The notes under the pieces are model-generated. The model saw nothing but the letters and a program-made list of their open reading frames with translations, ran no database searches and had not been told where the DNA came from. This document shows positions 1 through 64,000 of a stretch of 64,000 nt of DNA, piece after piece. A program made the translations under genes and the position numbers. Numbering within the stretch: the first letter of the stretch is position 1; each line of letters opens with the position of its first letter. Where the stretch lies: positions 960,001 to 1,024,000 of the forward strand of contig OY970176.1 of NCBI GenBank assembly GCA_963707955.1, read 5' to 3'. Source of the stretch: Candidatus Bathyarchaeota archaeon. GTDB taxonomy: Archaea > Thermoproteota > Bathyarchaeia > Bathyarchaeales > Bathycorpusculaceae.

Positions 1-233
1 AGACGGAGGATCACCCGGTAGAATATGCCAACTTTGAGGGAACGATACCTGAGGGACAGTACGGAGCTGGGACGGTAAGGATATGGGACAAGGGAACCTT
101 CGATGTGAAACTCTGGAAAGAGGACATGGTAGAGTTCACGTTGAAGGGAGACAGACTTCACGGAAGGTACGTTCTGACAAAGTTCAAGAAAGCAGGAGAC
201 AATGATTGGCTTCTGCTGAAGGCGAGAGACTGA
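1..233 (+). CDS. LigD-type 3'-phosphoesterase (PE) domain protein, 3' part (truncated by window edge)
   Basis: Manual translation from nt 3: TEDHPVEYANFEGTIPEGQYGAGTVRIWDKG...GRYVL...WLLLK; DHP and YGAG.V.IWD.G are the LigD PE signatures; TGA at 231-233. Confidence 0.85.
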   Translation, partial: TEDHPVEYANFEGTIPEGQYGAGTVRIWDKGTFDVKLWKEDMVEFTLKGDRLHGRYVLTKFKKAGDNDWLLLKARD

Positions 234-234
234 C

Positions 235-1005
235 ATGAACATCGTTCACGTTGGAACCATGGGATGGAGCTACGGCTTCTGGGTTGGAGACTTCTACCCC
301 AGAGGCCTCAGGCCGAGCGAGTTTTTGGCCGAGTACTCGAAGCATTTTGGAACGGTGGAAGTGAACAACACGTTCTACAGAGTTCCCAGCGAAAGCACTT
401 TGTTGAAATGGAGGGAACAGACGCCCAAGGATTTTCTGTTCTCAGCGAAGTTCCCCCAAGTCATAACGCATAGGAAGATGCTGAAAGACTGTGAGCCTGA
501 AACGCAGTTTTTCATCGAAAGAATCTCCGTGCTGCAAGAGAAGGTTGGGCCCCTGCTCATGCAGTTTCCACCTTTGTTTGGACCGAAAGAAGCCGCTCTT
601 CTGGGAAATTTTCTAACTAGGCTACCGAGGAAATTCAGGTACGCCGTGGAAGTGAGAAACAAGAAATTGCTTGGCGACAAGCTCTACTCTCTTCTCAAAG
701 AGAACGGAGTGGCACTCGCCATCAATCCTCTCATGCCGGAGACAGAGCAGATCACAGCTGACTTTGCGTACATAAGATGGGAAGGAGACAGGAGAAAAGT
801 GAACGGCACACTCGGAAAGGCAGAGGTCGACAGGACGGACGACATCAAAAAGTGGGCGGCGAAGATCAGCAAATTCCTCGTCGAAACAGAGGAAGTGTTC
901 GGATATTTCAGTAAATACTACTCGGGTCATCCTCCTACAGACGCAAGGCAACTCGTCGAATCGCTCGGTTTTGGTTTAGATAATTCTCGTGTGCACACAA
1001 ACTAG
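235..1005 (+). CDS. DUF72 (YecE-like) protein
   Basis: VGTMGWSY, VEVNNTFYR, LLMQFPP, AVEVR, YIRW motifs. Confidence 0.9.
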   Translation: MNIVHVGTMGWSYGFWVGDFYPRGLRPSEFLAEYSKHFGTVEVNNTFYRVPSESTLLKWREQTPKDFLFSAKFPQVITHRKMLKDCEPETQFFIERISVLQEKVGPLLMQFPPLFGPKEAALLGNFLTRLPRKFRYAVEVRNKKLLGDKLYSLLKENGVALAINPLMPETEQITADFAYIRWEGDRRKVNGTLGKAEVDRTDDIKKWAAKISKFLVETEEVFGYFSKYYSGHPPTDARQLVESLGFGLDNSRVHTN

Positions 1006-1075
1006 AAGTGTTATGATTCTGGCGTGCACGCTTGCTGTCTCCTTGTGCGTTTGGGTTCGCGCGCGCCAACTTCTT

Positions 1076-1282
1076 TTATTGTTTTCTTTGCCTTCCAACC
1101 GTTCTCAAGATTAGGTTAGCGACTAATGCCACTAATACATCAGCTATGATCCATTCTCCAAAGGAAAAAACACCTAAAATCCCTAGAATCATAAACAGCA
1201 GCAAAAACGCTATAGCGATTGCGCCAACAGCGAACTTTGTCTTGCGCACTCCACGAGATCCAGAACCGCTTAATGTACTCAC
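1076..1282 (-). CDS. small two-TM membrane protein
   Basis: 68-aa ORF with two hydrophobic segments and a basic tail. Confidence 0.6.
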   Translation of the reverse strand: MSTLSGSGSRGVRKTKFAVGAIAIAFLLLFMILGILGVFSFGEWIIADVLVALVANLILRTVGRQRKQ

Positions 1283-1482
1283 ATGAATTACCCTTTTTCG
1301 CCATACGATTAATAGCCTATAATCATTCTTTTCATAGAGGAATGCCCTTAAGCTTTAGCGTTTTGAGTTTGGGGATAAAACTTTACCCCCAACCCAACCC
1401 AAATGAACGAAGGACACAGAAACCCACGGTCAAGCTCACGTTCTCCTAAAAGTTTATTCGCTGGATTGGCCAGTAGTGTAAG

Positions 1483-1965
1483 GTGAGGGATATGAGAAAG
1501 AAGGCTGTTGTTTTGGTGACTGCCTGCGTCATAATAGCAGTCGCGGCCTTTTTCGCGTTCTACGCGTTCACCCCAACCCCACCGCAGCGGATAACAACGT
1601 TGGATGAAATCACAAGCGACCCTTCCGCGTGGGTGAACAGAACAGTAACAGTTGAAGGTGCCCTTAGCGGTCCATATCCACCTTTATCTGACCCGTTCGA
1701 ACCTTCGGTGAACTTTCTCTTTGAACTCAGTTCTGGCAATCAAACCGTCGGAATATCTTTGAACGCCAACCTGTGGAATGGCGGCGATTTCTGGAAACAA
1801 TGTAACTATGACCATGTGCAGACCTTCTCCGCGATGATTTACGGATTATTCAAAAAAGGTGAAACAAACTTCACGCTCGGTAGTCTTGAAGGAGGACCGC
1901 CAACAATCACAACCTTGGTCTTCTACTACATTGAGGCTCAAAGAATCCTTATAGAAAAAGAGTAG
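1483..1965 (+). CDS. membrane-anchored secreted protein, possible OB-fold
   Basis: N-terminal signal/TM; 'TLDEITSDPSAWVNRTVTVEG' resembles small extracytoplasmic OB-fold proteins; upstream AAAAGTTTATT. Confidence 0.6.
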   Translation: MRDMRKKAVVLVTACVIIAVAAFFAFYAFTPTPPQRITTLDEITSDPSAWVNRTVTVEGALSGPYPPLSDPFEPSVNFLFELSSGNQTVGISLNANLWNGGDFWKQCNYDHVQTFSAMIYGLFKKGETNFTLGSLEGGPPTITTLVFYYIEAQRILIEKE

Positions 1966-2203
1966 CAAGCGCGCTATTTTATTATTCAGTTACTGCAAAA
2001 TGGAGCTCGGCGGAGTTTATCCATCTTTCAAAAAATGGAAAATTAAATTGCTAATCTCTACATATCATTTAGGTATACGTTGCATGTAGCCTTGGCGGTT
2101 TAAATCATTAACCAAAAAAACCTGAGGAAAGCTAGGAACGCTACAATACGTCTAGGCAAAAGCCCAAAAAAAGGGAAACTTCTGTACGGAGTCTTTCTGA
2201 CTC

Positions 2204-3589
2204 TTAGGTATAAGTTGCATTATAGAATTTCAATATCGTTCCAATTGCTAGTTGTACGCCGCTCCAGATAAACCACATCGTAAATGAAGTAGCATTTTGT
2301 GGAATTTGTATCAATCCATGAGCGTCAGCATTTACCCACACACCGTTATTGAAGTTCGCAGCAAAGTATCCAGGTTGACCGAACCAAAGTATCGTACTGT
2401 TGTATGGTGTATATGTAGCTGAAATACCGAAGTTTGCAACTGCCGTATTGACATCCGCCATAGTAATAGCCCTGCTAGTAGTAACATCGTATATGTAACT
2501 CCAGTTAGAGGAGCTGGACTCGGTAGTTCCAAACGCATTCTCCAAAGCAACTATGTCTCCCATATTGATGGCGCCATCCGGATAGTTACTTATTCCATCA
2601 TACGTTCCTGAACCCACTACGTCTCCGTCCAAATCAATTTGTAGACAGGGAAATGTTGAATTCCATGGATATATGTCTTCCACTTTGAAATATGGTTCAA
2701 TTGTTCCATTTGGAACATAGCACCATCCTGAAGAACCTCCATATTCAGCGCATGCCTGCGTCTTCATAATAAAGTCCTGAGTAATGTATCTCCACGTCCA
2801 TGCAATGTAAGCTTCAAAATATGCGCCGTATCCGAGACTGTACGTAGCCGCCACATTGAAGTATCCTTCTGGTCGAGTCATTTCCGTTGTAAACATGTTA
2901 TTCCAACCTTCCCAATTGACATCATCATCTGTTTCATACATGCTCGTGTGGTCAATTAGATGTGTGCCTTGGTAACCAGTGAATGGATGGTATGAGTCAT
3001 TCACTTCAAATTCGCTAATTGCTGCACCACTAGAAAGATTGTATTGTTCGGCACCTACATTAGTAGGTTTACCATTGATATAATATGTCCAATATGAATA
3101 GTCTCCTTGTCGTGACGTTCTTAAAACCTCTAAACTGTAGCTTGTATTGAATGGAACAGGGCCTGTAACATAAGTGATAGGGCTAGTGTTATTCCAATTC
3201 AGCCACGTCTCATAAATTTGAGCATACCCACCAGTAGCGTTGTAAGCCATTCCTATCTCAACATAGTATGTCGCATTCTCTAAAGAGCTGTAGTCAATTA
3301 TTCCAACCCCTGACCAAAAGTCTCCATCCGAGTTAACCACTCTGTATATTGGCCCATATAATTGTTCTGCGTTTTCAACTCCTATGTGAGTGGTGATCGT
3401 AGAACTCCAATTTCCCCATCCATCAGGTAGAAAACCAATATTAGCATATGATGGAGCAAAAGATGAAAATAAAGGACCTGATTGAACCAATGTTAGTGGT
3501 TGAGCATTAGCAGCCTTGGGGAATATTGATATCGTTGTAAGGGCACTAAAGACAAGAGGAACTAGTATTAACAACATTCTAATTTTCAT
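2204..3589 (-). CDS. secreted protein with degenerate dockerin-like repeat pair
   Basis: Start re-set to ATG 3589 behind GGAGGTGA; signal peptide; DGAINMGDIVALENAFG and SRAITMADVNTAVANFG; visibly AT-rich. Confidence 0.7.
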   Translation of the reverse strand: MKIRMLLILVPLVFSALTTISIFPKAANAQPLTLVQSGPLFSSFAPSYANIGFLPDGWGNWSSTITTHIGVENAEQLYGPIYRVVNSDGDFWSGVGIIDYSSLENATYYVEIGMAYNATGGYAQIYETWLNWNNTSPITYVTGPVPFNTSYSLEVLRTSRQGDYSYWTYYINGKPTNVGAEQYNLSSGAAISEFEVNDSYHPFTGYQGTHLIDHTSMYETDDDVNWEGWNNMFTTEMTRPEGYFNVAATYSLGYGAYFEAYIAWTWRYITQDFIMKTQACAEYGGSSGWCYVPNGTIEPYFKVEDIYPWNSTFPCLQIDLDGDVVGSGTYDGISNYPDGAINMGDIVALENAFGTTESSSSNWSYIYDVTTSRAITMADVNTAVANFGISATYTPYNSTILWFGQPGYFAANFNNGVWVNADAHGLIQIPQNATSFTMWFIWSGVQLAIGTILKFYNATYT

Positions 3590-3652
3590 TTCCTCACCTC
3601 CTTTTAAACATTTAGAGATTTTCTGTTTGGAGTTTGGCACATAAATGGGGCA

Positions 3653-3779
3653 GGAAATGTTTCCGAAAAATAGAGATGAGTTAAAATGAAGGCGTCAATG
3701 GGATCATTTTAACTTGACTCTCTATTCGTCCGCTGGTAAGTTTCATGGCAGATCTTATAAAGCGAGAAACGTTTCCGCT
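3653..3779. promoter_or_regulatory. two palindromic operator-like boxes, GGAAATGTTTCC (3653-3664) and GAAACGTTTCC (3766-3776), with TATA CTTATAA at 3754
   Basis: Read directly between the divergent secreted-protein and wHTH genes. Confidence 0.5.
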
Positions 3780-3798
3780 GTTAGTGAGGTTTTGAAAC

Positions 3799-4089
3799 AT
3801 GAAGCTTGAGCAGATAATCGCCTCTTCGTGCAGACAGAGGATGCTGCTCGCACTTGCCAAAGTTAGAAGAACACACGTGACCGAGCTGGTGCGAATGATC
3901 AATAGCACGTACAACGAGGTGAATCGGAACCTCGCGATCCTGGAGAAAGAGAAAATCATAAAGACGGAAAGGTTAGAGTACTTGAGAATCGTGGAATTGA
4001 ACGTAGAAAACCCGAAGACACTGGCACTCTTAAAGGCCCTTGAACTGCTCGACAGGCCGATTTTCAAGTCTGAAAACGCCAACGAGTAG
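3799..4089 (+). CDS. winged helix-turn-helix (ArsR-like) transcriptional regulator
   Basis: RQRMLLALAK...VTELVRMINSTYNEVNRNLAILEKEKII pattern. Confidence 0.75.
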   Translation: MKLEQIIASSCRQRMLLALAKVRRTHVTELVRMINSTYNEVNRNLAILEKEKIIKTERLEYLRIVELNVENPKTLALLKALELLDRPIFKSENANE

Positions 4090-4117
4090 CGCGCGCGGGT
4101 CTGTTCCGGTTGTGAAT

Positions 4118-5365
4118 TCATACATTAATGTTTATGGTGTATATGCACGCAACCCAGATGCCGCTTGGATGCGGCATCGTGGGGGAAATTATTACGCTAG
4201 AAGTGTCGGCTTCTAAGCGTCTTGGTGTTGTTACTTGGTATTCTCCGTCCAATCTTACCGTTACCGTCGTTTCGTTGAGAACGATGTGAAAGGTGTTCCA
4301 TTGGAATGGTGTCAACTGTGTTCTAACGGACGACACGTACCTTAGGTACTGGCCGTCTATTTTTTGCGATAATTCCAGAACTCCGTCGGTATGAAAAACG
4401 ACGTAGTAGTAGTTGCTTTCGTTCGTGTAATCGAAGACTATCCACGGTACATCCCAACTATACGTTCCTGCTATGATGGTTCTGATGTGCACGTCGAAGC
4501 TGAAGTCCCTGGAGGCGACAGCCATTTGTGTGCTAATTCTTCCTGTTTGAAACATGACCAGTATTAAGAGCAGCGCCACGCCTACGACTATCACTTCTTT
4601 CTTTCTGATTAAATGAAACGAATCCACACGTTTCTCACTGCGGGCTTTCAACAAGGGTCTCGCAATGTAGAGATCGATTGCTAACGCAGGTATTATCCAG
4701 AAAGGAATGAATATTTTATTTATCTGAATTGGGAACTCAAATAAGTAGTTCAACACGAACGACCCCATGAGTGATGCAACGAAAATCAAGAAAATAATCG
4801 TGGTCAACGATTTCTTAATCCCTAAAAATGATGAAACACTTTTTCCAGAATCGTTCCTTTTCCCAAGTCCAGCGAGAAGCTCTCCAGCAAAAGAGAAGAG
4901 GACAATGGCTAGTATGGCTAACAGTGCCGTCGCATTGAAGAGTCTCAGCGAACCGTATCCTAAAATGAAAATTAACACATACCTTGTTACGTGATGCATG
5001 GCATCAAAGGGGGCTTTCCCACTGCAAATGGGATAGATGGAGTAAACTATCAGAATCAAAACCCCAATGACTATTTCAAAAGGTGTAAGTACTATGAGAA
5101 GAGGAATCAACGATCCTAAAGCTATCGTTGAGTAGACTCTTCTTTTCTTTGAAGCATCCCTGTTTTCTGCGAACATCATTGAAAAAAGTTTCGACACCAC
5201 GACAAATACGAATACGAGAGGGCTTATCGCGAGTCTTGTCGAAATCAGGTATCCAAAGAGCACGGTCCAAAACACGTGTACGATTGATGACATGTAGGAG
5301 GAGAGCATCGTCCAAGGACTGAGTGAACGTGGTATGTCCACCTGGGATCTCTCCTCGCTTTTCAT
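4118..5365 (-). CDS. multi-TM protein (UbiA-like membrane region) with C-terminal beta-sandwich domain
   Basis: About 9 TM segments, YSIYP...KAPFD..HH; soluble tail with NYYYVVF, WNTFHIVL, TVRLDG. Confidence 0.55.
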   Translation of the reverse strand: MKSEERSQVDIPRSLSPWTMLSSYMSSIVHVFWTVLFGYLISTRLAISPLVFVFVVVSKLFSMMFAENRDASKKRRVYSTIALGSLIPLLIVLTPFEIVIGVLILIVYSIYPICSGKAPFDAMHHVTRYVLIFILGYGSLRLFNATALLAILAIVLFSFAGELLAGLGKRNDSGKSVSSFLGIKKSLTTIIFLIFVASLMGSFVLNYLFEFPIQINKIFIPFWIIPALAIDLYIARPLLKARSEKRVDSFHLIRKKEVIVVGVALLLILVMFQTGRISTQMAVASRDFSFDVHIRTIIAGTYSWDVPWIVFDYTNESNYYYVVFHTDGVLELSQKIDGQYLRYVSSVRTQLTPFQWNTFHIVLNETTVTVRLDGEYQVTTPRRLEADTSSVIISPTMPHPSGIWVACIYTININV

Positions 5366-5489
5366 CGTTTCACCTCACTCACTGCGGCTTTAGGAAGTTC
5401 TTCCATTCCTATTTTCCCTTGACAAACTATTGAATGTGACGCACGAACAGCATTTAACCTTGTCTAGAATACGCGCGCGTAAGGACTGA

Positions 5490-5942
5490 TTAGAACCGCT
5501 TTGGTTTTTCTCTGGTGTAGATTTCTATCACGTAGTTATCCGGGTCAGAGAATGACACAGCATAGTATCCTGGCTCGAATTCAGGATGCTCTTCGCATGG
5601 GAACAGGGCTTTGAACCCTTTCTTCTTCATCTCTTTCTCGACATCATAAACAGCTTCCTTGTCCTGAACGAGGATCGCCAAATGATCGGTCACGACGAAC
5701 TCTTCCCCAGTCGGAGCCTTTCGCCTAACCCTTGGTTCCCGCAACGCACTCACCCAAACCGAGAAATTCTGGTTAGAGAATCCAAACCCATCTTCAGTGT
5801 CCATGATAACCTTGAAGCCTAGCCCTGCCAGCAGAGCCTTGTAAAACTTCTTCGAACTGCCCAGGTTCGACACTTCGATTCCAACATGACCAACAACCGC
5901 TTGAGTTTGCTTATCTGAAGCCACAGCGTCACCCCACGACAC
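5490..5942 (-). CDS. VOC/glyoxalase family protein
   Basis: HVGIEVSNL..SKKFY...LG and FSDPDNYVIEI. Confidence 0.9.
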   Translation of the reverse strand: MSWGDAVASDKQTQAVVGHVGIEVSNLGSSKKFYKALLAGLGFKVIMDTEDGFGFSNQNFSVWVSALREPRVRRKAPTGEEFVVTDHLAILVQDKEAVYDVEKEMKKKGFKALFPCEEHPEFEPGYYAVSFSDPDNYVIEIYTREKPKRF

Positions 5943-6036
5943 TCATCGATGCGCCTTCTAGACATAAATAACTTTCACGCCGATGAAGCTCCTATCTGAC
6001 TATTGCATCAAGCGTGCGACTCAAGCAGCATTGAAT

Positions 6037-6978
6037 TCAGGATCTCGGTCGGTCTCTAAGTTGTAGATATGTGTCGAAGAATTCTTCGCTTCCTTGTCGT
6101 ACGAGCTTTCTAAGCGTTTCTCTACCGAGGCGGCTCTCGATCTCTTGAGCCATATGGCAGCCTGTGACGTACCAAAGCCGCGTTTCTTTTCCACTCATTT
6201 CCTCGAAGATTTGAAAGCGAGAATCGTTAACCCCGTTCAAATCGCTTTCAAGCTCATCAAGCAGCCTGAAGTAATGGCTAACTCTTTTTGCTCTCTCCGC
6301 ATTATTCAAGAGAACCCGGTAGTCGTTGTCGAGCAAGCCGCCCTCCCGAATTCTCAGCCTCAAGGCGCTGACGACACCCATTCCTTCAAGATGCGTCAGA
6401 AATTTGACAACGCTCAACAGTTCTGCATTCGTTCTCACTTTCCAAAGCTCCGGCAGCCGATGGTACCTCAAGTAACCGGCATGAGCAAGCTCGTGTATTA
6501 AGTAATAAATCGCTTCACGCTTATCCAAACTGAACTGTCTAAAGTTCAGGTTTAGGGCAACGTTCTCGCCAAAAACGATGTTGTCGTACCCCATGTTGAG
6601 ATAGACGGTCGTGTTGAAAAAATGGCTTCTCGGAAGATACCTCAGAACTTCGCTAAGCCATTTCGTTTCTTCCTGGTTCAGCAGGTGCTCTTTGACAGCG
6701 TTAATATCGGATTCAAGCTCTGCATTCCAAGAGACTTTCGACAGTTGTGCCGACCAAAACTCCTCAATAGTCACTTCAGTGTCAAAGGAAGACCACGAGT
6801 GATGAGCGTACGCAAGCCTGTTTCTAGGCTTAGAAGCAAGCATTCTGAGGTTTTCGCCAGTTGGCTTTCGCAGATAATTGAAAGAAGCCTCTAAACCTGA
6901 ATCGTCGAACGTTACGACCTGCTTCTTGTCTGAAGTGTCAATTGAGTTCAACGGTGTTTCCTGATATTGAATTATCAT
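6037..6978 (-). CDS. putative Zn-dependent protease (HExxH)
   Basis: IHELAH plus downstream LEGMG. Confidence 0.65.
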   Translation of the reverse strand: MIIQYQETPLNSIDTSDKKQVVTFDDSGLEASFNYLRKPTGENLRMLASKPRNRLAYAHHSWSSFDTEVTIEEFWSAQLSKVSWNAELESDINAVKEHLLNQEETKWLSEVLRYLPRSHFFNTTVYLNMGYDNIVFGENVALNLNFRQFSLDKREAIYYLIHELAHAGYLRYHRLPELWKVRTNAELLSVVKFLTHLEGMGVVSALRLRIREGGLLDNDYRVLLNNAERAKRVSHYFRLLDELESDLNGVNDSRFQIFEEMSGKETRLWYVTGCHMAQEIESRLGRETLRKLVRQGSEEFFDTYLQLRDRPRS

Positions 6979-7395
6979 TTTTCAACTTTATCAGTGTACT
7001 GTCGTGAAGCAAACCATATCGCCCACGTTCACACGCGAGCTTTTCCTATTCACGGGGTCTGATCGGTAAAAAGTCTTAAAACTTTGACTGTCCAATATTA
7101 AGAATGACAAGTGTTGCATAGTGGAGATTTGTGTATGCCTTCATTGAAAAAGAAGAATGTTCAAAAAAAGAAAAAACACGCAGACAAGATTGGCAAATAG
7201 TGGATTTCACGTTTGCTTCCTATCCTAGTCTTCGTCGTTCATATGCTATGTCGTTGACGAGGGTTACCTATTCAGAAAAAGAGTCGTTCAGGCGTCAACG
7301 GCAAATCGCTGTCTGCGAGATTCTCCTTTTCAGATTCCGCCGCACAGGATATATCAAAGACAAGACAACTGTTTGACTAATCCGCACGAATTACT

Positions 7396-7767
7396 ATGGG
7401 GGCTGGGTGCATGGAGACCTTAACGATGATTATTAGCAGTTCTCCTTACGGAGACGAAAGAATCTGGAACGCCCTGAGGCTGGCGGAAGCGTTGTGTTGC
7501 ATCGGTGCAAAAATGAAGATCAACATTTTCCTGATCGGCGACGCCGTAAACGCTGCTAAAAAGGGACAGAAACCCCCTAAAGGCTTCTATAACATCGAGA
7601 AAATGCTCACGGACCTTGTCAAGGCAGGCGTGAACGCCCGCGTTTGCCACACAAGCATGAACTTGAGGGGGTTAACGCAGCAAGACTTGGTCAAAGGAAC
7701 AAAAATGGGCACAATCACAGAGCTGTCCAAGTGGATACAGCAATCACAAAAAGTCATATCCTTCTAG
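7396..7767 (+). CDS. DsrE/TusD-like family protein
   Basis: SPYG.E..WNALRLA, FLIGDAV..AKKGQ, C.T....RG. Confidence 0.85.
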   Translation: MGAGCMETLTMIISSSPYGDERIWNALRLAEALCCIGAKMKINIFLIGDAVNAAKKGQKPPKGFYNIEKMLTDLVKAGVNARVCHTSMNLRGLTQQDLVKGTKMGTITELSKWIQQSQKVISF

Positions 7768-8089
7768 GTTACTAGTCTGGCCCGTGGTTTTGGGGCCCAG
7801 TTCTTTCCTAGACAAATGTGGACACCCAATGAACGAAGAAACCTAGTTTCGCCTTTCTGGCCTAACCAAAAAGAGGAAGTCAAATTAGCCTAGGAAGAAT
7901 GATAGAAGACTGCTCTGATTAGAAGTGATTGAGTTAGGTTTTTATCACTGAATGTTAAATGTGATCTTGACGCTCCTCAGGGGGGCGGTTTAGATGAAAT
8001 CCTCCTAGCACGCGACTTTGCTTGAAACCTGCGAGAACCTTAGGAAACATCATTTTGAGAATTATGAGACTTGATGGAGGTGAGGTTTA

Positions 8090-8446
8090 ATGAAGATTCG
8101 AGCTATGAGGGTTGAAGACGTCGAGACAGTCGCAAGAATGGATTCTCTCGACCATAACCGCGACGCGGAGAAGGGTTACATGGAGGCGAAAGAGCACACT
8201 CTGGACCATTTAGAAATCGTACCGGAGCATTGTTACGTTGTCGAAGAAGACAGAGGCAGCGTTATAGCAGCAATGGTTCTGCATCCACGGAAAGAAGTCT
8301 TCGAAATCGAAGATTTTCATGTGAAAGATATTCAAAAGAACAAAGACGCCTTAGCATTGCTCAAGAAAAAATTGGCAGAGTACCTTGAGAGAGTTGAAAC
8401 AGAGATTCTGTGCTGCCCATACGCCATCAGAAGACTCATAGAATAA
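8090..8446 (+). CDS. GNAT-like acetyltransferase fold protein
   Basis: MKIRAMRVED start, CYVVEE...VIA, IEDFHV; SD GGAGGTGA. Confidence 0.55.
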   Translation: MKIRAMRVEDVETVARMDSLDHNRDAEKGYMEAKEHTLDHLEIVPEHCYVVEEDRGSVIAAMVLHPRKEVFEIEDFHVKDIQKNKDALALLKKKLAEYLERVETEILCCPYAIRRLIE

Positions 8447-8853
8447 GCACAGCCAATGCTGAAACGAGAAAATATTCACCCCTTCATTTTCTTTCTGGTG
8501 CGAGCCTTGCAGGAACGCAAAACAGCTAAACTTCGTATTTTTCATCCGTTATTGTCAAAATTGAGTTCTTTCCCTCTTCTCTGACAATGCTCCAGATCAG
8601 CCCATAAGCTCATTTTCTAACGAAAACTGATTTTCGGAGAGTTCCTTCTGACTTGAACTTTGTCTCTATGTTTTCTATTGCTGAAAGTTCGGAGCAAGAT
8701 CTTTTGTCCTCCATCCGGCTGCGACGATGTGGAGTTCGCCCAAACAAGGAGCACGATCAGAACGCAAGGCACGAAATGCTGGCGAGACACCTGCTCAGAC
8801 TGCGAGAAATCTTATAAGACGGTAGCAAAGAAGTTGAAGGAGCAGGGAAACAA

Positions 8854-9348
8854 ATGAAACTGAACTATGTTGGCATCGTTGGTGCAATATTAGCTTTTGT
8901 CAGCATCGCACTGCCATGGTGGACAGAGTCTGTGTTTGGGTTCAACTACGACCTGAAGTTGTTTGACCAAGGAACTTTTTCAACATTCAACTACTGGTAT
9001 GGCTGGCTGGCTCTCCTGCTTGTCGTCATAGGCGGAATATTAGGATTAGCGGGCAGCGTAATGTCAAACGGAAAGAAGATAGTAATGGGGGGCGGCATAC
9101 TCGCATTGATTGCAATAATAATCTTTCCAATAGGCTTACAAACAGACCTAATGCGTTTGAACGCTCCATTCGGCATATTCTTCAACGGCACCATATCCAG
9201 CATCAGCGTTTCAACGTATCTTTCCTATGGCTTCTGGTTGGCACTCGTTGCGGCAATCATCATGCTCGTAGCCATGCGTTATCCGAAACCCACCGCTCAG
9301 GCACCATCCCCGCCACCATCCCAGCCACCGCCAACCACGGGAACGTAG
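8854..9348 (+). CDS. four-TM membrane protein with Pro-rich tail
   Basis: LPWW...YGFWLAL pattern, hydrophobic segments. Confidence 0.75.
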   Translation: MKLNYVGIVGAILAFVSIALPWWTESVFGFNYDLKLFDQGTFSTFNYWYGWLALLLVVIGGILGLAGSVMSNGKKIVMGGGILALIAIIIFPIGLQTDLMRLNAPFGIFFNGTISSISVSTYLSYGFWLALVAAIIMLVAMRYPKPTAQAPSPPPSQPPPTTGT

Positions 9349-9787
9349 GAATTCGCAGACATGAACTGACTCGTCGCAACTAATCAATCCCACTTTTTTC
9401 ATGCACTTACACGAAGAGGACACGCTGAACGTGGGTTTGTTCATTGGAAAGTTTTATCCCAAACCTAATCTCGCGTTATTTGTTCAACCAGATGAGCTTG
9501 CAAGAGCACAGCTGAGCTTCTAACACTCGAATCAGCCCGCTGATTCATAACGCGGACGAACATCAACTTCGCTCACTATTTTTCTTGCCCGGGGAAATTC
9601 CACGATTCTAGGCTTCTATTGCATTGTCTCTCATTCCATAGGAACCATGCTAATAGCGCAACTTCTTCACAAATCAGCGTTTGAATCTATCGAATTTTTC
9701 CACAAGTTCTTCAAAATTCAATCTCCTTTGAAACGTATTCGTTCAGGCCTCCGATCAATCAGCGTGAGGAAGAAAGGGTGAGAGTGG

Positions 9788-9971
9788 AGCGCATTGAAAA
9801 GTTACTACCCTTGCCGCGACTCTCTGCCGAGCGCTCTGCACCCGGTCGGCCTTGAGACTGCGCTTAGCCACTAGGCCCTTCACCAAGGCTCACGTGCAGT
9901 ACTAGTACCCTAGGGGGGAGGGGGAGGGTGGAATAGACGGGGTAAAACGCGAATACAGGGATGTAGCGTAT
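9788..9971 (+). repeat. ~184-bp dispersed structured element, copy A
   Basis: Aligns end to end with the reverse complement of 22330-22513. Confidence 0.9.
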
Positions 9972-10105
9972 GTTCCGATTCTCGCTATCATGAGTTATGA
10001 ATAATGCTTGTTCAAGGAAAGAGGAACAGAAAGGGATTAATGCACGCTTGAACAAGTGTTGTGCGGTGTCTGAAGTGAGGAATAGCGTTCTCTGTTCATA
10101 AGAAC

Positions 10106-10118
10106 AAAACCTTTAATA
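10106..10118 (+). promoter_or_regulatory. BRE/TATA promoter of leuS (near-leaderless)
   Basis: AAAACCTTTAATA about 27 nt before ATG 10145. Confidence 0.6.
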
Positions 10119-10144
10119 CTGAACATCCCAACTCAGACAGTTTC

Positions 10145-13064
10145 ATGGAATTTTCGAGAAAAATCGAAGAGAAATGGCAGAAGAAATGGGAGAAAGCCAA
10201 GATCTTCGAAGCAGACCCAGACCCGTCCAAGCCAAAGTACTATGTAACCGTGGCTTATCCGTACCCAAACAGTCCGCAGCACATCGGCCACGGAAGAACG
10301 TACACGCTCGCAGATGTGCACGCGCGGTACATGCGCATGCGCGGCTACAACGTCCTCCTGCCCATGGCCTTTCACTACACGGGCACGCCTGTCCTGGCGA
10401 TGGCTAAACGGCTCGCAGACAACGACAAGGGCCTTATCAGCGACTTCGTCAACGTCTACAAGATCCCCAGAGAAAAGCTGAAAGACCTATCTGACCCGAT
10501 GGCGATGGCCCGCTACTTTCACCAGGAAATCAAGAGGGGAATGAAAGAGATAGGCTACTCAATCGACTGGAGACGCGAGTTCACAACCATAGACCCGCAC
10601 TACAACCGCTTCATCGAGTGGCAGTTCCAAAAACTCCGCGAGGGCGGCTACATAAGCCGCGGGAGCCACCCCGTCGGTCTGGTGTCCCAGAGACGGAAAC
10701 CCAGTGGGCCAGCACGACACGGTCGGCGACGTGGAACCGGAAATAGGCGAATTCACACTGATAAAGTTCAGACAAGACAGCCTAGTTTATCCGGCAGCCA
10801 CACTGCGCCCCGAAACGGTCTTCGGCGTCACAAACATCTGGCTCAACCCCAAGAGCATGTATGTGAGAGCCAACGTTGACGGCGAACAGTGGATAATCAG
10901 CCAAGAAAGCGTGGAAAAACTTGTTCACCTCAGTCGAAAGGTCAAGGTCATAGCAACCGTCGAAGGAAAAGAGCTTATAGGAAAGCACGTTGAAAACCCA
11001 GCCACCAACGCTAGAATCCCGATACTGCCAGCCGACTTCGTCGACCCAAAGAACGCCACCGGCGTAGTCATGTCGGTTCCAGCGCACGCCCCATACGACT
11101 ACGTCGCCCTAGAAAGCATCAGAAGGACACCAAACAAACTCAAAGACTTCGGAATACCACCCCAAACCATAGACTCAGTCAAACCCATCGGAATGATCGA
11201 GGTTCCGGGCTACTCAGAGATACCCGCTGCAGACGCGGTCAGGAAGATGAAGATCCAAGAACAGACCGACCCGAAGCTCGAGGACGCAACGAAGGAAGTC
11301 TACAGACACGAGTTTCACAACGGCAGAATGAGACGAAACACCGGCAAATACTATGGCGCATCAGTGGCCGAAGCCAAGGACAGGGTGAAGAAAGACCTGA
11401 TCCAAGATGGCAAAGCCACAACCATGTACGAACTGCTGAACAGACCAGTCTTCTGCCGCTGCAAGACAGAGTGCATAGTCAAAATCTTCGAAGACCAATG
11501 GTTCATCGACTACGGAAAACCAGAGTGGAAAGCACTGGCGCACAAGAACCTCGACAAGATGGAGATACTGCCAGAAGAACTGCGCCAAGAGTTCAGCAAC
11601 GTGATCGACTGGCTGCACGAGAAAGCCTGTGCAAGAAAATCAGGCATGGGCACGCGGCTCCCATGGGACAAGGAATGGATAATCGAATCACTCTCCGACT
11701 CCACCATCTACATGGCATACTACACGATAGTCAAACACATCAAAGCAAACAGGATCCAGCCCGGCCAACTGACAGACGAAGTCTTCGACCACATCTTCCT
11801 CGGAAAAGGCGAAGCAAAGAAAATAGCTAAAAAAGTCAACTTAAACCCCAAAGTCTTAGAGCAGATGCGCAGCGAGTTCACCTACTTCTACCCATTAGAC
11901 AGCCGCCACTCAGGACGAGACCTGGTCCCCAACCACCTGACCTTCATGATATTCAACCACACCGCCATATTCCCCGAAGATCTCTGGCCACGCCAGATAG
12001 CAACCAACGGCAGCGTAATGATGGAAGGCGCAAAGATGAGCAAGTCCTTCGGAAACATAATCCCACTCAGGGAAGGCCTAAAGAAGTTCGGCGCAGACCC
12101 CATAAGGCTCAGCGTCATGTCAACCGCAGAACTGCTACAGGACGCCGACTTCAGCCCCACAATCGCCACGTCAATGCGCGACAGGATGGAACGCCTCTAC
12201 AAGTTTGTGTCAGAACTTATGAAGACTTCGAGAAAAAGAAAGACCACAAGCCAGCCGCTCACAGCCATAGACAGGTGGATGCTGAGCCGACTGCAGGAAC
12301 ACATCAAGAAAGCGACCGAAGCCATGGACAAACTCGCCGTGCGCAAAGCAATACACGGCGTCATGTACGGGTTGGACCAAGATTTCCAGTGGTACCAAAG
12401 ACGCACCGCACAACGCAGCGGAAAGAGAAAGCTCGCAATCGCGCACGTGCACCATCAGGTCACAGATGCGCAGGTCAGAATGCTAGCCCCAGTCGCTCCA
12501 CACGCATGCGAAGAACTGTGGGAGATGATGGGCGGCGAAGGCTTCGTTTCACTCAGCTCATGGCCAATTCCAGACGAGTCAAAAGTGGACATTCGAGCCG
12601 AGGAAAATGAGGCTCTCATCACGAGCGTATTGGAAGACACGTTGAACATCACAAAAGCAACAGGGGCAACACCGAAGAAAATATTCTACTACGTAGCAGC
12701 CCGCTGGAAGTGGCAAACCTGGCTAAAAGCCTTGGAAAAATCCGTCTCAGCAAAGATCGCACAGAAAGACCTGATGAAAGAGCTGATGGCAAACGCTGAA
12801 ATGAGAGCTAAGGCTGAAAAAGTGTCCAAATTCACTGCGCAAATCACAGATGACTTGAACAGGATGGCAGAGGAAAGAAAGAAAAGACTAGTGCAGATCA
12901 AACTAGTAGATGAAGCTCAAGCCTTGAAAGAAGCCAAGAACTTCTTCGAGAAAGAACTTAACGCGGAAGTATGCATCTATGACGAAGAGGACGCAGAACG
13001 CTACGACCCGAGGTCGAGGGCACAGGTCGCCAAGCCAGGTCGCCCAGCAATCTTCATAGAATAA
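10145..13064 (+). CDS. leuS: leucine--tRNA ligase, interrupted by a +1 frameshift near 10679
   Basis: HIGH in ORF 10145, KMSKS in ORF 10704; removing one base restores HPVGWCPRDGNPVGQHD. Confidence 0.93.
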
Positions 13065-13102
13065 AATATATCAACCAAGCCCGTCTTTTTAGTTCCGAAA
13101 AT

Positions 13103-13213
13103 GGATCCGTAGCGCAGCATGGATACAGGTTACGCCATAAAGCGCGTCGGCCTTCTAAAGCCGAGGCTGAGGAAAGCCGAAAGTCCTGGGTTCAAATCCC
13201 AGCGGATCCGCCA
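13103..13213 (+). tRNA. tRNA-Arg(UCU) with two BHB introns (13125-13140 in the D-loop, 13158-13174 at 37/38), CCA encoded
   Basis: Acceptor GGATCCG/CGGATCC, D-stem GCGC/GCGC, anticodon stem TCGGC/GCCGA, T-arm CTGGG-TTCAAAT-CCCAG; both inserts fold as BHB. Confidence 0.9.
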
Positions 13214-13441
13214 ATCAAAACTCAGCGAATTTTGTCATAGTAGACGCTTTCTGTCAAATCATAATTGGATCACATATTGAAGGTTAGGAACAGGCACGCG
13301 CGGTGGCTGTTCTTCTTGTGAAAGCGGAAATTATAAATCAGTAGTGAAATAATAGAGTGTAGTTGCTTCAGCATTTGACTCATCTCTGTATAAGGGGGTA
13401 GGATTACGAGCACTCACGCAGAAGATTTAAAACTTCGCCTA

Positions 13442-14164
13442 ATGACGATCGAACTGCTTAGGACCGCGAAGTACAAGAGAAACATCACCTACCGCGAACT
13501 GGCCTCAAAAACCGGTTTGCCTGTCACCGTCCTAAGTAGATATGCAAAGGGACACGTCCTCCCTAACACCTCGAGGGCAAAGCAGCTGTGGAAGGTTCTC
13601 ACGAAACTCGTGGGCCTTGAAACCGAGCTTCGTAGCAGAATAAAGTTTGATGAAGAAGGATACTTCGACAACACGGAAATCATAGGCGATTTCAACATCA
13701 TCCAGCAGGCGGCAAACCATGCGCTCGCCAACTTTGCTGGAAAGCGAGTGACAAGAGTTCTCTCTGCAGCCGTGGACGGCATCCCGCTGGCAACAATGGT
13801 TGCCAACGCCCTCGGAGTCAATCTGGTGGTCGCGAAGCGAAGCAAGGAGGTCGGCGTCAAGGCCTTCCTTGAGGAAACATACGTTCTCATGAAGGGATCA
13901 GGCGTCACGAACACGCTTTACATTCCCAAAGAAGCTATCAGGAAGCGCGACAGCGTCCTGATCGTGGACGATATGATCAAGACGGGCGAAACGCAGGCCG
14001 CATTGGTGAACCTAGTTCGGAAAGCGAAAGCTGAGATGTCAGGAGTTTTCTTCCTCATAGCCGTCGGCGACGAGTGGAAGAAGACCCTCAAACTTTCAGG
14101 CGAATGCCCGATAGAAGTGATCACGTACGTCAAGCCGCCGTACGACCAGAGCACCCGGTACTAG
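13442..14164 (+). CDS. HTH-phosphoribosyltransferase (PurR/APRT-like); true start may be upstream (~13403)
   Basis: N-terminal HTH (YRELASKTGLPVTVLSRY), PRPP motif VLIVDDMIKTGET. Confidence 0.85.
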   Translation: MTIELLRTAKYKRNITYRELASKTGLPVTVLSRYAKGHVLPNTSRAKQLWKVLTKLVGLETELRSRIKFDEEGYFDNTEIIGDFNIIQQAANHALANFAGKRVTRVLSAAVDGIPLATMVANALGVNLVVAKRSKEVGVKAFLEETYVLMKGSGVTNTLYIPKEAIRKRDSVLIVDDMIKTGETQAALVNLVRKAKAEMSGVFFLIAVGDEWKKTLKLSGECPIEVITYVKPPYDQSTRY

Positions 14165-14854
14165 TTAGAGAAACTCGGAACTTTTCCCTTTTCTGAGATA
14201 ATCCTTGCCAAGTCTCAGCAGGGCAGTTTCGAAGTTGACGAAAGACTTTCCGGTGAGTTCGTTTCTCGCCCAGAAAACCTTCAGCTGCCTCAAAGCGTCT
14301 TTCGCAGTTGCCTCTTTCTTCACGATTCCAAGCCGTTTAGCTGCCTCGACGACCAGTGGCGTCGGGCTGGGATCAGCTTTCTGCCAAACTCCACGCAGTT
14401 CTCTCAGGAAAATGCTCACAGTTACGTCACCGATGCCCTTACCCAAGGCTTTCAGCCTCCTCTCCAAGTCGCGAGCATCAGACGCCTGAACGTGGATCAG
14501 GTTAAGGCTTCCCCGGTACGTTTCGGTCAGGTTTCGCATAACCTCCAGCAGTTTGTCTGCAGTCTTAAAGTCGTAGCGCGTGTAGCTTCCTTCGTCCAGG
14601 ATCTTGACAAGCCCATCCCAACCTCTGTCGAGTATCTTCTTGGGCGTCAAGGCATCATACTTTTCGAAGCACTCGTAGGTCTTGATGACAGAGGATTCTG
14701 TTATCGGCGCACCGAAAAGCAGAGACGCCAAGAACCACTTGAAAACCTCTCTATCGTTCTCCAGTGAGAGATTTATGTCTAAAGTTTCGGAGTATTTCTG
14801 CCCTAAGCTTTCAACAAGAGCATTGACACTTTCCTTTTTCATAAGGTTTTTCAC
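14165..14854 (-). CDS. HhH-GPD/endonuclease III-related protein
   Basis: FKWFLASLLFG, YTRYD, KGIGDVTVSIFLREL. Confidence 0.75.
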   Translation of the reverse strand: MKNLMKKESVNALVESLGQKYSETLDINLSLENDREVFKWFLASLLFGAPITESSVIKTYECFEKYDALTPKKILDRGWDGLVKILDEGSYTRYDFKTADKLLEVMRNLTETYRGSLNLIHVQASDARDLERRLKALGKGIGDVTVSIFLRELRGVWQKADPSPTPLVVEAAKRLGIVKKEATAKDALRQLKVFWARNELTGKSFVNFETALLRLGKDYLRKGKSSEFL

Positions 14855-14907
14855 CTATCAACAAGTCTTATACGGTCAAGCCATAAACGGTTTACGAGGA
14901 TGAAACT

Positions 14908-15927
14908 GTGCGGACCATAGAATGGCGCAAAGGAACGGTTGCAACGATAGACCAGACAAAGCTTCCAGACGAAGAAACGCGTATCATCATCAAGAACTGC
15001 GACGAAATGGCTGAAGCAATAAGGTCAATGAGAATAAGGGGTGCGCCGCTCCTAGGCGTTGCAGCCGCTTTTGCACTGGCCTTGACAGCTTTTGACTCGA
15101 AAGCAAAGAATAAAGAGGAATTGATTGGCGAGTTGGAGGAGGCAGCAGACACCATCAGACGAACAAGGCCGACTGCTGTCAACCTTTTCTGGGCCCTAGA
15201 TAGGATCCTGAGCAAGGCTAAAGCACTGCCTGGAAACCGTGATGCCCTAGCCGGCTTCGTGGTAGAGGAAGCAAAGAAGATAGCTGATGAGGACGCGGCG
15301 GCAAACCGCACGATTGGCAAGTACGGCGCGGAGCTTGTTCATGACGGAGACGTCATACTGACGCACTGCAACGCTGGGGCTTTGGCCACAGTCGAGTATG
15401 GCACTGCTCTCGGCGTTATTCGAGCAGCTTGGGAGCAGGGAAAACGCATCAAAGTGATCGCGGCTGAGACTCGTCCGCTCTTGCAGGGCGCACGACTGTC
15501 AGCTTATGAGCTTAAGAAAGAGGGTATACCGGTCACCTTGATCACCGACAACATGGTCGGATACCTTATGTATAAGAAGATGGTCAACGAGGTCTTGGTC
15601 GGCGCAGACAGGATAGTCAGAGACGCGGTAATCAACAAAGTTGGAACGTTCACAGTCGCTGTTCTGGCCAGAGAGCATAAGGTTCCCTTTTACGTTGCCG
15701 CACCAAGCTCAACGTTCGACCTTGTTCACACTTCAAGACAGGTTGTTATCGAGGAACGAAAGCCAGAGGAGGTCACCCACATAGGCTCAAAACGCATCAC
15801 CGTCGAGGGAGTAGACGTGCTAAACCCAGCTTTCGACATAACTCCACTCAAGTACGTGACAGCGATAATCAGTGAAAAAGGCATCTTACGACCGAAATAT
15901 TTCAGTGAACACAAAGCCAACCGCTAA
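14908..15927 (+). CDS. mtnA: methylthioribose-1-phosphate isomerase (eIF-2B-alpha family)
   Basis: IRGAP, RPTAVNL, THCNAGALAT, ETRPLLQGARL, NPAFDITP. Confidence 0.9.
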   Translation: MRTIEWRKGTVATIDQTKLPDEETRIIIKNCDEMAEAIRSMRIRGAPLLGVAAAFALALTAFDSKAKNKEELIGELEEAADTIRRTRPTAVNLFWALDRILSKAKALPGNRDALAGFVVEEAKKIADEDAAANRTIGKYGAELVHDGDVILTHCNAGALATVEYGTALGVIRAAWEQGKRIKVIAAETRPLLQGARLSAYELKKEGIPVTLITDNMVGYLMYKKMVNEVLVGADRIVRDAVINKVGTFTVAVLAREHKVPFYVAAPSSTFDLVHTSRQVVIEERKPEEVTHIGSKRITVEGVDVLNPAFDITPLKYVTAIISEKGILRPKYFSEHKANR

Positions 15928-15955
15928 TAGGAAGATATCGATAACTTCATGATAG

Positions 15956-16525
15956 TTGTGGAATTGGATGAGCAAGAAAGAAAAGCTAACCAACAGCGGC
16001 TCAGAACTCAAGATTAATGGCTTACTCGTTGAAAATGGGGTTCGAGTCACTGAAAAGGAGTCCGTAGACGAACTCTCGTCAAGAGGTTACGGTGTAGTCG
16101 AGGGCAAAGAGCTGCTGCTCACCTTCTACGAGGCTCTCTACCTCTTGGACAAGCAGATGCTGGAAGCCCAGGATGAACAAGGTAAGAAGGTGAACTTTCA
16201 AAGTCTAGTGGAACTCTACGAGAGCCTCAACGAGAACGCTTGGGCAGGATACCTAGTTTACCGAGACCTGAGAAGCCGCGGATACGTGGTCCGAGAAGGA
16301 TTCGGTTCAAGAGTTGACTTCCGCGTCTACGACCGAGGAGACTACAGCAAGGCCACCGCAAAATATCTGATCATAAGCGTTCAAGAGGGAAAACCGACCT
16401 CGCTCGAAGACCTCACAAGCTCGTTGACAGAAAGCCTAAGTCTGAAGAAGGAGCTAGTTTTGGCCGTCATCAACCGCAGAGGAGAAACAGTTTATTATTC
16501 AGTCTCAGAATTGAACCTAAAATAA
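15956..16525 (+). CDS. endA: tRNA-splicing endonuclease subunit (probably structural; catalytic His not apparent)
   Basis: EALYL, YLVYRDLRSRGYVV, DFRVY, G...YY. Confidence 0.8.
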   Translation: MWNWMSKKEKLTNSGSELKINGLLVENGVRVTEKESVDELSSRGYGVVEGKELLLTFYEALYLLDKQMLEAQDEQGKKVNFQSLVELYESLNENAWAGYLVYRDLRSRGYVVREGFGSRVDFRVYDRGDYSKATAKYLIISVQEGKPTSLEDLTSSLTESLSLKKELVLAVINRRGETVYYSVSELNLK

Positions 16526-16543
16526 TGCCGAGGAAAACAAGGA

Positions 16544-17833
16544 ATGCCTGAGTTCAAAACCCTCCGCGGAATGAGAGACCTCATGGCAGAAGATGCCAAA
16601 ATGATGATATACGTTGAAGACCAGGCCAGAAAAACAGCTCGACTTTACGGGTACAAAGAGATTATGACGCCAGTCGTAGAATCGTACGACCTTCTCGCAG
16701 CCAAAGCAGGCGACGAAGTCAGGTCTAGAATGTTTGCCTTCAAAGATCTGGGCGGGCGGGACGTCGCGCTGCGGCCCGAGTTCACGGCTTCAATAGCAAG
16801 ACTTGTCGCCACGACCATGAGGAACGAGCCTAAGCCGTTCAGACTCTTCTGCATGGGCACCGTGTACCGATACGATGAGCCGCAGCGCGGGCGGTACAGA
16901 GAGATCTGGCAGTCCAACTACGAACTCATAGGTTCAAGCAGACCTGAGGCAGACGCTGAAATAATCATGCTGACTGACGGTCTGATGCGGGAAGCTGGCC
17001 TTGAGAGGTTTGATGTGAAAGTCGGCCATGTTGGGGTCCTGAGAGGAATACTAGGCCAAGAAAGAGTGGGAGAAAGAGAGCAAAGCGCAATTATGCAGCT
17101 AATGGACAAAAAGGAGTATGATAACGCCCTGAAGCTGGTAGAAAGTGCCGGCGCCTCACCCAAATGCTTAGAGGTTCTGCGCCAACTGGTCGAATGTAGA
17201 GGAACTGACGTTACAGAGGTTGTGAACAAGACAGAAGAGCTTGTTAAAAACTACGAAAAGTCCGTGATAGCAGCGGAAAACCTGCGGGAAACTCTGAAGC
17301 TTGTCTCAGAGAGCGGATGCAAGATCAACGTGACCGTTGACGCAGGTTTCGCCCGCGGGCTCGAGTACTACACGGGAATGATCTTTGAAGTCTACGTGCC
17401 AAGCATTGACGTCGCCCTCGGAGGCGGCGGGAGATATGACAAGCTTGTCGAGCTGTTCGGAGGAGAACCGACACCGGCCGTAGGAATTGCCCATGGAATT
17501 GACCGCATAGTGCTTGCGATGAAGATGCAGAAGACTGTGCTGAGAACAGGAAATGAGAAGACTGTCATTGTCGTTCCAATTAAAGAAGAGTTGAGAGCTG
17601 AGGCCTTGAAGATTTCGCGGATGCTGAGAGATGCTGGTGTGCTGGTTGAGGTTGAAGTAATGGGACGAAGGATGGCCAAGGCGTTGGAGGATGCTGACAG
17701 AAGGAAAATTAATTATGCGATAATCGTTGGAGAAAGAGAGCTAAGTGAAGGAGCCGTCGTTGTTCGCGACTTGGCTAAGAGACAGCAGAGCACGGTGAAA
17801 GTTGAAAGAATAATAGACGTAATAAAGCGCTGA
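16544..17833 (+). CDS. hisS: histidine--tRNA ligase
   Basis: LRPEFTAS, YRYDEPQRGRYRE, RGLEYYTG, GGGRYD. Confidence 0.97.
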   Translation: MPEFKTLRGMRDLMAEDAKMMIYVEDQARKTARLYGYKEIMTPVVESYDLLAAKAGDEVRSRMFAFKDLGGRDVALRPEFTASIARLVATTMRNEPKPFRLFCMGTVYRYDEPQRGRYREIWQSNYELIGSSRPEADAEIIMLTDGLMREAGLERFDVKVGHVGVLRGILGQERVGEREQSAIMQLMDKKEYDNALKLVESAGASPKCLEVLRQLVECRGTDVTEVVNKTEELVKNYEKSVIAAENLRETLKLVSESGCKINVTVDAGFARGLEYYTGMIFEVYVPSIDVALGGGGRYDKLVELFGGEPTPAVGIAHGIDRIVLAMKMQKTVLRTGNEKTVIVVPIKEELRAEALKISRMLRDAGVLVEVEVMGRRMAKALEDADRRKINYAIIVGERELSEGAVVVRDLAKRQQSTVKVERIIDVIKR

Positions 17834-17839
17834 AGACTT

Positions 17840-18313
17840 CTAAAGCGTACGCGCTTCTCTCCTCAGGAAGTCGCCTATGTCTGAGATGTTCTTTATGACA
17901 ACACTCTCCTCTTCCCTGCCTAGGTCGGAGACTACTCTGCCGAAGCCCAGGCATTCACCATAACAGTTCAGCACTAGAACGTGATCACCCTTTCTCCCTA
18001 GGCCGATAACCTTCAATATTCCTGGTTTGAACACGTCTCTTCCGCAGATGAACAACCATTCCGTCTTCTTGTTGACGACAACTCTGTTTGCTTTCTTTTC
18101 TGCTATCATTCTTAACAGGTCAAAGCCGGGGAAGAATCTCCCATTCTTAACTTTCCCAAGGTACGTGCCAGCGTAGAAAAAGTCCTTCAAAGCCAACTTC
18201 TTCAAACTCGCGCTCAAGAGGAAATACCTGTCTCTATTCTTCACGATCAGACTCTCGTCTAGGCTTATGCTTGCTGCAAACAGACTGACAAAATCATCTA
18301 TTGGCTTTATCAT
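17840..18313 (-). CDS. Nip7-like PUA-domain ribosome biogenesis protein
   Basis: EWLFICGRDVF, CLGFG, DIGDFLRRE; start re-set to ATG 18313. Confidence 0.8.
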   Translation of the reverse strand: MIKPIDDFVSLFAASISLDESLIVKNRDRYFLLSASLKKLALKDFFYAGTYLGKVKNGRFFPGFDLLRMIAEKKANRVVVNKKTEWLFICGRDVFKPGILKVIGLGRKGDHVLVLNCYGECLGFGRVVSDLGREEESVVIKNISDIGDFLRREARTL

Positions 18314-19200
18314 GCAGATTCGCTCTTCAGGAGTTTGCACATGAAGAAACCCTGCGTTTGCCCCGGCCAAATCCTAATACAATTCCGCACTGAACCGTCC
18401 AAATGCTTTCCGAACACTTCTGTCAGCCCTTCCTGTCCGTAACAACTGATTTCTTCAACTTTCATGTCTAAGCTCCTGATTGCCCAGTCGATGTTCAGCT
18501 CATTTTCTTCAGGCTCCAAGGAGCATGTGGAATAGATGATTTCTCCATCGTCTTCTAGCATCTTGACGGTTTCTGTCAGTATCTCTCTTTGCAGCGCCGC
18601 GTTTCTTTCCACGTCTTTGATCGTTCTTCTTTTGAACCAGTTCCTGTCTGTTGCGAAGTTTCCTGAGCATGGCATGTCGAGAAGTATTCGGTCAAAGCTT
18701 GTTTCCAGCTGTGATACGCGTCTTGCATCTAGCTGGTAGACTATTGCGTTCTTGACTTGACATCTTTCCAGCTGGTTTGATAAGGCAGTGAGCCTCTGCC
18801 GGTTAATGTCGAGAGCTACTATTGCACCTGTGTTGCCCATGAGGTCTGCTAGCTGAGTGGTTTTGCCTCCGGGAGCCGCGCAGGCGTCGAGAACTGTCTT
18901 GTCCTTCAGTTCTGTGAATAGCGCGGCTGGGATCTGAGCCGCTGCTTCTTGGATTGAGTACAAGCCTGATAGATACCCCGTTGTTGCGCCAGCAGAGAAA
19001 CGTGACTCTTCAACCCAATAGCCATTTTTAAGAAAGGGAACCTTTGTGAGCACTAATCCCTGGTCTTGCAGTCTTGTTACGAGGTCCGGAGGTTTCTTGA
19101 CGTTGGCAGAGTTGATTCTGATCGTTTTCTTGAATTCAACGGTGTGGTATTTCCAGCCCAGTTTTCTGTATCGGTCTGTGAAGAACTCTTTACTAGACAT
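18310..19200 (-). CDS. RsmB/NOP2 family RNA m5C methyltransferase
   Basis: LDACAAPGGKT, ILLDMPCSG, YSTCS; start re-set to ATG 19200. Confidence 0.92.
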   Translation of the reverse strand: MSSKEFFTDRYRKLGWKYHTVEFKKTIRINSANVKKPPDLVTRLQDQGLVLTKVPFLKNGYWVEESRFSAGATTGYLSGLYSIQEAAAQIPAALFTELKDKTVLDACAAPGGKTTQLADLMGNTGAIVALDINRQRLTALSNQLERCQVKNAIVYQLDARRVSQLETSFDRILLDMPCSGNFATDRNWFKRRTIKDVERNAALQREILTETVKMLEDDGEIIYSTCSLEPEENELNIDWAIRSLDMKVEEISCYGQEGLTEVFGKHLDGSVRNCIRIWPGQTQGFFMCKLLKSESA

Positions 19201-19262
19201 CAACGATAGTTTGGAGAGTTGTTCATAAAAGCTTGATGTAGGTGAGATCAGATACAGAGGCT

Positions 19263-22019
19263 TCACTTTGCCAGTCTTCTGGCAACCCATTTCCTGATTT
19301 CTTCCGCGAGGATCACGATGCATGCGAGAAGCGCAAGAAACGCCCAGTCGAGTAGGCCTAGACCAGTGGTGCCGAAGAGACTCTGCAGCAGTGGGATGTA
19401 GACTATGGCGGATATTATGGTTATCTGAGAGGCTATGCCGAGCCAGATCCACTTGTTACTCTTGAGACTGGTTTTGAGAATTGACACTTTGCTCGTTCTG
19501 CACGCTAGAACGTTGCCCACTTGAGCGATGACGATGCCGGCAAACGTCATGGTCGTACCTTTAGCGTACGCGCCACTTGTATAGAACGAGCTGCTAGGAG
19601 ATAACTGCATTCCAAGGTGCCATCCGCCTGCTTGCCATGCCATGAAGCAGCCGATCATTGCTCCGGCGGAGATTATTACGCCGATGTACAGTGATCGGAG
19701 GAACACTTTTGTGTTGAACAGTCGTTCTTTGACGCCTCGAGGTTGCTCCTGCATTATTCCTATCTCCGGCGGCTCTCGGCTTAAAGCCAGTGAGGGGATT
19801 ACGTCTATGCCCAAATCTATGGCCAAGATTTGAACAACAAGAAGAGGCAGAGGTATGTTTAACAGTGCGTAAAGCACGTAGGGAATCAGTTCTGCCCAGT
19901 TGTGCGCGAAGACGTAGACTATGAATTTTCTTAGGTTTTCGTAGATCGTGCGGCCGGATTCTATTGCTTTTACTATCGAGGCGAAGCTGTCGTCAAGTAG
20001 CACCATGTCAGCCGCCTCTCTTGCCACGTCCGTCCCTGATAGACCCATCGCGACTCCTATGTCTGCCTCTTTCAGGGAAGGAGCATCGTTTGCTCCGTCT
20101 CCGGTGACGGCTACGATTTCGCCGTGCTGTTTGAGAGCTTTGACTATGCGAAGTTTCTGTTCTGGTGACACCCGGCTGAAGATAATGTTTGCCTTCTTGG
20201 CTTCATCGTAGATCTGCTGGTTGCTGAGGGCGTCCACGTCGACGCCTCGAATGATGTGGCTGTTCTCCGGTTCTACTATGCCTACTTCTTCGGCTATGGC
20301 TTGTGCTGTCGGACCATAGTCTCCTGTTATGATCGTGACCTTTATGCCTGCTTGCCTAGACAGTTTCACTGCTTCAGGAACTTCTGGGCGAGGTGGGTCT
20401 TTCATCGCTGCCAGTCCAACGAGGATCATGTCCCTCTCGACATCATCAACCTCAGAAAGCTGGTCTTTCGGCAGTTCCGAGTAGGCAGCGGCTAGGATGC
20501 GAAGGCCCTCGCTTGCGAATTCATGGATTTTTTCTTCAACGAATGACAAGTGTTCCTTGGTCAGTGTCTCTATTGTGTCGCCGACTAGTATTCTGTTGCA
20601 TATGGAGAGTATGCTTCGGGCGCCACCCTTCGTGTAGACTGAGACCTCGTGGTCATGGTTGTGGATCGTTGTCATCCTTTTGCGTTTGGAGTCAAAAGGG
20701 ATTACGCGGACAGTGGGTTTTTCAACGAGCATGCTCTTGACGCTCAGCCCATACTTTAGGGCAGTAACAAGCAAGGCGCCGTCCGTTGGATCCCCTACGA
20801 TACTCCATGACCTGTTCTTGTCCGACGGCGGTTCAACTTTAGCGCTGTTGCACAGCGCCGAGATCTCAAGAAGTTTCTCAATCCCGTAGGAGTCTTCCTT
20901 CGTTAATGGTGGGTTCTCAGAAGTGAAATCGCCCGTCGGGTCGTATCCGACGCCTGAAACTTCGATTACCTTGCCGTTAACCCAGATCTTCGTGACGGTC
21001 ATCTCGCCTCTTGTGATTGTCCCTGTTTTGTCTGTGCATATCATCGTCACGCTGCCTAGGGTCTGGACGGCAGAGAGCCGTTTGACCAGCACGTTCTCCT
21101 TCACCATTTTCAGCACGTTTATGGCTAGGGCACTTGATACTGTTACCTGCAAGCCTTCGGGGACCAGTGCCACCATTACGCCTATCATGAACAGTATGCT
21201 GGCGAGCCAGCCTGTGTGAAGTAAGATTTTGCTGACTAGGAAGAAGATGGCCCCTACTGTTATAGCTGAGATGAAGTCGTACTTGGCCGTGTAGGCTATT
21301 TCTTTCTGCAGAGGACTCTGCTCTTCGCTTATTTCCTGAGTTAAGCCTGCGATCTGTCCGAACTTTGTGCTCATGCCCGTCTTGACGACGACAGCTTTTG
21401 CGCGGCCCGTGGCGACGCTCGTGCTCATGAAGACAAAGTTTGGCACGTCCAAGTACGTGGCGTCAACAGTCTCCACTGGTTTGTCTGTTCTTGGCTGAGG
21501 CTCAGACTCGCCGGTCAAAGGGACGTTGTTTGTCCACAGCTCGTAGGCCTCGATCAGCCTAGCATCCGCCGGTACACGGTCGCCTTCTTCTAGGATTATG
21601 AGGTCTCCTGGAACAAGGTCCCTTACCACTATTTTCTTGAGCTCTCCGTCGCGGACGACCTTGGCGTACTCGGGCATCCACCTCTTCAGCGCTTCCATGG
21701 CCTTTTCTGCTCGCCACTCTTGGAAGAGACTGAAGACCATGTTGACAAGAACGACTGCCAGTATGATGATGCTCAGTTGCCACAAGCCTCCGAAGGTTGC
21801 CAGCAAGCTTGCGAAGAGCAGCAGCACGGAGAACAGGTCTTTGAGGAGCGTGAGAAACTTGTAAGCCATGGACACGTGTTTTTTCTCGATAAGCGTGTTG
21901 GTTCCATACTTGGCGAGGCGTTTGTCGGCCTCGTCAGTGGTTAACCCCGTGGGTGAGGTTTCCATCAAATCGAAAACTTCTTTGACCGGCAGAGCCGCAG
22001 CGTCCTCCAACAAAAACAC
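19263..22019 (-). CDS. type II cation-transporting P-type ATPase
   Basis: TGES, PEGL, DKTGT, TGDGAND. Confidence 0.95.
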   Translation of the reverse strand: MFLLEDAAALPVKEVFDLMETSPTGLTTDEADKRLAKYGTNTLIEKKHVSMAYKFLTLLKDLFSVLLLFASLLATFGGLWQLSIIILAVVLVNMVFSLFQEWRAEKAMEALKRWMPEYAKVVRDGELKKIVVRDLVPGDLIILEEGDRVPADARLIEAYELWTNNVPLTGESEPQPRTDKPVETVDATYLDVPNFVFMSTSVATGRAKAVVVKTGMSTKFGQIAGLTQEISEEQSPLQKEIAYTAKYDFISAITVGAIFFLVSKILLHTGWLASILFMIGVMVALVPEGLQVTVSSALAINVLKMVKENVLVKRLSAVQTLGSVTMICTDKTGTITRGEMTVTKIWVNGKVIEVSGVGYDPTGDFTSENPPLTKEDSYGIEKLLEISALCNSAKVEPPSDKNRSWSIVGDPTDGALLVTALKYGLSVKSMLVEKPTVRVIPFDSKRKRMTTIHNHDHEVSVYTKGGARSILSICNRILVGDTIETLTKEHLSFVEEKIHEFASEGLRILAAAYSELPKDQLSEVDDVERDMILVGLAAMKDPPRPEVPEAVKLSRQAGIKVTIITGDYGPTAQAIAEEVGIVEPENSHIIRGVDVDALSNQQIYDEAKKANIIFSRVSPEQKLRIVKALKQHGEIVAVTGDGANDAPSLKEADIGVAMGLSGTDVAREAADMVLLDDSFASIVKAIESGRTIYENLRKFIVYVFAHNWAELIPYVLYALLNIPLPLLVVQILAIDLGIDVIPSLALSREPPEIGIMQEQPRGVKERLFNTKVFLRSLYIGVIISAGAMIGCFMAWQAGGWHLGMQLSPSSSFYTSGAYAKGTTMTFAGIVIAQVGNVLACRTSKVSILKTSLKSNKWIWLGIASQITIISAIVYIPLLQSLFGTTGLGLLDWAFLALLACIVILAEEIRKWVARRLAK

Positions 22020-22329
22020 ACCTGCCCAAAATTCTCAGAACAACAGGGAAACTAGAATCCCTTTAAGGAACTCTTCTCATTCGTGCTGTCTGCTGGGAAA
22101 ATGCCAGTGCTGGAAGCATTTGTCGGTCTCACCGTTTTCTTTGACATAAGCAACTTTGACCGTCCGTTTAAAACATGAGGTTTCCATAACCGTTAGATTT
22201 CTGGCTGGTCCTCATTGTTTTGCTGTTCACATTGACAAAAGGGTCGAATTTAAGCTGATCGGAATGGTTTGCGCGCTTTTCGGCTAATCAGGTCCGTTCT
22301 ACGGTTTCTGTTTCCTATTTTGCCCGGCT

Positions 22330-22513
22330 ATACGCTACATCCCTGTATTCGCGTTTTGACCCCGTCTATTCCACCCTTCCCCTCCCCCCTAGGGTACTAG
22401 TACTGCGCGTAGGCGTTGGACAAGGCCCTCGTGGCTAAGCGCGGGCTCGAGGCCGAGCGCGTGTCGAGCCCTCGGCAGAGGTCTGGGCAAGGGTGGTGAC
22501 TTTTCAATGCGCT
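22330..22513 (-). repeat. ~184-bp dispersed structured element, copy B (inverted relative to copy A)
   Basis: Reverse complement aligns with 9788-9971; the G-tract end is nearly identical. Confidence 0.9.
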
Positions 22514-22744
22514 TCGCGGTCAGCTCGTCTTCTGATTTCATTTGCTTTGACCGTCAACTTTCTAGGCGTGCCGTGAACCTTGCGTCCGTCTCTTTCCTAT
22601 ATTGTTTAAGCGAGATCTGTGATCTCTTTGGTTCTTGGCGGTTTGGTTTTCGTGTTGCGGAGTTTTTTTTCTGAGCGAGTTGGCGTCTATTAAGACTGCT
22701 GTGCAAGTCTTAAATCGTTAGGCAAGGAATAAATTCCTAGGGGT

Positions 22745-23197
22745 TTGATGAGCGAGAGATATGCTTTCGTCATGATGGTCAGGGAGAGATGGTGGGTTGA
22801 GTTTCGCAGGTGTAGCCAAGAAGGAAAGAAGGTTCATTCCTTTGTCATCAGGGGCGCGGCACCGCCTAAGAGCACCTTGCTTATTCTTTTTTACGTGACC
22901 AAGCCTGTTAGGGCGATCGCTGGCTACGCTCACTTCATCGAGCGCATGGTGGGAAACCCGCAAGAGTTATGGAGCAGGTTCAGCGGTGAATCGGTTCTCG
23001 GTTCCAAGGCTCGATATGAGGAATTCGTTGGCAACGCGTCAGAAGTGTCTTTTGTCAGGTTCAAGGATTTGAATGCGGCCGTGAACCCGATATCTCTCAG
23101 CCGCCTTCTCATGCTCTTAGGTGTCAAGAGGCTTTCAAGAAAAGGTTTCTACGTGAACAATGAATTGTCTGATACGCTGATCTCAATGATGAAATAG
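22745..23197 (+). CDS. EVE/ASCH (PUA-like) domain protein
   Basis: ILFYVTKPVRAIAG...P.ELW....ES.L....YEEF pattern. Confidence 0.6.
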   Translation: MMSERYAFVMMVRERWWVEFRRCSQEGKKVHSFVIRGAAPPKSTLLILFYVTKPVRAIAGYAHFIERMVGNPQELWSRFSGESVLGSKARYEEFVGNASEVSFVRFKDLNAAVNPISLSRLLMLLGVKRLSRKGFYVNNELSDTLISMMK

Positions 23198-23274
23198 ACA
23201 GAAAGGATTCCCTGTCCGTTCACTGATGTTCCAGTAATCATCGGCAAAAAGTTAATAGGTCGCCGTTTTTACAT

Positions 23275-23371
23275 GCATGTAGCTCATCTTTAGGCGTGAA
23301 AACCTGGTATGTTTGTTGAACTCCTTAGGAGCTGCATGTGCGTTAGGCATTCTTCTTTTAGGGTAAAGAGG
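23275..23371 (+). promoter_or_regulatory. structured 5' leader of the EF-2 gene
   Basis: TATA-like GTTAATA at 23251; 11-bp stem 23275-23285/23329-23339; second hairpin over the SD-like GAGGG. Confidence 0.45.
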
Positions 23372-23378
23372 GTTTACG

Positions 23379-25595
23379 ATGGTAAAGTATAGGCAGGTTG
23401 AAGAGATTCAGAAGTTGATGAATTATCCAGACATGATCAGGAACACAAGCATCATCGCCCACGTGGATCATGGCAAAACCACCCTTTCAGACAGTCTTCT
23501 GGCCGAGGCAGGCATAATAAGCGAGCAGAGGGCAGGTCAACAGCTTGCCCTCGACTCGTGGGAGCTTGAGCAGAAGAGACAGATGACCGTGTTTGCTTCC
23601 AACATCAGCCTAGCTCACACGTTCGAGGGAAAAGAGTACCTGATCAACCTGATCGACACGCCTGGACACATCGACTTCAGCGGTGCGGTGACGAGAAGTC
23701 TGCGAGCCGTTGACGGAGCGCTGGTCGTCGTGGACGCTGTTGAAGGGCCAATGACCCAGACCGAAACGGTTCTGATGCAAGCCCTGCGTGAAAGGGTCAA
23801 GCCGATTCTCTTCATAAACAAGGTCGACAGGCTCATTAAGGAGATAAAGCTGACGCCGGAAGAGATACAGCGGAAGTTCGCCAAGATAATTACCAGAGTG
23901 AATACTCTTATCGAAAAGTACGCGCCGGTCGAACACAAAAAGGACTGGCAAGTCAAGGCTGAGAACGGGTCAGTAGCCTTCGGCTCAGCCCTTCACAAGT
24001 GGGGATTAAACCTGCCCCACATGAAGGCGAAAGGCGTAACCTTCAAGGACATCGTTGACGCTTACCTCGGAGAAAAGGATGAGATTGACAGGAAAGTCGA
24101 CGCGTTAAGCAAGAGGGCGGCGCTTGCCGAGCCTATACTGGACATGTTCATCGAACACCTGCCCAATCCATTAGAGGCACAACCGTACAGACAGGGCCAA
24201 ATCTGGCCAGGAGACCCGAACAGCCCAGTGGGCAAGGGCATGGCCAAGGTGGACCCAAACGGGCCCCTCTTGATGTGCATCTCAACGATTGAAGTTGACC
24301 CCAACCGCGGAGTCGTTGCCATCGGACGCGTTTTCAGCGGCACGGTTGAGAAGGGCAAAGTCGTTCAACTCATCACGGCCAGGGCGAAAGGCCCGATTCA
24401 ACAGGTCTTCATGAGCATGGCCGCCGACAGGGTGATAATAGACAGGGTTCCAGCCGGAAACATAGCGGCGCTTTCCGGGCTACCGTCCATGCACGTCGGC
24501 GAAACCGTTGCCGAAGACGGTGTGGAAACACAGGCGTTCGAAGGGTTGAAGTACGTTTCAGACCCAGTGGTCACCGTCGCCGTGGAGCCTGTCGACGTCA
24601 CGGAACTACCGCTCTTCGACAAGGTTATGCGCAAGCTGACAACCGAGGACCCGAACTTGCACTTCCTCATAAACAAGGAGAGCGGAGAGTACCTCCTCAG
24701 CGGCATGGGCGAACTGCACTTGGAAATCACGGCTTATCGAATGCAGGAAGCAAACCTCAAGGTGAAAACCAGCAAACCAATAGTGATTTACCGCGAAACG
24801 ATCAGCCACGACTACAAAGGACCGGCAGTGATGGGAAAAAGTCCCAACAAACACAACAAACTGTGGGTCACACTGCAAAAGCTGCCGGAAGACGTGATCG
24901 AAGCGATAAAGGCTGGAAAGATATCCGAGATGCAGACCAAAGACGAAAGAGTAAAAATCCTTAAGGGGTTCGGCTGGGAAACAGACGACGCCAAGGGCGT
25001 CGTGGCAATCGAGGGCAACAACATTCTCGTCAACAGGATAAGGGGAAGACAATACGTAGAAGAAGTGATGGACCACATCAAATCAGGCTTCCGCGAGGCA
25101 ACGTTCACCTCCGTGCTAGCAAAAGAACCCGCGTATGGGCTGAAGGTCAACCTGGAAGACATCACGGTTCACGAGGACCCCGTTCACAGAGGACCAGCAC
25201 AGATACTGCCCATGACTTGGCGGCCAATCTGGTGCTCCTTCCTGCTGAGCGACCCGAAGCTACTCGAACCGCTCATAAGTTTCGAATGCAAGGTTCCAAA
25301 CCAGTTCGTGAGCAGCATCATCGCAACGGTTCAGAAACGCCGAGGCAAAATCCTGGACATGACAAACGAGGAAGACATGATCATCGTCAAAGCAGAGATG
25401 CCCGTGTCCGAATCCTTCGGTTTGGCCGAAGAGCTACGTTCATCAACGGAGGGCAGAGCCTTCTGGGCCACACAGTTCAGCCGATGGGCCCAAGTTCCAG
25501 AGCAGATGCAGCCTGAAATAGTAAAGCAGATCCGCGAGCGCAGAGGTTTATCACCGACTCCGCCGAGAGCAGAAGAGTTCTTCGAGGAAGCATAA
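23379..25595 (+). CDS. fusA: elongation factor EF-2 family GTPase (possibly a paralog)
   Basis: AHVDHGKTT, DTPGH, NKVD, HEDPVHRG; G2 reads RQMTV. Confidence 0.9.
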   Translation: MVKYRQVEEIQKLMNYPDMIRNTSIIAHVDHGKTTLSDSLLAEAGIISEQRAGQQLALDSWELEQKRQMTVFASNISLAHTFEGKEYLINLIDTPGHIDFSGAVTRSLRAVDGALVVVDAVEGPMTQTETVLMQALRERVKPILFINKVDRLIKEIKLTPEEIQRKFAKIITRVNTLIEKYAPVEHKKDWQVKAENGSVAFGSALHKWGLNLPHMKAKGVTFKDIVDAYLGEKDEIDRKVDALSKRAALAEPILDMFIEHLPNPLEAQPYRQGQIWPGDPNSPVGKGMAKVDPNGPLLMCISTIEVDPNRGVVAIGRVFSGTVEKGKVVQLITARAKGPIQQVFMSMAADRVIIDRVPAGNIAALSGLPSMHVGETVAEDGVETQAFEGLKYVSDPVVTVAVEPVDVTELPLFDKVMRKLTTEDPNLHFLINKESGEYLLSGMGELHLEITAYRMQEANLKVKTSKPIVIYRETISHDYKGPAVMGKSPNKHNKLWVTLQKLPEDVIEAIKAGKISEMQTKDERVKILKGFGWETDDAKGVVAIEGNNILVNRIRGRQYVEEVMDHIKSGFREATFTSVLAKEPAYGLKVNLEDITVHEDPVHRGPAQILPMTWRPIWCSFLLSDPKLLEPLISFECKVPNQFVSSIIATVQKRRGKILDMTNEEDMIIVKAEMPVSESFGLAEELRSSTEGRAFWATQFSRWAQVPEQMQPEIVKQIRERRGLSPTPPRAEEFFEEA

Positions 25596-25698
25596 AAAAA
25601 GACAAACAGTCTTTCTCCACTTTAAATTTGTATCCCTGTCCCCACTCGCTTCAGCAAACTTTATTGATTTTAACGAGCATAGTTCCTGACGAATTACT

Positions 25699-26295
25699 AT
25701 GATAGTTGGCATCTGTGGCAGTCCGAGACGACAGGCAACGGAGCACGTGTTAAGAGAAGCCTTGAACATACTTGAAAAGAAGGGTTTCCAGACAGAATTC
25801 TTCACGGTCAGAGGCAAGAACATCGGGTTTTGTCAGCACTGCGACTATTGCATGAGAAGCAAAGAGTGCAAGCTGAAGGATGACATGTACACGCTTTATC
25901 CCTCACTCAGAAATGCTGAGGGACTGGTGATTGCGACGCCCGTTTACAACGGCGGAATAAGCGCACAGACAAAGGCGGTCATGGACAGATGCAGAGCTCT
26001 GTTTGCAGCTGACAAGAACGCTTTCAGGCGCAAAATCGGGATGGCCATCGCCGTCGGAGGAGACAGGGCTGGAGGGCAGGAGCTGGCGATCCAGCAGATC
26101 ATAACGTTCTACGTTTTGAACGGGGTCATTCCCGTCAGCGGAGGCGCCTTCGGAGCGAACCTCGGTGCGACTTTCTGGTCAAAGGACACGTTGAGAGACG
26201 TAAAACAGGATGAGGAAGGCTTCAGAAGCCTGAGAAAGACGGTGACAAAGTTCGCGGAGTTTCTGAGAGAATCTGAGGAGAGAAAACGAGCTTAG
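25699..26295 (+). CDS. iron-sulfur flavoprotein (flavodoxin-like)
   Basis: GSPR, CxxCxxCx5C, ATPVY, GGQE. Confidence 0.9.
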   Translation: MIVGICGSPRRQATEHVLREALNILEKKGFQTEFFTVRGKNIGFCQHCDYCMRSKECKLKDDMYTLYPSLRNAEGLVIATPVYNGGISAQTKAVMDRCRALFAADKNAFRRKIGMAIAVGGDRAGGQELAIQQIITFYVLNGVIPVSGGAFGANLGATFWSKDTLRDVKQDEEGFRSLRKTVTKFAEFLRESEERKRA

Positions 26296-26318
26296 AGCGT
26301 GGAACCACGAGCGGAGAT

Positions 26319-26897
26319 CTGGCTAAAGCAGAAAAGAAGAGGAAAGTAGCTTGGGGGATTACAGGCAGTGGGGACAGACTGGGAGAAACACTCAACGTCA
26401 TGAAAGAGATAAAAGAGCATTACAAAAACGAGGTTGAAATAAGAGTTTATCTTTCAAAGGCCGGGGAACAAGTCGTTAGATGGTACAAACTGTACGATCA
26501 GCTGAAACAGAACTTTGAAAAGGTTTGGGTTGAGTTCAATTCTAACTCGCCCTTTCTTGCCGGCGACTTGGAACTGAGGAAGTACGAGTTCTTGTTGATT
26601 GCGCCTTCAACATCTAACACTGTGGCGAAAATTGCAGCCGGAATATCTGACACGATGCTTTGCAACTCGGCAATCATGGCCTTGAAAGCCTCCGTTTCCG
26701 TGTACATTATGCCAAGCGATTACAAGGAAGGGACAGTGGTCACGAGGCTTCCGAATGGAAAAGATTTCACGTTAAGGGTGAGAAGGGAAGACGCAGAAAA
26801 CACAAGAAAGTTGGCCAGTATGGACTGCGTGTTCGTGCTTGAAAAGCCTGAGGATGTTAATCAGGTTTTCATGAAGCACTTCGGTCCAAGAGAGTAA
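26319..26897 (+). CDS. afpA: archaeoflavoprotein (HFCD family); inferred CTG start
   Basis: In-frame upstream extension gives KVAWGITGSGD; APSTSNTVAKIAAGISDT. Confidence 0.75.
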   Translation: MAKAEKKRKVAWGITGSGDRLGETLNVMKEIKEHYKNEVEIRVYLSKAGEQVVRWYKLYDQLKQNFEKVWVEFNSNSPFLAGDLELRKYEFLLIAPSTSNTVAKIAAGISDTMLCNSAIMALKASVSVYIMPSDYKEGTVVTRLPNGKDFTLRVRREDAENTRKLASMDCVFVLEKPEDVNQVFMKHFGPRE

Positions 26898-26921
26898 CTG
26901 AGAAGTCTTGGTGTATGAACA

Positions 26922-27191
26922 ATGGTCAACTTTGCAGTGCTCGTGCTCCCATTGATTGCCGGATTATTCTTCGGTTACCTGCTTCGCGAAAGAAAGAAAG
27001 TTAATCTTGCCAAAGTCACGCTGGGCACGATTTTGATCTTGATCTTCTCACTTGGGTTCACCATAGGATCAAACAACGAACTGCTGGGTTCAATGTCCAG
27101 CGTCGGGCTCAGCGCACTTCTAATGGCGTTGCTTGCCATTGGGTTCAGCGTGCTTTTTGTAGCCTTGATAAGGAGACGGGTGAGAATATGA
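26922..27191 (+). CDS. LysO/DUF340 exporter, N-terminal half
   Basis: Three TMs, LILIFSLG..IG; coupled to the next gene. Confidence 0.7.
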   Translation: MVNFAVLVLPLIAGLFFGYLLRERKKVNLAKVTLGTILILIFSLGFTIGSNNELLGSMSSVGLSALLMALLAIGFSVLFVALIRRRVRI

Positions 27192-27796
27192 TTAAATTCA
27201 TTCTAGGGGCCCTTACTATCGGAGTGGTTGCGGGCTACGTAAACAACAATTTAAAGACCTTCGTTGCGAGCAACTGGGTTACCGATTACTTGTTCTACGC
27301 TTCTCTTTTTGTGTTGCTGTTCGTGATGGGACTGTCGTTTGGAATTGATAGGGAGGCTGTTGCAAACCTGAGGAGCAAGGGCCTCAGGATCCTTGTTGTT
27401 CCCGTTGTTGTTGCTTTGGGAAGCATCTTGGGTGGGTTAATCGGCGGATTGATTCTCAGACTAGACATATATGCATCTATGGCTGTAACTGCCGGCTACG
27501 GTTGGTACACGTTAACGGGCCCTTTAATGAAATCGATTCTGGGAACCCAATGGGCCGCTATGGGGTTTGCAGTCAACTTCCTAAGAGAACTGCTGACGAT
27601 AATCACGGTCTCATTGATGGTAAAGGTTGACAAGTATGCGCCGATCGCCTCTGGCGGAGCAACAACGATGGACACAACATTACCTGTGATCATGCGCTAC
27701 TGCGGGTCTGACGTGTTGGTAACGGCCTTTTCAAGCGGTTTCGCACTAAGCATGATTGCACCGTTCACAGTTGTGGCAATGGCCTCGTTGAAGTAG
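27188..27796 (+). CDS. LysO/DUF340 lysine exporter family protein
   Basis: GYGWYTL, NFLREL, GGATTMDTTLP. Confidence 0.9.
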   Translation: MIKFILGALTIGVVAGYVNNNLKTFVASNWVTDYLFYASLFVLLFVMGLSFGIDREAVANLRSKGLRILVVPVVVALGSILGGLIGGLILRLDIYASMAVTAGYGWYTLTGPLMKSILGTQWAAMGFAVNFLRELLTIITVSLMVKVDKYAPIASGGATTMDTTLPVIMRYCGSDVLVTAFSSGFALSMIAPFTVVAMASLK

Positions 27797-27859
27797 CAGA
27801 GCACCAAACAGTTTTAAGTACACGTTATCATTTTCGGAATATCCAAGGCGCGTGGCAGT

Positions 27860-29008
27860 GTGAGCTTCGATTTCAAGCGAAGACTAGTCAGCCTTCAAGA
27901 AAGGATGGAAGAGCTCGACTTAGACCTAGTCGTGTACGGGTCATGCCAGAATTTTCAATATTTGACAGGACTCTTGTTCGACTGGCGTCATGGAACAGAC
28001 CTTGCAAGCCAAGCAAACAACGTCTTTGTTCCCAGAAAGGGGCGGCCGATTCTCACGCTCGGCGAGGAATGGTCAAAACAAGCTGCTCAGACCTGGGTAA
28101 AAGAAGTCAGGACGCTAGAAGAGAAAGACAGTTTTGAGAAACTGATTCGAAAAGTCATATCGGACTTGGGATTGAACGTGAAGAAAGTTGGAATTGGAGA
28201 CCATGTCTGGGGATCAACCGTCATAGAAATCGCAAAAGCGGTGAAAAGCAGGGTTTTCTGCAAAGCTGAACATCTCATGGACCATGTTAGAATGATCAAG
28301 GATTCTGGAGAAGTTTGTAAGCTGAGGAAAGTCGCAGAGTTGACCGACAAAGCGGTCGAGGCAGCCACGCAGAAGATTAAGAATGGTGTGACTCAGCGAC
28401 AGATGCAGATCGAGGTTGAGTTTGCAGGCAGACGTTTGGGGGCGTCGGACGTTTCCTTCCCAGCTACGGTTGGCTTCGTCAAGTCTGGGTCTAAGATCTC
28501 GCTAAACCCGTTTACCTACCCAAAAGAGAAAGGTTTGGTGCCTAGTACTTCGATAGCTTTTGACGTAGGGTTTGCGCTTGACGGGTACTGCTCCGACTTT
28601 GGAAGAAGCTTCTACTTTGGACCTGCTGGCAGCGAGGTGAAGAAGGGATACCAAGCTTTGCAACAGTCAGTTGTCGAAACGGTGGAAAAAATGAGGGAAG
28701 GAAGCATGCGTGTCTGCGACGTCTTCCCAGCAATAGAAAAGACGCTGGACAGATTGGGCTACGGCGATTACTTACGCGCTCGTTTACAAACGAAATCAGT
28801 CGGACACAACATTGGTGTTGAAGTGCATGAGCCCCCATGGCTGAGTCCCGACTATGGCGAAAGACTGCAATCGAACATGGTAATGGCTTTGGAGCCTAAG
28901 GTCTGGCACAAAGGCGAATACTACCTTCGAGTGGAAGATATGGTACTAGTGGGGCCACGAAAGACCGAGTTCTTGACAAAGTTCGACAGAAAACTCTTCC
29001 AGTTATAG
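27860..29008 (+). CDS. M24 family Xaa-Pro peptidase
   Basis: GYCSDFGR, GHNIGVEVHE, EP, RVED. Confidence 0.92.
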   Translation: MSFDFKRRLVSLQERMEELDLDLVVYGSCQNFQYLTGLLFDWRHGTDLASQANNVFVPRKGRPILTLGEEWSKQAAQTWVKEVRTLEEKDSFEKLIRKVISDLGLNVKKVGIGDHVWGSTVIEIAKAVKSRVFCKAEHLMDHVRMIKDSGEVCKLRKVAELTDKAVEAATQKIKNGVTQRQMQIEVEFAGRRLGASDVSFPATVGFVKSGSKISLNPFTYPKEKGLVPSTSIAFDVGFALDGYCSDFGRSFYFGPAGSEVKKGYQALQQSVVETVEKMREGSMRVCDVFPAIEKTLDRLGYGDYLRARLQTKSVGHNIGVEVHEPPWLSPDYGERLQSNMVMALEPKVWHKGEYYLRVEDMVLVGPRKTEFLTKFDRKLFQL

Positions 29009-29020
29009 CGCGCGCTAGGT

Positions 29021-30217
29021 TTATCCGAAGTTCGTTAAAGCTAGGACTATGTCAGCCAAGTCTATTCTGCCGTCATGGTTCAAATCGCAGTCAGGGTTCC
29101 ATCTTGGATGACCTGGATACGAACCGAAGGCGTTCACTAACATCATAACGTCTTGCATGTCAACTTTTCCGTCGCCGTTGACGTCTCCCAACAGGGTGAT
29201 CCTCAACGTGCCGTCGACTAGAAGATTGTTGGCTACGTTGGTTTCTCCAGGAACAGGCTCTGCATAAGCGCTTATGGTATAGTTGCCTACGGCAAAGCCA
29301 GTGGTGTTCCACGTGAACGTGACTGTCATAGAGTTGCTGGCCGTTAACGTAACGTTTTCTGATCCTACTATGGTTGCGTTGGCGTATGCCGTGACGTTGA
29401 AGGTTTCAGTGTAGCCGCCCTGGTTTGCCACTGTGACGTTTATGTCGGCGCTGAAGCCTTCTTCAACCACAGTCTTAGAAAGGGCAATATCGGTGACGGC
29501 TACATCATGTCCAGGTTGAAACTCGTAAACAAAGTTCCCCGTGTTTACCGCGGGAAGTTCCCACCCGCTTGGCCAATAGTAGAGACCCATCCAAGCTGGA
29601 TCGAACGTGAACGATGAACTCACTTGCGTGTTTGTGCTGTTCACTTGCGCTATTATTCTAAACTCTATCTGCACCAGTGTACCGGTTCCGTTGAAGGTCC
29701 ATATTGGAGTGCCTTGTATAAATGCGGCACCGACGTCGACCTCTTGATAAGTGCTGTTATAGGTGATGAGTTGTTCTGCCGGAACTATCACGTCACTTGC
29801 GGCTGCAACGGCTCCAGCGAAGACGTTGTCTGGTGGAAGCCAATATCCGACGTATTGCAGTGCGGTGTCCTTGAACACCAAACCTGCGCCCCATCCCCAC
29901 AGGCTTTCCGCATTCGTTACGGTGAGGTTTACGAAGAATGTGGAACCTGAAGATGTTTCGTTGGAATAGAATACGAAATCTGGAGTTCCAACGTATCGAA
30001 CAGTGGATGAAGCATTCCATGCGGATGGGTTACTCGCAGGCCCAGGATTCAAGATACTAATACTCGGATTGTCGGTCGCGTGAACGCGCCTAACCAGTTG
30101 AATGTTGAATGCAAATGTTAACGTGCTTATTACGAACAAAAATAGCATTACTGCAGAAACAGTCTTCCTAAACAACCTAATCCCTTCCTCAAACTCTAAA
30201 TCAACACTTTCTCTCAT
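29021..30217 (-). CDS. secreted cohesin-like + CARDB + dockerin protein
   Basis: Signal peptide; NGTGTLVQIEF; HDVAVT...VANQG...GETNVANN; GDVNGDGKVD..D and DLNHDGRID..D. Confidence 0.85.
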   Translation of the reverse strand: MRESVDLEFEEGIRLFRKTVSAVMLFLFVISTLTFAFNIQLVRRVHATDNPSISILNPGPASNPSAWNASSTVRYVGTPDFVFYSNETSSGSTFFVNLTVTNAESLWGWGAGLVFKDTALQYVGYWLPPDNVFAGAVAAASDVIVPAEQLITYNSTYQEVDVGAAFIQGTPIWTFNGTGTLVQIEFRIIAQVNSTNTQVSSSFTFDPAWMGLYYWPSGWELPAVNTGNFVYEFQPGHDVAVTDIALSKTVVEEGFSADINVTVANQGGYTETFNVTAYANATIVGSENVTLTASNSMTVTFTWNTTGFAVGNYTISAYAEPVPGETNVANNLLVDGTLRITLLGDVNGDGKVDMQDVMMLVNAFGSYPGHPRWNPDCDLNHDGRIDLADIVLALTNFG

Positions 30218-30435
30218 AAAGGTTTATGAAAGAAACTTCCATAAGCAGCCTCATCGACAATTGTCGTTCATACCAACCGTTCTGCTGAAACCAGCCTTCA
30301 TACGCGCTCAGAAATCTAGCGCGCGCTCTGTCTTGGCAGGCAATAGATTGCGCAATAAAAGTGCAATCAATTGAGACATAAGCGCGAAAATATAATAACG
30401 GGCGAAGATCATAGCTTTTACAGGCACGTTCTACC

Positions 30436-31962
30436 ATGCAAGTGAATACTATTGAGAATGCGGTGCTTTCAGTCGCGGTTAACCCGATTCTCAAGCGCCT
30501 AGTGAGTAGTTTCGACGAAGAATGCCCCGAGCATGGAAGCCTACTTTTAAACTCCCTTAAGGATTTCTTAGGAGAACAGGTGGAACTATGCCCACGATGT
30601 CAACGGATAAGCCGCAACATCGCTAGGCCATTTTACGAAGTTGGAAGTCGCCTCCTTCGAGTGGACAAGGGATTCATGAGAAAACAGTTTCTGAAAGACC
30701 AGTATGGTGGGGCATGGTTCAGAGGCTTCGGTTTGATGATGAAGGCAGTTGAAAAGTACGGTGTACACATACCTTTCACGCCTGCAGGACCGTTCGAAAT
30801 CGTTTGGAACGTCACATACCAATGCAATCTGCGATGCAAACACTGTTACGAGAACGCGGGAGGAAAAAACCGTACAGAACTTTCAACAGACGAAGCTTTA
30901 CAAGTCGTAGACAAGTTTTCCAACATAGCCGGCATAGGTTTGCCCGCGTTGTCCTTCAGCGGCGGCGAACCTCTGGTGAGAAAAGACTTCTTTGACGTCG
31001 TAGCCTACGCTAGGAAACGTATACCTTACGTAAGCATAGCGTCGAATGGAACCCTCATGACGAAAGACAACGCGAAAAGGATCAAAGACGCCGGCGTGGA
31101 CTACGTTGAAATAAGCGTTGACGCAGCAACACCGCAGCTACATGACACTTTCCGAGGCATACCAGGAGCCTTCGAGAGGACAATGTTAGGCGTGAAAAAC
31201 TGTGCCGAAGAGGGCATAGACACATGTATTGCAACGGTCCTGCACAGGGACAATTTTGCGGAGACAGAAAAGATCATAGGATTAGCCAAAGAAATGGGCT
31301 TGAGGTTCATGCACTTCAACTATATTCCGACTGGCAGAGCAAAAGAGCACGTGGAACTGGATTTGACGCCAGACGAGAGGCTTCACGTGTTGCAGTTGCT
31401 GGGAAAGGAAATAACGGGTCTGTATTTACAGGCGAAAGAAGAAGAACTCAAGTCTGGAAAGTCAAACGTCAAGGTTGACAGGTTTTTCAGCACATGCCCA
31501 CAATATGCCCCTGTGACGAAAGAGCTCTCACGTCAAATAGGTGAGAAATTCTTGGTTGAAGCCCATTACGCAGCAAAAAAAGGCGTTGAAAACACAGCCA
31601 ACTTTCTGGGCGGGTGTGGGGCGGCCCGATTGTACTGTTGCCTCGAACCGAACGGCGACATAAAACCATGCGTGTTTTTCCCAACCAACGAACGCAATGT
31701 CGTCGGCAACGTGCTGAAAGACAGTTTCGAAGAGATATGGGATCGCAACCCGCTTTTTTGGAAACTGCGAACAAGAGAAAATCTGGAAACCTACGTTGTT
31801 AATGGCAAAGCCGTGGGATGCGGCAAGTGTCCAGACAAGTACATCTGCGGAGGATGTCGAGCAAGAGCCTACAGTTACTTCGGCGGAAATGTGGATGCAC
31901 CAGACATAGGGTGTGTGCACAACAAAGCTCTGTGGAACAAGATGGTAGTCGACAAAACGTGA
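30436..31962 (+). CDS. radical SAM/SPASM domain protein
   Basis: CNLRCKHC, SGGEP, GCGAAR...KPC, CGKC...ICGGCRARAY. Confidence 0.93.
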   Translation: MQVNTIENAVLSVAVNPILKRLVSSFDEECPEHGSLLLNSLKDFLGEQVELCPRCQRISRNIARPFYEVGSRLLRVDKGFMRKQFLKDQYGGAWFRGFGLMMKAVEKYGVHIPFTPAGPFEIVWNVTYQCNLRCKHCYENAGGKNRTELSTDEALQVVDKFSNIAGIGLPALSFSGGEPLVRKDFFDVVAYARKRIPYVSIASNGTLMTKDNAKRIKDAGVDYVEISVDAATPQLHDTFRGIPGAFERTMLGVKNCAEEGIDTCIATVLHRDNFAETEKIIGLAKEMGLRFMHFNYIPTGRAKEHVELDLTPDERLHVLQLLGKEITGLYLQAKEEELKSGKSNVKVDRFFSTCPQYAPVTKELSRQIGEKFLVEAHYAAKKGVENTANFLGGCGAARLYCCLEPNGDIKPCVFFPTNERNVVGNVLKDSFEEIWDRNPLFWKLRTRENLETYVVNGKAVGCGKCPDKYICGGCRARAYSYFGGNVDAPDIGCVHNKALWNKMVVDKT

Positions 31963-32052
31963 CTCTTGCGCAACGCGCGCAGGAAGCAGTTCGCAACAGA
32001 CGGAATGAGGGTTGGACGCTTCTAGACGCGTGAAAAGGAATGGTGAGTCGAA

Positions 32053-32646
32053 ATGAGTGAGGGAGAAGGAAACCTAGAAGAAGAATTGAAACCCTTCAAG
32101 GATCTGATTCCGAGCGACGTGGAGAAAGAACTGAAAAACGCGATAAATGAGAATGACGGGGACAAAATCAAGACTCTGCTTGAAGGGAAAATCAACCCTA
32201 TACTTGACAGCTACACGGCGAAAATCAAGAACCCTGACCTCAATGAGGGAGAGCAGATCTTGTGGGTTCACGAAGTCACAAGAGGAATTTTTCACAAAGA
32301 GACAGTTGAAAAATGGACCATAACAAACTTGAGAGCTATGAAATATTATCCAGTGACTAAAGAAAACCCGACTCAGCGTTTAGACTCCGTCGGCCTGGCC
32401 GTCTCTGAGCCAATAATCATGAATCAGCATAGGGTCTCCAAGGGACAGCGAGTTGGCAACTTCACAGGAGTATACAGCGGCGTTTTTGTAGGTACAAGCG
32501 TAGGCTCCAGCACAAGTACGAGCACAACTTACGGAGATTTAGTTTTCTTTATCAAGGGCACAGAAAAGCTTTGTTTTCCAAGTATCAGTGATCCTCATGG
32601 CGTCCAACGTATGATTCAAACCATCAAAAAGCAAAGCAAACGTTAA
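32053..32646 (+). CDS. hypothetical protein (possible PH-like C-terminal part)
   Basis: 197-aa ORF with SD GGTGAG; WTITNLRA, YGDLVF. Confidence 0.6.
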   Translation: MSEGEGNLEEELKPFKDLIPSDVEKELKNAINENDGDKIKTLLEGKINPILDSYTAKIKNPDLNEGEQILWVHEVTRGIFHKETVEKWTITNLRAMKYYPVTKENPTQRLDSVGLAVSEPIIMNQHRVSKGQRVGNFTGVYSGVFVGTSVGSSTSTSTTYGDLVFFIKGTEKLCFPSISDPHGVQRMIQTIKKQSKR

Positions 32647-32828
32647 GCCTCGACCCTGACATTTTCCCGCTTTGATTTCATGCGGCAGTTCTTTCAGCGT
32701 TTCCAAATCCTCGTCGCTGATGCCAAATTTTCCCGTTTCAGCAAGGTTGGTCCAGCGCGGGCATGAAACTTGCGTTTCCAAGCTGTGCATGCCCAGGTTC
32801 TGTTAACTCTTCGTGGGATGCTTCTCCA

Positions 32829-32847
32829 TGTTAACTATCGTGGGATA
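32829..32847 (+). repeat. inner (sub-terminal) inverted repeat, left; perfect partner at 35955-35973
   Basis: TGTTAACTATCGTGGGATA versus TATCCCACGATAGTTAACA. Confidence 0.9.
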
Positions 32848-33005
32848 CCACATATTTTTCTTCTATGGGTGAATGACAAATGACCGCATTACCTATAGAG
32901 GGTTCACGTTAGGGTCATAATGATTCTGGATTCAGATTCCCCCTTAACAATTATTATATCATCAATCCGCTGCGTCGTAATACATCAGAAACAAGTGAAA
33001 TAACG

Positions 33006-34184
33006 ATGCAGCTAAACACGATTTACTGCGGAGACTGTGCACACGTTCTGGCCTACTTTCCAGAATGTTCAGTGGATTTGCTCTATGTTGACCCGCCGTT
33101 CTTCTCTAATAAACACTATGAGATAATATGGGGTAACGGCTACGAGCGACGAGCTTATGAAGACCGATGGAAAGGTGGCAAACGTGGCATTAAAAACTAC
33201 ATAGCTTGGATGCAACCAAAGATAGAACAATGTCATAGAATATTAAAGCCCACTGGAAGTATGTACCTCCATTGCGACTGGCGTGCTAATGCACACCTAA
33301 GAATTTTGATGGATAAAATATTCGGAGAAGAAAACTTTAGAAATGAAATTATCTGGTGTTATAGCGGTGGAGGTATACCGAAAAAGAATTTCCCAGGCAA
33401 ACATGATACAATATTTCGGTATTCCAAATCTAACGATTATTTCTACGTTCCAGAGTATCGTCCATATTCCGCTGGAACTTTACAGAGAGGTAGAACACAA
33501 GTTAAAGGAAAATACTATGCTAATGGATTGAGGAAAGAAGGCACACCTGTGCCTGATTGGTGGACGGACATAAAATGCCTTCACAGTCCAACGGATAAAG
33601 AAAAATTAGGCTATCCCACTCAAAAATCTGAGGCGTTGTTAGAACGAATAATAAAAGCATCGTCAAATCCGACGGATATTGTGTTAGATCCTATGTGTGG
33701 TTGTGGCACAGCCATTGCGACAGCTCACAAATTAGGGCGAAGATGGATTGGAATTGATGTTTCTCCCGTAGCGTGCAAGGTTATGACTGCACGAATGCAA
33801 AAACTGGGATTAAAAATTGCAGAAAACGATATTATTGGTCTTCCAAAATCAGTTGAACAGTTAGAAGCTATGGTCCCTTTTGAATTTCAGAATTGGGTCA
33901 TCCAAAAATTGGATGGCAGACCAAGCAGACGGAAAGTTGGAGACTTCGGTGTTGACGGTTGGCTTACAAATGGAGAACCCGTCCAGATAAAACAGTCAAA
34001 ACGTATTGGAAGAAATGTAGTTGACAACTTTGAAACCGCTATTAGAAGAGAGGGAAAGAAAGCCGGATTGATTGTCGCTCTTAGTTTTGGAAAAGGAGCC
34101 AACGAAGAGGTAGCCAGAGCAAAACAAGACGATGGCTTAGAAATCAGACTCAAAACAGTTAAAGACCTTATTAAAGAGATTTAA
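33006..34184 (+). CDS. N6A/N4C DNA methyltransferase fused to Mrr-like PD-(D/E)xK nuclease domain
   Basis: DPPF, YPTQK, LDPMCGCGT; C-terminal FEFQNWV...GVDG...VQIK. Confidence 0.88.
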   Translation: MQLNTIYCGDCAHVLAYFPECSVDLLYVDPPFFSNKHYEIIWGNGYERRAYEDRWKGGKRGIKNYIAWMQPKIEQCHRILKPTGSMYLHCDWRANAHLRILMDKIFGEENFRNEIIWCYSGGGIPKKNFPGKHDTIFRYSKSNDYFYVPEYRPYSAGTLQRGRTQVKGKYYANGLRKEGTPVPDWWTDIKCLHSPTDKEKLGYPTQKSEALLERIIKASSNPTDIVLDPMCGCGTAIATAHKLGRRWIGIDVSPVACKVMTARMQKLGLKIAENDIIGLPKSVEQLEAMVPFEFQNWVIQKLDGRPSRRKVGDFGVDGWLTNGEPVQIKQSKRIGRNVVDNFETAIRREGKKAGLIVALSFGKGANEEVARAKQDDGLEIRLKTVKDLIKEI

Positions 34185-34367
34185 CTCCCGCAAGAACCTC
34201 TCATCTGCCATAGTCAGGGATGGACTTTTCTTATGAATGTAAATAACTCCGAAGCCTTTGCTGATTGCATCTTCTTTGGCATCTTCAATTTTTCTCTTCG
34301 ATGGGTTACACAAATGTATCCCGCTCTTGCAATAGTCAGCCCGATCATCAGTTCTTATGATTCTCAT
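34137..34367 (-). CDS. small hypothetical cargo protein
   Basis: ORF with upstream GGAG and TTTAAA; no recognisable motif. Confidence 0.4.
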   Translation of the reverse strand: MRIIRTDDRADYCKSGIHLCNPSKRKIEDAKEDAISKGFGVIYIHKKSPSLTMADERFLRELNLFNKVFNCFESDF

Positions 34368-34489
34368 AAGCGTGAGTCGCTCCTTTCAACCTCTTTGTTA
34401 CTCCAGGACATTTAAATTTTCAGTGGAAGCTTTCAGTGGAAGTGGTGTTTCCATTGGAACTTTTGAGAGGATGAGCCACAATAGCTGAC

Positions 34490-34672
34490 TCATTGTGTTT
34501 TTTCGCCTTTTGGTTCCACAATTAGTTTTTTGTCTTTGACTGTCAGTTCCAGTTCTTGACCGCCTTTCCAGCCCAATTCAGTTATTGCTTCATCTGGAAC
34601 TACGATAACATGTTTGTAGTGGTGTTTTTCCTTGTACTTCTAAGCAAGCTGTTTTTGGAGTTTAGCTTTCAT
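34490..34672 (-). pseudogene. AbrB/MazE/SpoVT-type DNA-binding protein with in-frame TAG at codon 11
   Basis: Manual translation MKAKLQKQLA*KYKEKHHYKHVIVVPDEAITELGWKGGQELELTVKDKKLIVEPK. Confidence 0.7.
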
Positions 34673-34812
34673 TTGGGCTTTTCCTTCTGGTCGTTAAAAA
34701 GGTAGTTGATAGCATCGTTGTGCGAGTGGCTTTCACCCTCGTGCATTAGCTCGCCAACCAGAGCATTTACGCGTTTTCGGTTGCTCTCCGTAACTTTTAT
34801 TGTCTTGTCAAT
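34669..34812 (-). pseudogene. 5'-truncated ribbon-helix-helix/antitoxin-like ORF
   Basis: IDKTIKVTESNRKRVNALVGEL...SHNDAINYL; its stop overlaps the AbrB ATG; no start codon. Confidence 0.5.
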
Positions 34813-34821
34813 CGATTCGGG

Positions 34822-35660
34822 TACTGCGAGTCAAAAAACGTGGTCAAAGACGGACTCCGCCACAACAAACACGGAAACATCCAAGTTTACCTCTGCCGAG
34901 ATTGTGGAAAACACTTCACCATAAACTTGGGCTTTAAGAAAATGAAGAGTACGCCTCAAATAATCACAAGCGCCCTACAGCTTTACTTCTCTGGAACATC
35001 TTTGCGGAATGTGGCGGAGTTCTTGAAGCTTCAAGGCGTGGAAGTCTCTTACGTAGCAGTTCACAAGTGGATAACCAAGTACGTCGGCTTGATGGACAAG
35101 TACATCGAGAAGTTAACGCCTCAAGTCGGAGACATTTGGAGGGTCTGACGAACTTTGGCTCAAGGTCAAAAGGCGACAAAAAATACCTCTTCGCAATAAT
35201 GGATGATGAAACTCGCTATTGGATTGCTCAAGAGGTGGCGGGTTCAAAGTACAAGCATAACGCACGAAAACTGTTCCAGTTAGCCAAGAAAGTGACTGGA
35301 ACGAAACCGAAGACGCTCATAACTGACGGGCTTCCAGCTTACCATGACGCTTACAAGAAAGAGTTCTGGACACTGAAGAAAGCCACAAGAACAGAGCACA
35401 TTAACGCTATAGAGCTGAGGGGCGACATGAACAACAATAAAATGGAGCGCATGAACGGAGAAGTCAGAGACCGAGAAAAGATACTGAGAGGAATAGAGAA
35501 AGACGACAGCACAATGCTCTCAGGATACCAACTCTACCACAATTTCATTAGACCCCACATGGCATTAGACGGCAAAACTCTCGCTGAGATGTACGGGCTA
35601 AAAGTCGAGGGCGAAAACAAGTGGAAAACTCTGATAGAGAACGCAAGCAAAAATGAGTAG
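34822..35660 (+). pseudogene. IS6-like DDE transposase with Zn-ribbon and HTH; 5'-truncated, two +1 frameshifts (~35141, ~35170)
   Basis: YC.S..VVKDG.R.N..G.IQ.YLCRDC, SLRNVA, restored W R S D E L W L K V K G D K K Y L F, ITDG, NNKMER, YHNFIRPH. Confidence 0.88.
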
Positions 35661-35661
35661 A

Positions 35662-35907
35662 TTAGCTCGGTGTTTTCTTCAGTATCTCGCTTGTTTTTTG
35701 TAGTAAATCAATTAGATGACCCAACGTTTTCGCCCAAATGCGATACCTCATCGTCCCTTGATATTCTTCCTGTATGGAATATCCCTTACTATCTTTCTCA
35801 CACCATTCAGAAACTTCTTTCCACACATTTGGGGGAATCTCCACATCCCAAACTCCATTGTCCATCACATGAACTTTTAGGTATTTTCTTTCATCTGACA
35901 TTATCAT
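35662..35907 (-). CDS. small hypothetical cargo protein
   Basis: 81-aa AT-rich ORF convergent on the transposase inside the TIRs. Confidence 0.55.
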   Translation of the reverse strand: MIMSDERKYLKVHVMDNGVWDVEIPPNVWKEVSEWCEKDSKGYSIQEEYQGTMRYRIWAKTLGHLIDLLQKTSEILKKTPS

Positions 35908-36060
35908 GCCACAAGTTTATCTAAACTTGTTTTTGGCATTTAAGCATATTCGCTTATCCCACGATAGTTAACAGAGAACTATACTGAAGCCAAATCCCAC
36001 GAAGAGTTAACAGAACTCATGCCCAAAAGGCTTATTAGCGGATGTATTTTCGTGGTATCC

Positions 36061-37176
36061 ATGGAATCTGCCAACGTTGTGATTATAGGGGCAGGCGTCG
36101 TAGGTCTGGCTGTTGCCGCCAGCGTTTCTGAGAATAGTGACGGCGTGTATGTTTTTGAAAAGAACGCGCGGTACGGCCAAGAAACAAGCAGCCACAATAG
36201 TGCCGTCATCCATTCGGGCATCCATTACCCTAACAATTCTTTGAAAGCGAAGTTGTGCGTGAAAGGAAACACGATGCTGTATGCGCTTTGCGAGAAATAC
36301 CAGATTCCCTTCAAGAGGTTGGGCAAGTTGACTGTGGCCATTGGGGAAGAAGAGGTTGACGAGCTTGGCAAGCTGATGAGGATGGGCACAGACAATGGCG
36401 TGGAAGGCTTAAAGTTCTTGGACGGAGAAGATGTTAGGAAGTTGGAACCGAACGTTGAGGTTGAAAAGGCTCTTCTTTCACCGTCAACTGGCATAGTCGA
36501 GCCAGATGAGCTGATGAATCATTTCCATACGCGCATGCGCAAAAACAACGCGGTCCTGGCAACGGAGACTGAGCTTCAAAGTTTGAAGAAGGTCGATAAT
36601 GGCTATGAAGTGGGAGGGGTGAGCATGGGTGAGAAGTTTCACGTTACCGCCAAGACCGTTGTGAACTGTGCTGGGCTGTATTCCGACAGAGTCGCAGGCA
36701 TAGCAGGGCTGAACGTGGACAAGATTGGATACAGGCTTTACCCGTGTAAGGGAGACTATTTCAGAGTGGCTGGAAAACCTCTTGTCAAAATGCTTGTTTA
36801 TCCAGTTCCGAAGGGGCCCGGCCTAGGCATCCACTTGACGCCTGACCTGGGCGGGTCGATTAGGCTGGGACCGAACGCTTACTACGTTGACAAGATTGAT
36901 TACACCGTCGAGTCTAACGAGAAAGAGTTTCGAGAAGACGTGACAAGGTTTGTGCCGAAGATCCGCGAGTATCAGATTCATGAGGATTCTTCCGGGATAA
37001 GACCGAAGCTTGAGGGTCCGCAGGACGGTTTTAAGGATTTTGTCATAAGGCACGAGGCCGACCGGGGCCTTTTTGGTTTCATTAACCTGGTCGGAATAGA
37101 GTCCCCAGGTCTGACAGCCGCTCCAGCAATAGGCGAGCTTGTCGCCGAAATGATAGAGACCGAAATCAAGAAATAA
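36061..37176 (+). CDS. FAD-dependent oxidoreductase (L-2-hydroxyglutarate oxidase-like)
   Basis: IGAGVVGLA, SSHNSAVIHSG, GIESPGLTA; start re-set to ATG 36061. Confidence 0.9.
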   Translation: MESANVVIIGAGVVGLAVAASVSENSDGVYVFEKNARYGQETSSHNSAVIHSGIHYPNNSLKAKLCVKGNTMLYALCEKYQIPFKRLGKLTVAIGEEEVDELGKLMRMGTDNGVEGLKFLDGEDVRKLEPNVEVEKALLSPSTGIVEPDELMNHFHTRMRKNNAVLATETELQSLKKVDNGYEVGGVSMGEKFHVTAKTVVNCAGLYSDRVAGIAGLNVDKIGYRLYPCKGDYFRVAGKPLVKMLVYPVPKGPGLGIHLTPDLGGSIRLGPNAYYVDKIDYTVESNEKEFREDVTRFVPKIREYQIHEDSSGIRPKLEGPQDGFKDFVIRHEADRGLFGFINLVGIESPGLTAAPAIGELVAEMIETEIKK

Positions 37177-37662
37177 GGCCCTTATTTTGCACCGACACTG
37201 TCAGCACGTTTCAGGAACGTTCTAGGTAGCGCGCGCAAGAGAGCTTACACGCTTTGCATATACACTTTGCATATACGGTTGGCGAGGATAAGTGAAAAGC
37301 GCGCTATCAAAGTTGTTACGTTTGATGGAAACTTAGATCGCGCGTTAACATGGCGGAGCTAGTTTATGATTTGCTGAACTGCAAATTCAGCTTCCTATTC
37401 TGAGTCCTCGCCTAGGGACTGGTTAACATGGTTTTTGTTCTTCTTTTGGGGTTTGGGGACAGTTTCGGGTTTCGTGCGTGTCCATGCCTTCAATGGAAGC
37501 ATCTCTTTCCCAGAACACGGGAACGGAATTAAAACCATTTCTTACCATTTTCGGAAGAGACATACGTGCCATGCTTCGATGCCTCGGCTCTTGTGAGTGT
37601 AAATGCATTAACCTAAGTAGTTGTGCACAACGGTTAAGTATCTATCCAAGGAAATCAGGAGC

Positions 37663-38349
37663 ATGAATAAGATGGAAAAAGTGATACTTTCATGGAGTGG
37701 AGGCAAGGATAGCGCTCTCGCACTTTATGAGATTCAGAAAACCGACAGCTATAAAATACTTGGACTGCTGACAACGCTGACAAAAGATTATGATAGAATT
37801 AGCATTCACGGTGTGCGACGGACATTGCTCGAGAAACAGGCAGATTCCTTGGGTTTTCCTCTTGAGAAAGTGCTCATTTCAAAGAGCGCTTCAATCAAAG
37901 AATATGAATTTAAGATGAGTGAAATCCTTTCAAAATATTTGACTGTCGGGTTCTCCTCTGTAGTCTTTGGAGACATTTTTCTAGAGGATGTAAGAAAATA
38001 TAGAGAGGACTATCTGTCCAAGATGGGGATGAGAGGAATTTTCCCTCTATGGAAAAGGGACACCCATGAACTTGCTCACGCATTCATAGATTTGGGCTTC
38101 AAAGCGATTGTCACTTGTGTTGACTTAAACGTCCTTGACAAAAGATTTGCTGGCAGAATATTTAACGAGCAATTTTTGTCTGACCTTCCTTCGAGCGTTG
38201 ATCCCTGTGGCGAAAATGGAGAATTTCACTCATTTGTGTATGACGGACCGATATTCCAAGAGCAAATATCACATGAGATAGGGGAAGCTGTTTTGAGAGA
38301 AAATCGTTTTTACTACTGTGATTTAATACCCCTTCCAAAATCAATCTGA
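37663..38349 (+). CDS. diphthamide synthase (Dph6/MJ0570)-family PP-loop ATPase
   Basis: SWSGGKDS, FGDIFL, DPCGENGEFH. Confidence 0.88.
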   Translation: MNKMEKVILSWSGGKDSALALYEIQKTDSYKILGLLTTLTKDYDRISIHGVRRTLLEKQADSLGFPLEKVLISKSASIKEYEFKMSEILSKYLTVGFSSVVFGDIFLEDVRKYREDYLSKMGMRGIFPLWKRDTHELAHAFIDLGFKAIVTCVDLNVLDKRFAGRIFNEQFLSDLPSSVDPCGENGEFHSFVYDGPIFQEQISHEIGEAVLRENRFYYCDLIPLPKSI

Positions 38350-38753
38350 GCGCGCGCGTTTGCCCTGCCAAAGATGAAGAAGGCGATGCCGGAGTAAATC
38401 GGGTAGAACCATTCGACTGCAATCCAGTAACCTTTCGACAGAGTTATTTGCAGGTTTAAGACAAGGGCAACATCATCTAGGCTGATTAATGCGAGAGCGA
38501 AAAGATACGAAAGCAACACCAGCATGGTCACCACGTTGAATCTTAAGCCGCCCTTTACTTTGCCATAGAGCAAGAAAACCACAATTGAGGCAAGCGCGTA
38601 CAGGACATCAAGGGGCTTCCAGAAGGCATGTCCAAAAATCACATCTAGATTTCCAACGTAGCCTACTAAATGTGCATCTCCAAAAGTGAGTAAAATTAGG
38701 AGTGCACCGAAAGCAAGTGCTGTAATTTCGCTTTTGAAACCCATGTTTTCCAT
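38313..38753 (-). CDS. four-TM membrane protein; last codons run through a (CG)n tract into the neighbour's antisense strand
   Basis: Hydrophobic segments; ends ...FFIFGRANARAQIDFGRGIKSQ. Confidence 0.7.
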   Translation of the reverse strand: MENMGFKSEITALAFGALLILLTFGDAHLVGYVGNLDVIFGHAFWKPLDVLYALASIVVFLLYGKVKGGLRFNVVTMLVLLSYLFALALISLDDVALVLNLQITLSKGYWIAVEWFYPIYSGIAFFIFGRANARAQIDFGRGIKSQ

Positions 38754-39106
38754 AACCTGAGCGTAAAAACAGCAGAAATACTGTTAAGTCTTTTGTGTTG
38801 ATCAGCGCGCGCGGCATCTTCTTGCCCAGTCATGATTACGCCTCATACTTCGGAGTTCTCGGCGCAGTATCACTTCTGTCAATGCCGCTGTATCCCCTGT
38901 GCGCTAAGTATCTGCGTAAGAACGCGAATAATCAATCGGAGCATGAAACGACAGTGCGCGCTGAAGCTTCAGGCTTTTGATCGTTGAAGCTTTTGTCCTC
39001 TCTTCGTCACTTCATTGCAGACGTATGCAACATTGAGGCAGTTTCAATCCCACGTTGATAATATTATGGTTTTACCGTCCTGACCGTAGAAAGCATCTTT
39101 GATTCC

Positions 39107-40015
39107 TTAGATGTGCGCGCGTTTACACTTTGGGCACAATCTGTTTCTTGACTTCTTGTCTTGGACGAATAGTCTGTTGCATCCAATTCCTTTCCCAGGA
39201 TGTGAGCAGACAAAAACTCCACGTCTTCTTTCGTCTTCGGTTTTGGCATAGACTGTCCAATAGATCTCCTTTATGACACCCGTGGGGCTCACCTCGCCGA
39301 TCTCAGCCATGGCATCGCTTCCCAATTCCCACCCGTGCCTAGTGGCCGGACGGATATCGCGGTCGGTAACGATTTCCTCACCGACTTGGGAGATGAGGAA
39401 GCTTTTGAATTGCTTGACATCTGGGTGAACACTGAAGTAGACGACCCTAGACACGTATCCGCCGGGGCAGACGTATGCTCCGATGACATTATCCGAGTCG
39501 GATCGCAGGTCTATGAAGGAGGAAGGGCTATCGCAGTGCCTGTAACATTGTCCCTCGAACGTTAGGTAAACTTCCACAAACTCCTTCAACGATTTACGAT
39601 GAGATGATGAGTGAGGATGCGAGATAGCCGGTTGTTTATGTGCGAGACTTTGATAGTAACTGCTCGAAAACAGCGCTTTCCAAGAACCTTCTGTCACCGA
39701 AACTGCCTCTGAAAAACCAGTTAATACGTGATCGACTCTCCCGTCCATGTGTTCAACAAAGACTTGAGGGATAAGATAATCCTCCGACCAATCGCCGTGT
39801 TCTTCGACGAGCCTGTCAGCTGCCTCAAGCTGCTCGGGGATCTCTATGTCAAGAGTAAGAAGCGGAACCCCAAGGTCTCTGGACATTTTGTTAGCATTAC
39901 GCAGAGAAAACGGTACACAGTGAGGACAATAATTCGCAAAAACGATAATGACTCGCTTAATCAATCCCCTGCGCCTCTCCCAGCTCCGCAACGACGCTCT
40001 TCGTCGCAGACACAA
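39107..40015 (-). CDS. thioredoxin/glutaredoxin-like (CPHC) domain plus Cys-rich C-terminal domain
   Basis: FANYCPHC, LIPQVFV, C-terminal CPKC; start probably TTG near 39964. Confidence 0.65.
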   Translation of the reverse strand: MCLRRRASLRSWERRRGLIKRVIIVFANYCPHCVPFSLRNANKMSRDLGVPLLTLDIEIPEQLEAADRLVEEHGDWSEDYLIPQVFVEHMDGRVDHVLTGFSEAVSVTEGSWKALFSSSYYQSLAHKQPAISHPHSSSHRKSLKEFVEVYLTFEGQCYRHCDSPSSFIDLRSDSDNVIGAYVCPGGYVSRVVYFSVHPDVKQFKSFLISQVGEEIVTDRDIRPATRHGWELGSDAMAEIGEVSPTGVIKEIYWTVYAKTEDERRRGVFVCSHPGKGIGCNRLFVQDKKSRNRLCPKCKRAHI

Positions 40016-40530
40016 TTAAAGACTTGCTACGAGGAGACGGACTTAGCATGTTATGTACCCAAAGCGCGCGCTGTATCATTTTTTTTGCACGGTCTGTAAT
40101 TTCGGCGCATGCGCTCAAATCAAGAGAATAAACGAATGAAAGGAACTATGAGGCACGCGTGAAGAGAATGCCATGCACCACGTAAGAGAGAAAGCTAGCG
40201 CGCTCGCAGGGACTTGAAACCCGCGGGGTGAATTTGTACTGTTTCCCTTTTTTTCTGTCACAGTACACATGCCTTTATGTTTATCAACATCGTCATTCAA
40301 CCCCCTCCTCTTTTTCTACGCCAGCGCAGTAGCCACCTAGCGAACACGCGCCAGAACCCTGTGAAATCACGTTTACCGACAATCTTATCGAAGGCGACTT
40401 TCAGTTCATTCAGCCATTACAAAAGTGTAGCGCGCGCTGGGTTTGGGGACGGGCAGTTCAGGTTTTTTCTCTATTATTTCTTGACCTTAATCGACACGCA
40501 CCAATTTACCAGTTAGAGCTCAGTTTTGAC

Positions 40531-41961
40531 CTATTTTGAGGAAAAAAGCGTAATTTGTAATTTGCGGATTGGCGTTTGTTTGTTCTTTTTTCTTTTTTTG
40601 GCGGCTAACACCGTCAGTAATAGTAGCGCGGCTAGTGTTAGGAGCGGTAGTGCGGTTGCTGTTGGGTATTCCGGTATGACGCCTGTACCGATTATCTGGA
40701 TGCTGTGGGTGATTTGGCTGGAGTTGAGGTAGATGCTTGTGTAGGTTTGGTTTTCAGTTATCACGGCTTCGGCGGTGATGTCCGTTCCGTCTAAGAACAC
40801 CTTCCAAGGACCGCTCAGTAGAGCCGTGGGTGTTGAAAGGTTGAAGTAGCCTGTGGTGTTGGCCGGGCCATTCAGGTTGAACGTGACTTCCTTGTCTGCT
40901 TGGTCAAAGTTGAACGCTGATACAGTGCTGTTGCTGACGAGCGAAACCGGGAAGACCGTGTTATCCCAGAAAACCTGAAGCGGGTTCACGGGGTTTATGA
41001 GCGGATAGTAGTCAACACCATGCCAAGGCAGGTTAGTGTCGCCCACGCCGTCGCCAGCGACTCTCCCGCCGCTGCCGTTATCTAGGCCAGTGTAATCGCT
41101 CCAGTAGTTCCCTCTTCCTCCCGCGCTCCAAATGTCAGTTTTAGAGAAATTTTCTGTTGTCGGTCCAAGAATATTGATAAAGTTGTTACTGAGGAATGTG
41201 TTGTTGTATTCAGCAGAGCTAATCACAGCGCTGCTATTTTCGATGTCATTCGTCAATATGGAGTTGCTGCTAGAGCTGTCCAGAACGATTGCTCCAAAGG
41301 AGCAATTCGTTATAACGTTGTCGCTCATGGTGTTGTTGGCAGATGCTTCAAAGTAGATTCCATATCCAAATATCAGGCCTACGTTCGAGCCTATTGTTGA
41401 AGACACGATATTGCGTGAAATGTTGCCGAAGAAAGAGTTGTCCAGCACTATCCCCGCAACGCCGCAGTACGTTATGACGTTCCCGCTTACGACGGAGCTG
41501 TTAGAATGATCAACGTAGAGACCCATGCCGCAGTACGTTATGACGTTTTCGCTTACGACGGAGCTGTTAGAATGATCAACGTAAAAACCCCATGAACTGT
41601 TTCTCACAGTGAAGCCATCGACTAGGACGTTGTCAGCTGTTAATGTAATGGCGTTGCCACCGTTGGACCCGTCTATTATCGTGTCTTCCTTGTCTGTTCC
41701 CAAGAGTGTCAGTGTCTTGTTTATGGTCACGTGCTCGTAGTAGATTCCGCTGTCTACAAGGATTGTGCTTCCATTCTGTGCAGCGTTGATTGCCTCTTGA
41801 ATTGTTGGAAAATCGCTCGGCACCCTAATGATGTTTGCATCAGCCTTAACAGTAGCAGCTTGGAAGCACGGCACCAAAGCCACCAAAAACAGAAATACTA
41901 ACGCCAAAAATGCAAATGCGTTAGAGAAGTCGCATCTAAAGCCCAAGGTTTTCCTCGCCAT
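40531..41961 (-). CDS. NosD/pectin-lyase beta-helix surface protein with C-terminal IPEY-TM anchor
   Basis: VPSDFPTIQEAINAA, GIYYE, GNYWSDY, IPEYP + TM + basic tail. Confidence 0.88.
   Translation of the reverse strand: MARKTLGFRCDFSNAFAFLALVFLFLVALVPCFQAATVKADANIIRVPSDFPTIQEAINAAQNGSTILVDSGIYYEHVTINKTLTLLGTDKEDTIIDGSNGGNAITLTADNVLVDGFTVRNSSWGFYVDHSNSSVVSENVITYCGMGLYVDHSNSSVVSGNVITYCGVAGIVLDNSFFGNISRNIVSSTIGSNVGLIFGYGIYFEASANNTMSDNVITNCSFGAIVLDSSSSNSILTNDIENSSAVISSAEYNNTFLSNNFINILGPTTENFSKTDIWSAGGRGNYWSDYTGLDNGSGGRVAGDGVGDTNLPWHGVDYYPLINPVNPLQVFWDNTVFPVSLVSNSTVSAFNFDQADKEVTFNLNGPANTTGYFNLSTPTALLSGPWKVFLDGTDITAEAVITENQTYTSIYLNSSQITHSIQIIGTGVIPEYPTATALPLLTLAALLLLTVLAAKKRKKNKQTPIRKLQITLFSSK
41461..41583. 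repeat. 66-bp-period tandem duplication of one beta-helix turn
   Basis: YVDHSNSSVVS(E/G)NVITYCG twice; the 57-bp cores differ at 2 nt. Confidence 0.9.
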
Positions 41962-42027
41962 ACAATCATGGAAAGAACTTATATATATAATATTTGTTGA
42001 ATATATCTCAAGCTTGGAGAAGCGTTA

Positions 42028-45000
42028 ATGAAAAGATTGATTTGCGCAGTGTTGGTAACTGTCTTTTTCATTTCCTCGATTCCAGCCTTCACACTCGCTG
42101 CAGGCTCGGAGGCGCAAGCTGTACAGTTCAGAACCGTGTGGGAAAACCCGTACACGCTGACAACGTATCATCCGGACAACGAGGTCAACTCCACCTTCTA
42201 CACGTTTCCACAGGTGATTTGGAACGGCTCCCAGTACGTCAACTACATCCTGAACTCGTCCGACATGAGCGCAGGCATAGGCTCAGTGTACATCAAAGTC
42301 TGCCCCGACCACACGGTTTTCTACGATCCCCACCAGAAGGAGGAGGAAATAGAGAGTGAAAGCTGGAATGTCGAATGTTACAACACTTCAAGCCTGGAAT
42401 GGGAAACTGACTGTCCCATAAGCAACAGCGTCTGCTACCTGGTTAATTCGTCGGGCATATACTTCGACAGAACAACCATCCTCCGTTCAGGCGCCACCCT
42501 TGACGAGCAGTACTGGCTTAGAATAGGTTCAGAGCTGAAGATCTCAGTCACACTTCATCCCGTCCAAGCCACCGAATACAGTCTGATCTGGCAACTCGGC
42601 GGAGTTTCAGGCACAAAGGCACGGTGGCTCACGACAACACAGAACATAACTGCACAGCTCGTGAATGATCCGTCTTGCTCAAGTGTACAATTCGCCAGCG
42701 GCAACGAGTCCAAATCCCTCGTGGACTGGTCTGACGCCTTCATCTTCAACGAATCAACCGAGAAATACACAACGTGTTTTCAGCAGCTCGAATTCCAGAA
42801 AGGCGTTTCCGATGGCCAATGCCAAGCGAGAATATCGTTCGGAGACTTTATGTTAGCACCTGAAGAACCTTTGACGCTAGATCCCTATGTTGCTACCTTC
42901 AATTCAACAGGAGCCTCGTCGGGCTTTATCGAACAATACGGGCTTTCTTATCCTCCCCCCCTTCCCAACGGGGGAACACTCGTCGACACAGGTGATTCCC
43001 TTTATGTGGGTCAGAATTACAATCAGGGAAACGGCGGTTACATGATAGATCGAAGCTATCTCAGTTTCGACACATCGTCGATTCCTGCTATGGCCTACAA
43101 CATGAGCGCGACTCTGCAGTTGGAGGCGGGCCTTCTTAGTTCTCTAGTTAATTTCACGGTGCAAGTTTGGGGTGGCAACCAGCCCGTCTGCAGCGGCAAC
43201 CTCACGATTATGGATGGAACCCAGCCCATTTACAACGACGATCTGAACGCTGACAGCTGGGGTAGTGGAAGGGTTCAAGTAGCTGCGTGGAACACCGCAA
43301 ACTACCAGAGCGGCGTTTACGTCAACCTAACGATCCCTCCCAACCAAATCAACAAAGTGGACAGCACAGAGTTTGAGCTGAACTCGAGCAGAGAGGGAAC
43401 GCCGCCAGGGGGAGACGAGTTCGTCCAATTCTACGGTGACAACTCAACAGGCAACGGGCCAGAACTCGAAGTAAGCTACTGTCTAGACACGGTGACCATC
43501 AACGGGGAAACTTGGTTTTATCGTAATGCCAGCACTAGTAAGGTTGTAATCGTCCTATTCGGCGCTTACTGGTACGAAGATCATTTAGAGATTAGATCCA
43601 TTGATTGGCTAGGCGATCTTTCATATAACGACCGTCCTGAGAAAGACATCGGGAAGATAATGTTCATTGATGCTTTGATCGCAAGTGGATTTTCAGTTTA
43701 TACGCCAAGCTGCTCAAGCATAAACCCGGTGGATGCACCGAGCCAAGCCATTGGTTATGTAAGCAACTATAAATCCGATTCGACTTGGGTGCAAGATCTG
43801 ACTATGGATCTCATGTACAATGCAAGCTACACACAAGTGTATCTCTTCGGATTTTCTGGAGGAGGAATTGTTGTTGGGAATGAGATTCAGAAGGACTATG
43901 CTTTCAGATTCTCCGCCGCGGTAATGAATTGTGCTGTTGTTGATTGGAGTATTGCCACGGGTCAAATATACCATACTGCTGGCACTTCATCCAAAGCGAG
44001 GGTGGCCACGTCTTTCGTGGAAAATGTGAATGACACGCTGTCCACACTGCCCCCCACGATTGTCTACAATCAAATGCTTTCGTACTGGGGTAATGAGACC
44101 GTCCAAAAAGAGTGGCACGATTGGATGGGTGGTCATGGAGATTTCTTCACGCCCAATTGCACTTGCCTGGACCCACCTTACGAGAATGATTCGGTGGCAG
44201 TTATCGGCTGGTTCAACGCCTATCACCCGCCCAACACCCCTTTTATTGCAACTGGCAGTCAAACCATCGTTGCAAACACCGGTTACTCGTACTCTTCAGG
44301 CACGGTCGATCCTAACGGCCAAAACGTTTCATACCAGTTCAACTGGGGAGATGGGACGAGCAACACCACGGGATATTACCCCTCTGGAACGAATGTTACC
44401 TGCACTCATGCATGGTCCAACCAGGGTTCTTATAACATCACAGTGCTTGCACAGGACAGTCAGAACTCAAGCTTTTGGTCTCCACCGTTAACTGTAAACG
44501 TGTACTCCGCAAGCATAACAGGGTGCAACGTCTACTACAGCGATGCCTCGCAGAACCTGACAACTTTCGACATGGACGCACAACAAGATTATAATGTGAC
44601 CGTGAACTTCACATGGCATGCCGCGAGGACATACGATGTCTCTCTGCTTGTCGCCGTGCTCAATCCCAATGGTGTGTGGGCGTGGTACTCATATCCCGGT
44701 GTGTATTTCGATGTTTTGGATCCAAATAACTACACAGAACCCCTGCAAATAATGAAATGGATTCCTTCAGCAGGAACCGGCACCCTAATGATAACTCTTA
44801 CGTCCAATAGCTCCTACTGTGCAGTTCCATGGAACGAGGCTGTTAAGATCGTAAGCTCGAATAACCCTCCTAACTCGCCATCGTTTACCTATGGCACTTG
44901 GTCAGGATATAACGGAACTATCTATAATTACGGTGCCAACGCCACAGACCCCGACGGAGACAACATCCAGTACGTTTTCAACTGGGGCGACGGAACGGCC

Positions 45001-46053
45001 AACACGACGACGGCTTGGAGTGCATCAGGCGTGCAGGGAACCGCACACCACAAATGGACGTCGCCGGGAACGTACAACATCACGGTCTACGTGTATGACC
45101 CCTACAGAGCGTGCAGCAGCAACACCACCACGGTCACCATGACCCAAAGAGGCGGCGGCTGTCCATACGTTTACGATTGGAACGGCTCGGCATACGTGAA
45201 GGACAACAACATCTTGCCAGCGTCCGAGAATGGTAACGGCACCGACACCAAAGACTACTACCTGCTTCAGCAACCCCTCGTGCCCGTTTTCAGCACGAAG
45301 CAAAAGTCTGTGTACTCGCTGCAGATCGGCGAGTTCGAAAACGACACAGACTACATCGACCAGGCTCAACTCATAGCCGTAGACCATTCGCAGGGCACTG
45401 GCATAGCAGTGACCCAGCAGGGCCAAATCATCGCGTACAAGAACCTGGCCTCTCCCATAACGTGCATTGACAACAACGACAACAGCGAGCTGGCCGAGAT
45501 AAGCAGCATGAACGGAAACGTCTCCGACCCCTCCACGTACTATCAAGGCAACAAAGGCGACTGGCTACTCTTAGACTTCGGCACGGTCACAGGCCCCCAC
45601 GCCAACCTCATCCTAAGAGACGACATGAAATGCATCGCGGACAACTGCATAGACGTGCAGGTGCCTAACGCTACAGGCGGATGGCAAACGATTGACGTGC
45701 TGAACCCCAGAGACTTCTGGAGCATGGAAGCAGTCAACATGACAGCCTACCTGCCCGCGAACGGCGACTTCATCGTCAGACTGTTGTGGACGCAAACCCA
45801 CAGGCTCGACTACGTGGGACTCGACACTTCACCGCCCGCTCCAGTACAAGTAAGCTCAGCACCGCCAACACTGGCCATCCACTCAACTTTAGGCAACGTG
45901 ACTTCAAAGCTGCTGTACGACGACGAACAGTGCGTGGAACTAGTCAACGGCCAGCAGATAACAATATGGTTCACCCTGCCCAGCCAAGCAAAAGGCACGA
46001 CAAGAAGCTTCATCCTCTACACAGACGGCTACTACTACACGATAACACCATAG
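42028..46053 (+). CDS. 1341-aa secreted multidomain protein (alpha/beta-hydrolase-like core, two PKD-like domains)
   Basis: Signal peptide; GFSGGG nucleophile elbow; two DP.G..V.Y.FNWGDGT...H.W...G.YNITV units; GGGCPYVYDWNG domain. Confidence 0.8.
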   Translation: MKRLICAVLVTVFFISSIPAFTLAAGSEAQAVQFRTVWENPYTLTTYHPDNEVNSTFYTFPQVIWNGSQYVNYILNSSDMSAGIGSVYIKVCPDHTVFYDPHQKEEEIESESWNVECYNTSSLEWETDCPISNSVCYLVNSSGIYFDRTTILRSGATLDEQYWLRIGSELKISVTLHPVQATEYSLIWQLGGVSGTKARWLTTTQNITAQLVNDPSCSSVQFASGNESKSLVDWSDAFIFNESTEKYTTCFQQLEFQKGVSDGQCQARISFGDFMLAPEEPLTLDPYVATFNSTGASSGFIEQYGLSYPPPLPNGGTLVDTGDSLYVGQNYNQGNGGYMIDRSYLSFDTSSIPAMAYNMSATLQLEAGLLSSLVNFTVQVWGGNQPVCSGNLTIMDGTQPIYNDDLNADSWGSGRVQVAAWNTANYQSGVYVNLTIPPNQINKVDSTEFELNSSREGTPPGGDEFVQFYGDNSTGNGPELEVSYCLDTVTINGETWFYRNASTSKVVIVLFGAYWYEDHLEIRSIDWLGDLSYNDRPEKDIGKIMFIDALIASGFSVYTPSCSSINPVDAPSQAIGYVSNYKSDSTWVQDLTMDLMYNASYTQVYLFGFSGGGIVVGNEIQKDYAFRFSAAVMNCAVVDWSIATGQIYHTAGTSSKARVATSFVENVNDTLSTLPPTIVYNQMLSYWGNETVQKEWHDWMGGHGDFFTPNCTCLDPPYENDSVAVIGWFNAYHPPNTPFIATGSQTIVANTGYSYSSGTVDPNGQNVSYQFNWGDGTSNTTGYYPSGTNVTCTHAWSNQGSYNITVLAQDSQNSSFWSPPLTVNVYSASITGCNVYYSDASQNLTTFDMDAQQDYNVTVNFTWHAARTYDVSLLVAVLNPNGVWAWYSYPGVYFDVLDPNNYTEPLQIMKWIPSAGTGTLMITLTSNSSYCAVPWNEAVKIVSSNNPPNSPSFTYGTWSGYNGTIYNYGANATDPDGDNIQYVFNWGDGTANTTTAWSASGVQGTAHHKWTSPGTYNITVYVYDPYRACSSNTTTVTMTQRGGGCPYVYDWNGSAYVKDNNILPASENGNGTDTKDYYLLQQPLVPVFSTKQKSVYSLQIGEFENDTDYIDQAQLIAVDHSQGTGIAVTQQGQIIAYKNLASPITCIDNNDNSELAEISSMNGNVSDPSTYYQGNKGDWLLLDFGTVTGPHANLILRDDMKCIADNCIDVQVPNATGGWQTIDVLNPRDFWSMEAVNMTAYLPANGDFIVRLLWTQTHRLDYVGLDTSPPAPVQVSSAPPTLAIHSTLGNVTSKLLYDDEQCVELVNGQQITIWFTLPSQAKGTTRSFILYTDGYYYTITP

Positions 46054-46203
46054 AAAGCAAAACCTAGAAACCCAAACCACATTCCTTTTTTTGTCCAGTG
46101 TACATGCCTTTACGTCCATGGCTTTGTCCTTATCATACAGCGTGCGCGGCTGGGTTTTCGCGCGCGCGCTCGTGTCGAAAAATAGCAAATCTTGGGGTTC
46201 CAT

Positions 46204-46505
46204 CAAATCCTGAACGGAGCAGTTTTCTCATAAACTGTAGAAGCTACACGTCCGAGATTTTTTCGCTGAAGGGAACTGCTCCTTTTTTCCTCTGCACGGT
46301 TTTTCTGCTTTTGTTTAGTTTAGTTCGTAAATTCCGTGAGCTATCATAAGGAAGCCGATTACGACGCCTATTATCCCCAAAGGCAGCTCATACAACCCAA
46401 TGCCCACCAGAACAGCCCCTACAAGAATAGGTACACCAACTCTGAGGCCTCCCCTTCTCAGCAGAAGACCCATGAAGTCGTATATCTCGGACTCCTCTTC
46501 ACTCA
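46204..46505 (-). pseudogene. frameshifted small membrane protein
   Basis: LRVGVPILVGAVLVGIGLYELP then, after a shift in a G run, IIGVVIGFLMIAHGIYEL. Confidence 0.4.
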
Positions 46506-46598
46506 GTCTTCAACACCTTTTCATTTTCTATCAAAATCCCATTAAAATCCCTATCGAGAGTATGCTCAGAACGATCGTACTCTTTTGTCATTCATTCA

Positions 46599-47073
46599 TT
46601 AAGACATCTTCTTGACATATTCGAGAACCTTTGGGATTCTGCTCGTCCCAGCTACAGTCAGTGCGGGAATGGCTCCCATGAGTACCATGAGCGGCCCAAC
46701 CAGTCCCGCAGGCGGTTCGTGGCTGAAGAAAAGGTTTGGAGATGCAAACTCGAAGGCGAAGAACACGACGTTCATTACAAGTATGGCTTCAGCCATGAGC
46801 CCACACCAAACAAGAGCAAATCGAACTTGGAATCTTCTGGTCCTTAAATGGCTGTAGAATAACTCAGACAAAACTGCCTGGAATGAGAATAATAGTGAGA
46901 GAAACAGTCATGAACACGCGTACAGCGGGAAAGAATGCCATCTGTCGATTCACTCCGAACGCGTCCCCGATCAGAGGCCACCCGAACAATATCAAGAAAC
47001 CGACAGCGAAAACATAGACTAACAGGAGATAATTGTAGAGGTCTGACCATCGGTAGCCGTAGTCTTTGCTCAT
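46599..47073 (-). pseudogene. multi-TM membrane protein split by a frameshift near 46870
   Basis: ORFs 46864-47073 and 46599-46871 overlap at a T run and read as one four-TM protein. Confidence 0.5.
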
Positions 47074-47298
47074 AAAGTCAACCTAACCCGTATACGCCAG
47101 CCCTAACGCCAGCAGACCCAAACATATCGTAGCAATACCGAAGTCAGGGGTCAGGATCCAGCACGTAAACCCAAGCGCCATACTTATCTCGCTGATAATG
47201 TCAGTTATGAAGCTATTATACGTTTGCAGCATGTGTCGTGCCAGCGTCGTTGAATAAGCGCGCAGATACTAGAGAACAGTACAAATTCGCAATGTTTA

Positions 47299-47321
47299 TG
47301 GCGGGCCCGCCGGGATTTGAA
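47299..47321 (-). other. isolated tRNA 3' fragment (T-loop to CCA), att-like
   Basis: Reverse complement TTCAAATCCCGGCGGGCCCGCCA. Confidence 0.75.
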
Positions 47322-47330
47322 TACGAATTA

Positions 47331-47409
47331 TGGTGCGGTCGCCGGGATTTGAACCCGGGATCGCAAGCTTGGAGGGCTTGCGTCCTAAACCAGACTAGAC
47401 CACGACCGC
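47331..47409 (-). tRNA. tRNA-Gly(UCC), CCA encoded, no intron
   Basis: GCGGTCG/CGACCGC acceptor, CAAGC-CCTCCAA-GCTTG anticodon arm, CCGGG-TTCAAAT-CCCGG. Confidence 0.95.
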
Positions 47410-47458
47410 TCTATTTTGTGCAGTACATTAGCATTGGTGGGCTAGATAAGATTTCTTT

Positions 47459-48124
47459 TCATTCCCTGCGCGGCTTTTCCTCTGGCTTAAACAGTTTTTT
47501 CTCATACTTCGGTCTCGGCCTGAAACTTCCATGAAGGGCAGGCATGGATGTTCGTTGCCTTTCGAGATTCCTGATTCGCGCATACAGCTTCGAAACCCTC
47601 GTCTTGGAAGGTATCTTGGATCTGGGAATCTTAACGTGAACTGGGGTGAATGGTTTCTTGATTTCAGTGAACGCACGTTTCCTTCTGGTCTGTACCTGCT
47701 TCACTTTTCTGAAGAGAACGTAACCCTCTTTCACATTGACTTCCCGAACTTCCCAGCCAGCGTCCAGCCAACCGTGGGCGTGCGGACTGCTCGGCGAGTT
47801 GTCCCACCATTTCTCGCTGCGGTACGCGCTCATCGGCAGGTTCTCGCCGATTATGCCATCAATTCGTGCAAAACTAAGCTTGACGCTTCCGGTGAAGGCT
47901 CCTCTGAACCGCAGGTAACCCGTAAGACCAACATACTTGGAAACGGTCGTTCGTGAGACAACTCTTCTTGCACAGTTCAGACAGAACAATCTGGTTGGGT
48001 CACCTGTCACGACGTCAGGGATCATGCAGTCCCTGCAGTAAAACCGTCCGCATCTCTGGCACCGCCTGAGATAACTTGTTCGAAGCACTCTCTTGCAGAT
48101 TCCACATTCGTCCTTGAACGGCAT
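47459..48124 (-). CDS. Zn-finger (four CxxC) protein with SKY..L..YL domain
   Basis: CGIC, CQRC, CRDC, CLNC; LSF..I..IIG..LP.SA...WW.N...W..AGW. Confidence 0.75.
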   Translation of the reverse strand: MPFKDECGICKRVLRTSYLRRCQRCGRFYCRDCMIPDVVTGDPTRLFCLNCARRVVSRTTVSKYVGLTGYLRFRGAFTGSVKLSFARIDGIIGENLPMSAYRSEKWWDNSPSSPHAHGWLDAGWEVREVNVKEGYVLFRKVKQVQTRRKRAFTEIKKPFTPVHVKIPRSKIPSKTRVSKLYARIRNLERQRTSMPALHGSFRPRPKYEKKLFKPEEKPRRE

Positions 48125-48262
48125 CTAAGCCTCCCACATCTACCAGGTGACCTATGTGACTAAGGAGAAGCTGTTGATATAAATCTCCTCTCCCTTGAAA
48201 GTGTACTTGAAATTCATAAGGGAATTAAGGACAAGTTGCACCAGTGCATGTTGTGAAAGAGC

Positions 48263-48676
48263 TTGCTCTTCAGTGAGTACCTTCACGAGAAAGCCGAGGA
48301 ATCGAGGCACAACGAGACCCTCGGCTATCTCATAGTAATAATTGGCTCTTTGTTCTTCATCGGAGGGCTTCTTGTGACGGTGATAACGGTTGCGAACCCA
48401 CAATGGTTCTTGATAATACCTTACCACCTGACGCCGAATCCGTACAGCCTTCTCAGTTTGTCCATGACTTCTGCGGGCCTCACCCTGCTCATCACTGGAA
48501 TAGCTTTAGGGATACACTACGCTAGAGAAAGATCATGGTACATGCAAGAATTGCACAGGTCACATTCAATGGAAGAACAGACACTTAAACTCGATAGGAA
48601 AGTTGAAACGAAAGTGCAGTGGCCGGAAATGGCTGAGACTCAGGCGGAGAGCAAAGCAGAAAGTTCAGGTCAGTAG
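48263..48676 (+). CDS. two-TM membrane protein
   Basis: Two hydrophobic segments, TTG start. Confidence 0.7.
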   Translation: MLFSEYLHEKAEESRHNETLGYLIVIIGSLFFIGGLLVTVITVANPQWFLIIPYHLTPNPYSLLSLSMTSAGLTLLITGIALGIHYARERSWYMQELHRSHSMEEQTLKLDRKVETKVQWPEMAETQAESKAESSGQ

Positions 48677-48677
48677 T

Positions 48678-50165
48678 CTAGCCTTTCACCACTGCCAACG
48701 GGACAAATCTCGCAACTTTCGTGGCTATGCCAACCTTGTCGCTCACTTCGACCACTGTGTCAACATTCTTGTAGGCCGGATCAGCCTCTTCGGCCAGAAC
48801 CGTGGCGCTCGCAGAGCGGACTTGGATGCCGCGTTTCTCCAAGGCTTTCTTGACGTCGCCACCCCAGAAATTGCGTTTTGCAGCACTTCGACTCAACCTG
48901 CGACCAGCACCATGAGCAGTCGAACCGAACGTTAACTGCATAGCCTTCTCTGCACCAACAAGAAGCCAAGAGCTGGTTCCCATGCTTCCAGGAATGAGCA
49001 CAGGCTGTCCTGCGGAGCGATAAGCTGCTGGAACCTCTGCGTGACCAGGTGGAAACGCCCGGGTCGCACCTTTTCTGTGAACCCAAACCTTCTTCTGAAC
49101 TCCGTCGACGTTATGAGTCTCTATCTTCGCAATGTTGTGCGCTACGTCGTAGACGAGTTTCAACCCGAACTTCTCAGGGTCCTCGTTGAAAACTTGCCGA
49201 AAACTCTGGCGAATCCAGTGCAGGATTGTCTGCCTATTGACGAAGGCGTAGTTGACCGCGCATGCCATGGCCTGAAAGTAGTCCTGTGCTTCCTGACTCT
49301 TTCCAGGCGCGCACGCAAGCTCTCTATCGGGCAACAACAGCTTGTATTTCTGAACAGCTCTTTCCATCACTCGAAGGTAATCCGAGCACACCTGATGACC
49401 AAGGCCCCTCGAACCGCAATGAATCATGAGTGTGACCTGCCCTTCATGTTCGATCCCAAAGGTCTTAGCTGTCTTAGCGTCGACGACCTTGTCAACCTTT
49501 TGGATTTCTAGAAAATGGTTTCCAGAACCAAGCGTGCCAATCTGCGTCAGACCTCTGTTCTTCGCGATTGATGACACCTTGTCAGGGTCAGCGTTTTTCA
49601 TGCAGCCGCTTTCCTCACAGTGGTCGGCGTCTTCAGGCCAGCCCAGCCCATGGTCGATAGCCCAGTAGACACCTTCTACTGCAAGCCTGTCCAAATCGTC
49701 TAGCGATACTTTGAAGTCTTTTCTTCGGCTTCCGAGTCCACACGGAACGTTATCAAAGATCGCGTTTGTGAGTTGACTAAGCTTCGGCCTCACGTCTTGT
49801 TCTGAGAGGTTTGTCGTGACAAGGCGAACACCACAGTTAATGTCATAACCTACTCCGCCAGGGCTGATCACGCCTTCTTCGTAGTCCGTTGCCGCAACGC
49901 CGCCGATTGGAAAACCATAACCCTCGTGACCGTCAGGCAAGGTTATAGCGTGCTTATAGATCCCCGGCAGATGGGCCACGTTTACGCATTGCTGGAGTGT
50001 CCTGTCTGTCTGCATCTTCTCCAGCAAGTCTCTGTTAGCGTATACTATGCCCGGAACCCGCATTCCCGACTTGTACTTGGGAATGCGCCACGAGTAATCG
50101 TCTATTTTCTCAAGCGGAACCTTCTCCGTCGGAGCCCGTCCTTCTCCCTCTTCCATTTCTTTCAC
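48678..50165 (-). CDS. rtcB: tRNA-splicing ligase RtcB
   Basis: PDGHEGYGFPIGG, GYDINCG, GSGNHF, HRKGA, PGSMG, HGAGR. Confidence 0.97.
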   Translation of the reverse strand: MKEMEEGEGRAPTEKVPLEKIDDYSWRIPKYKSGMRVPGIVYANRDLLEKMQTDRTLQQCVNVAHLPGIYKHAITLPDGHEGYGFPIGGVAATDYEEGVISPGGVGYDINCGVRLVTTNLSEQDVRPKLSQLTNAIFDNVPCGLGSRRKDFKVSLDDLDRLAVEGVYWAIDHGLGWPEDADHCEESGCMKNADPDKVSSIAKNRGLTQIGTLGSGNHFLEIQKVDKVVDAKTAKTFGIEHEGQVTLMIHCGSRGLGHQVCSDYLRVMERAVQKYKLLLPDRELACAPGKSQEAQDYFQAMACAVNYAFVNRQTILHWIRQSFRQVFNEDPEKFGLKLVYDVAHNIAKIETHNVDGVQKKVWVHRKGATRAFPPGHAEVPAAYRSAGQPVLIPGSMGTSSWLLVGAEKAMQLTFGSTAHGAGRRLSRSAAKRNFWGGDVKKALEKRGIQVRSASATVLAEEADPAYKNVDTVVEVSDKVGIATKVARFVPLAVVKG

Positions 50166-50229
50166 CTACTGCTACAGAAAGGTAATAAAGCGGAAATATA
50201 AACGATTTTACAGAATAGACTGATGAGGG

Positions 50230-51174
50230 CTACTTTGCGGAGACATTGCCATATTTTTCCGCAAACTTCAACGCGCCCTGCACACTGTGGTCAAACACCA
50301 CTCCGCCTAGAACCGGATGAGCTTTGACATATTTCACGGCTTTGCGGACAGATTCGTCGCTCTCAAGAATCTTGTCGCGAATGGCTTCAAAACCTTGCTT
50401 GTTCCGCAGTCCTTGTTCTGCAATGGACACCCAAAGCTTCAGTTGGTTCGCGTACGCTCGCAGCTTCTCAACCGCGCTGATTGCCTTGCCAAAATGACTA
50501 TAATACAGAGCCTTTGGATTAAGACCTATCAGCTTCTCCAAGGAAACCAGTGAGGCGTCCAAGCGGAAAGGCGGAGGTATGGTGGGCACGACAGCGTCGA
50601 TGTCTTTCAAGTAAATGCCGGCAGCGTCTCCTGGGAAGATTCCGCCGCTGAATGTTTCATAATAGCTCTGATGGTGAGAAGCGTGTCCGAGGGTTTCCAC
50701 AACTCTAAGTCTAACGTTGTTTCCAATGTCCACGGTCAAACCTTCTGCGGCTGCGATGATTCGCTCGGCCGGAACAGGCTCAGGCGCACCGTACAGTTCT
50801 GTTATCTCCTTTCCGAGAACTTCGCTTGACTGTTGCCAGAGTTTTTCGGGGTTCACGAGGTGAGAGGCGGCTGCAGGATGTACTATGACCTTTGCTTTCG
50901 GCAAGTTCCTCATGAGGGTTCCGACGCCTCCGCCATGGTCCAAGTGGATATGAGTGACGGCAACATAAGCAACATCTTCCAGTCTGACGTTAAGCTTCTC
51001 TAAGCCAGAAAGCAGGTTGGGCACCGAGGACGTAGGACCGGTTTCAACAATCGCCACCTGCTTTCCCTTTAGAACATAGCTGGCGATGAAATTCTCAAGT
51101 CCGCCTGGCGAAACGTCGACCAGAAATATGTGCTCCTCAAGTCTTGTCACGTTCATTTCAACATGAACCGCCAA
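50230..51174 (-). CDS. metallo-beta-lactamase fold hydrolase
   Basis: THIHLDHGGG, GHASHH, SHFG. Confidence 0.9.
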   Translation of the reverse strand: MAVHVEMNVTRLEEHIFLVDVSPGGLENFIASYVLKGKQVAIVETGPTSSVPNLLSGLEKLNVRLEDVAYVAVTHIHLDHGGGVGTLMRNLPKAKVIVHPAAASHLVNPEKLWQQSSEVLGKEITELYGAPEPVPAERIIAAAEGLTVDIGNNVRLRVVETLGHASHHQSYYETFSGGIFPGDAAGIYLKDIDAVVPTIPPPFRLDASLVSLEKLIGLNPKALYYSHFGKAISAVEKLRAYANQLKLWVSIAEQGLRNKQGFEAIRDKILESDESVRKAVKYVKAHPVLGGVVFDHSVQGALKFAEKYGNVSAK

Positions 51175-51257
51175 GTGTTGGTGAAGTCTTAGCTGCCGCT
51201 AACCGTTTAAACATTTTCCTAGAAGCAGAAAACCTGCAGATTCGAATATGACCCTTA

Positions 51258-51485
51258 CTACTTGCGCAGCTGCTTCTTCTTCTCTCCAGGATCGGGCTCA
51301 GGCTCACCTGCGCCAAGAAGCACTCTGAGCGACCTAACTTCCTCTCTCAGCATGCTTACCTCACTCTCTAGGGCTTTAGCCTTAGAGTCGGCCATCTTCT
51401 TAAGCTCCTCAATCTCCAGCAGAAGATTCTTGCGCTCATTTTCCAAAGTCCTGAGATGCTCTACCATGTTCTTAAGATTGCTCAT
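51258..51485 (-). CDS. small coiled-coil protein
   Basis: Heptad-rich sequence from MSNLK. Confidence 0.65.
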   Translation of the reverse strand: MSNLKNMVEHLRTLENERKNLLLEIEELKKMADSKAKALESEVSMLREEVRSLRVLLGAGEPEPDPGEKKKQLRK

Positions 51486-51572
51486 GAACGTGACTCCTTG
51501 TTCTCCCCGCTCGATACAAACTGATATGACAAATTTAAAGATTTTTGCAGAAGCCACGTTGGTGGAAGCGTT

Positions 51573-52010
51573 CTATATGTCAAGTATGAACCTCAGCGTG
51601 ACCTCGCTGGGGTGCTTGATGATTTCCATCCGATGATAAGTCACAGCTTTAACACCTACCTTCTGTAAGTGTTTGCTTGGGTCGAATTGTTCTCCCCATA
51701 TTCTCGCATTAAGCACGAGCCGATCCTGAATTTGGCCTAGGTGCCAGACTTCGAATTTAGAGTAGAGCATCCCGCTTACGTCAAACTTCACGAGCAAAGC
51801 TTCAAGCCAGTTGTAGAGGAGAGCGAACTCGTCTTCACCGGCCACCTCAACCCTGTCTTCAACATTGGGACTTACCTTTTCAACCTCTGTCATGACGTCA
51901 AACATGGCAAGCGCAGCGTTTTCAAAAGCTTCAGCCAAGTCCTTTCCGTAGGCGGCTATGTAGGCATCTGCCGTGTGTTCTAGAAATTCGAAGCCTTTCT
52001 TCTCAGCCAT
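51573..52010 (-). CDS. archease (RtcB cofactor)
   Basis: EFLEHTAD, VKAVTYH, terminal LDI. Confidence 0.95.
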   Translation of the reverse strand: MAEKKGFEFLEHTADAYIAAYGKDLAEAFENAALAMFDVMTEVEKVSPNVEDRVEVAGEDEFALLYNWLEALLVKFDVSGMLYSKFEVWHLGQIQDRLVLNARIWGEQFDPSKHLQKVGVKAVTYHRMEIIKHPSEVTLRFILDI

Positions 52011-52245
52011 TTCTTCAACCACGAAAATATTGAACGGGTTAATCTAAAAACAGTTTTGCTCACAGCTGAGAGCGATTTACTCACAGACTCTTGGAAGTTT
52101 TTGACACAGACTGGCGAAAAGTAGGTTGCTTCCGACTTGCTCTGAACAGCTTAAACATTGGACAGAACCTTTTCTTCGTTCATCCTTCACACACTGCTGC
52201 TCAGGCCACATTTCTCTTCAAATACTTCATAGAGGGGCTCATTAG

Positions 52246-52716
52246 CTAGCAAGGGCTTTGAGTGAGTTCCAGAAGAATTTCGACAGCTTTTGTGACAAAA
52301 ACTGTGCACTTTTTCTCGAAGGCATTTGTCTTGACAGCTTTGTCCCGCTGCTCGGGAACCGACAGATCAAATCCGATGAGTTCTTTACATAGGACGCTTC
52401 CGTTCTGCGCCTCAAATTGTTCGTAGAATTTCTGAGCAGTCTGGTACGCCTTCAATCGATTTTTCATCAAAGGCTCATTAGTTCCATACATTACACTAAT
52501 GGCCATCACCCCGCCAGTTAAAGCTTCACAGACTGATCCACATCTTCCGATTCCTCCCCCGAAACCGGTTGCAATCTTGGGAACCAATTCGTTCGTTAAA
52601 TTCAAGTGATCCAACATTGTCAGAAGGACACTTTGAGCACAATTGTAGCCTTCTCTGAAATGCTCTGCAGCTTTTTTACCAAGCTCACTTTTGTGATCCA
52701 AGGGTTCGGTACTCAT
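52246..52716 (-). CDS. C-GCAxxG-C-C family redox protein
   Basis: GYNCAQS, GFGGGIG...VCEALTGG, GSVLCKEL; start ATG 52716. Confidence 0.85.
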   Translation of the reverse strand: MSTEPLDHKSELGKKAAEHFREGYNCAQSVLLTMLDHLNLTNELVPKIATGFGGGIGRCGSVCEALTGGVMAISVMYGTNEPLMKNRLKAYQTAQKFYEQFEAQNGSVLCKELIGFDLSVPEQRDKAVKTNAFEKKCTVFVTKAVEILLELTQSPC

Positions 52717-52729
52717 CCTAGAGCTGACG

Positions 52730-53773
52730 CTAAAAGTATTTCGGAACCTTTTGGACAGCGGCAACACAGAGTTTAACAACGTTCTCTGAGTCAGTTAAAC
52801 TGAGCAGCGATGTTGGGCTGTGAATATAGCGTGTTGGAACGGATATGCTGCCACTTGGAACTCCTTCCTTCGCCAAAGATATGCGGCTTGCGTCTGTCCC
52901 GCCTGGCAATCCTGCTTCGAGCTGGTATGGAATCTTGTTTTCCTCCGCCGCATCGACAAGCAGCCTCAACACTTTGGGATGAGTTATAAGCCCATTGTCT
53001 GCAACACTAAGTGACGGCCCCTTGCCAAGCTTCATGGGTGCGTCAGCTTCTTTGACGCCGGGTATGTCTCCGGCTATTGTTACGTCAAGCGCGATACCGA
53101 CGTCAGGGTATATTCCGTAAGCGGATGTCATTGCTCCCCTGCAGCCGACTTCTTCTTGCACTGTTCCGACGGCATACACCGTGCATTCTGTTTTTTCAAG
53201 ACGTTTCATCACTTCAACCATAACCGCGCAACCTATCCGGTCATCGAAGGCCTTGCCTATCACGATGTCTTTTCCAATCTGCGCGAATTTTACGTCAAAC
53301 TCAACGGGGTCTCCGACTTTTACCCCCATTTTCCAAGCTTCTTCTTGGCTTCTTGCCCCGATGTCTATGAACATTTCATCGCTGGCAATGACTCTCTTAC
53401 GTTCGTCTTCTTTCTGTATATGCGGAGGCTTCGATCCTATAATGCCGTGCAGCGGCCCCTTCTCGGTGTAGACCATGACTTTTTGAGCAAGCAGAACGCG
53501 GTCGTCTATCCCGCCTATCTTCATGAATTGCAGAAAGCCCTCTTTCGAAATGGTTTTAACAAGGAGACCTATTTCGTCCATGTGACCAGCAAGCATCACT
53601 CTGGGAGCATTCTTCTTTCCTTCCTTTACGGCTATCACATTCCCAAGCTTATCCTCTTTGATTTCGTCAGAGTAGGGTTTCAAGAACTTCTGAATCAAAC
53701 TTCTAACTTCGTCCTCTCTTCCCGCAACTCCACAAGCGTTTGACAACTTCTCCAACGTTTCAGAAAGCGTCAT
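52730..53773 (-). CDS. M42 family aminopeptidase (TET-like)
   Basis: GHMDEIG, DDRIG, QEEVG, GGTDA, RYIH. Confidence 0.95.
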   Translation of the reverse strand: MTLSETLEKLSNACGVAGREDEVRSLIQKFLKPYSDEIKEDKLGNVIAVKEGKKNAPRVMLAGHMDEIGLLVKTISKEGFLQFMKIGGIDDRVLLAQKVMVYTEKGPLHGIIGSKPPHIQKEDERKRVIASDEMFIDIGARSQEEAWKMGVKVGDPVEFDVKFAQIGKDIVIGKAFDDRIGCAVMVEVMKRLEKTECTVYAVGTVQEEVGCRGAMTSAYGIYPDVGIALDVTIAGDIPGVKEADAPMKLGKGPSLSVADNGLITHPKVLRLLVDAAEENKIPYQLEAGLPGGTDASRISLAKEGVPSGSISVPTRYIHSPTSLLSLTDSENVVKLCVAAVQKVPKYF

Positions 53774-54052
53774 TGCGAATCCTCTTGAAGACCAAACAGT
53801 CTCTGCTGTTTCATATTAAACAATTGCGGTAACTCTTCCCCGCAAAAAGAAAAAAGTCAAACAGAAGCAGCCCAAGAAAATTGCATAGCAAAAATTCCTG
53901 TACCAATTCTGGCGCCTAGAATTGCGGTTCAATGCCCTAGGACTGAAAAAATGACCACTGAGCTTTCTTTGCGTGATTAAGGTCCACAAATGCCGAAGAC
54001 AACGGCAATTCTTAAACCTCACTTGATTTAACAACTACGTCAAGGTGTCGCT

Positions 54053-55015
54053 TTGCCAGAGTCGCAGTTCAAGAAAGTATTCATCTTTTTTGACACTGAT
54101 AAACATGCAAGCCCCTTTGACATACTGACAACCGTGGATATCTTCCCTGAAGCTGAAATTCTCAAGTACGAAAACGTCACCGTCGAGGACGCTGAAAAAA
54201 TAGTCTATGACACGATATTTCCACGCGGGCCTGAAGGCGCAAAACACACGAAAATCTTCATAAACGGACGCGATTTCAGAATAGCAAACGAGATCCTAGA
54301 GAAAATTGAGAAGTGCATGTTTCCCCCGTTTGAAGTCGCAGTCATAATCGACCCTAGAGGCGCGTACACCACAGCCACCGCAGCGGTCGCAAAAACGTTG
54401 GAACTCTCTCTCGCAAGAGGTCTCGGAGACTTTGACAAGAAAAAGATCACGGTGCTGGCCGGAACAGGACCAGTCGGGCAAACAGCCGCAAGACTCTACG
54501 CGGCTGAAAGAGCCGAGGTAATCGTGACTTCCCGTTCCCTCCAGAAGGCTTGTTCTGTGGCGACCAAAATAAACGAGGAACTTGAAGTTGAAAGAGTTCG
54601 AGGCGTAGAAGCCCAAACCGCCGAAGACGTGGGAAAAGCTATTGAGAACGCTGACATGGTTCTTTCGGCAGGAGCTGCAGGAACAGAACTTCTTCCTCTA
54701 GAAGTGCTCAAAAAATGTGGAAAGAAATGCAGCATTGTGGCGGACATCAACGCTATTCCGCCGTTGGGGGTTGAAGGACTAAATTCTAACGCTGATGGAA
54801 AAGAGATTTTGCCTAACATTTTCGGAATTGGCGGGTTGGCAATTGGGAAACTTAAGAACAAGGTTGAAGCGGCACTTATCAGAAAGGCGGCTGAAGAACC
54901 GAAAGGAATCTTCGACTACAGAATAGCTTACGAAATAGCCAAGAGCACTGTAGCCGCAAAGAAAGAAGAAAAGAAACGAGTAGAAGCCGAAACGCCGAAG
55001 CACTGGCTACCTTAA
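54053..55015 (+). CDS. NAD(P)-dependent methylene-H4MPT dehydrogenase (MtdA/MtdB family)
   Basis: HASPFD, IFPRG, DPRGAYTTA, GTGPVG, DINAIPPLG, GGLAIG.LK. Confidence 0.85.
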   Translation: MPESQFKKVFIFFDTDKHASPFDILTTVDIFPEAEILKYENVTVEDAEKIVYDTIFPRGPEGAKHTKIFINGRDFRIANEILEKIEKCMFPPFEVAVIIDPRGAYTTATAAVAKTLELSLARGLGDFDKKKITVLAGTGPVGQTAARLYAAERAEVIVTSRSLQKACSVATKINEELEVERVRGVEAQTAEDVGKAIENADMVLSAGAAGTELLPLEVLKKCGKKCSIVADINAIPPLGVEGLNSNADGKEILPNIFGIGGLAIGKLKNKVEAALIRKAAEEPKGIFDYRIAYEIAKSTVAAKKEEKKRVEAETPKHWLP

Positions 55016-55063
55016 CGCATCTTATTCGCGAGGGCAAGTTGTACCTTTTGCTAGCACAGAGGT

Positions 55064-55360
55064 TCAGACTTGAAGGCTACCTGTGTTGAACCGTTCTATG
55101 GCACGTTCGAGAGCGTCGACCCATACTGCAAGCTCTGGCTTATTTTCGACAGCAACAACCTTTCCCCTATGGTCAACCGTCATTTCAACGACGTTCTTCA
55201 GGATTATCATCGGCTTCTCGGCCGCCCTTCCATCCTCTCCTCTGCGTGGAACCATGACCAAATCTGCGCCGTCAGCCTTGAGAAAAGTGTTCCTATCTAA
55301 GAAGAAGCCGTTTAAATAGCAATTCCTGAGCTTCACCTTCAAACGGCGCAACTCGCTCAT
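55064..55360 (-). CDS. hypothetical protein
   Basis: 98-aa ORF with ATG and upstream GGAAGG. Confidence 0.55.
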   Translation of the reverse strand: MSELRRLKVKLRNCYLNGFFLDRNTFLKADGADLVMVPRRGEDGRAAEKPMIILKNVVEMTVDHRGKVVAVENKPELAVWVDALERAIERFNTGSLQV

Positions 55361-55507
55361 CCGCGATGCCTTCCACTGGTTTGATAGTTGAAAGGACTCT
55401 TAAGGCTTTGATAATCGAACCGAGCAAAACCTCAAGGGAGAAGCGGACTATTTTTTAGTTTTTGTTTAACCAATTGTTAAATCTCAAAATCGCTTGTAAG
55501 AAAAGAA

Positions 55508-55858
55508 GTGAAGAATCAACGAGAAGGGTTTCTCTATATGAGCATAGAAAGGCAGATTGTTTCATACTTGATGAAGTATGGAAACACTAGAGAAATTGAT
55601 CTGATAAGCTATGGCGTGCAGAATTTTGTCCAACCCCCTGAAAAAATGAAGAAGATAATAGACCGTATGGCTGTCAAGGGCAAGATTCACCGCGTCGTCC
55701 ACAACAAGCTCAAGCCACCTGAAGTATACATAGGCCTAGAAGAGTCTCTTCCTATTCACCCGATGATAGAGGACCAAATCGCCAACGATGAAGCTAGGAG
55801 GATTCTTGAAGAAGCAGCTTCAGTGGCCGAGCATACAAGTGGAGATGGACGTCTATAG
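55508..55858 (+). CDS. hypothetical winged-helix-like protein (ATG at 55538)
   Basis: IVSYLMKYG.TRE.DL...KIIDRM...GKI pattern. Confidence 0.55.
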   Translation: MKNQREGFLYMSIERQIVSYLMKYGNTREIDLISYGVQNFVQPPEKMKKIIDRMAVKGKIHRVVHNKLKPPEVYIGLEESLPIHPMIEDQIANDEARRILEEAASVAEHTSGDGRL

Positions 55859-56023
55859 AGTTTGACGCTTGCACCATGACATTACTGATTCTGCTTCAGA
55901 ACTAGTCAGTTTTGAAAATAGTTATCGCCAACAGGGAACAATGTGAGAGTCTCGGACGCTTTCGCTTAGATGCCTACTTTAATGGCGAATTACCATCTAG
56001 ACCCCCTTTTTCGCGCCGGTCTT

Positions 56024-56317
56024 TCAAGCATGGTGCCGACGCAGGGTCAGAAGAAGTGTTGCTGCTCCGGAAATGCATGCAAACCATGCAAGCCAATAGT
56101 TCGAACCAATGTGATCAAAAGCATCTATGGTGGTTTCGTTGACACCTAGAATTAGGGTAACGAGGCCTACTGCCAACAGGAAGATGTCCAATGTTTTAAG
56201 GGGTTTACCTCCAGACTTCAATGCTACGCTCTCCTTCGTGACAGTGCAACTGTGCCCTGTACAAAATACTGCTATTGAATACATGCTAAAAGGCTTCTCG
56301 CATATACTGTGTTTCAA
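56024..56317 (-). CDS. small membrane protein
   Basis: Two C-terminal hydrophobic segments; start uncertain. Confidence 0.35.
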   Translation of the reverse strand: MKHSICEKPFSMYSIAVFCTGHSCTVTKESVALKSGGKPLKTLDIFLLAVGLVTLILGVNETTIDAFDHIGSNYWLAWFACISGAATLLLTLRRHHA

Positions 56318-56454
56318 AGAGATTTTCGAAGACTGGCTCCTTCAAAGCTCAGCGCGTGCGCTTAGTCCCCCGTAGCTGGTCGCCTTTGAAGTGACGAGCA
56401 CGATACCGCAACCGCTAAAAGTCTCAAGGAAGATGAAGAAGTACTCAAAGCTGG

Positions 56455-57459
56455 GTGAGTATGTCACAGAGCGCGACGGAGCCAAGGTTTACCGCAAGCG
56501 AAAATGAGCTAGAAGTCGTGGAACGTGGAGAAGACTGGTTTAAGGTTAAACATCGCCACACGGGAAACATTTGCACTATAATGGACACATTCGCCGAAAT
56601 GTTTCCGATGTGGGTTGGAAGAGTCTTGATAACAGGCGATACAGAGAAGTGGGCTCTGGCGGCGGCCACGAACGCAACCGGCCTAGCGACGAGTGTCATA
56701 ATGTCCCCAGCAGAGGCAGGGATAGAGGGAACGGTTTCTTCAGACAAGACTCCCGACAATCGAGCGGGTGTCTTGATGCAGGTGTACCATAACAACAGGT
56801 TTCAGCTGAAAGCGCAGATGATACTGCGTATAGGTCAATGCGTGATGACGTGTCCAACAGTCTCGGCTTTCGACGCTATGCCAAACGCTAAGAGAAAGCT
56901 AAAGGTTGGTCGGAGCTTAAGGTTGTTCGGCGATGGATTCCAAAGAAAGGGCATGGTTGGAGAAAGGAAGGTCTGGAGAATTCCGGTGATGGAAGGGGAC
57001 TTCATCGTTGAAGACAAGTTTGGAGTTGCACAGGCTACGGCGGGCGGCAACTTTCTGATAATGTCAACAAACAAGTCCTCAGGACTTGAGGCCGCGGAAG
57101 AGGCAGCAAAAGCAATCAAGGCCAGGCCAAACGAGGTGATCTTGCCTTTTCCAGGCGGAATCTGCCGCTCAGGTTCCAAAGCCGGCTCGCTCAAGTACAA
57201 GCTTAAGGCATCGACAAACCATCCCTTCTGTCCAAGATTGAGGACACTTATCGCCGATTCACAGGTGCCTGAAGACGTGAACTGCGTGTACGAGATCGTC
57301 ATTAACGGTTTAACGTTGGAAGCTGTTAAGAAGGCCATGGGAGACGGCGTTAAGGCCGCTACGAGCGTGCCCGGCGTTGTGAAGATCTCAGCGGGCAACT
57401 ACGGAGGCAAGCTTGGCCCGTACAAGGCATTCTTGAAAGAAGTTTTAGAAGTGGCCTGA
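56455..57459 (+). CDS. ftr: formylmethanofuran--H4MPT N-formyltransferase
   Basis: DTFAEMF, EAGIE, TPD.R.G, RIGQCVMTCPT, FGDG, SAGNYGGKLG. Confidence 0.95.
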   Translation: MSMSQSATEPRFTASENELEVVERGEDWFKVKHRHTGNICTIMDTFAEMFPMWVGRVLITGDTEKWALAAATNATGLATSVIMSPAEAGIEGTVSSDKTPDNRAGVLMQVYHNNRFQLKAQMILRIGQCVMTCPTVSAFDAMPNAKRKLKVGRSLRLFGDGFQRKGMVGERKVWRIPVMEGDFIVEDKFGVAQATAGGNFLIMSTNKSSGLEAAEEAAKAIKARPNEVILPFPGGICRSGSKAGSLKYKLKASTNHPFCPRLRTLIADSQVPEDVNCVYEIVINGLTLEAVKKAMGDGVKAATSVPGVVKISAGNYGGKLGPYKAFLKEVLEVA

Positions 57460-57530
57460 AGTCTGCTCCCAAAATCTTATCTGATGCATTGTAATGTAGG
57501 TTTAAGACAAAAAACGATTTGTGAGAACAG

Positions 57531-58796
57531 TTGAGTACTTCCAAGAAGACTTCTCTGGAACTGTTCAGGCTGAAAAGGACACTGATGACGCTGGCCGACA
57601 AGGAGGGGCGGGGAACCGAGCTTGTTTCACTCTACGTCCCGCCTGGAAAGCAGATAAGCGATGTCATAAACACCCTCAGAGACGAGTACGGAACTGCATC
57701 GAACATAAAGTCAACGACCACGCGCAAGAACGTAATGGAGGCCATCGTGAAGGTTCAACAACGCCTTAAGCTTTTCAAAGAGCCACCCGAAAACGGACTC
57801 GTGATATTCTGCGGAGCAATCCCACAGAACGGCGCGGGCAGCGAGCGAATAGAGACTTACGTGATCGTACCTCCGGAGCCGATACACGTGTACCTTTACA
57901 GGTGTGACGCAAGATTCCACACTGAATACCTGCAGGAAATGCTGAGAGAAAAGGAAACGTACGGCATCCTCCTCGTAGATTCCTCGGGCGCCACGCTTGC
58001 CACGCTGCAGGGCAGAAGACTTGAAATTATCAGGGAATTGACGTCCGGTGTACCGGGAAAAACTCGAGCCGGAGGACAGTCAGCCAGAAGGTACGAAAGA
58101 TTTCGAGAGATGAGGCTTCAAGAGTATTTTACGCGGGTAGGCGAACACGCTAACGAGACGTTTCTGCCTATTGAAAACTTGAAAGGACTGATAATCGGAG
58201 GCCCTGGACCCACGAAATACGACTTCGAAAAGGGAGAATACCTGAACTATATGCTTAAAAACAAGGTCATAGACACGATCGACACTGCTTATGTTGAGGA
58301 GCAGGGAGTAAAAGAAGTTGTTGAAAAAGCTCCTGAAGTGATGCGCAAGGTCCGTTACATCGAGGAGAAGAAGGTGGTCCAACAGTTCCTCTACGAGGTC
58401 GGCCACGACACTGGAAAGATAACCTACGGAGAAGAAGACGTCAGAAGGGCGCTGGAAACAGGTGCTGTTCACATTTTGCTGTTGTCGGAGGGACTGGACA
58501 TGACACGGGTCACATTGAAATGCAGTGCTTGCAGCTACCAGGAGCAGCACACAGTAAAGAACAAGGCTTTTGCAGAGTTTGAACAAAGCCTCATCGGAAA
58601 ACCCTGCCCAAAATGTAAAGCTCCTGCCCTGAACATAGTTGACAGACAAGACCTCATAGACGATTTTGCCAAGCTTGCAGAATACACGAACGCGACGGTA
58701 GAGATAATATCCACAGAAACAGAAGAAGGCCAAATGCTCAAAAACTCTTTCGGCGGAGTAGCCGCAATACTTCGATTCAAGCTTCACGAACAATGA
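57531..58796 (+). CDS. prf1: peptide chain release factor aRF1
   Basis: TASNIKS, YRCD, GGQSARR. Confidence 0.97.
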   Translation: MSTSKKTSLELFRLKRTLMTLADKEGRGTELVSLYVPPGKQISDVINTLRDEYGTASNIKSTTTRKNVMEAIVKVQQRLKLFKEPPENGLVIFCGAIPQNGAGSERIETYVIVPPEPIHVYLYRCDARFHTEYLQEMLREKETYGILLVDSSGATLATLQGRRLEIIRELTSGVPGKTRAGGQSARRYERFREMRLQEYFTRVGEHANETFLPIENLKGLIIGGPGPTKYDFEKGEYLNYMLKNKVIDTIDTAYVEEQGVKEVVEKAPEVMRKVRYIEEKKVVQQFLYEVGHDTGKITYGEEDVRRALETGAVHILLLSEGLDMTRVTLKCSACSYQEQHTVKNKAFAEFEQSLIGKPCPKCKAPALNIVDRQDLIDDFAKLAEYTNATVEIISTETEEGQMLKNSFGGVAAILRFKLHEQ

Positions 58797-58851
58797 GAGC
58801 AAGGAGCGCATCCATCTGCAGTCTTGATCTAATGGGCCCAAAAAAGGATAA

Positions 58852-60033
58852 GTGTTGAACAGGGTCTACAGTCTGCGGGGGCGTGCGTTGAAACATCCGT
58901 CACTGTATCTAGACTGGTACATCCATGTGCCCAACGTCAAACACGATTTCCGCTCAAGCGGCATAGCATTCTTCAAGCACATTGTGAACCTAGGCGAAGT
59001 TGATTTAAGCGTCAACTATACACACGGCAACCCTGAAGCCCTCAACCAGATAGCCCACTGGTACAGCGTAAAACCCGAAAACGTGTTCATCTCAGGCGAA
59101 GGAGCCTCAGGCCAGAACGCACGAATGATCAGATACCTTGCAGAAAGGAACTCTGAGAAGAGAGAGGCAATAGTGGAGTACCCAACGTATGAACCTCTGC
59201 TAAGGACGGTTCAAGAACACTTCTCTCGCGTCAAAAGACTGGACAGACAGGAAAAAGACGCGTATGCACTTGACGCAGATAGGCTTCGCAAAATCGTCTC
59301 GACGAAAACAGGATTACTCGTCTTTACAAATCCTCACGCTCCAAGCGGAGCAGTGTCCGGTTTGAGTGAGCTCAGAGAAGTGATGAACGTGGCTCGAGAA
59401 TACAGTTTTCACGTGTTGTGCGATGAGATCTACGGTGAATTTGACCGAAAGGCTGTCCCCACACTCTTCTCGGTTGACCCAAAGCTTGGTTTAGTGACGA
59501 CGAGTTTCACGAAAGCCTACGGTCTTGGAGGCCTGAAGCTTGGGGTGGCATTGGCCGAAAAACAGCTGGTTGACGAACTCTACACAGACGTGTTGAACAC
59601 TGTGGGAAATGCCCCGAACATCGTGCAGCTTGTTGGTGCAGAACTTCTAGCCAGAGGGAAGGAAAGGCTTCAGAGGCACAAACAAGAATGGGGTCAGTTA
59701 AAAGAAAAAACTGAAAGGTGGTTTGAAGAAATGGGCCTGGAGTATTTTCCAAACAAGGTCAGTGTGACTTACTGGGTAAAACTGCCAATCAAGGACACGT
59801 ACAAGTGGGTTACTGAACAGACAGTACCGAAATACAACCTGGCCCCCGTGCCCGGCGCGTTCTTTCTCTTCAAAAGCGGCTACAGACTTGTAAGGTCAAA
59901 CATGGTAAGGTTAGGCCTCGGATTGATAAACCCGAAAGACCCAAAACTGACTGAGGCGCTTGAGGCGCTGGAAAGGGCTATAAAAGAACACAAATCTGAC
60001 ACCACGGACAGATTGCAATACCCTTTGGACTAG
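58852..60033 (+). CDS. PLP-dependent aminotransferase class I/II
   Basis: TNPHAPSG, DEIY, SFTKAYGLGG. Confidence 0.9.
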   Translation: MLNRVYSLRGRALKHPSLYLDWYIHVPNVKHDFRSSGIAFFKHIVNLGEVDLSVNYTHGNPEALNQIAHWYSVKPENVFISGEGASGQNARMIRYLAERNSEKREAIVEYPTYEPLLRTVQEHFSRVKRLDRQEKDAYALDADRLRKIVSTKTGLLVFTNPHAPSGAVSGLSELREVMNVAREYSFHVLCDEIYGEFDRKAVPTLFSVDPKLGLVTTSFTKAYGLGGLKLGVALAEKQLVDELYTDVLNTVGNAPNIVQLVGAELLARGKERLQRHKQEWGQLKEKTERWFEEMGLEYFPNKVSVTYWVKLPIKDTYKWVTEQTVPKYNLAPVPGAFFLFKSGYRLVRSNMVRLGLGLINPKDPKLTEALEALERAIKEHKSDTTDRLQYPLD

Positions 60034-60379
60034 TCAGATTCTGCGCGTTTGCAACCTTCCGATCTTTGCCCTTTCGCAGGTTTCACCGTCTAAGTGCCCT
60101 AAACTCTGACGAACTAGTGGATAAGTACACGGAGCGCTAGGGAGCCCGAACTGGAGCAGAGCTCCTTGACAATGAAATAAGGGCTTACACGGGGGCAGGA
60201 GTGAACTTTGGGGAAGCCGTGAACAAAGTCTATAAGCGCCAGCAAAAGAAGCCTTAGCAGCATCCTCGAAAAACCATACTTCAAAGGAAAGCAGCATCTA
60301 CTGACATGTTGCAGTTGGAAGATTGTTCCGCAAACGATTTAGACTTGCGGCGCGCAACAGAGAATTGGAGGACCGCAAA

Positions 60380-60613
60380 TTGCAGACCAGTAGGTTCTTC
60401 ACTGTCGACTTGACGAAGATCAAGGGAAAAGGCGATTTCAGCTGTCCGAAATGCGGAACCACGATTTCTCCCGATGACAGAAGCGAGAAGGCCTACAAGA
60501 TCTTAGAAACGCACGTGAGAGGAGACGAGTTGGACAGCATAATGCTGCAGTGTAATAAGTGCGAGAGCCAGATACACCTAACTGGATTCCACGCGTTGAG
60601 TATGACAAGATGA
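60380..60613 (+). CDS. small Zn-ribbon protein
   Basis: CPKC...CNKC; TTG start behind GGAGG. Confidence 0.75.
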   Translation: MQTSRFFTVDLTKIKGKGDFSCPKCGTTISPDDRSEKAYKILETHVRGDELDSIMLQCNKCESQIHLTGFHALSMTR

Positions 60614-60635
60614 CTATCGTGGCGGTCGTGTCGGT

Positions 60636-61169
60636 TCAAGGCTGGTTTCCGATACTTCCCAAGAGAGTAGCCAGGCTGTTTAAGGTCAAAGGGCGATAGT
60701 GAACCTCATCATCCAGACTAATCAGGAACCCCTCCATGTCGGAGATTTCTAGAAAAGAATAAGCGGCAAGCACTTTCTTGTGGTCTGCGTAATCGGAATA
60801 GTCCTTGTAGTACGCAATGATCACGCCGTCGTACCCTAAGCCCAACCCTCTCTCGAGCATGACGATTCCAAACCTGCTCTTTGCTAGCGCTTGCTTGGCT
60901 CTTCTCCTGGCCCCGTCCACTTCTTCAGTGGCGAGAGTTCTCTTGAGCTTAACAAAGGTTAAGCCTAACAGGTGATAGCCAAGCTTGCGGAAATCGGGAA
61001 CCATGGTGTATTCTTTGATTATTCCCTCTTTTTCCAGTCTTGATCTGAGCCGGGTTACTGTGGGCTGAGAGACCCGGAGCACCTTTGACAGCTCCCTGTC
61101 GCTTCTGCGACTGTTCTTCATAAGCTCAGAAACAAGCTTCAACTCGATTTCTTTCACGTTCACTCCCAA
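60636..61169 (-). CDS. Lrp/AsnC family transcriptional regulator
   Basis: NSRRSDRELS..L.VSQPTVTR...LEKEGII..Y...D..KLG. Confidence 0.92.
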   Translation of the reverse strand: MGVNVKEIELKLVSELMKNSRRSDRELSKVLRVSQPTVTRLRSRLEKEGIIKEYTMVPDFRKLGYHLLGLTFVKLKRTLATEEVDGARRRAKQALAKSRFGIVMLERGLGLGYDGVIIAYYKDYSDYADHKKVLAAYSFLEISDMEGFLISLDDEVHYRPLTLNSLATLLGSIGNQP

Positions 61170-61640
61170 CGTTAGTTAGCCTCGAATGAGCAAATAACAC
61201 TTTTGGGAAAACTCCGCTGCCTTGAGGTGACCTTTGCTCCGGTGCGATGCATACTAAAACCCTTCATACTCAGACGCTTAACATACCTTCATGCACATTT
61301 TCAGCGCGCGCGCTAATGCGCTCAACCCTTACTCTGGTCCTTCCGATTTCATCTGCTCCGTCACTGAAGCCAAGCTGCAGACGTGCCTGACGGTAAAATC
61401 AGCTTTTGAATGAACAGGCACCACTGTGTCTCTTTTTGCTCCCATTATCCATATAACTTGCGCAGTGCTACGGCCCTCATCAATTTTGACATTGGAGCAA
61501 GAGATTCACCGCTTGATGCCCGATGAAAATAATGGTTGAATGATGCTTCATTAGTAAAAAGCCTTGAGAATGGTAAGAGTCTCGAAGAGCTCGCTACTTT
61601 TATTTGGATCGAGCCATCCACCATTCACATGTGACCTGAG

Positions 61641-62126
61641 ATGAGCAAGAGCAACCAGCGATACGGAATGTGTGGTGTTTACTGCGGTCAGTGTCCGAAT
61701 GGCAATGGAAGAGTGAGGATGATGGCTGGGGAGTTGAAGAGGCTTGTTGACACGACTGGCTACGACTGGGTTAAGAACGTAGTTAAGTCATTCAGCTTTG
61801 ATGAGTTCAGAAAGGGTCTAGAGTGGTTCTCTGATTCGCAGTGTCCCATGTGTCTGAATGGTGGAGGCGCGCATTGCGAAAACAGAAAATGCGCTTCCAA
61901 GAATGGCCTTCAAAGCTGCCTCCTATGTGGGGACTATCTGACGTGCAAGAACACCGAGTATCAGAGAGACGCGTACCCCTTCGTCGTCGAGAATTACAAT
62001 CGCGTCAAACAAGTGGGCTTCGAGAAGCACCTTGAAGAGGAAGACGAAAGAGCAAGAGCAGGCGTGAACTTGATGGGTCATCTGGAACGAAGACGCTGCA
62101 AGGTCGTCAAACTAGAGGACAGATAA
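61641..62126 (+). CDS. DUF3795-like Cys-rich protein
   Basis: CGVYCGQC, C..C, KC...KGL.SC..C. Confidence 0.75.
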   Translation: MSKSNQRYGMCGVYCGQCPNGNGRVRMMAGELKRLVDTTGYDWVKNVVKSFSFDEFRKGLEWFSDSQCPMCLNGGGAHCENRKCASKNGLQSCLLCGDYLTCKNTEYQRDAYPFVVENYNRVKQVGFEKHLEEEDERARAGVNLMGHLERRRCKVVKLEDR

Positions 62127-62272
62127 CGCGCACAAAAAGCTCGCCGCTTGAATTTTTCTGATATCGCGCTGTCGTTCTATTTCTCCGGGTCTCAACCTGT
62201 TTGGGTTCAAAAGCTTAATACTCTGATTCTGACGGATCACTCATCGTCAAACAACCTAGGCGGTCTGTTGAA

Positions 62273-63091
62273 TTGAGTTTGAAGAAGAGGGCTAAGTCAG
62301 GTCTGACACCACTGATCGAGCTCATCTCCCTCAAGAAAAGGAAAGCGCTGATCACTGGTTCAGGAGCAGGCATCGGCAGGGCCATAGCCTACAGGTTTGC
62401 CGAAGCAGGTGCAGGTTTGGAGCTTGTTGACATCAACGAAGAAAGCTTGAGCACGGTGAAACGAGAGCTCGAGCAGTTCAACGTTGAGATCAATGTTCAC
62501 AGGGTCAATCTAGCTAAGAAAGAAGAGATAGATGCTTTGTGGAAGAGGCTGGATGGAAGAGAGCCCGACATTCTGGTAAATAACGCTGGCATATATCCTA
62601 GCAAGTCCTTCCTCGACGTGGACGAAGCTTTTCTCAGGAAAGTCATGGAAATCAACCTGAACTCTGTTTTCTGGCTGTGCCAGCACATGATAAGGACCAG
62701 GTTGAAGAAGGGCGGAGTGATCATAAACATGGGTTCAATCGAAGCCATAATGCCTCTGAAACAAGACTTATGCCACTATGACATCAGCAAAGCAGGGATC
62801 ATGGTTCTTTCAAGAGCTCTGGCCAGCGAGTACGGTAGACACGGTTTCAGGATAAACGTGCTCGTTCCAGGCGGAACATGGACACAGGGAACAAAGAGCC
62901 TAGCGAAGGAAGCCGTGAAACTCAAGTTCAACGTCATCAAATCAGGCATAGAGTACAATATGAGGACTCCCCTGGGCAGGTTGGCCAAGCCAGATGAGAT
63001 CGCACGCATGGCACTAGTTCTCGCAAGCGACCTGTCAAGTTACGTGAACGGAACACTAATAGCCGTCGACGGAGGCTTTCTCTCAGCATAG
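62273..63091 (+). CDS. short-chain dehydrogenase/reductase
   Basis: TGSGAGIG, NNAG, YDISK. Confidence 0.95.
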   Translation: MSLKKRAKSGLTPLIELISLKKRKALITGSGAGIGRAIAYRFAEAGAGLELVDINEESLSTVKRELEQFNVEINVHRVNLAKKEEIDALWKRLDGREPDILVNNAGIYPSKSFLDVDEAFLRKVMEINLNSVFWLCQHMIRTRLKKGGVIINMGSIEAIMPLKQDLCHYDISKAGIMVLSRALASEYGRHGFRINVLVPGGTWTQGTKSLAKEAVKLKFNVIKSGIEYNMRTPLGRLAKPDEIARMALVLASDLSSYVNGTLIAVDGGFLSA

Positions 63092-63157
63092 CACCCCTAG
63101 ATTAGCGCAGTGGGGCTGCCCGTCACGCTACCCAGCAGGTTCACGTTTGCTTCTTCC

Positions 63158-63359
63158 GCGCGCTAGCGTGTTCCTAAATTCTTTCGGGAAGCAGCTTGCG
63201 TTGCTCATTTTGCTCTTCAACAATATTTGGAGGCTCAAAAATGACGACGGGGAGGGTGTGAGCACGAGAGCACCCAGCTCGAACCGTGAAAGTAACCATC
63301 GCCCATCGGAAAACGATGGGCCTCCTTCTTTAACGGAATTCAGGAACAAGCATGCGCGC
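63158..63359. mobile_element. 202-bp MITE-like element with 24-bp imperfect TIRs ending in GCGCGC
   Basis: Left arm GCGCGCTAGCGTGTTCCTAAATTC versus reverse complement of right arm GCGCGCATGCTTGTTCCTGAATTC (20/24); internal hairpin GCCCATCG-gaaaa-CGATGGGC. Confidence 0.55.
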
Positions 63360-63441
63360 TACCTAATTCTCAACCTACGTGAGAAGCAAGCTTTAAGAAC
63401 TTTAATAGCTGGTTTGCTAAGTTGTATGAAGGTCTGTTCGA

Positions 63442-63906
63442 ATGAAAGTCTTGATCGTCTATGATACAGTTTCAACTGTGAAGATGACGGCGAAGGTCGC
63501 TGAAACCATTCGTGAAGTCCTCAAAGAAAAAGGGTTTGATGTTGACTGTCTACATGTTAAAGATGTTGACTCCGCAAGTGTGAAGAATTATGATTGCGTC
63601 TTGGCTGGGTCGCCTACGCAGTGGAGAAGAGCAACGAGGCCTATTATGCAATTTCTGGAGAAGTTTGGCAAAGAAAAGTTCTCTGGGAAACTTGCGGCGG
63701 CGTTTGACACGCAACTGCAGACTAGGTTCAGTGGAAACGCAGCTGAAGGCATACAAAAGAAACTCGAGAAACTGGGTTATAGGATGATCGCGCCTCCGTT
63801 GGTGGCCTATGTTACAGGCAAGATGAATAGTATGCAATTGAAAGAGGGAGAATTGGAGAAAGCGAAGAATTGGGCGCAAGAAGTCGCCAAAGCGCTTTCC
63901 AAATAG
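63442..63906 (+). CDS. flavodoxin family protein
   Basis: MKVLIVYD, LAGSPT, AAAFDT. Confidence 0.9.
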   Translation: MKVLIVYDTVSTVKMTAKVAETIREVLKEKGFDVDCLHVKDVDSASVKNYDCVLAGSPTQWRRATRPIMQFLEKFGKEKFSGKLAAAFDTQLQTRFSGNAAEGIQKKLEKLGYRMIAPPLVAYVTGKMNSMQLKEGELEKAKNWAQEVAKALSK

Positions 63907-64000
63907 AGCTTAAGTCAGTCTTGTAAGTCTTTGTCTGCGCGGTTATGTGACGCAGGGGTCCTTTGTTGCGCTGCTGAACAGCATCGTCTAGCATGTTCAG

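What the first reader, a model, noticed from the sequence alone, without database searches (positions are those of the whole stretch)
1058..63361. TAGCGCGC/(CG)n palindromes mark the borders of accessory genes: candidate gene-cassette system
Seen: alternating CG runs of 8 nt or more start at 1058, 4089, 5472, 29008, 30319, 37229, 38350, 38805, 40064, 40430, 46159 and 61304. Shorter versions lie at 1969, 31974, 37299, 39115, 40198, 47258, 62127, 63158 and 63354. About a dozen carry the extended core TAGCGCGC/GCGCGCTA. All long runs are intergenic or at a gene end, and many runs overlap or closely follow a stop codon (1965, 4089, 29008, 38349, 62126). I saw no long run inside or between the housekeeping genes at 10-28 and 47.4-60 kb. 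At 25% C and 25% G about 2 such 8-mers are expected in 64 kb, mostly in coding DNA. The runs divide accessory regions into one- or two-gene units that include their promoters (1969-4097, 4089-5479, 29008-30326, 38350-38813, 39115-40071, 40430-46169). Inference: they are crossover or target sites of an integron-like or transposase-driven cassette acquisition mechanism. Alternatives are terminator, protein-binding or Z-DNA elements. No recombinase for it is visible in this window.
Basis: partly seen in the sequence, partly recalled or inferred. Interest (0 to 1): 0.88.

Follow-up and report, generated by a model that had tools for sequence, protein, structure and literature searches.

The report
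GC palindrome marking DNA joints
A short GCGCGCGC palindrome, found hundreds of times between genes in one genus of Bathyarchaeia, sits where gene-sized pieces of DNA have been lost, gained or copied, so it looks like a joint of genome rearrangement and not an integron site.

Summary
All 12 long CG runs lie at the stated coordinates. The 2.35-Mb genome has 455 runs of 8-11 nt, with consensus tA-GCGCGCGC-Ta. About 85% are intergenic, roughly 130 times commoner there than a typical G/C-only 8-mer. The motif is enriched in all 11 genomes of the genus searched and in none of the 20 others.

It is not a terminator, an attC site or part of a longer repeat. It marks joints:
- 27 of 209 homology-block ends against a 94%-identical relative lie within 3 nt of a run (2.6 expected).
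- 23 of 148 ends of intragenomic duplications lie within 7 nt (2.9 expected).
- It is 6-9 times denser in strain-variable DNA.
- 16 of 41 simple indels carry it in the empty allele.

Outgroups show both directions. Four deletions left a new (CG)n scar. Five insertions went into an existing run, two of them elements with IS5-type inverted ends that split it 8 to 6+6.

A Ku-LigD end-joining operon lies just upstream of the window and is nearly genus-specific.

Best reading: a scar and landing pad of illegitimate end joining and transposition. The chemistry that makes it is unknown. No integron integrase was found.

The parts
1058..1066 (.). CGCGCGCGC, stand-alone long run between ORFs 235..1005 and 1483..1965
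4089..4097 (.). TA-GCGCGCGCG, long run 21 nt from the stop of 4118..5365(-)
5472..5479 (.). CGCGCGCG, long run 11 nt from the stop of 5490..5942(-)
29008..29015 (.). TA-GCGCGCGC-TA overlapping the TAG stop of the M24 peptidase gene. Homology with both close relatives ends here. The relatives hold a single run (G001) or a decayed one (G007) at the empty site.
29016..32020 (.). 3-kb segment (dockerin/CARDB protein and radical-SAM/SPASM protein) present here and absent in G001 and G007. Its left end is the 29008 run. Its right end is ...GGACGC, with a 7-nt run (31974-31980) 40 nt inside.
30319..30326 (.). TA-GCGCGCGC-T between the two divergent genes inside the strain-specific 3-kb segment
37229..37236 (.). 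TA-GCGCGCGC. Homology block with G001 ends at its first base, and G001 has about 420 extra nt inserted exactly before its copy of the run.
37229..37304 (.). 76-nt piece between two runs holding two TTTGCATATAC repeats. It is a relative of a roughly 200-nt MITE-like family that ends in GCGCGC and carries a triple AAAGCATATACA promoter-like repeat.
37237..38349 (.). Segment with a diphthamide-synthase-like gene (37621..38349), absent in G007 (L002) and bounded by the runs at 37229 and 38350
38350..38358 (.). GCGCGCGCG, 1 nt after the stop of 37621..38349. Homology with G007 starts at this run.
38805..38813 (.). GCGCGCGCG. Homology with G007 ends 1 nt from this run. The unit 38350-38813 is present in G007 in another context.
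39121..40053 (.). 933-nt unit (ORF 39107..40015, no Pfam hit) with a 93% identical second copy at genome 2297527-2298458. Both copies have a run on both sides, 0-10 nt from the end of homology.
40064..40071 (.). A-GCGCGCGC-T, right border of the duplicated unit
40430..40437 (.). TA-GCGCGCGC-T, 94 nt from the stop of the NosD-like gene 40531..41961(-)
46159..46169 (.). CGCGCGCGCGC, one of only two 11-nt runs in the genome, 106 nt after the PKD-domain gene
37316..47324 (.). 10-kb island absent in G001. It ends at tRNA-Gly (47331-47409) and holds 6 of the 12 long runs of the window.
61304..61313 (.). GCGCGCGCGC-TA between divergent genes
63157..63359 (.). MITE of the TGTTCCTAAATT family: CGCGCGC-TAGCGTGTTCCTAAATTC...GAATTCAGGAACAAGCAT-GCGCGC.
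1..233 (+). 3' end of the ligase plus phosphoesterase gene of a PrimPol-Ku-ligase/PE (LigD-type) end-joining operon. The operon lies at genome 957178-960233, which is window -2822 to 233.

Best explanation
The tA-GCGCGCGC-Ta palindrome is a joint of illegitimate DNA rearrangement that is specific to this genus of Bathyarchaeia. It is not a gene-expression signal and not an integron site.

Shown:
- It appears as a complete unit of 8-10 nt, with 0-12 extra nt, at the junction left when a gene-sized segment is deleted.
- It lies at the ends of inserted and duplicated segments.
- It is the insertion target of IS5-family elements and their MITEs, which split an 8-mer into 6+6, a duplication of about 4 bp.
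- Once present it decays by point mutation and is not conserved.

Inferred:
- The joints are made by end joining of broken DNA. This genus, unlike nearly all its relatives, carries a Ku / LigD-PrimPol / ligase-phosphoesterase operon.
- The self-complementary GC tract serves, or is built, as the bridge between two ends.
- Later breaks recur at the same places, through transposase action on the motif or through its own fragility. New DNA is then captured next to old joints, and accessory regions come to look like arrays of one- or two-gene cassettes separated by the motif.

Not known: the chemistry that produces this particular sequence.
For: - **Abundance and placement.** The genome has 455 runs of 8 nt or more. 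Of these, 232 of 267 (8 nt), 108 of 130 (9 nt) and 46 of 56 (10 nt) are fully intergenic. The core occurs 396 times in intergenic DNA against a median of 3 for G/C-only 8-mers. Nothing is conserved beyond 2 flanking nt.
- **Genus-specific.** AGCGCGCGCT occurs 7-114 times in 11 of 11 genomes of the genus, against 0-4 for the control word. It occurs 0-1 times in 20 of 20 genomes of other genera.
- **Breakpoints.** 27 of 209 homology-block ends against G001 lie within 3 nt of a long run. Random intergenic placement predicts 2.55 (p = 1.8e-19). For contig C1 alone, counting either genome, the figure is 19 of 99. 23 of 148 ends of intragenomic repeats lie within 7 nt, against 2.9 expected.
- **Variable DNA.** 56 of 73 sites in a 375-kb span lie in DNA not shared with G001, 9 lie at block edges and 8 inside shared DNA. 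Density per kb of intergenic DNA is 1.54 against 0.26. The mirror count in G001 is 60, 6 and 13 of 79.
- **Indels.** In 16 of 41 simple indels the empty allele carries a run of 6 nt or more at the junction. The random intergenic expectation is 6%.
- **Birth at deletions.** This holds for ev3, ev14 and ev20. It also holds for ev26, where G001, G003 and G009 keep the gene in synteny while G000 and G007 share one scar, T-GCGCGC(G/T)-AGC. The tree is ((G000,G001),G007), supported by 99 of 128 1-kb blocks.
- **Target use.** A MITE in G001 splits the 8-mer that G000 has at that site (G007 has a decayed 8-nt version) into 6+6. A 1750-nt element with inverted ends in G000 sits in an 8-mer that is intact in G001 and G007. 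All 13 strict run-bounded inverted-repeat elements use 6-7-nt runs, and none of the 455 long runs is used.
- **Transposase.** DUF772 plus DDE_Tnp_1. Copies in G003 and G009 read as a single unbroken ORF; both ends flanked by CG runs in G003, while the G009 contig ends in the element's right end.
- **Duplicated units.** A 585-nt unit that is 100% identical at 715099 and 1421017 is bounded by the motif in both copies, and the flanks are unrelated. Other pairs share only GC or CGC with the run in one copy.
- **Decay.** Only 5 of 13 sites inside shared blocks are intact in the relative. Internal one-mismatch transition variants occur 30-36 times each in intergenic DNA, against a median of 3.
- **End joining.** Ku was found in G000 and in 7 of 10 genomes of the genus. 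The three misses are 65-89% complete. Outside the genus it was found in 1 of 20. The operon is PrimPol-Ku-ligase/PE.
Against: - No step of the joining chemistry was observed. No known end-joining system is reported to add a fixed (CG)4-5 tract; this is recalled, and searches found nothing of the kind.
- Ku is also present in G016, outside the genus, which has no excess of the motif. Genus-level co-occurrence is a single phylogenetic event and proves little.
- 21 of 41 simple indels have no run at all, and 182 of 209 block ends are not at a long run. The motif therefore marks a minority of joints.
- Polarity rests on three close genomes. 29 of 128 blocks disagree with the tree. In ev26 the three-genome pattern alone would have given the wrong direction, so the five cases called insertions into a run are less secure.
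- The 100% identical unit that is bounded by the motif in both copies fits a cut or crossover within the motif better than filler synthesis does.
- Breakpoints were defined by BLAST block ends and by my own thresholds.
- Only 770 kb of G001 and 330 kb of G007 were compared.
Confidence: 0.5

Rival explanations
1. The motif arises only as a transposon footprint. On this reading, IS5-family elements and MITEs with GCGC(GC) at their borders insert and later excise. Rejoining of the two duplicated target copies (GCGC + GCGC) by end joining leaves GCGCGCGC. The link with rearrangements exists because rearrangements happened between transposon copies that have since left.
For: MITE and IS copies are bordered by GCGCGC on both sides, mostly with TA outside, which mirrors the consensus TA-GCGCGCGC-TA. 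In 6 of 6 polymorphic MITE sites the empty allele holds a CG run or a decayed one and never a plain site. The length arithmetic fits, since 6+6 minus 4 gives 8. Lengths stop at 11 nt. An AEP polymerase that joins 3' overhangs with 4 bp or more of homology is known to promote IS excision in E. coli (abstract of PMC9943667). Ku-LigD is present.
Against: In the two MITE or IS polymorphisms with an outgroup, the run is older than the element. The four polarised deletions have no run, no GCGC and no inverted end at either boundary of the ancestral filled allele. G004 and G008 carry 39 and 56 copies of AGCGCGCGCT, yet the inverted-end word is at control level and this transposase was not found with my query. 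Flanking run lengths differ between copies of one IS type (7+7 in G003, 8+4 in G000), as expected for a variable target and not for a fixed terminus.
Confidence: 0.15
2. A dedicated site-specific recombinase or nuclease recognises GCGCGCGC and moves motif-bounded cassettes by cutting and rejoining within the motif. This is integron-like or restriction-ligation-like.
For: A 585-nt unit that is 100% identical is bounded by the motif in both copies. The window unit 39121-40053 is bounded on both sides in both copies. Two of 41 indels show one run in the empty allele and runs on both sides of the filled one. G000 has nine tyrosine recombinase genes.
Against: No integron integrase was found. The site has no arms and nothing is conserved beyond 2 nt. 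Spacers of 0-14 nt lie between the run and the end of homology. In 11 of the 16 indels with a run in the empty allele, the filled allele has no run at either end. Runs are created at deletions whose ancestral boundaries lack them. No recombinase was linked to the motif by position. I did not test phyletic co-occurrence of any recombinase.
Confidence: 0.1
3. The motif is a functional structural or protein-binding element of intergenic DNA, for example a Z-DNA-prone tract, a nucleoid-protein site or an insulator. Breakpoints fall there only because such tracts are fragile or because intergenic DNA tolerates breaks.
For: The placement is strictly intergenic, in all three kinds of intergenic region (188 tandem, 112 convergent, 102 divergent of the 402 placed). 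The sequence is palindromic with a narrow length range. Alternating CG is the classical Z-DNA former (recalled).
Against: Sites are poorly conserved (5 of 13) and are 6-9 times rarer in conserved DNA than in variable DNA. There is no fixed distance to gene starts or stops. The excess at breakpoints is measured against random intergenic positions. New copies arise in one step at deletions.
Confidence: 0.1
4. A mutational drive of the HIP1 type: biased mismatch repair linked to a cytosine methyltransferase converts near-matches into GCGCGCGC.
For: It is the most over-represented palindromic octamer of the genome, as HIP1 is in cyanobacteria (recalled; the listing only shows that HIP1 papers exist).
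Against: No C5-methyltransferase domain was found in G000, and only 2 of the 10 other genus genomes have one. Near-matches are enriched and not depleted. The motif is almost confined to intergenic DNA. Copies appear as whole units at indel junctions.
Confidence: 0.03
5. The motif is a transcription terminator or an RNA 3'-end signal.
For: Several runs overlap or closely follow stop codons (29008, 38350, 1969). Density is highest in convergent intergenic regions (1.29 per kb against 0.77-0.80).
Against: There is no T-tract: T5 within 20 nt occurs at 5.9% and 4.0% of sites, against 3.8% and 3.6% at random intergenic positions. 102 of the 402 placed sites lie between divergent genes. An 8-10-nt palindrome cannot fold into a hairpin on its own. 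The median distance to a flanking stop is 133 nt.
Confidence: 0.02

Closest known systems
dRS3 repeats and NIME arrays of Neisseria (passages of PMC1797815 read)
   Same: Both are short repeats with inverted symmetry, present in hundreds of intergenic copies, clustered in arrays between variable pieces, and dynamic between strains. Both are used as the integration site of a mobile element through its transposase or recombinase. The authors of that paper proposed that the repeats promote exchange of neighbouring genes.
   Different: dRS3 is 20 bp with a variable centre and has an unrelated sequence, in a naturally transformable bacterium. The pieces between copies are 50-150-bp RS repeats and not genes. 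Creation at deletion junctions has not been described (passages read only). No NHEJ link is described.
HIP1 (GCGATCGC) and other highly iterated palindromes of cyanobacteria
   Same: Both are an octamer palindrome that is by far the most over-represented word of the genome and is lineage-specific.
   Different: HIP1 occurs inside genes as well and is tied to methyltransferases (recalled; only listings were seen). Here 396 copies are intergenic against 54 coding. No C5-methyltransferase was found in G000. Copies mark indel junctions.
Integron attC sites and gene cassettes
   Same: Short symmetric sites separate one-gene units in accessory DNA. Some empty sites keep one copy.
   Different: There is no IntI, no attC architecture and no single array next to an integrase. 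Units lie in both orientations across the genome, and junctions are imprecise.
Transposon target duplications and excision footprints; IS-excision enhancer (AEP polymerase) of E. coli O157 (abstract of PMC9943667)
   Same: Short constant sequences are left or used at transposon sites. An AEP-family polymerase joins ends through 4 bp or more of homology. Deletions are associated with IS elements.
   Different: Here most copies stand alone, and runs arise at deletions with no transposon end in the ancestral allele. The AEP enzyme is part of a Ku-LigD operon and is not an IEE-type helicase fusion.
REP/BIME elements and RAYT transposases of proteobacteria
   Same: Both are dispersed intergenic palindromes that are lineage-specific.
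   Different: REPs are 20-40-nt imperfect hairpins, often in pairs, and are linked to a Y1 transposase (recalled). This motif is 8-10 nt and cannot fold alone. I did not search for a Y1 transposase.

Membership tests
Integron (IntI + attI + attC cassettes) | Integron-type tyrosine integrase | tested here: not met
   TIGR02249 in the whole genome scores 29.5 bits at best against a cut-off of 265. Nine ordinary Phage_integrase-domain genes are present.
Integron (IntI + attI + attC cassettes) | attC sites: imperfect inverted repeats of tens of nt with conserved outer boxes | tested here: not met
   Only T at +1 (71%) and A at +2 (41%) carry information outside the run. No 7-mer is enriched in the 40-nt flanks of the 455 long runs.
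Integron (IntI + attI + attC cassettes) | Precise insertion and excision leaving a site on each side of a cassette and one at the empty site | tested here: not met
   Only 2 of the 16 indels with a run in the empty allele have runs at both ends of the filled allele, and 11 have none.
Highly iterated palindrome of the HIP1 type | Octamer palindrome far above expectation | tested here: met
   464 copies against a median of 13. It is the top palindromic 8-mer.
Highly iterated palindrome of the HIP1 type | Spread through coding and non-coding DNA; cognate cytosine methyltransferase (features recalled) | tested here: not met
   396 copies are intergenic against 54 coding. PF00145 gives 0 matches in G000.
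Intrinsic or archaeal oligo-T terminator | T-tract at or after the element, placed after genes | tested here: not met
   The frequency of T5 is close to that at random intergenic positions. 102 of the 402 placed sites lie in divergent regions.
IS5-family insertion sequence with derived MITEs (applies to the elements that use the motif, not to the motif) | DDE_Tnp_1 transposase with the DUF772 N-terminal domain | tested here: met
   Pfam hits on both G000 copies. Both are split into two ORFs in G000. Uninterrupted ORFs of 329-349 aa occur in G003, G009 and G006.
IS5-family insertion sequence with derived MITEs (applies to the elements that use the motif, not to the motif) | Terminal inverted repeats and a short target duplication | tested here: met
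   Inverted ends ATGCNTGTTCCTAAATT and CAGCTTGTTGCAAAATT. One polymorphic site shows 8 nt becoming 6+6. Other sites give 4-6 nt.
Bacterial-type NHEJ (Ku + LigD) | Ku, LigD primase-polymerase, ATP-dependent ligase and 3'-phosphoesterase domains in one locus | tested here: met
   PF21686, PF02735, PF01068 with PF04679, and PF13298 lie in three adjacent genes.
Bacterial-type NHEJ (Ku + LigD) | End-joining activity, and that it makes these joints | not testable with these tools
   Only co-occurrence is available: Ku in 8 of 11 genus genomes against 1 of 20 others.
REP/RAYT | Hairpin-forming repeat of 20-40 nt with a Y1 transposase | not tested
   The length of 8-10 nt is against it. I ran no search for PF01797.
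DNA uptake sequence | Over-represented word enriched in core DNA, with biased uptake | tested here: not met
   The motif is 6-9 times denser in variable DNA than in shared DNA. Uptake itself is not testable.

The most novel reading that the evidence does not exclude
The genus's Ku / LigD-PrimPol / ligase machinery, or a partner of it, builds or recruits a self-complementary (CG)4-5 bridge when it seals two unrelated DNA ends. This leaves a sequence-specific repair scar. The scars then act as preferred break and landing sites for IS5-type transposases and for captured DNA. Repeated rounds assemble accessory genes into cassette-like arrays without any site-specific recombinase. It would be the first repair scar with a defined sequence in a prokaryote and a new route to modular genome architecture in archaea.
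Probability: 0.25. Interest if true: 0.9.

Novelty: new variant of a known kind. Interest (0 to 1): 0.72.

Why it matters
Bathyarchaeia are among the most abundant archaea in anoxic sediments and peat (abstracts listed), and how their genomes gain and lose genes is largely unknown. Here a single 8-nt word marks a sizeable share of the places where closely related genomes differ. That share is 13% of block ends and 39% of simple indels.

The word can arise in one step at a deletion, it attracts transposons, and it co-occurs with an end-joining operon that is rare in archaea. If the link to end joining is real, three things follow:
- Past breaks and joins can be read directly from sequence.
- The proposed chemistry can be tested in vitro with three proteins.
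- There is a recombinase-free explanation for cassette-like accessory regions.

If the link is not real, the motif is still a useful marker for variable DNA and for transposon target choice in this genus.

Tried and rejected
- **Rfam and tRNA scans.** The Rfam scan of the window found only tRNA-Gly, and ARAGORN found the same tRNA.
- **Longer repeat.** No flank conservation and no enriched k-mers were found around long runs, so the motif is not part of a larger repeat.
- **Fixed distance to genes.** None was found.
- **Terminator.** There is no T-tract.
- **Sequencing runs.** No RNA holder is listed. The four DNA runs are kept as contigs of the same strain. They show no joint at any run, and their loose ends at 39121 and 40045 belong to the second copy of the duplicated unit. 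Contigs cannot show rare excision products, so this says nothing either way.
- **C5-methyltransferase.** Absent in G000.
- **Cas1.** Four hits, two with internal stops and two short fragments, none linked to runs by me.
- **Integron integrase.** None.
- **Relocated cassettes.** Inserts missing in G000 have only distant paralogues (64-80% identity) elsewhere, not moved copies.
- **First transposon idea.** I first supposed a TA-targeting element with GCGCGC termini whose footprint is the motif. It predicted plain TA empty sites, and 0 of 6 polymorphic sites show one, so I demoted it to a rival.
- **The dispersed repeat of about 200 nt.** Only 2 of 21 copies have a run nearby, so it is a separate element.
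- **Polarity left undecided.** For ev10 the outgroup intergenic DNA could not be aligned. For ev41 only one flank was found. For ev40 G007 has a different, larger gap. For ev34 I did not view the 68-nt junction in G007.
- **Literature.** The searches 'GCGCGCGC' + archaea, Bathyarchaeia genomes, highly iterated palindrome and LigD/IS excision gave no description of this motif. Supplements were closed and not consulted, and tables of repeats there could bear on the novelty claim.
- **Not done.** I made no structure or complex predictions and no homology searches in the large protein libraries, because no single protein was the question. I also did not fetch whole-genome alignments of all genus members, search for a Y1 transposase, or profile recombinases by phyletic pattern.

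Full report
**Observation.** The window (48.2% G+C) holds 29 maximal alternating C/G runs of 6 nt or more. No such run lies between 5480 and 29007 or between 46170 and 61303. Eleven of the 12 lie between ORFs. The twelfth, 38350, begins 1 nt after a stop codon. The stated short site at 62127 is not a run of 6 nt or more.

**Genome.** The window is genome 960001-1024000 of a single 2,346,764-bp contig. Relatives found with a window protein are titled Candidatus Bathyarchaeia MAGs. Window genes include a diphthamide-synthase-like protein and CARDB, PKD and NosD surface proteins.

**Genome-wide picture.**
- Run-length counts fall as expected from 4 to 7 nt (7871, 1774, 510, 186). They then rise to 267, 130 and 56 for 8, 9 and 10 nt, stop at 11 nt (2 runs), and no run is longer.
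- GCGCGCGC occurs 464 times, against a median of 13 for the 256 G/C-only 8-mers. It is the commonest palindromic 8-mer.
- With my own crude gene calls (2225 genes, 80.5% coding), 19% of 4-nt runs are fully intergenic, against 87%, 83% and 82% of the 8-, 9- and 10-nt runs.
- In intergenic DNA the core occurs 396 times, against a median of 3.
- Of the 402 runs I could place, 188 lie in tandem, 112 in convergent and 102 in divergent intergenic regions, with no preferred distance to starts or stops.
- Outside the run only the next two bases carry information: T at 71%, then A at 41%. This gives tA-GCGCGCGC-Ta. No 7-mer is enriched in the 40-nt flanks of long runs.
- T-tracts are no commoner than at random intergenic positions.
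- The motif is therefore a stand-alone word. It is not part of a longer repeat and not a terminator.

**Taxonomic range.** AGCGCGCGCT occurs 114 times in this genome and 7-92 times in the ten other genomes of the genus, against 0-4 for the control word. It occurs 0-1 times in each of the 20 genomes from other genera of the family and order.

**Breakpoints in the window.** The close relatives are G001 (about 94% identity) and G007 (about 92%). Their homology blocks, as loci L001 and L002, end at 29015 and 29012, at 37229, and at 38352 and 38806. Those positions are the runs at 29008, 37229, 38350 and 38805. The other four long runs in the covered stretch lie inside DNA that both relatives lack.
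- The 3-kb segment 29016-32020 is absent from both relatives. G001 has one 9-nt run at the empty site and G007 has a decayed one.
- The unit 38350-38813 is present in G007 next to different DNA.
- Other block ends in the window (19245, 22332, 32020, 32800, 36017, 47325) are not at a long run.

**Breakpoints at scale.** I fetched 770 kb of G001 and 330 kb of G007.
- Of 209 ends of blocks of 400 bp or more at 85% identity or more, 27 lie within 3 nt of a long run in G000. Random intergenic placement predicts 2.55 (p = 1.8e-19). For contig C1 alone, counting either genome, the figure is 19 of 99.
- In a 375-kb span, 56 of 73 long runs lie in DNA not shared with G001, 9 lie at block edges and 8 inside shared DNA. 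Density is 1.54 against 0.26 per kb of intergenic DNA.
- Seen from G001, the counts are 60, 6 and 13 of 79. Only 5 of the 13 shared sites are intact in G000.
- One-mismatch variants with an internal transition occur 30-36 times each in intergenic DNA, against a median of 3. Copies therefore arise perfect and then decay.

**Duplications within the genome.** A self-comparison gave 74 repeated segments of 300 bp or more. Of their 148 ends, 23 lie within 7 nt of a long run, against 2.9 expected.
- A 585-nt unit is 100% identical at 715099 and 1421017. It is bounded by the motif on both sides in both copies, and the flanks are unrelated.
- The window unit 39121-40053 has a 93% identical copy at 2297527-2298458. 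Both copies have runs on both sides, 0-10 nt from the end of homology.
- In other pairs only one copy ends at a run, and the other continues into its own context, sharing only GC or CGC with the run.
- The units encode ordinary proteins by their sequences, not transposases. I did not run family searches on them.

**Simple indels.** Among 41 indels where one allele has a gap of 40 nt or less and the other has 150 nt or more, 16 have a run of 6 nt or more in the empty allele. The random intergenic expectation is 6%.
- Of these 16, the filled allele has no run at either end in 11, a run at one end in 3, and runs at both ends in 2.
- Four further indels have a run only in the filled allele, and 21 have none.

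**Polarity.** The three close genomes relate as ((G000,G001),G007). Mean identities are 93.6%, 92.0% and 92.3%, and 99 of 128 1-kb blocks support this tree.
- Four events are deletions that created a run:
  - ev3: G001 has CGCGCGCGCG where G000 and G007 share an insert with the same boundaries.
  - ev14: G000 has CGCGCGCGC where G001 and G007 have 991 nt, and three more distant genomes have another gene.
  - ev20: G001 has A-GCGCGCGC-T where G000 and G007 have about 300 nt.
  - ev26: G001, G003 and G009 keep a 1.4-kb gene in synteny, while G000 and G007 share the scar T-GCGCGC(G/T)-AGC.
  - In these cases the ancestral boundaries show no run.
- Five events read as insertions at an existing run:
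  - A MITE in G001.
  - A 1750-nt element with inverted ends in G000.
  - Three pieces without inverted ends, in which the run is lost.
  - These five depend on the three-genome tree alone. ev26 shows that this pattern can mislead.

**Transposons.**
- Two MITE-like families end in GCGCGC. One has inverted ends of the type (A/T)(T/A)GC.TGTTCCTAAATT. A search allowing up to 3 mismatches found 169 hits and 35 pairs. One copy is window 63157-63359.
- The other family carries a triple AAAGCATATACA repeat.
- All 13 strict run-bounded inverted-repeat elements use 6-7-nt runs, and none of the 455 long runs is used. This fits an 8-mer split by a duplication of about 4 bp.
- The matching transposase has DUF772 and DDE_Tnp_1 domains. 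It is split into two ORFs in both G000 copies. It reads as a single unbroken ORF in G003, G009 and G006.
- The inverted-end word is enriched only in G000, G001, G007 and G003, whereas the motif is enriched in all genus genomes. The transposon is therefore a user of the motif and not its only source.

**End joining.** Directly upstream of the window lie genes for a LigD primase-polymerase, Ku, and a ligase fused to a 3'-phosphoesterase. The last gene ends at window 233. Ku was found in G000 and in 7 of the 10 other genus genomes, and the three misses are 65-89% complete. Outside the genus it was found in 1 of 20 genomes, G016, which has no excess of the motif.

**Reading.**
- Shown: the motif marks a substantial minority of rearrangement joints. 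It can arise in one step at a deletion, it is a transposon target, and it is not conserved.
- Inferred: end joining makes the joints, and the self-complementary GC tract is the bridge.
- Unknown: how this exact sequence is produced. The perfectly motif-bounded duplicate also leaves room for a cut within the motif.
- The integron reading fails on the integrase, on the site structure and on the imprecise junctions.
- The closest known system in how it works is the dRS3/NIME repeat of Neisseria (passages read).
- An AEP polymerase that joins ends with 4 bp or more of homology and promotes IS excision is a precedent for the enzyme side (abstract).
- I found no description of this motif in searches.

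Noticed in passing
window 22332-22545 and 9769-9969 (reverse): A dispersed repeat of about 200 nt, starting ACGCTACATCCCTGTATTCGCGTTTTG. A 25-nt seed finds 21 copies in this genome. Further copies occur in G001, G007 and G010. Only 2 of the 21 have a CG run nearby. One copy (genome 2331196) starts just after a triple TATA-like repeat, so it may be a small RNA gene family or another MITE.
   Followed up: partly
window 37229-37304; genome 564580, 669437, 735036, 1730289 and others: A MITE-like element of about 200 nt, bounded by GCGCGC-TGGCTTGTCCCTAAATTCGC and its inverse. It carries three tandem AAAGCATATACA units that look like stacked archaeal promoter boxes. It may be a mobile promoter.
   Followed up: partly
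window 19246-22331: A 3.1-kb segment with a 918-aa ORF (19263..22019, minus strand) is absent from G001 and G007. Those genomes have the promoter-like repeat element there instead. The boundaries are not at a long CG run.
   Followed up: no
window 34840-35660: An IS6-type (DDE_Tnp_IS240) transposase is split into two overlapping frames. Contigs of all four public runs lack one letter at 35144, so the frameshift may be an assembly error in the window or a real difference.
   Followed up: no
window 33006-34184: A fusion of an N6/N4 DNA methyltransferase with an Mrr-like restriction nuclease domain lies in a segment that G001 and G007 replace with other DNA.
   Followed up: no
window 47331-47409: tRNA-Gly(TCC) forms the right border of a 10-kb island absent in G001. 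Two other indels against G001 also end at tRNA-like sequences (events 7 and 28), which suggests classical tRNA-targeted integration alongside the motif joints.
   Followed up: no
genome 847225-848073, 853339-854286, 296898-297554, 550490-551551: Four of the nine tyrosine recombinases share a C-terminal tail of the type ...EA.KLIE.G(F/Y).YVTTIEGIQLFKKRK. This looks like a family expanded in this genome.
   Followed up: no
genome 2258379-2259146, 862528-862974, 227778-228074, 2026633-2026785: Four Cas1-domain hits, two with internal stops and two short fragments. One fragment lies at a 10-kb indel boundary against G001. They may be decayed CRISPR or casposon remnants.
   Followed up: no
genome 534320-534772: A second, stand-alone LigD-type phosphoesterase-like ORF (151 aa, HYDLRLE motif) lies inside a 2.2-kb piece bounded by a MITE-type end.
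   Followed up: no
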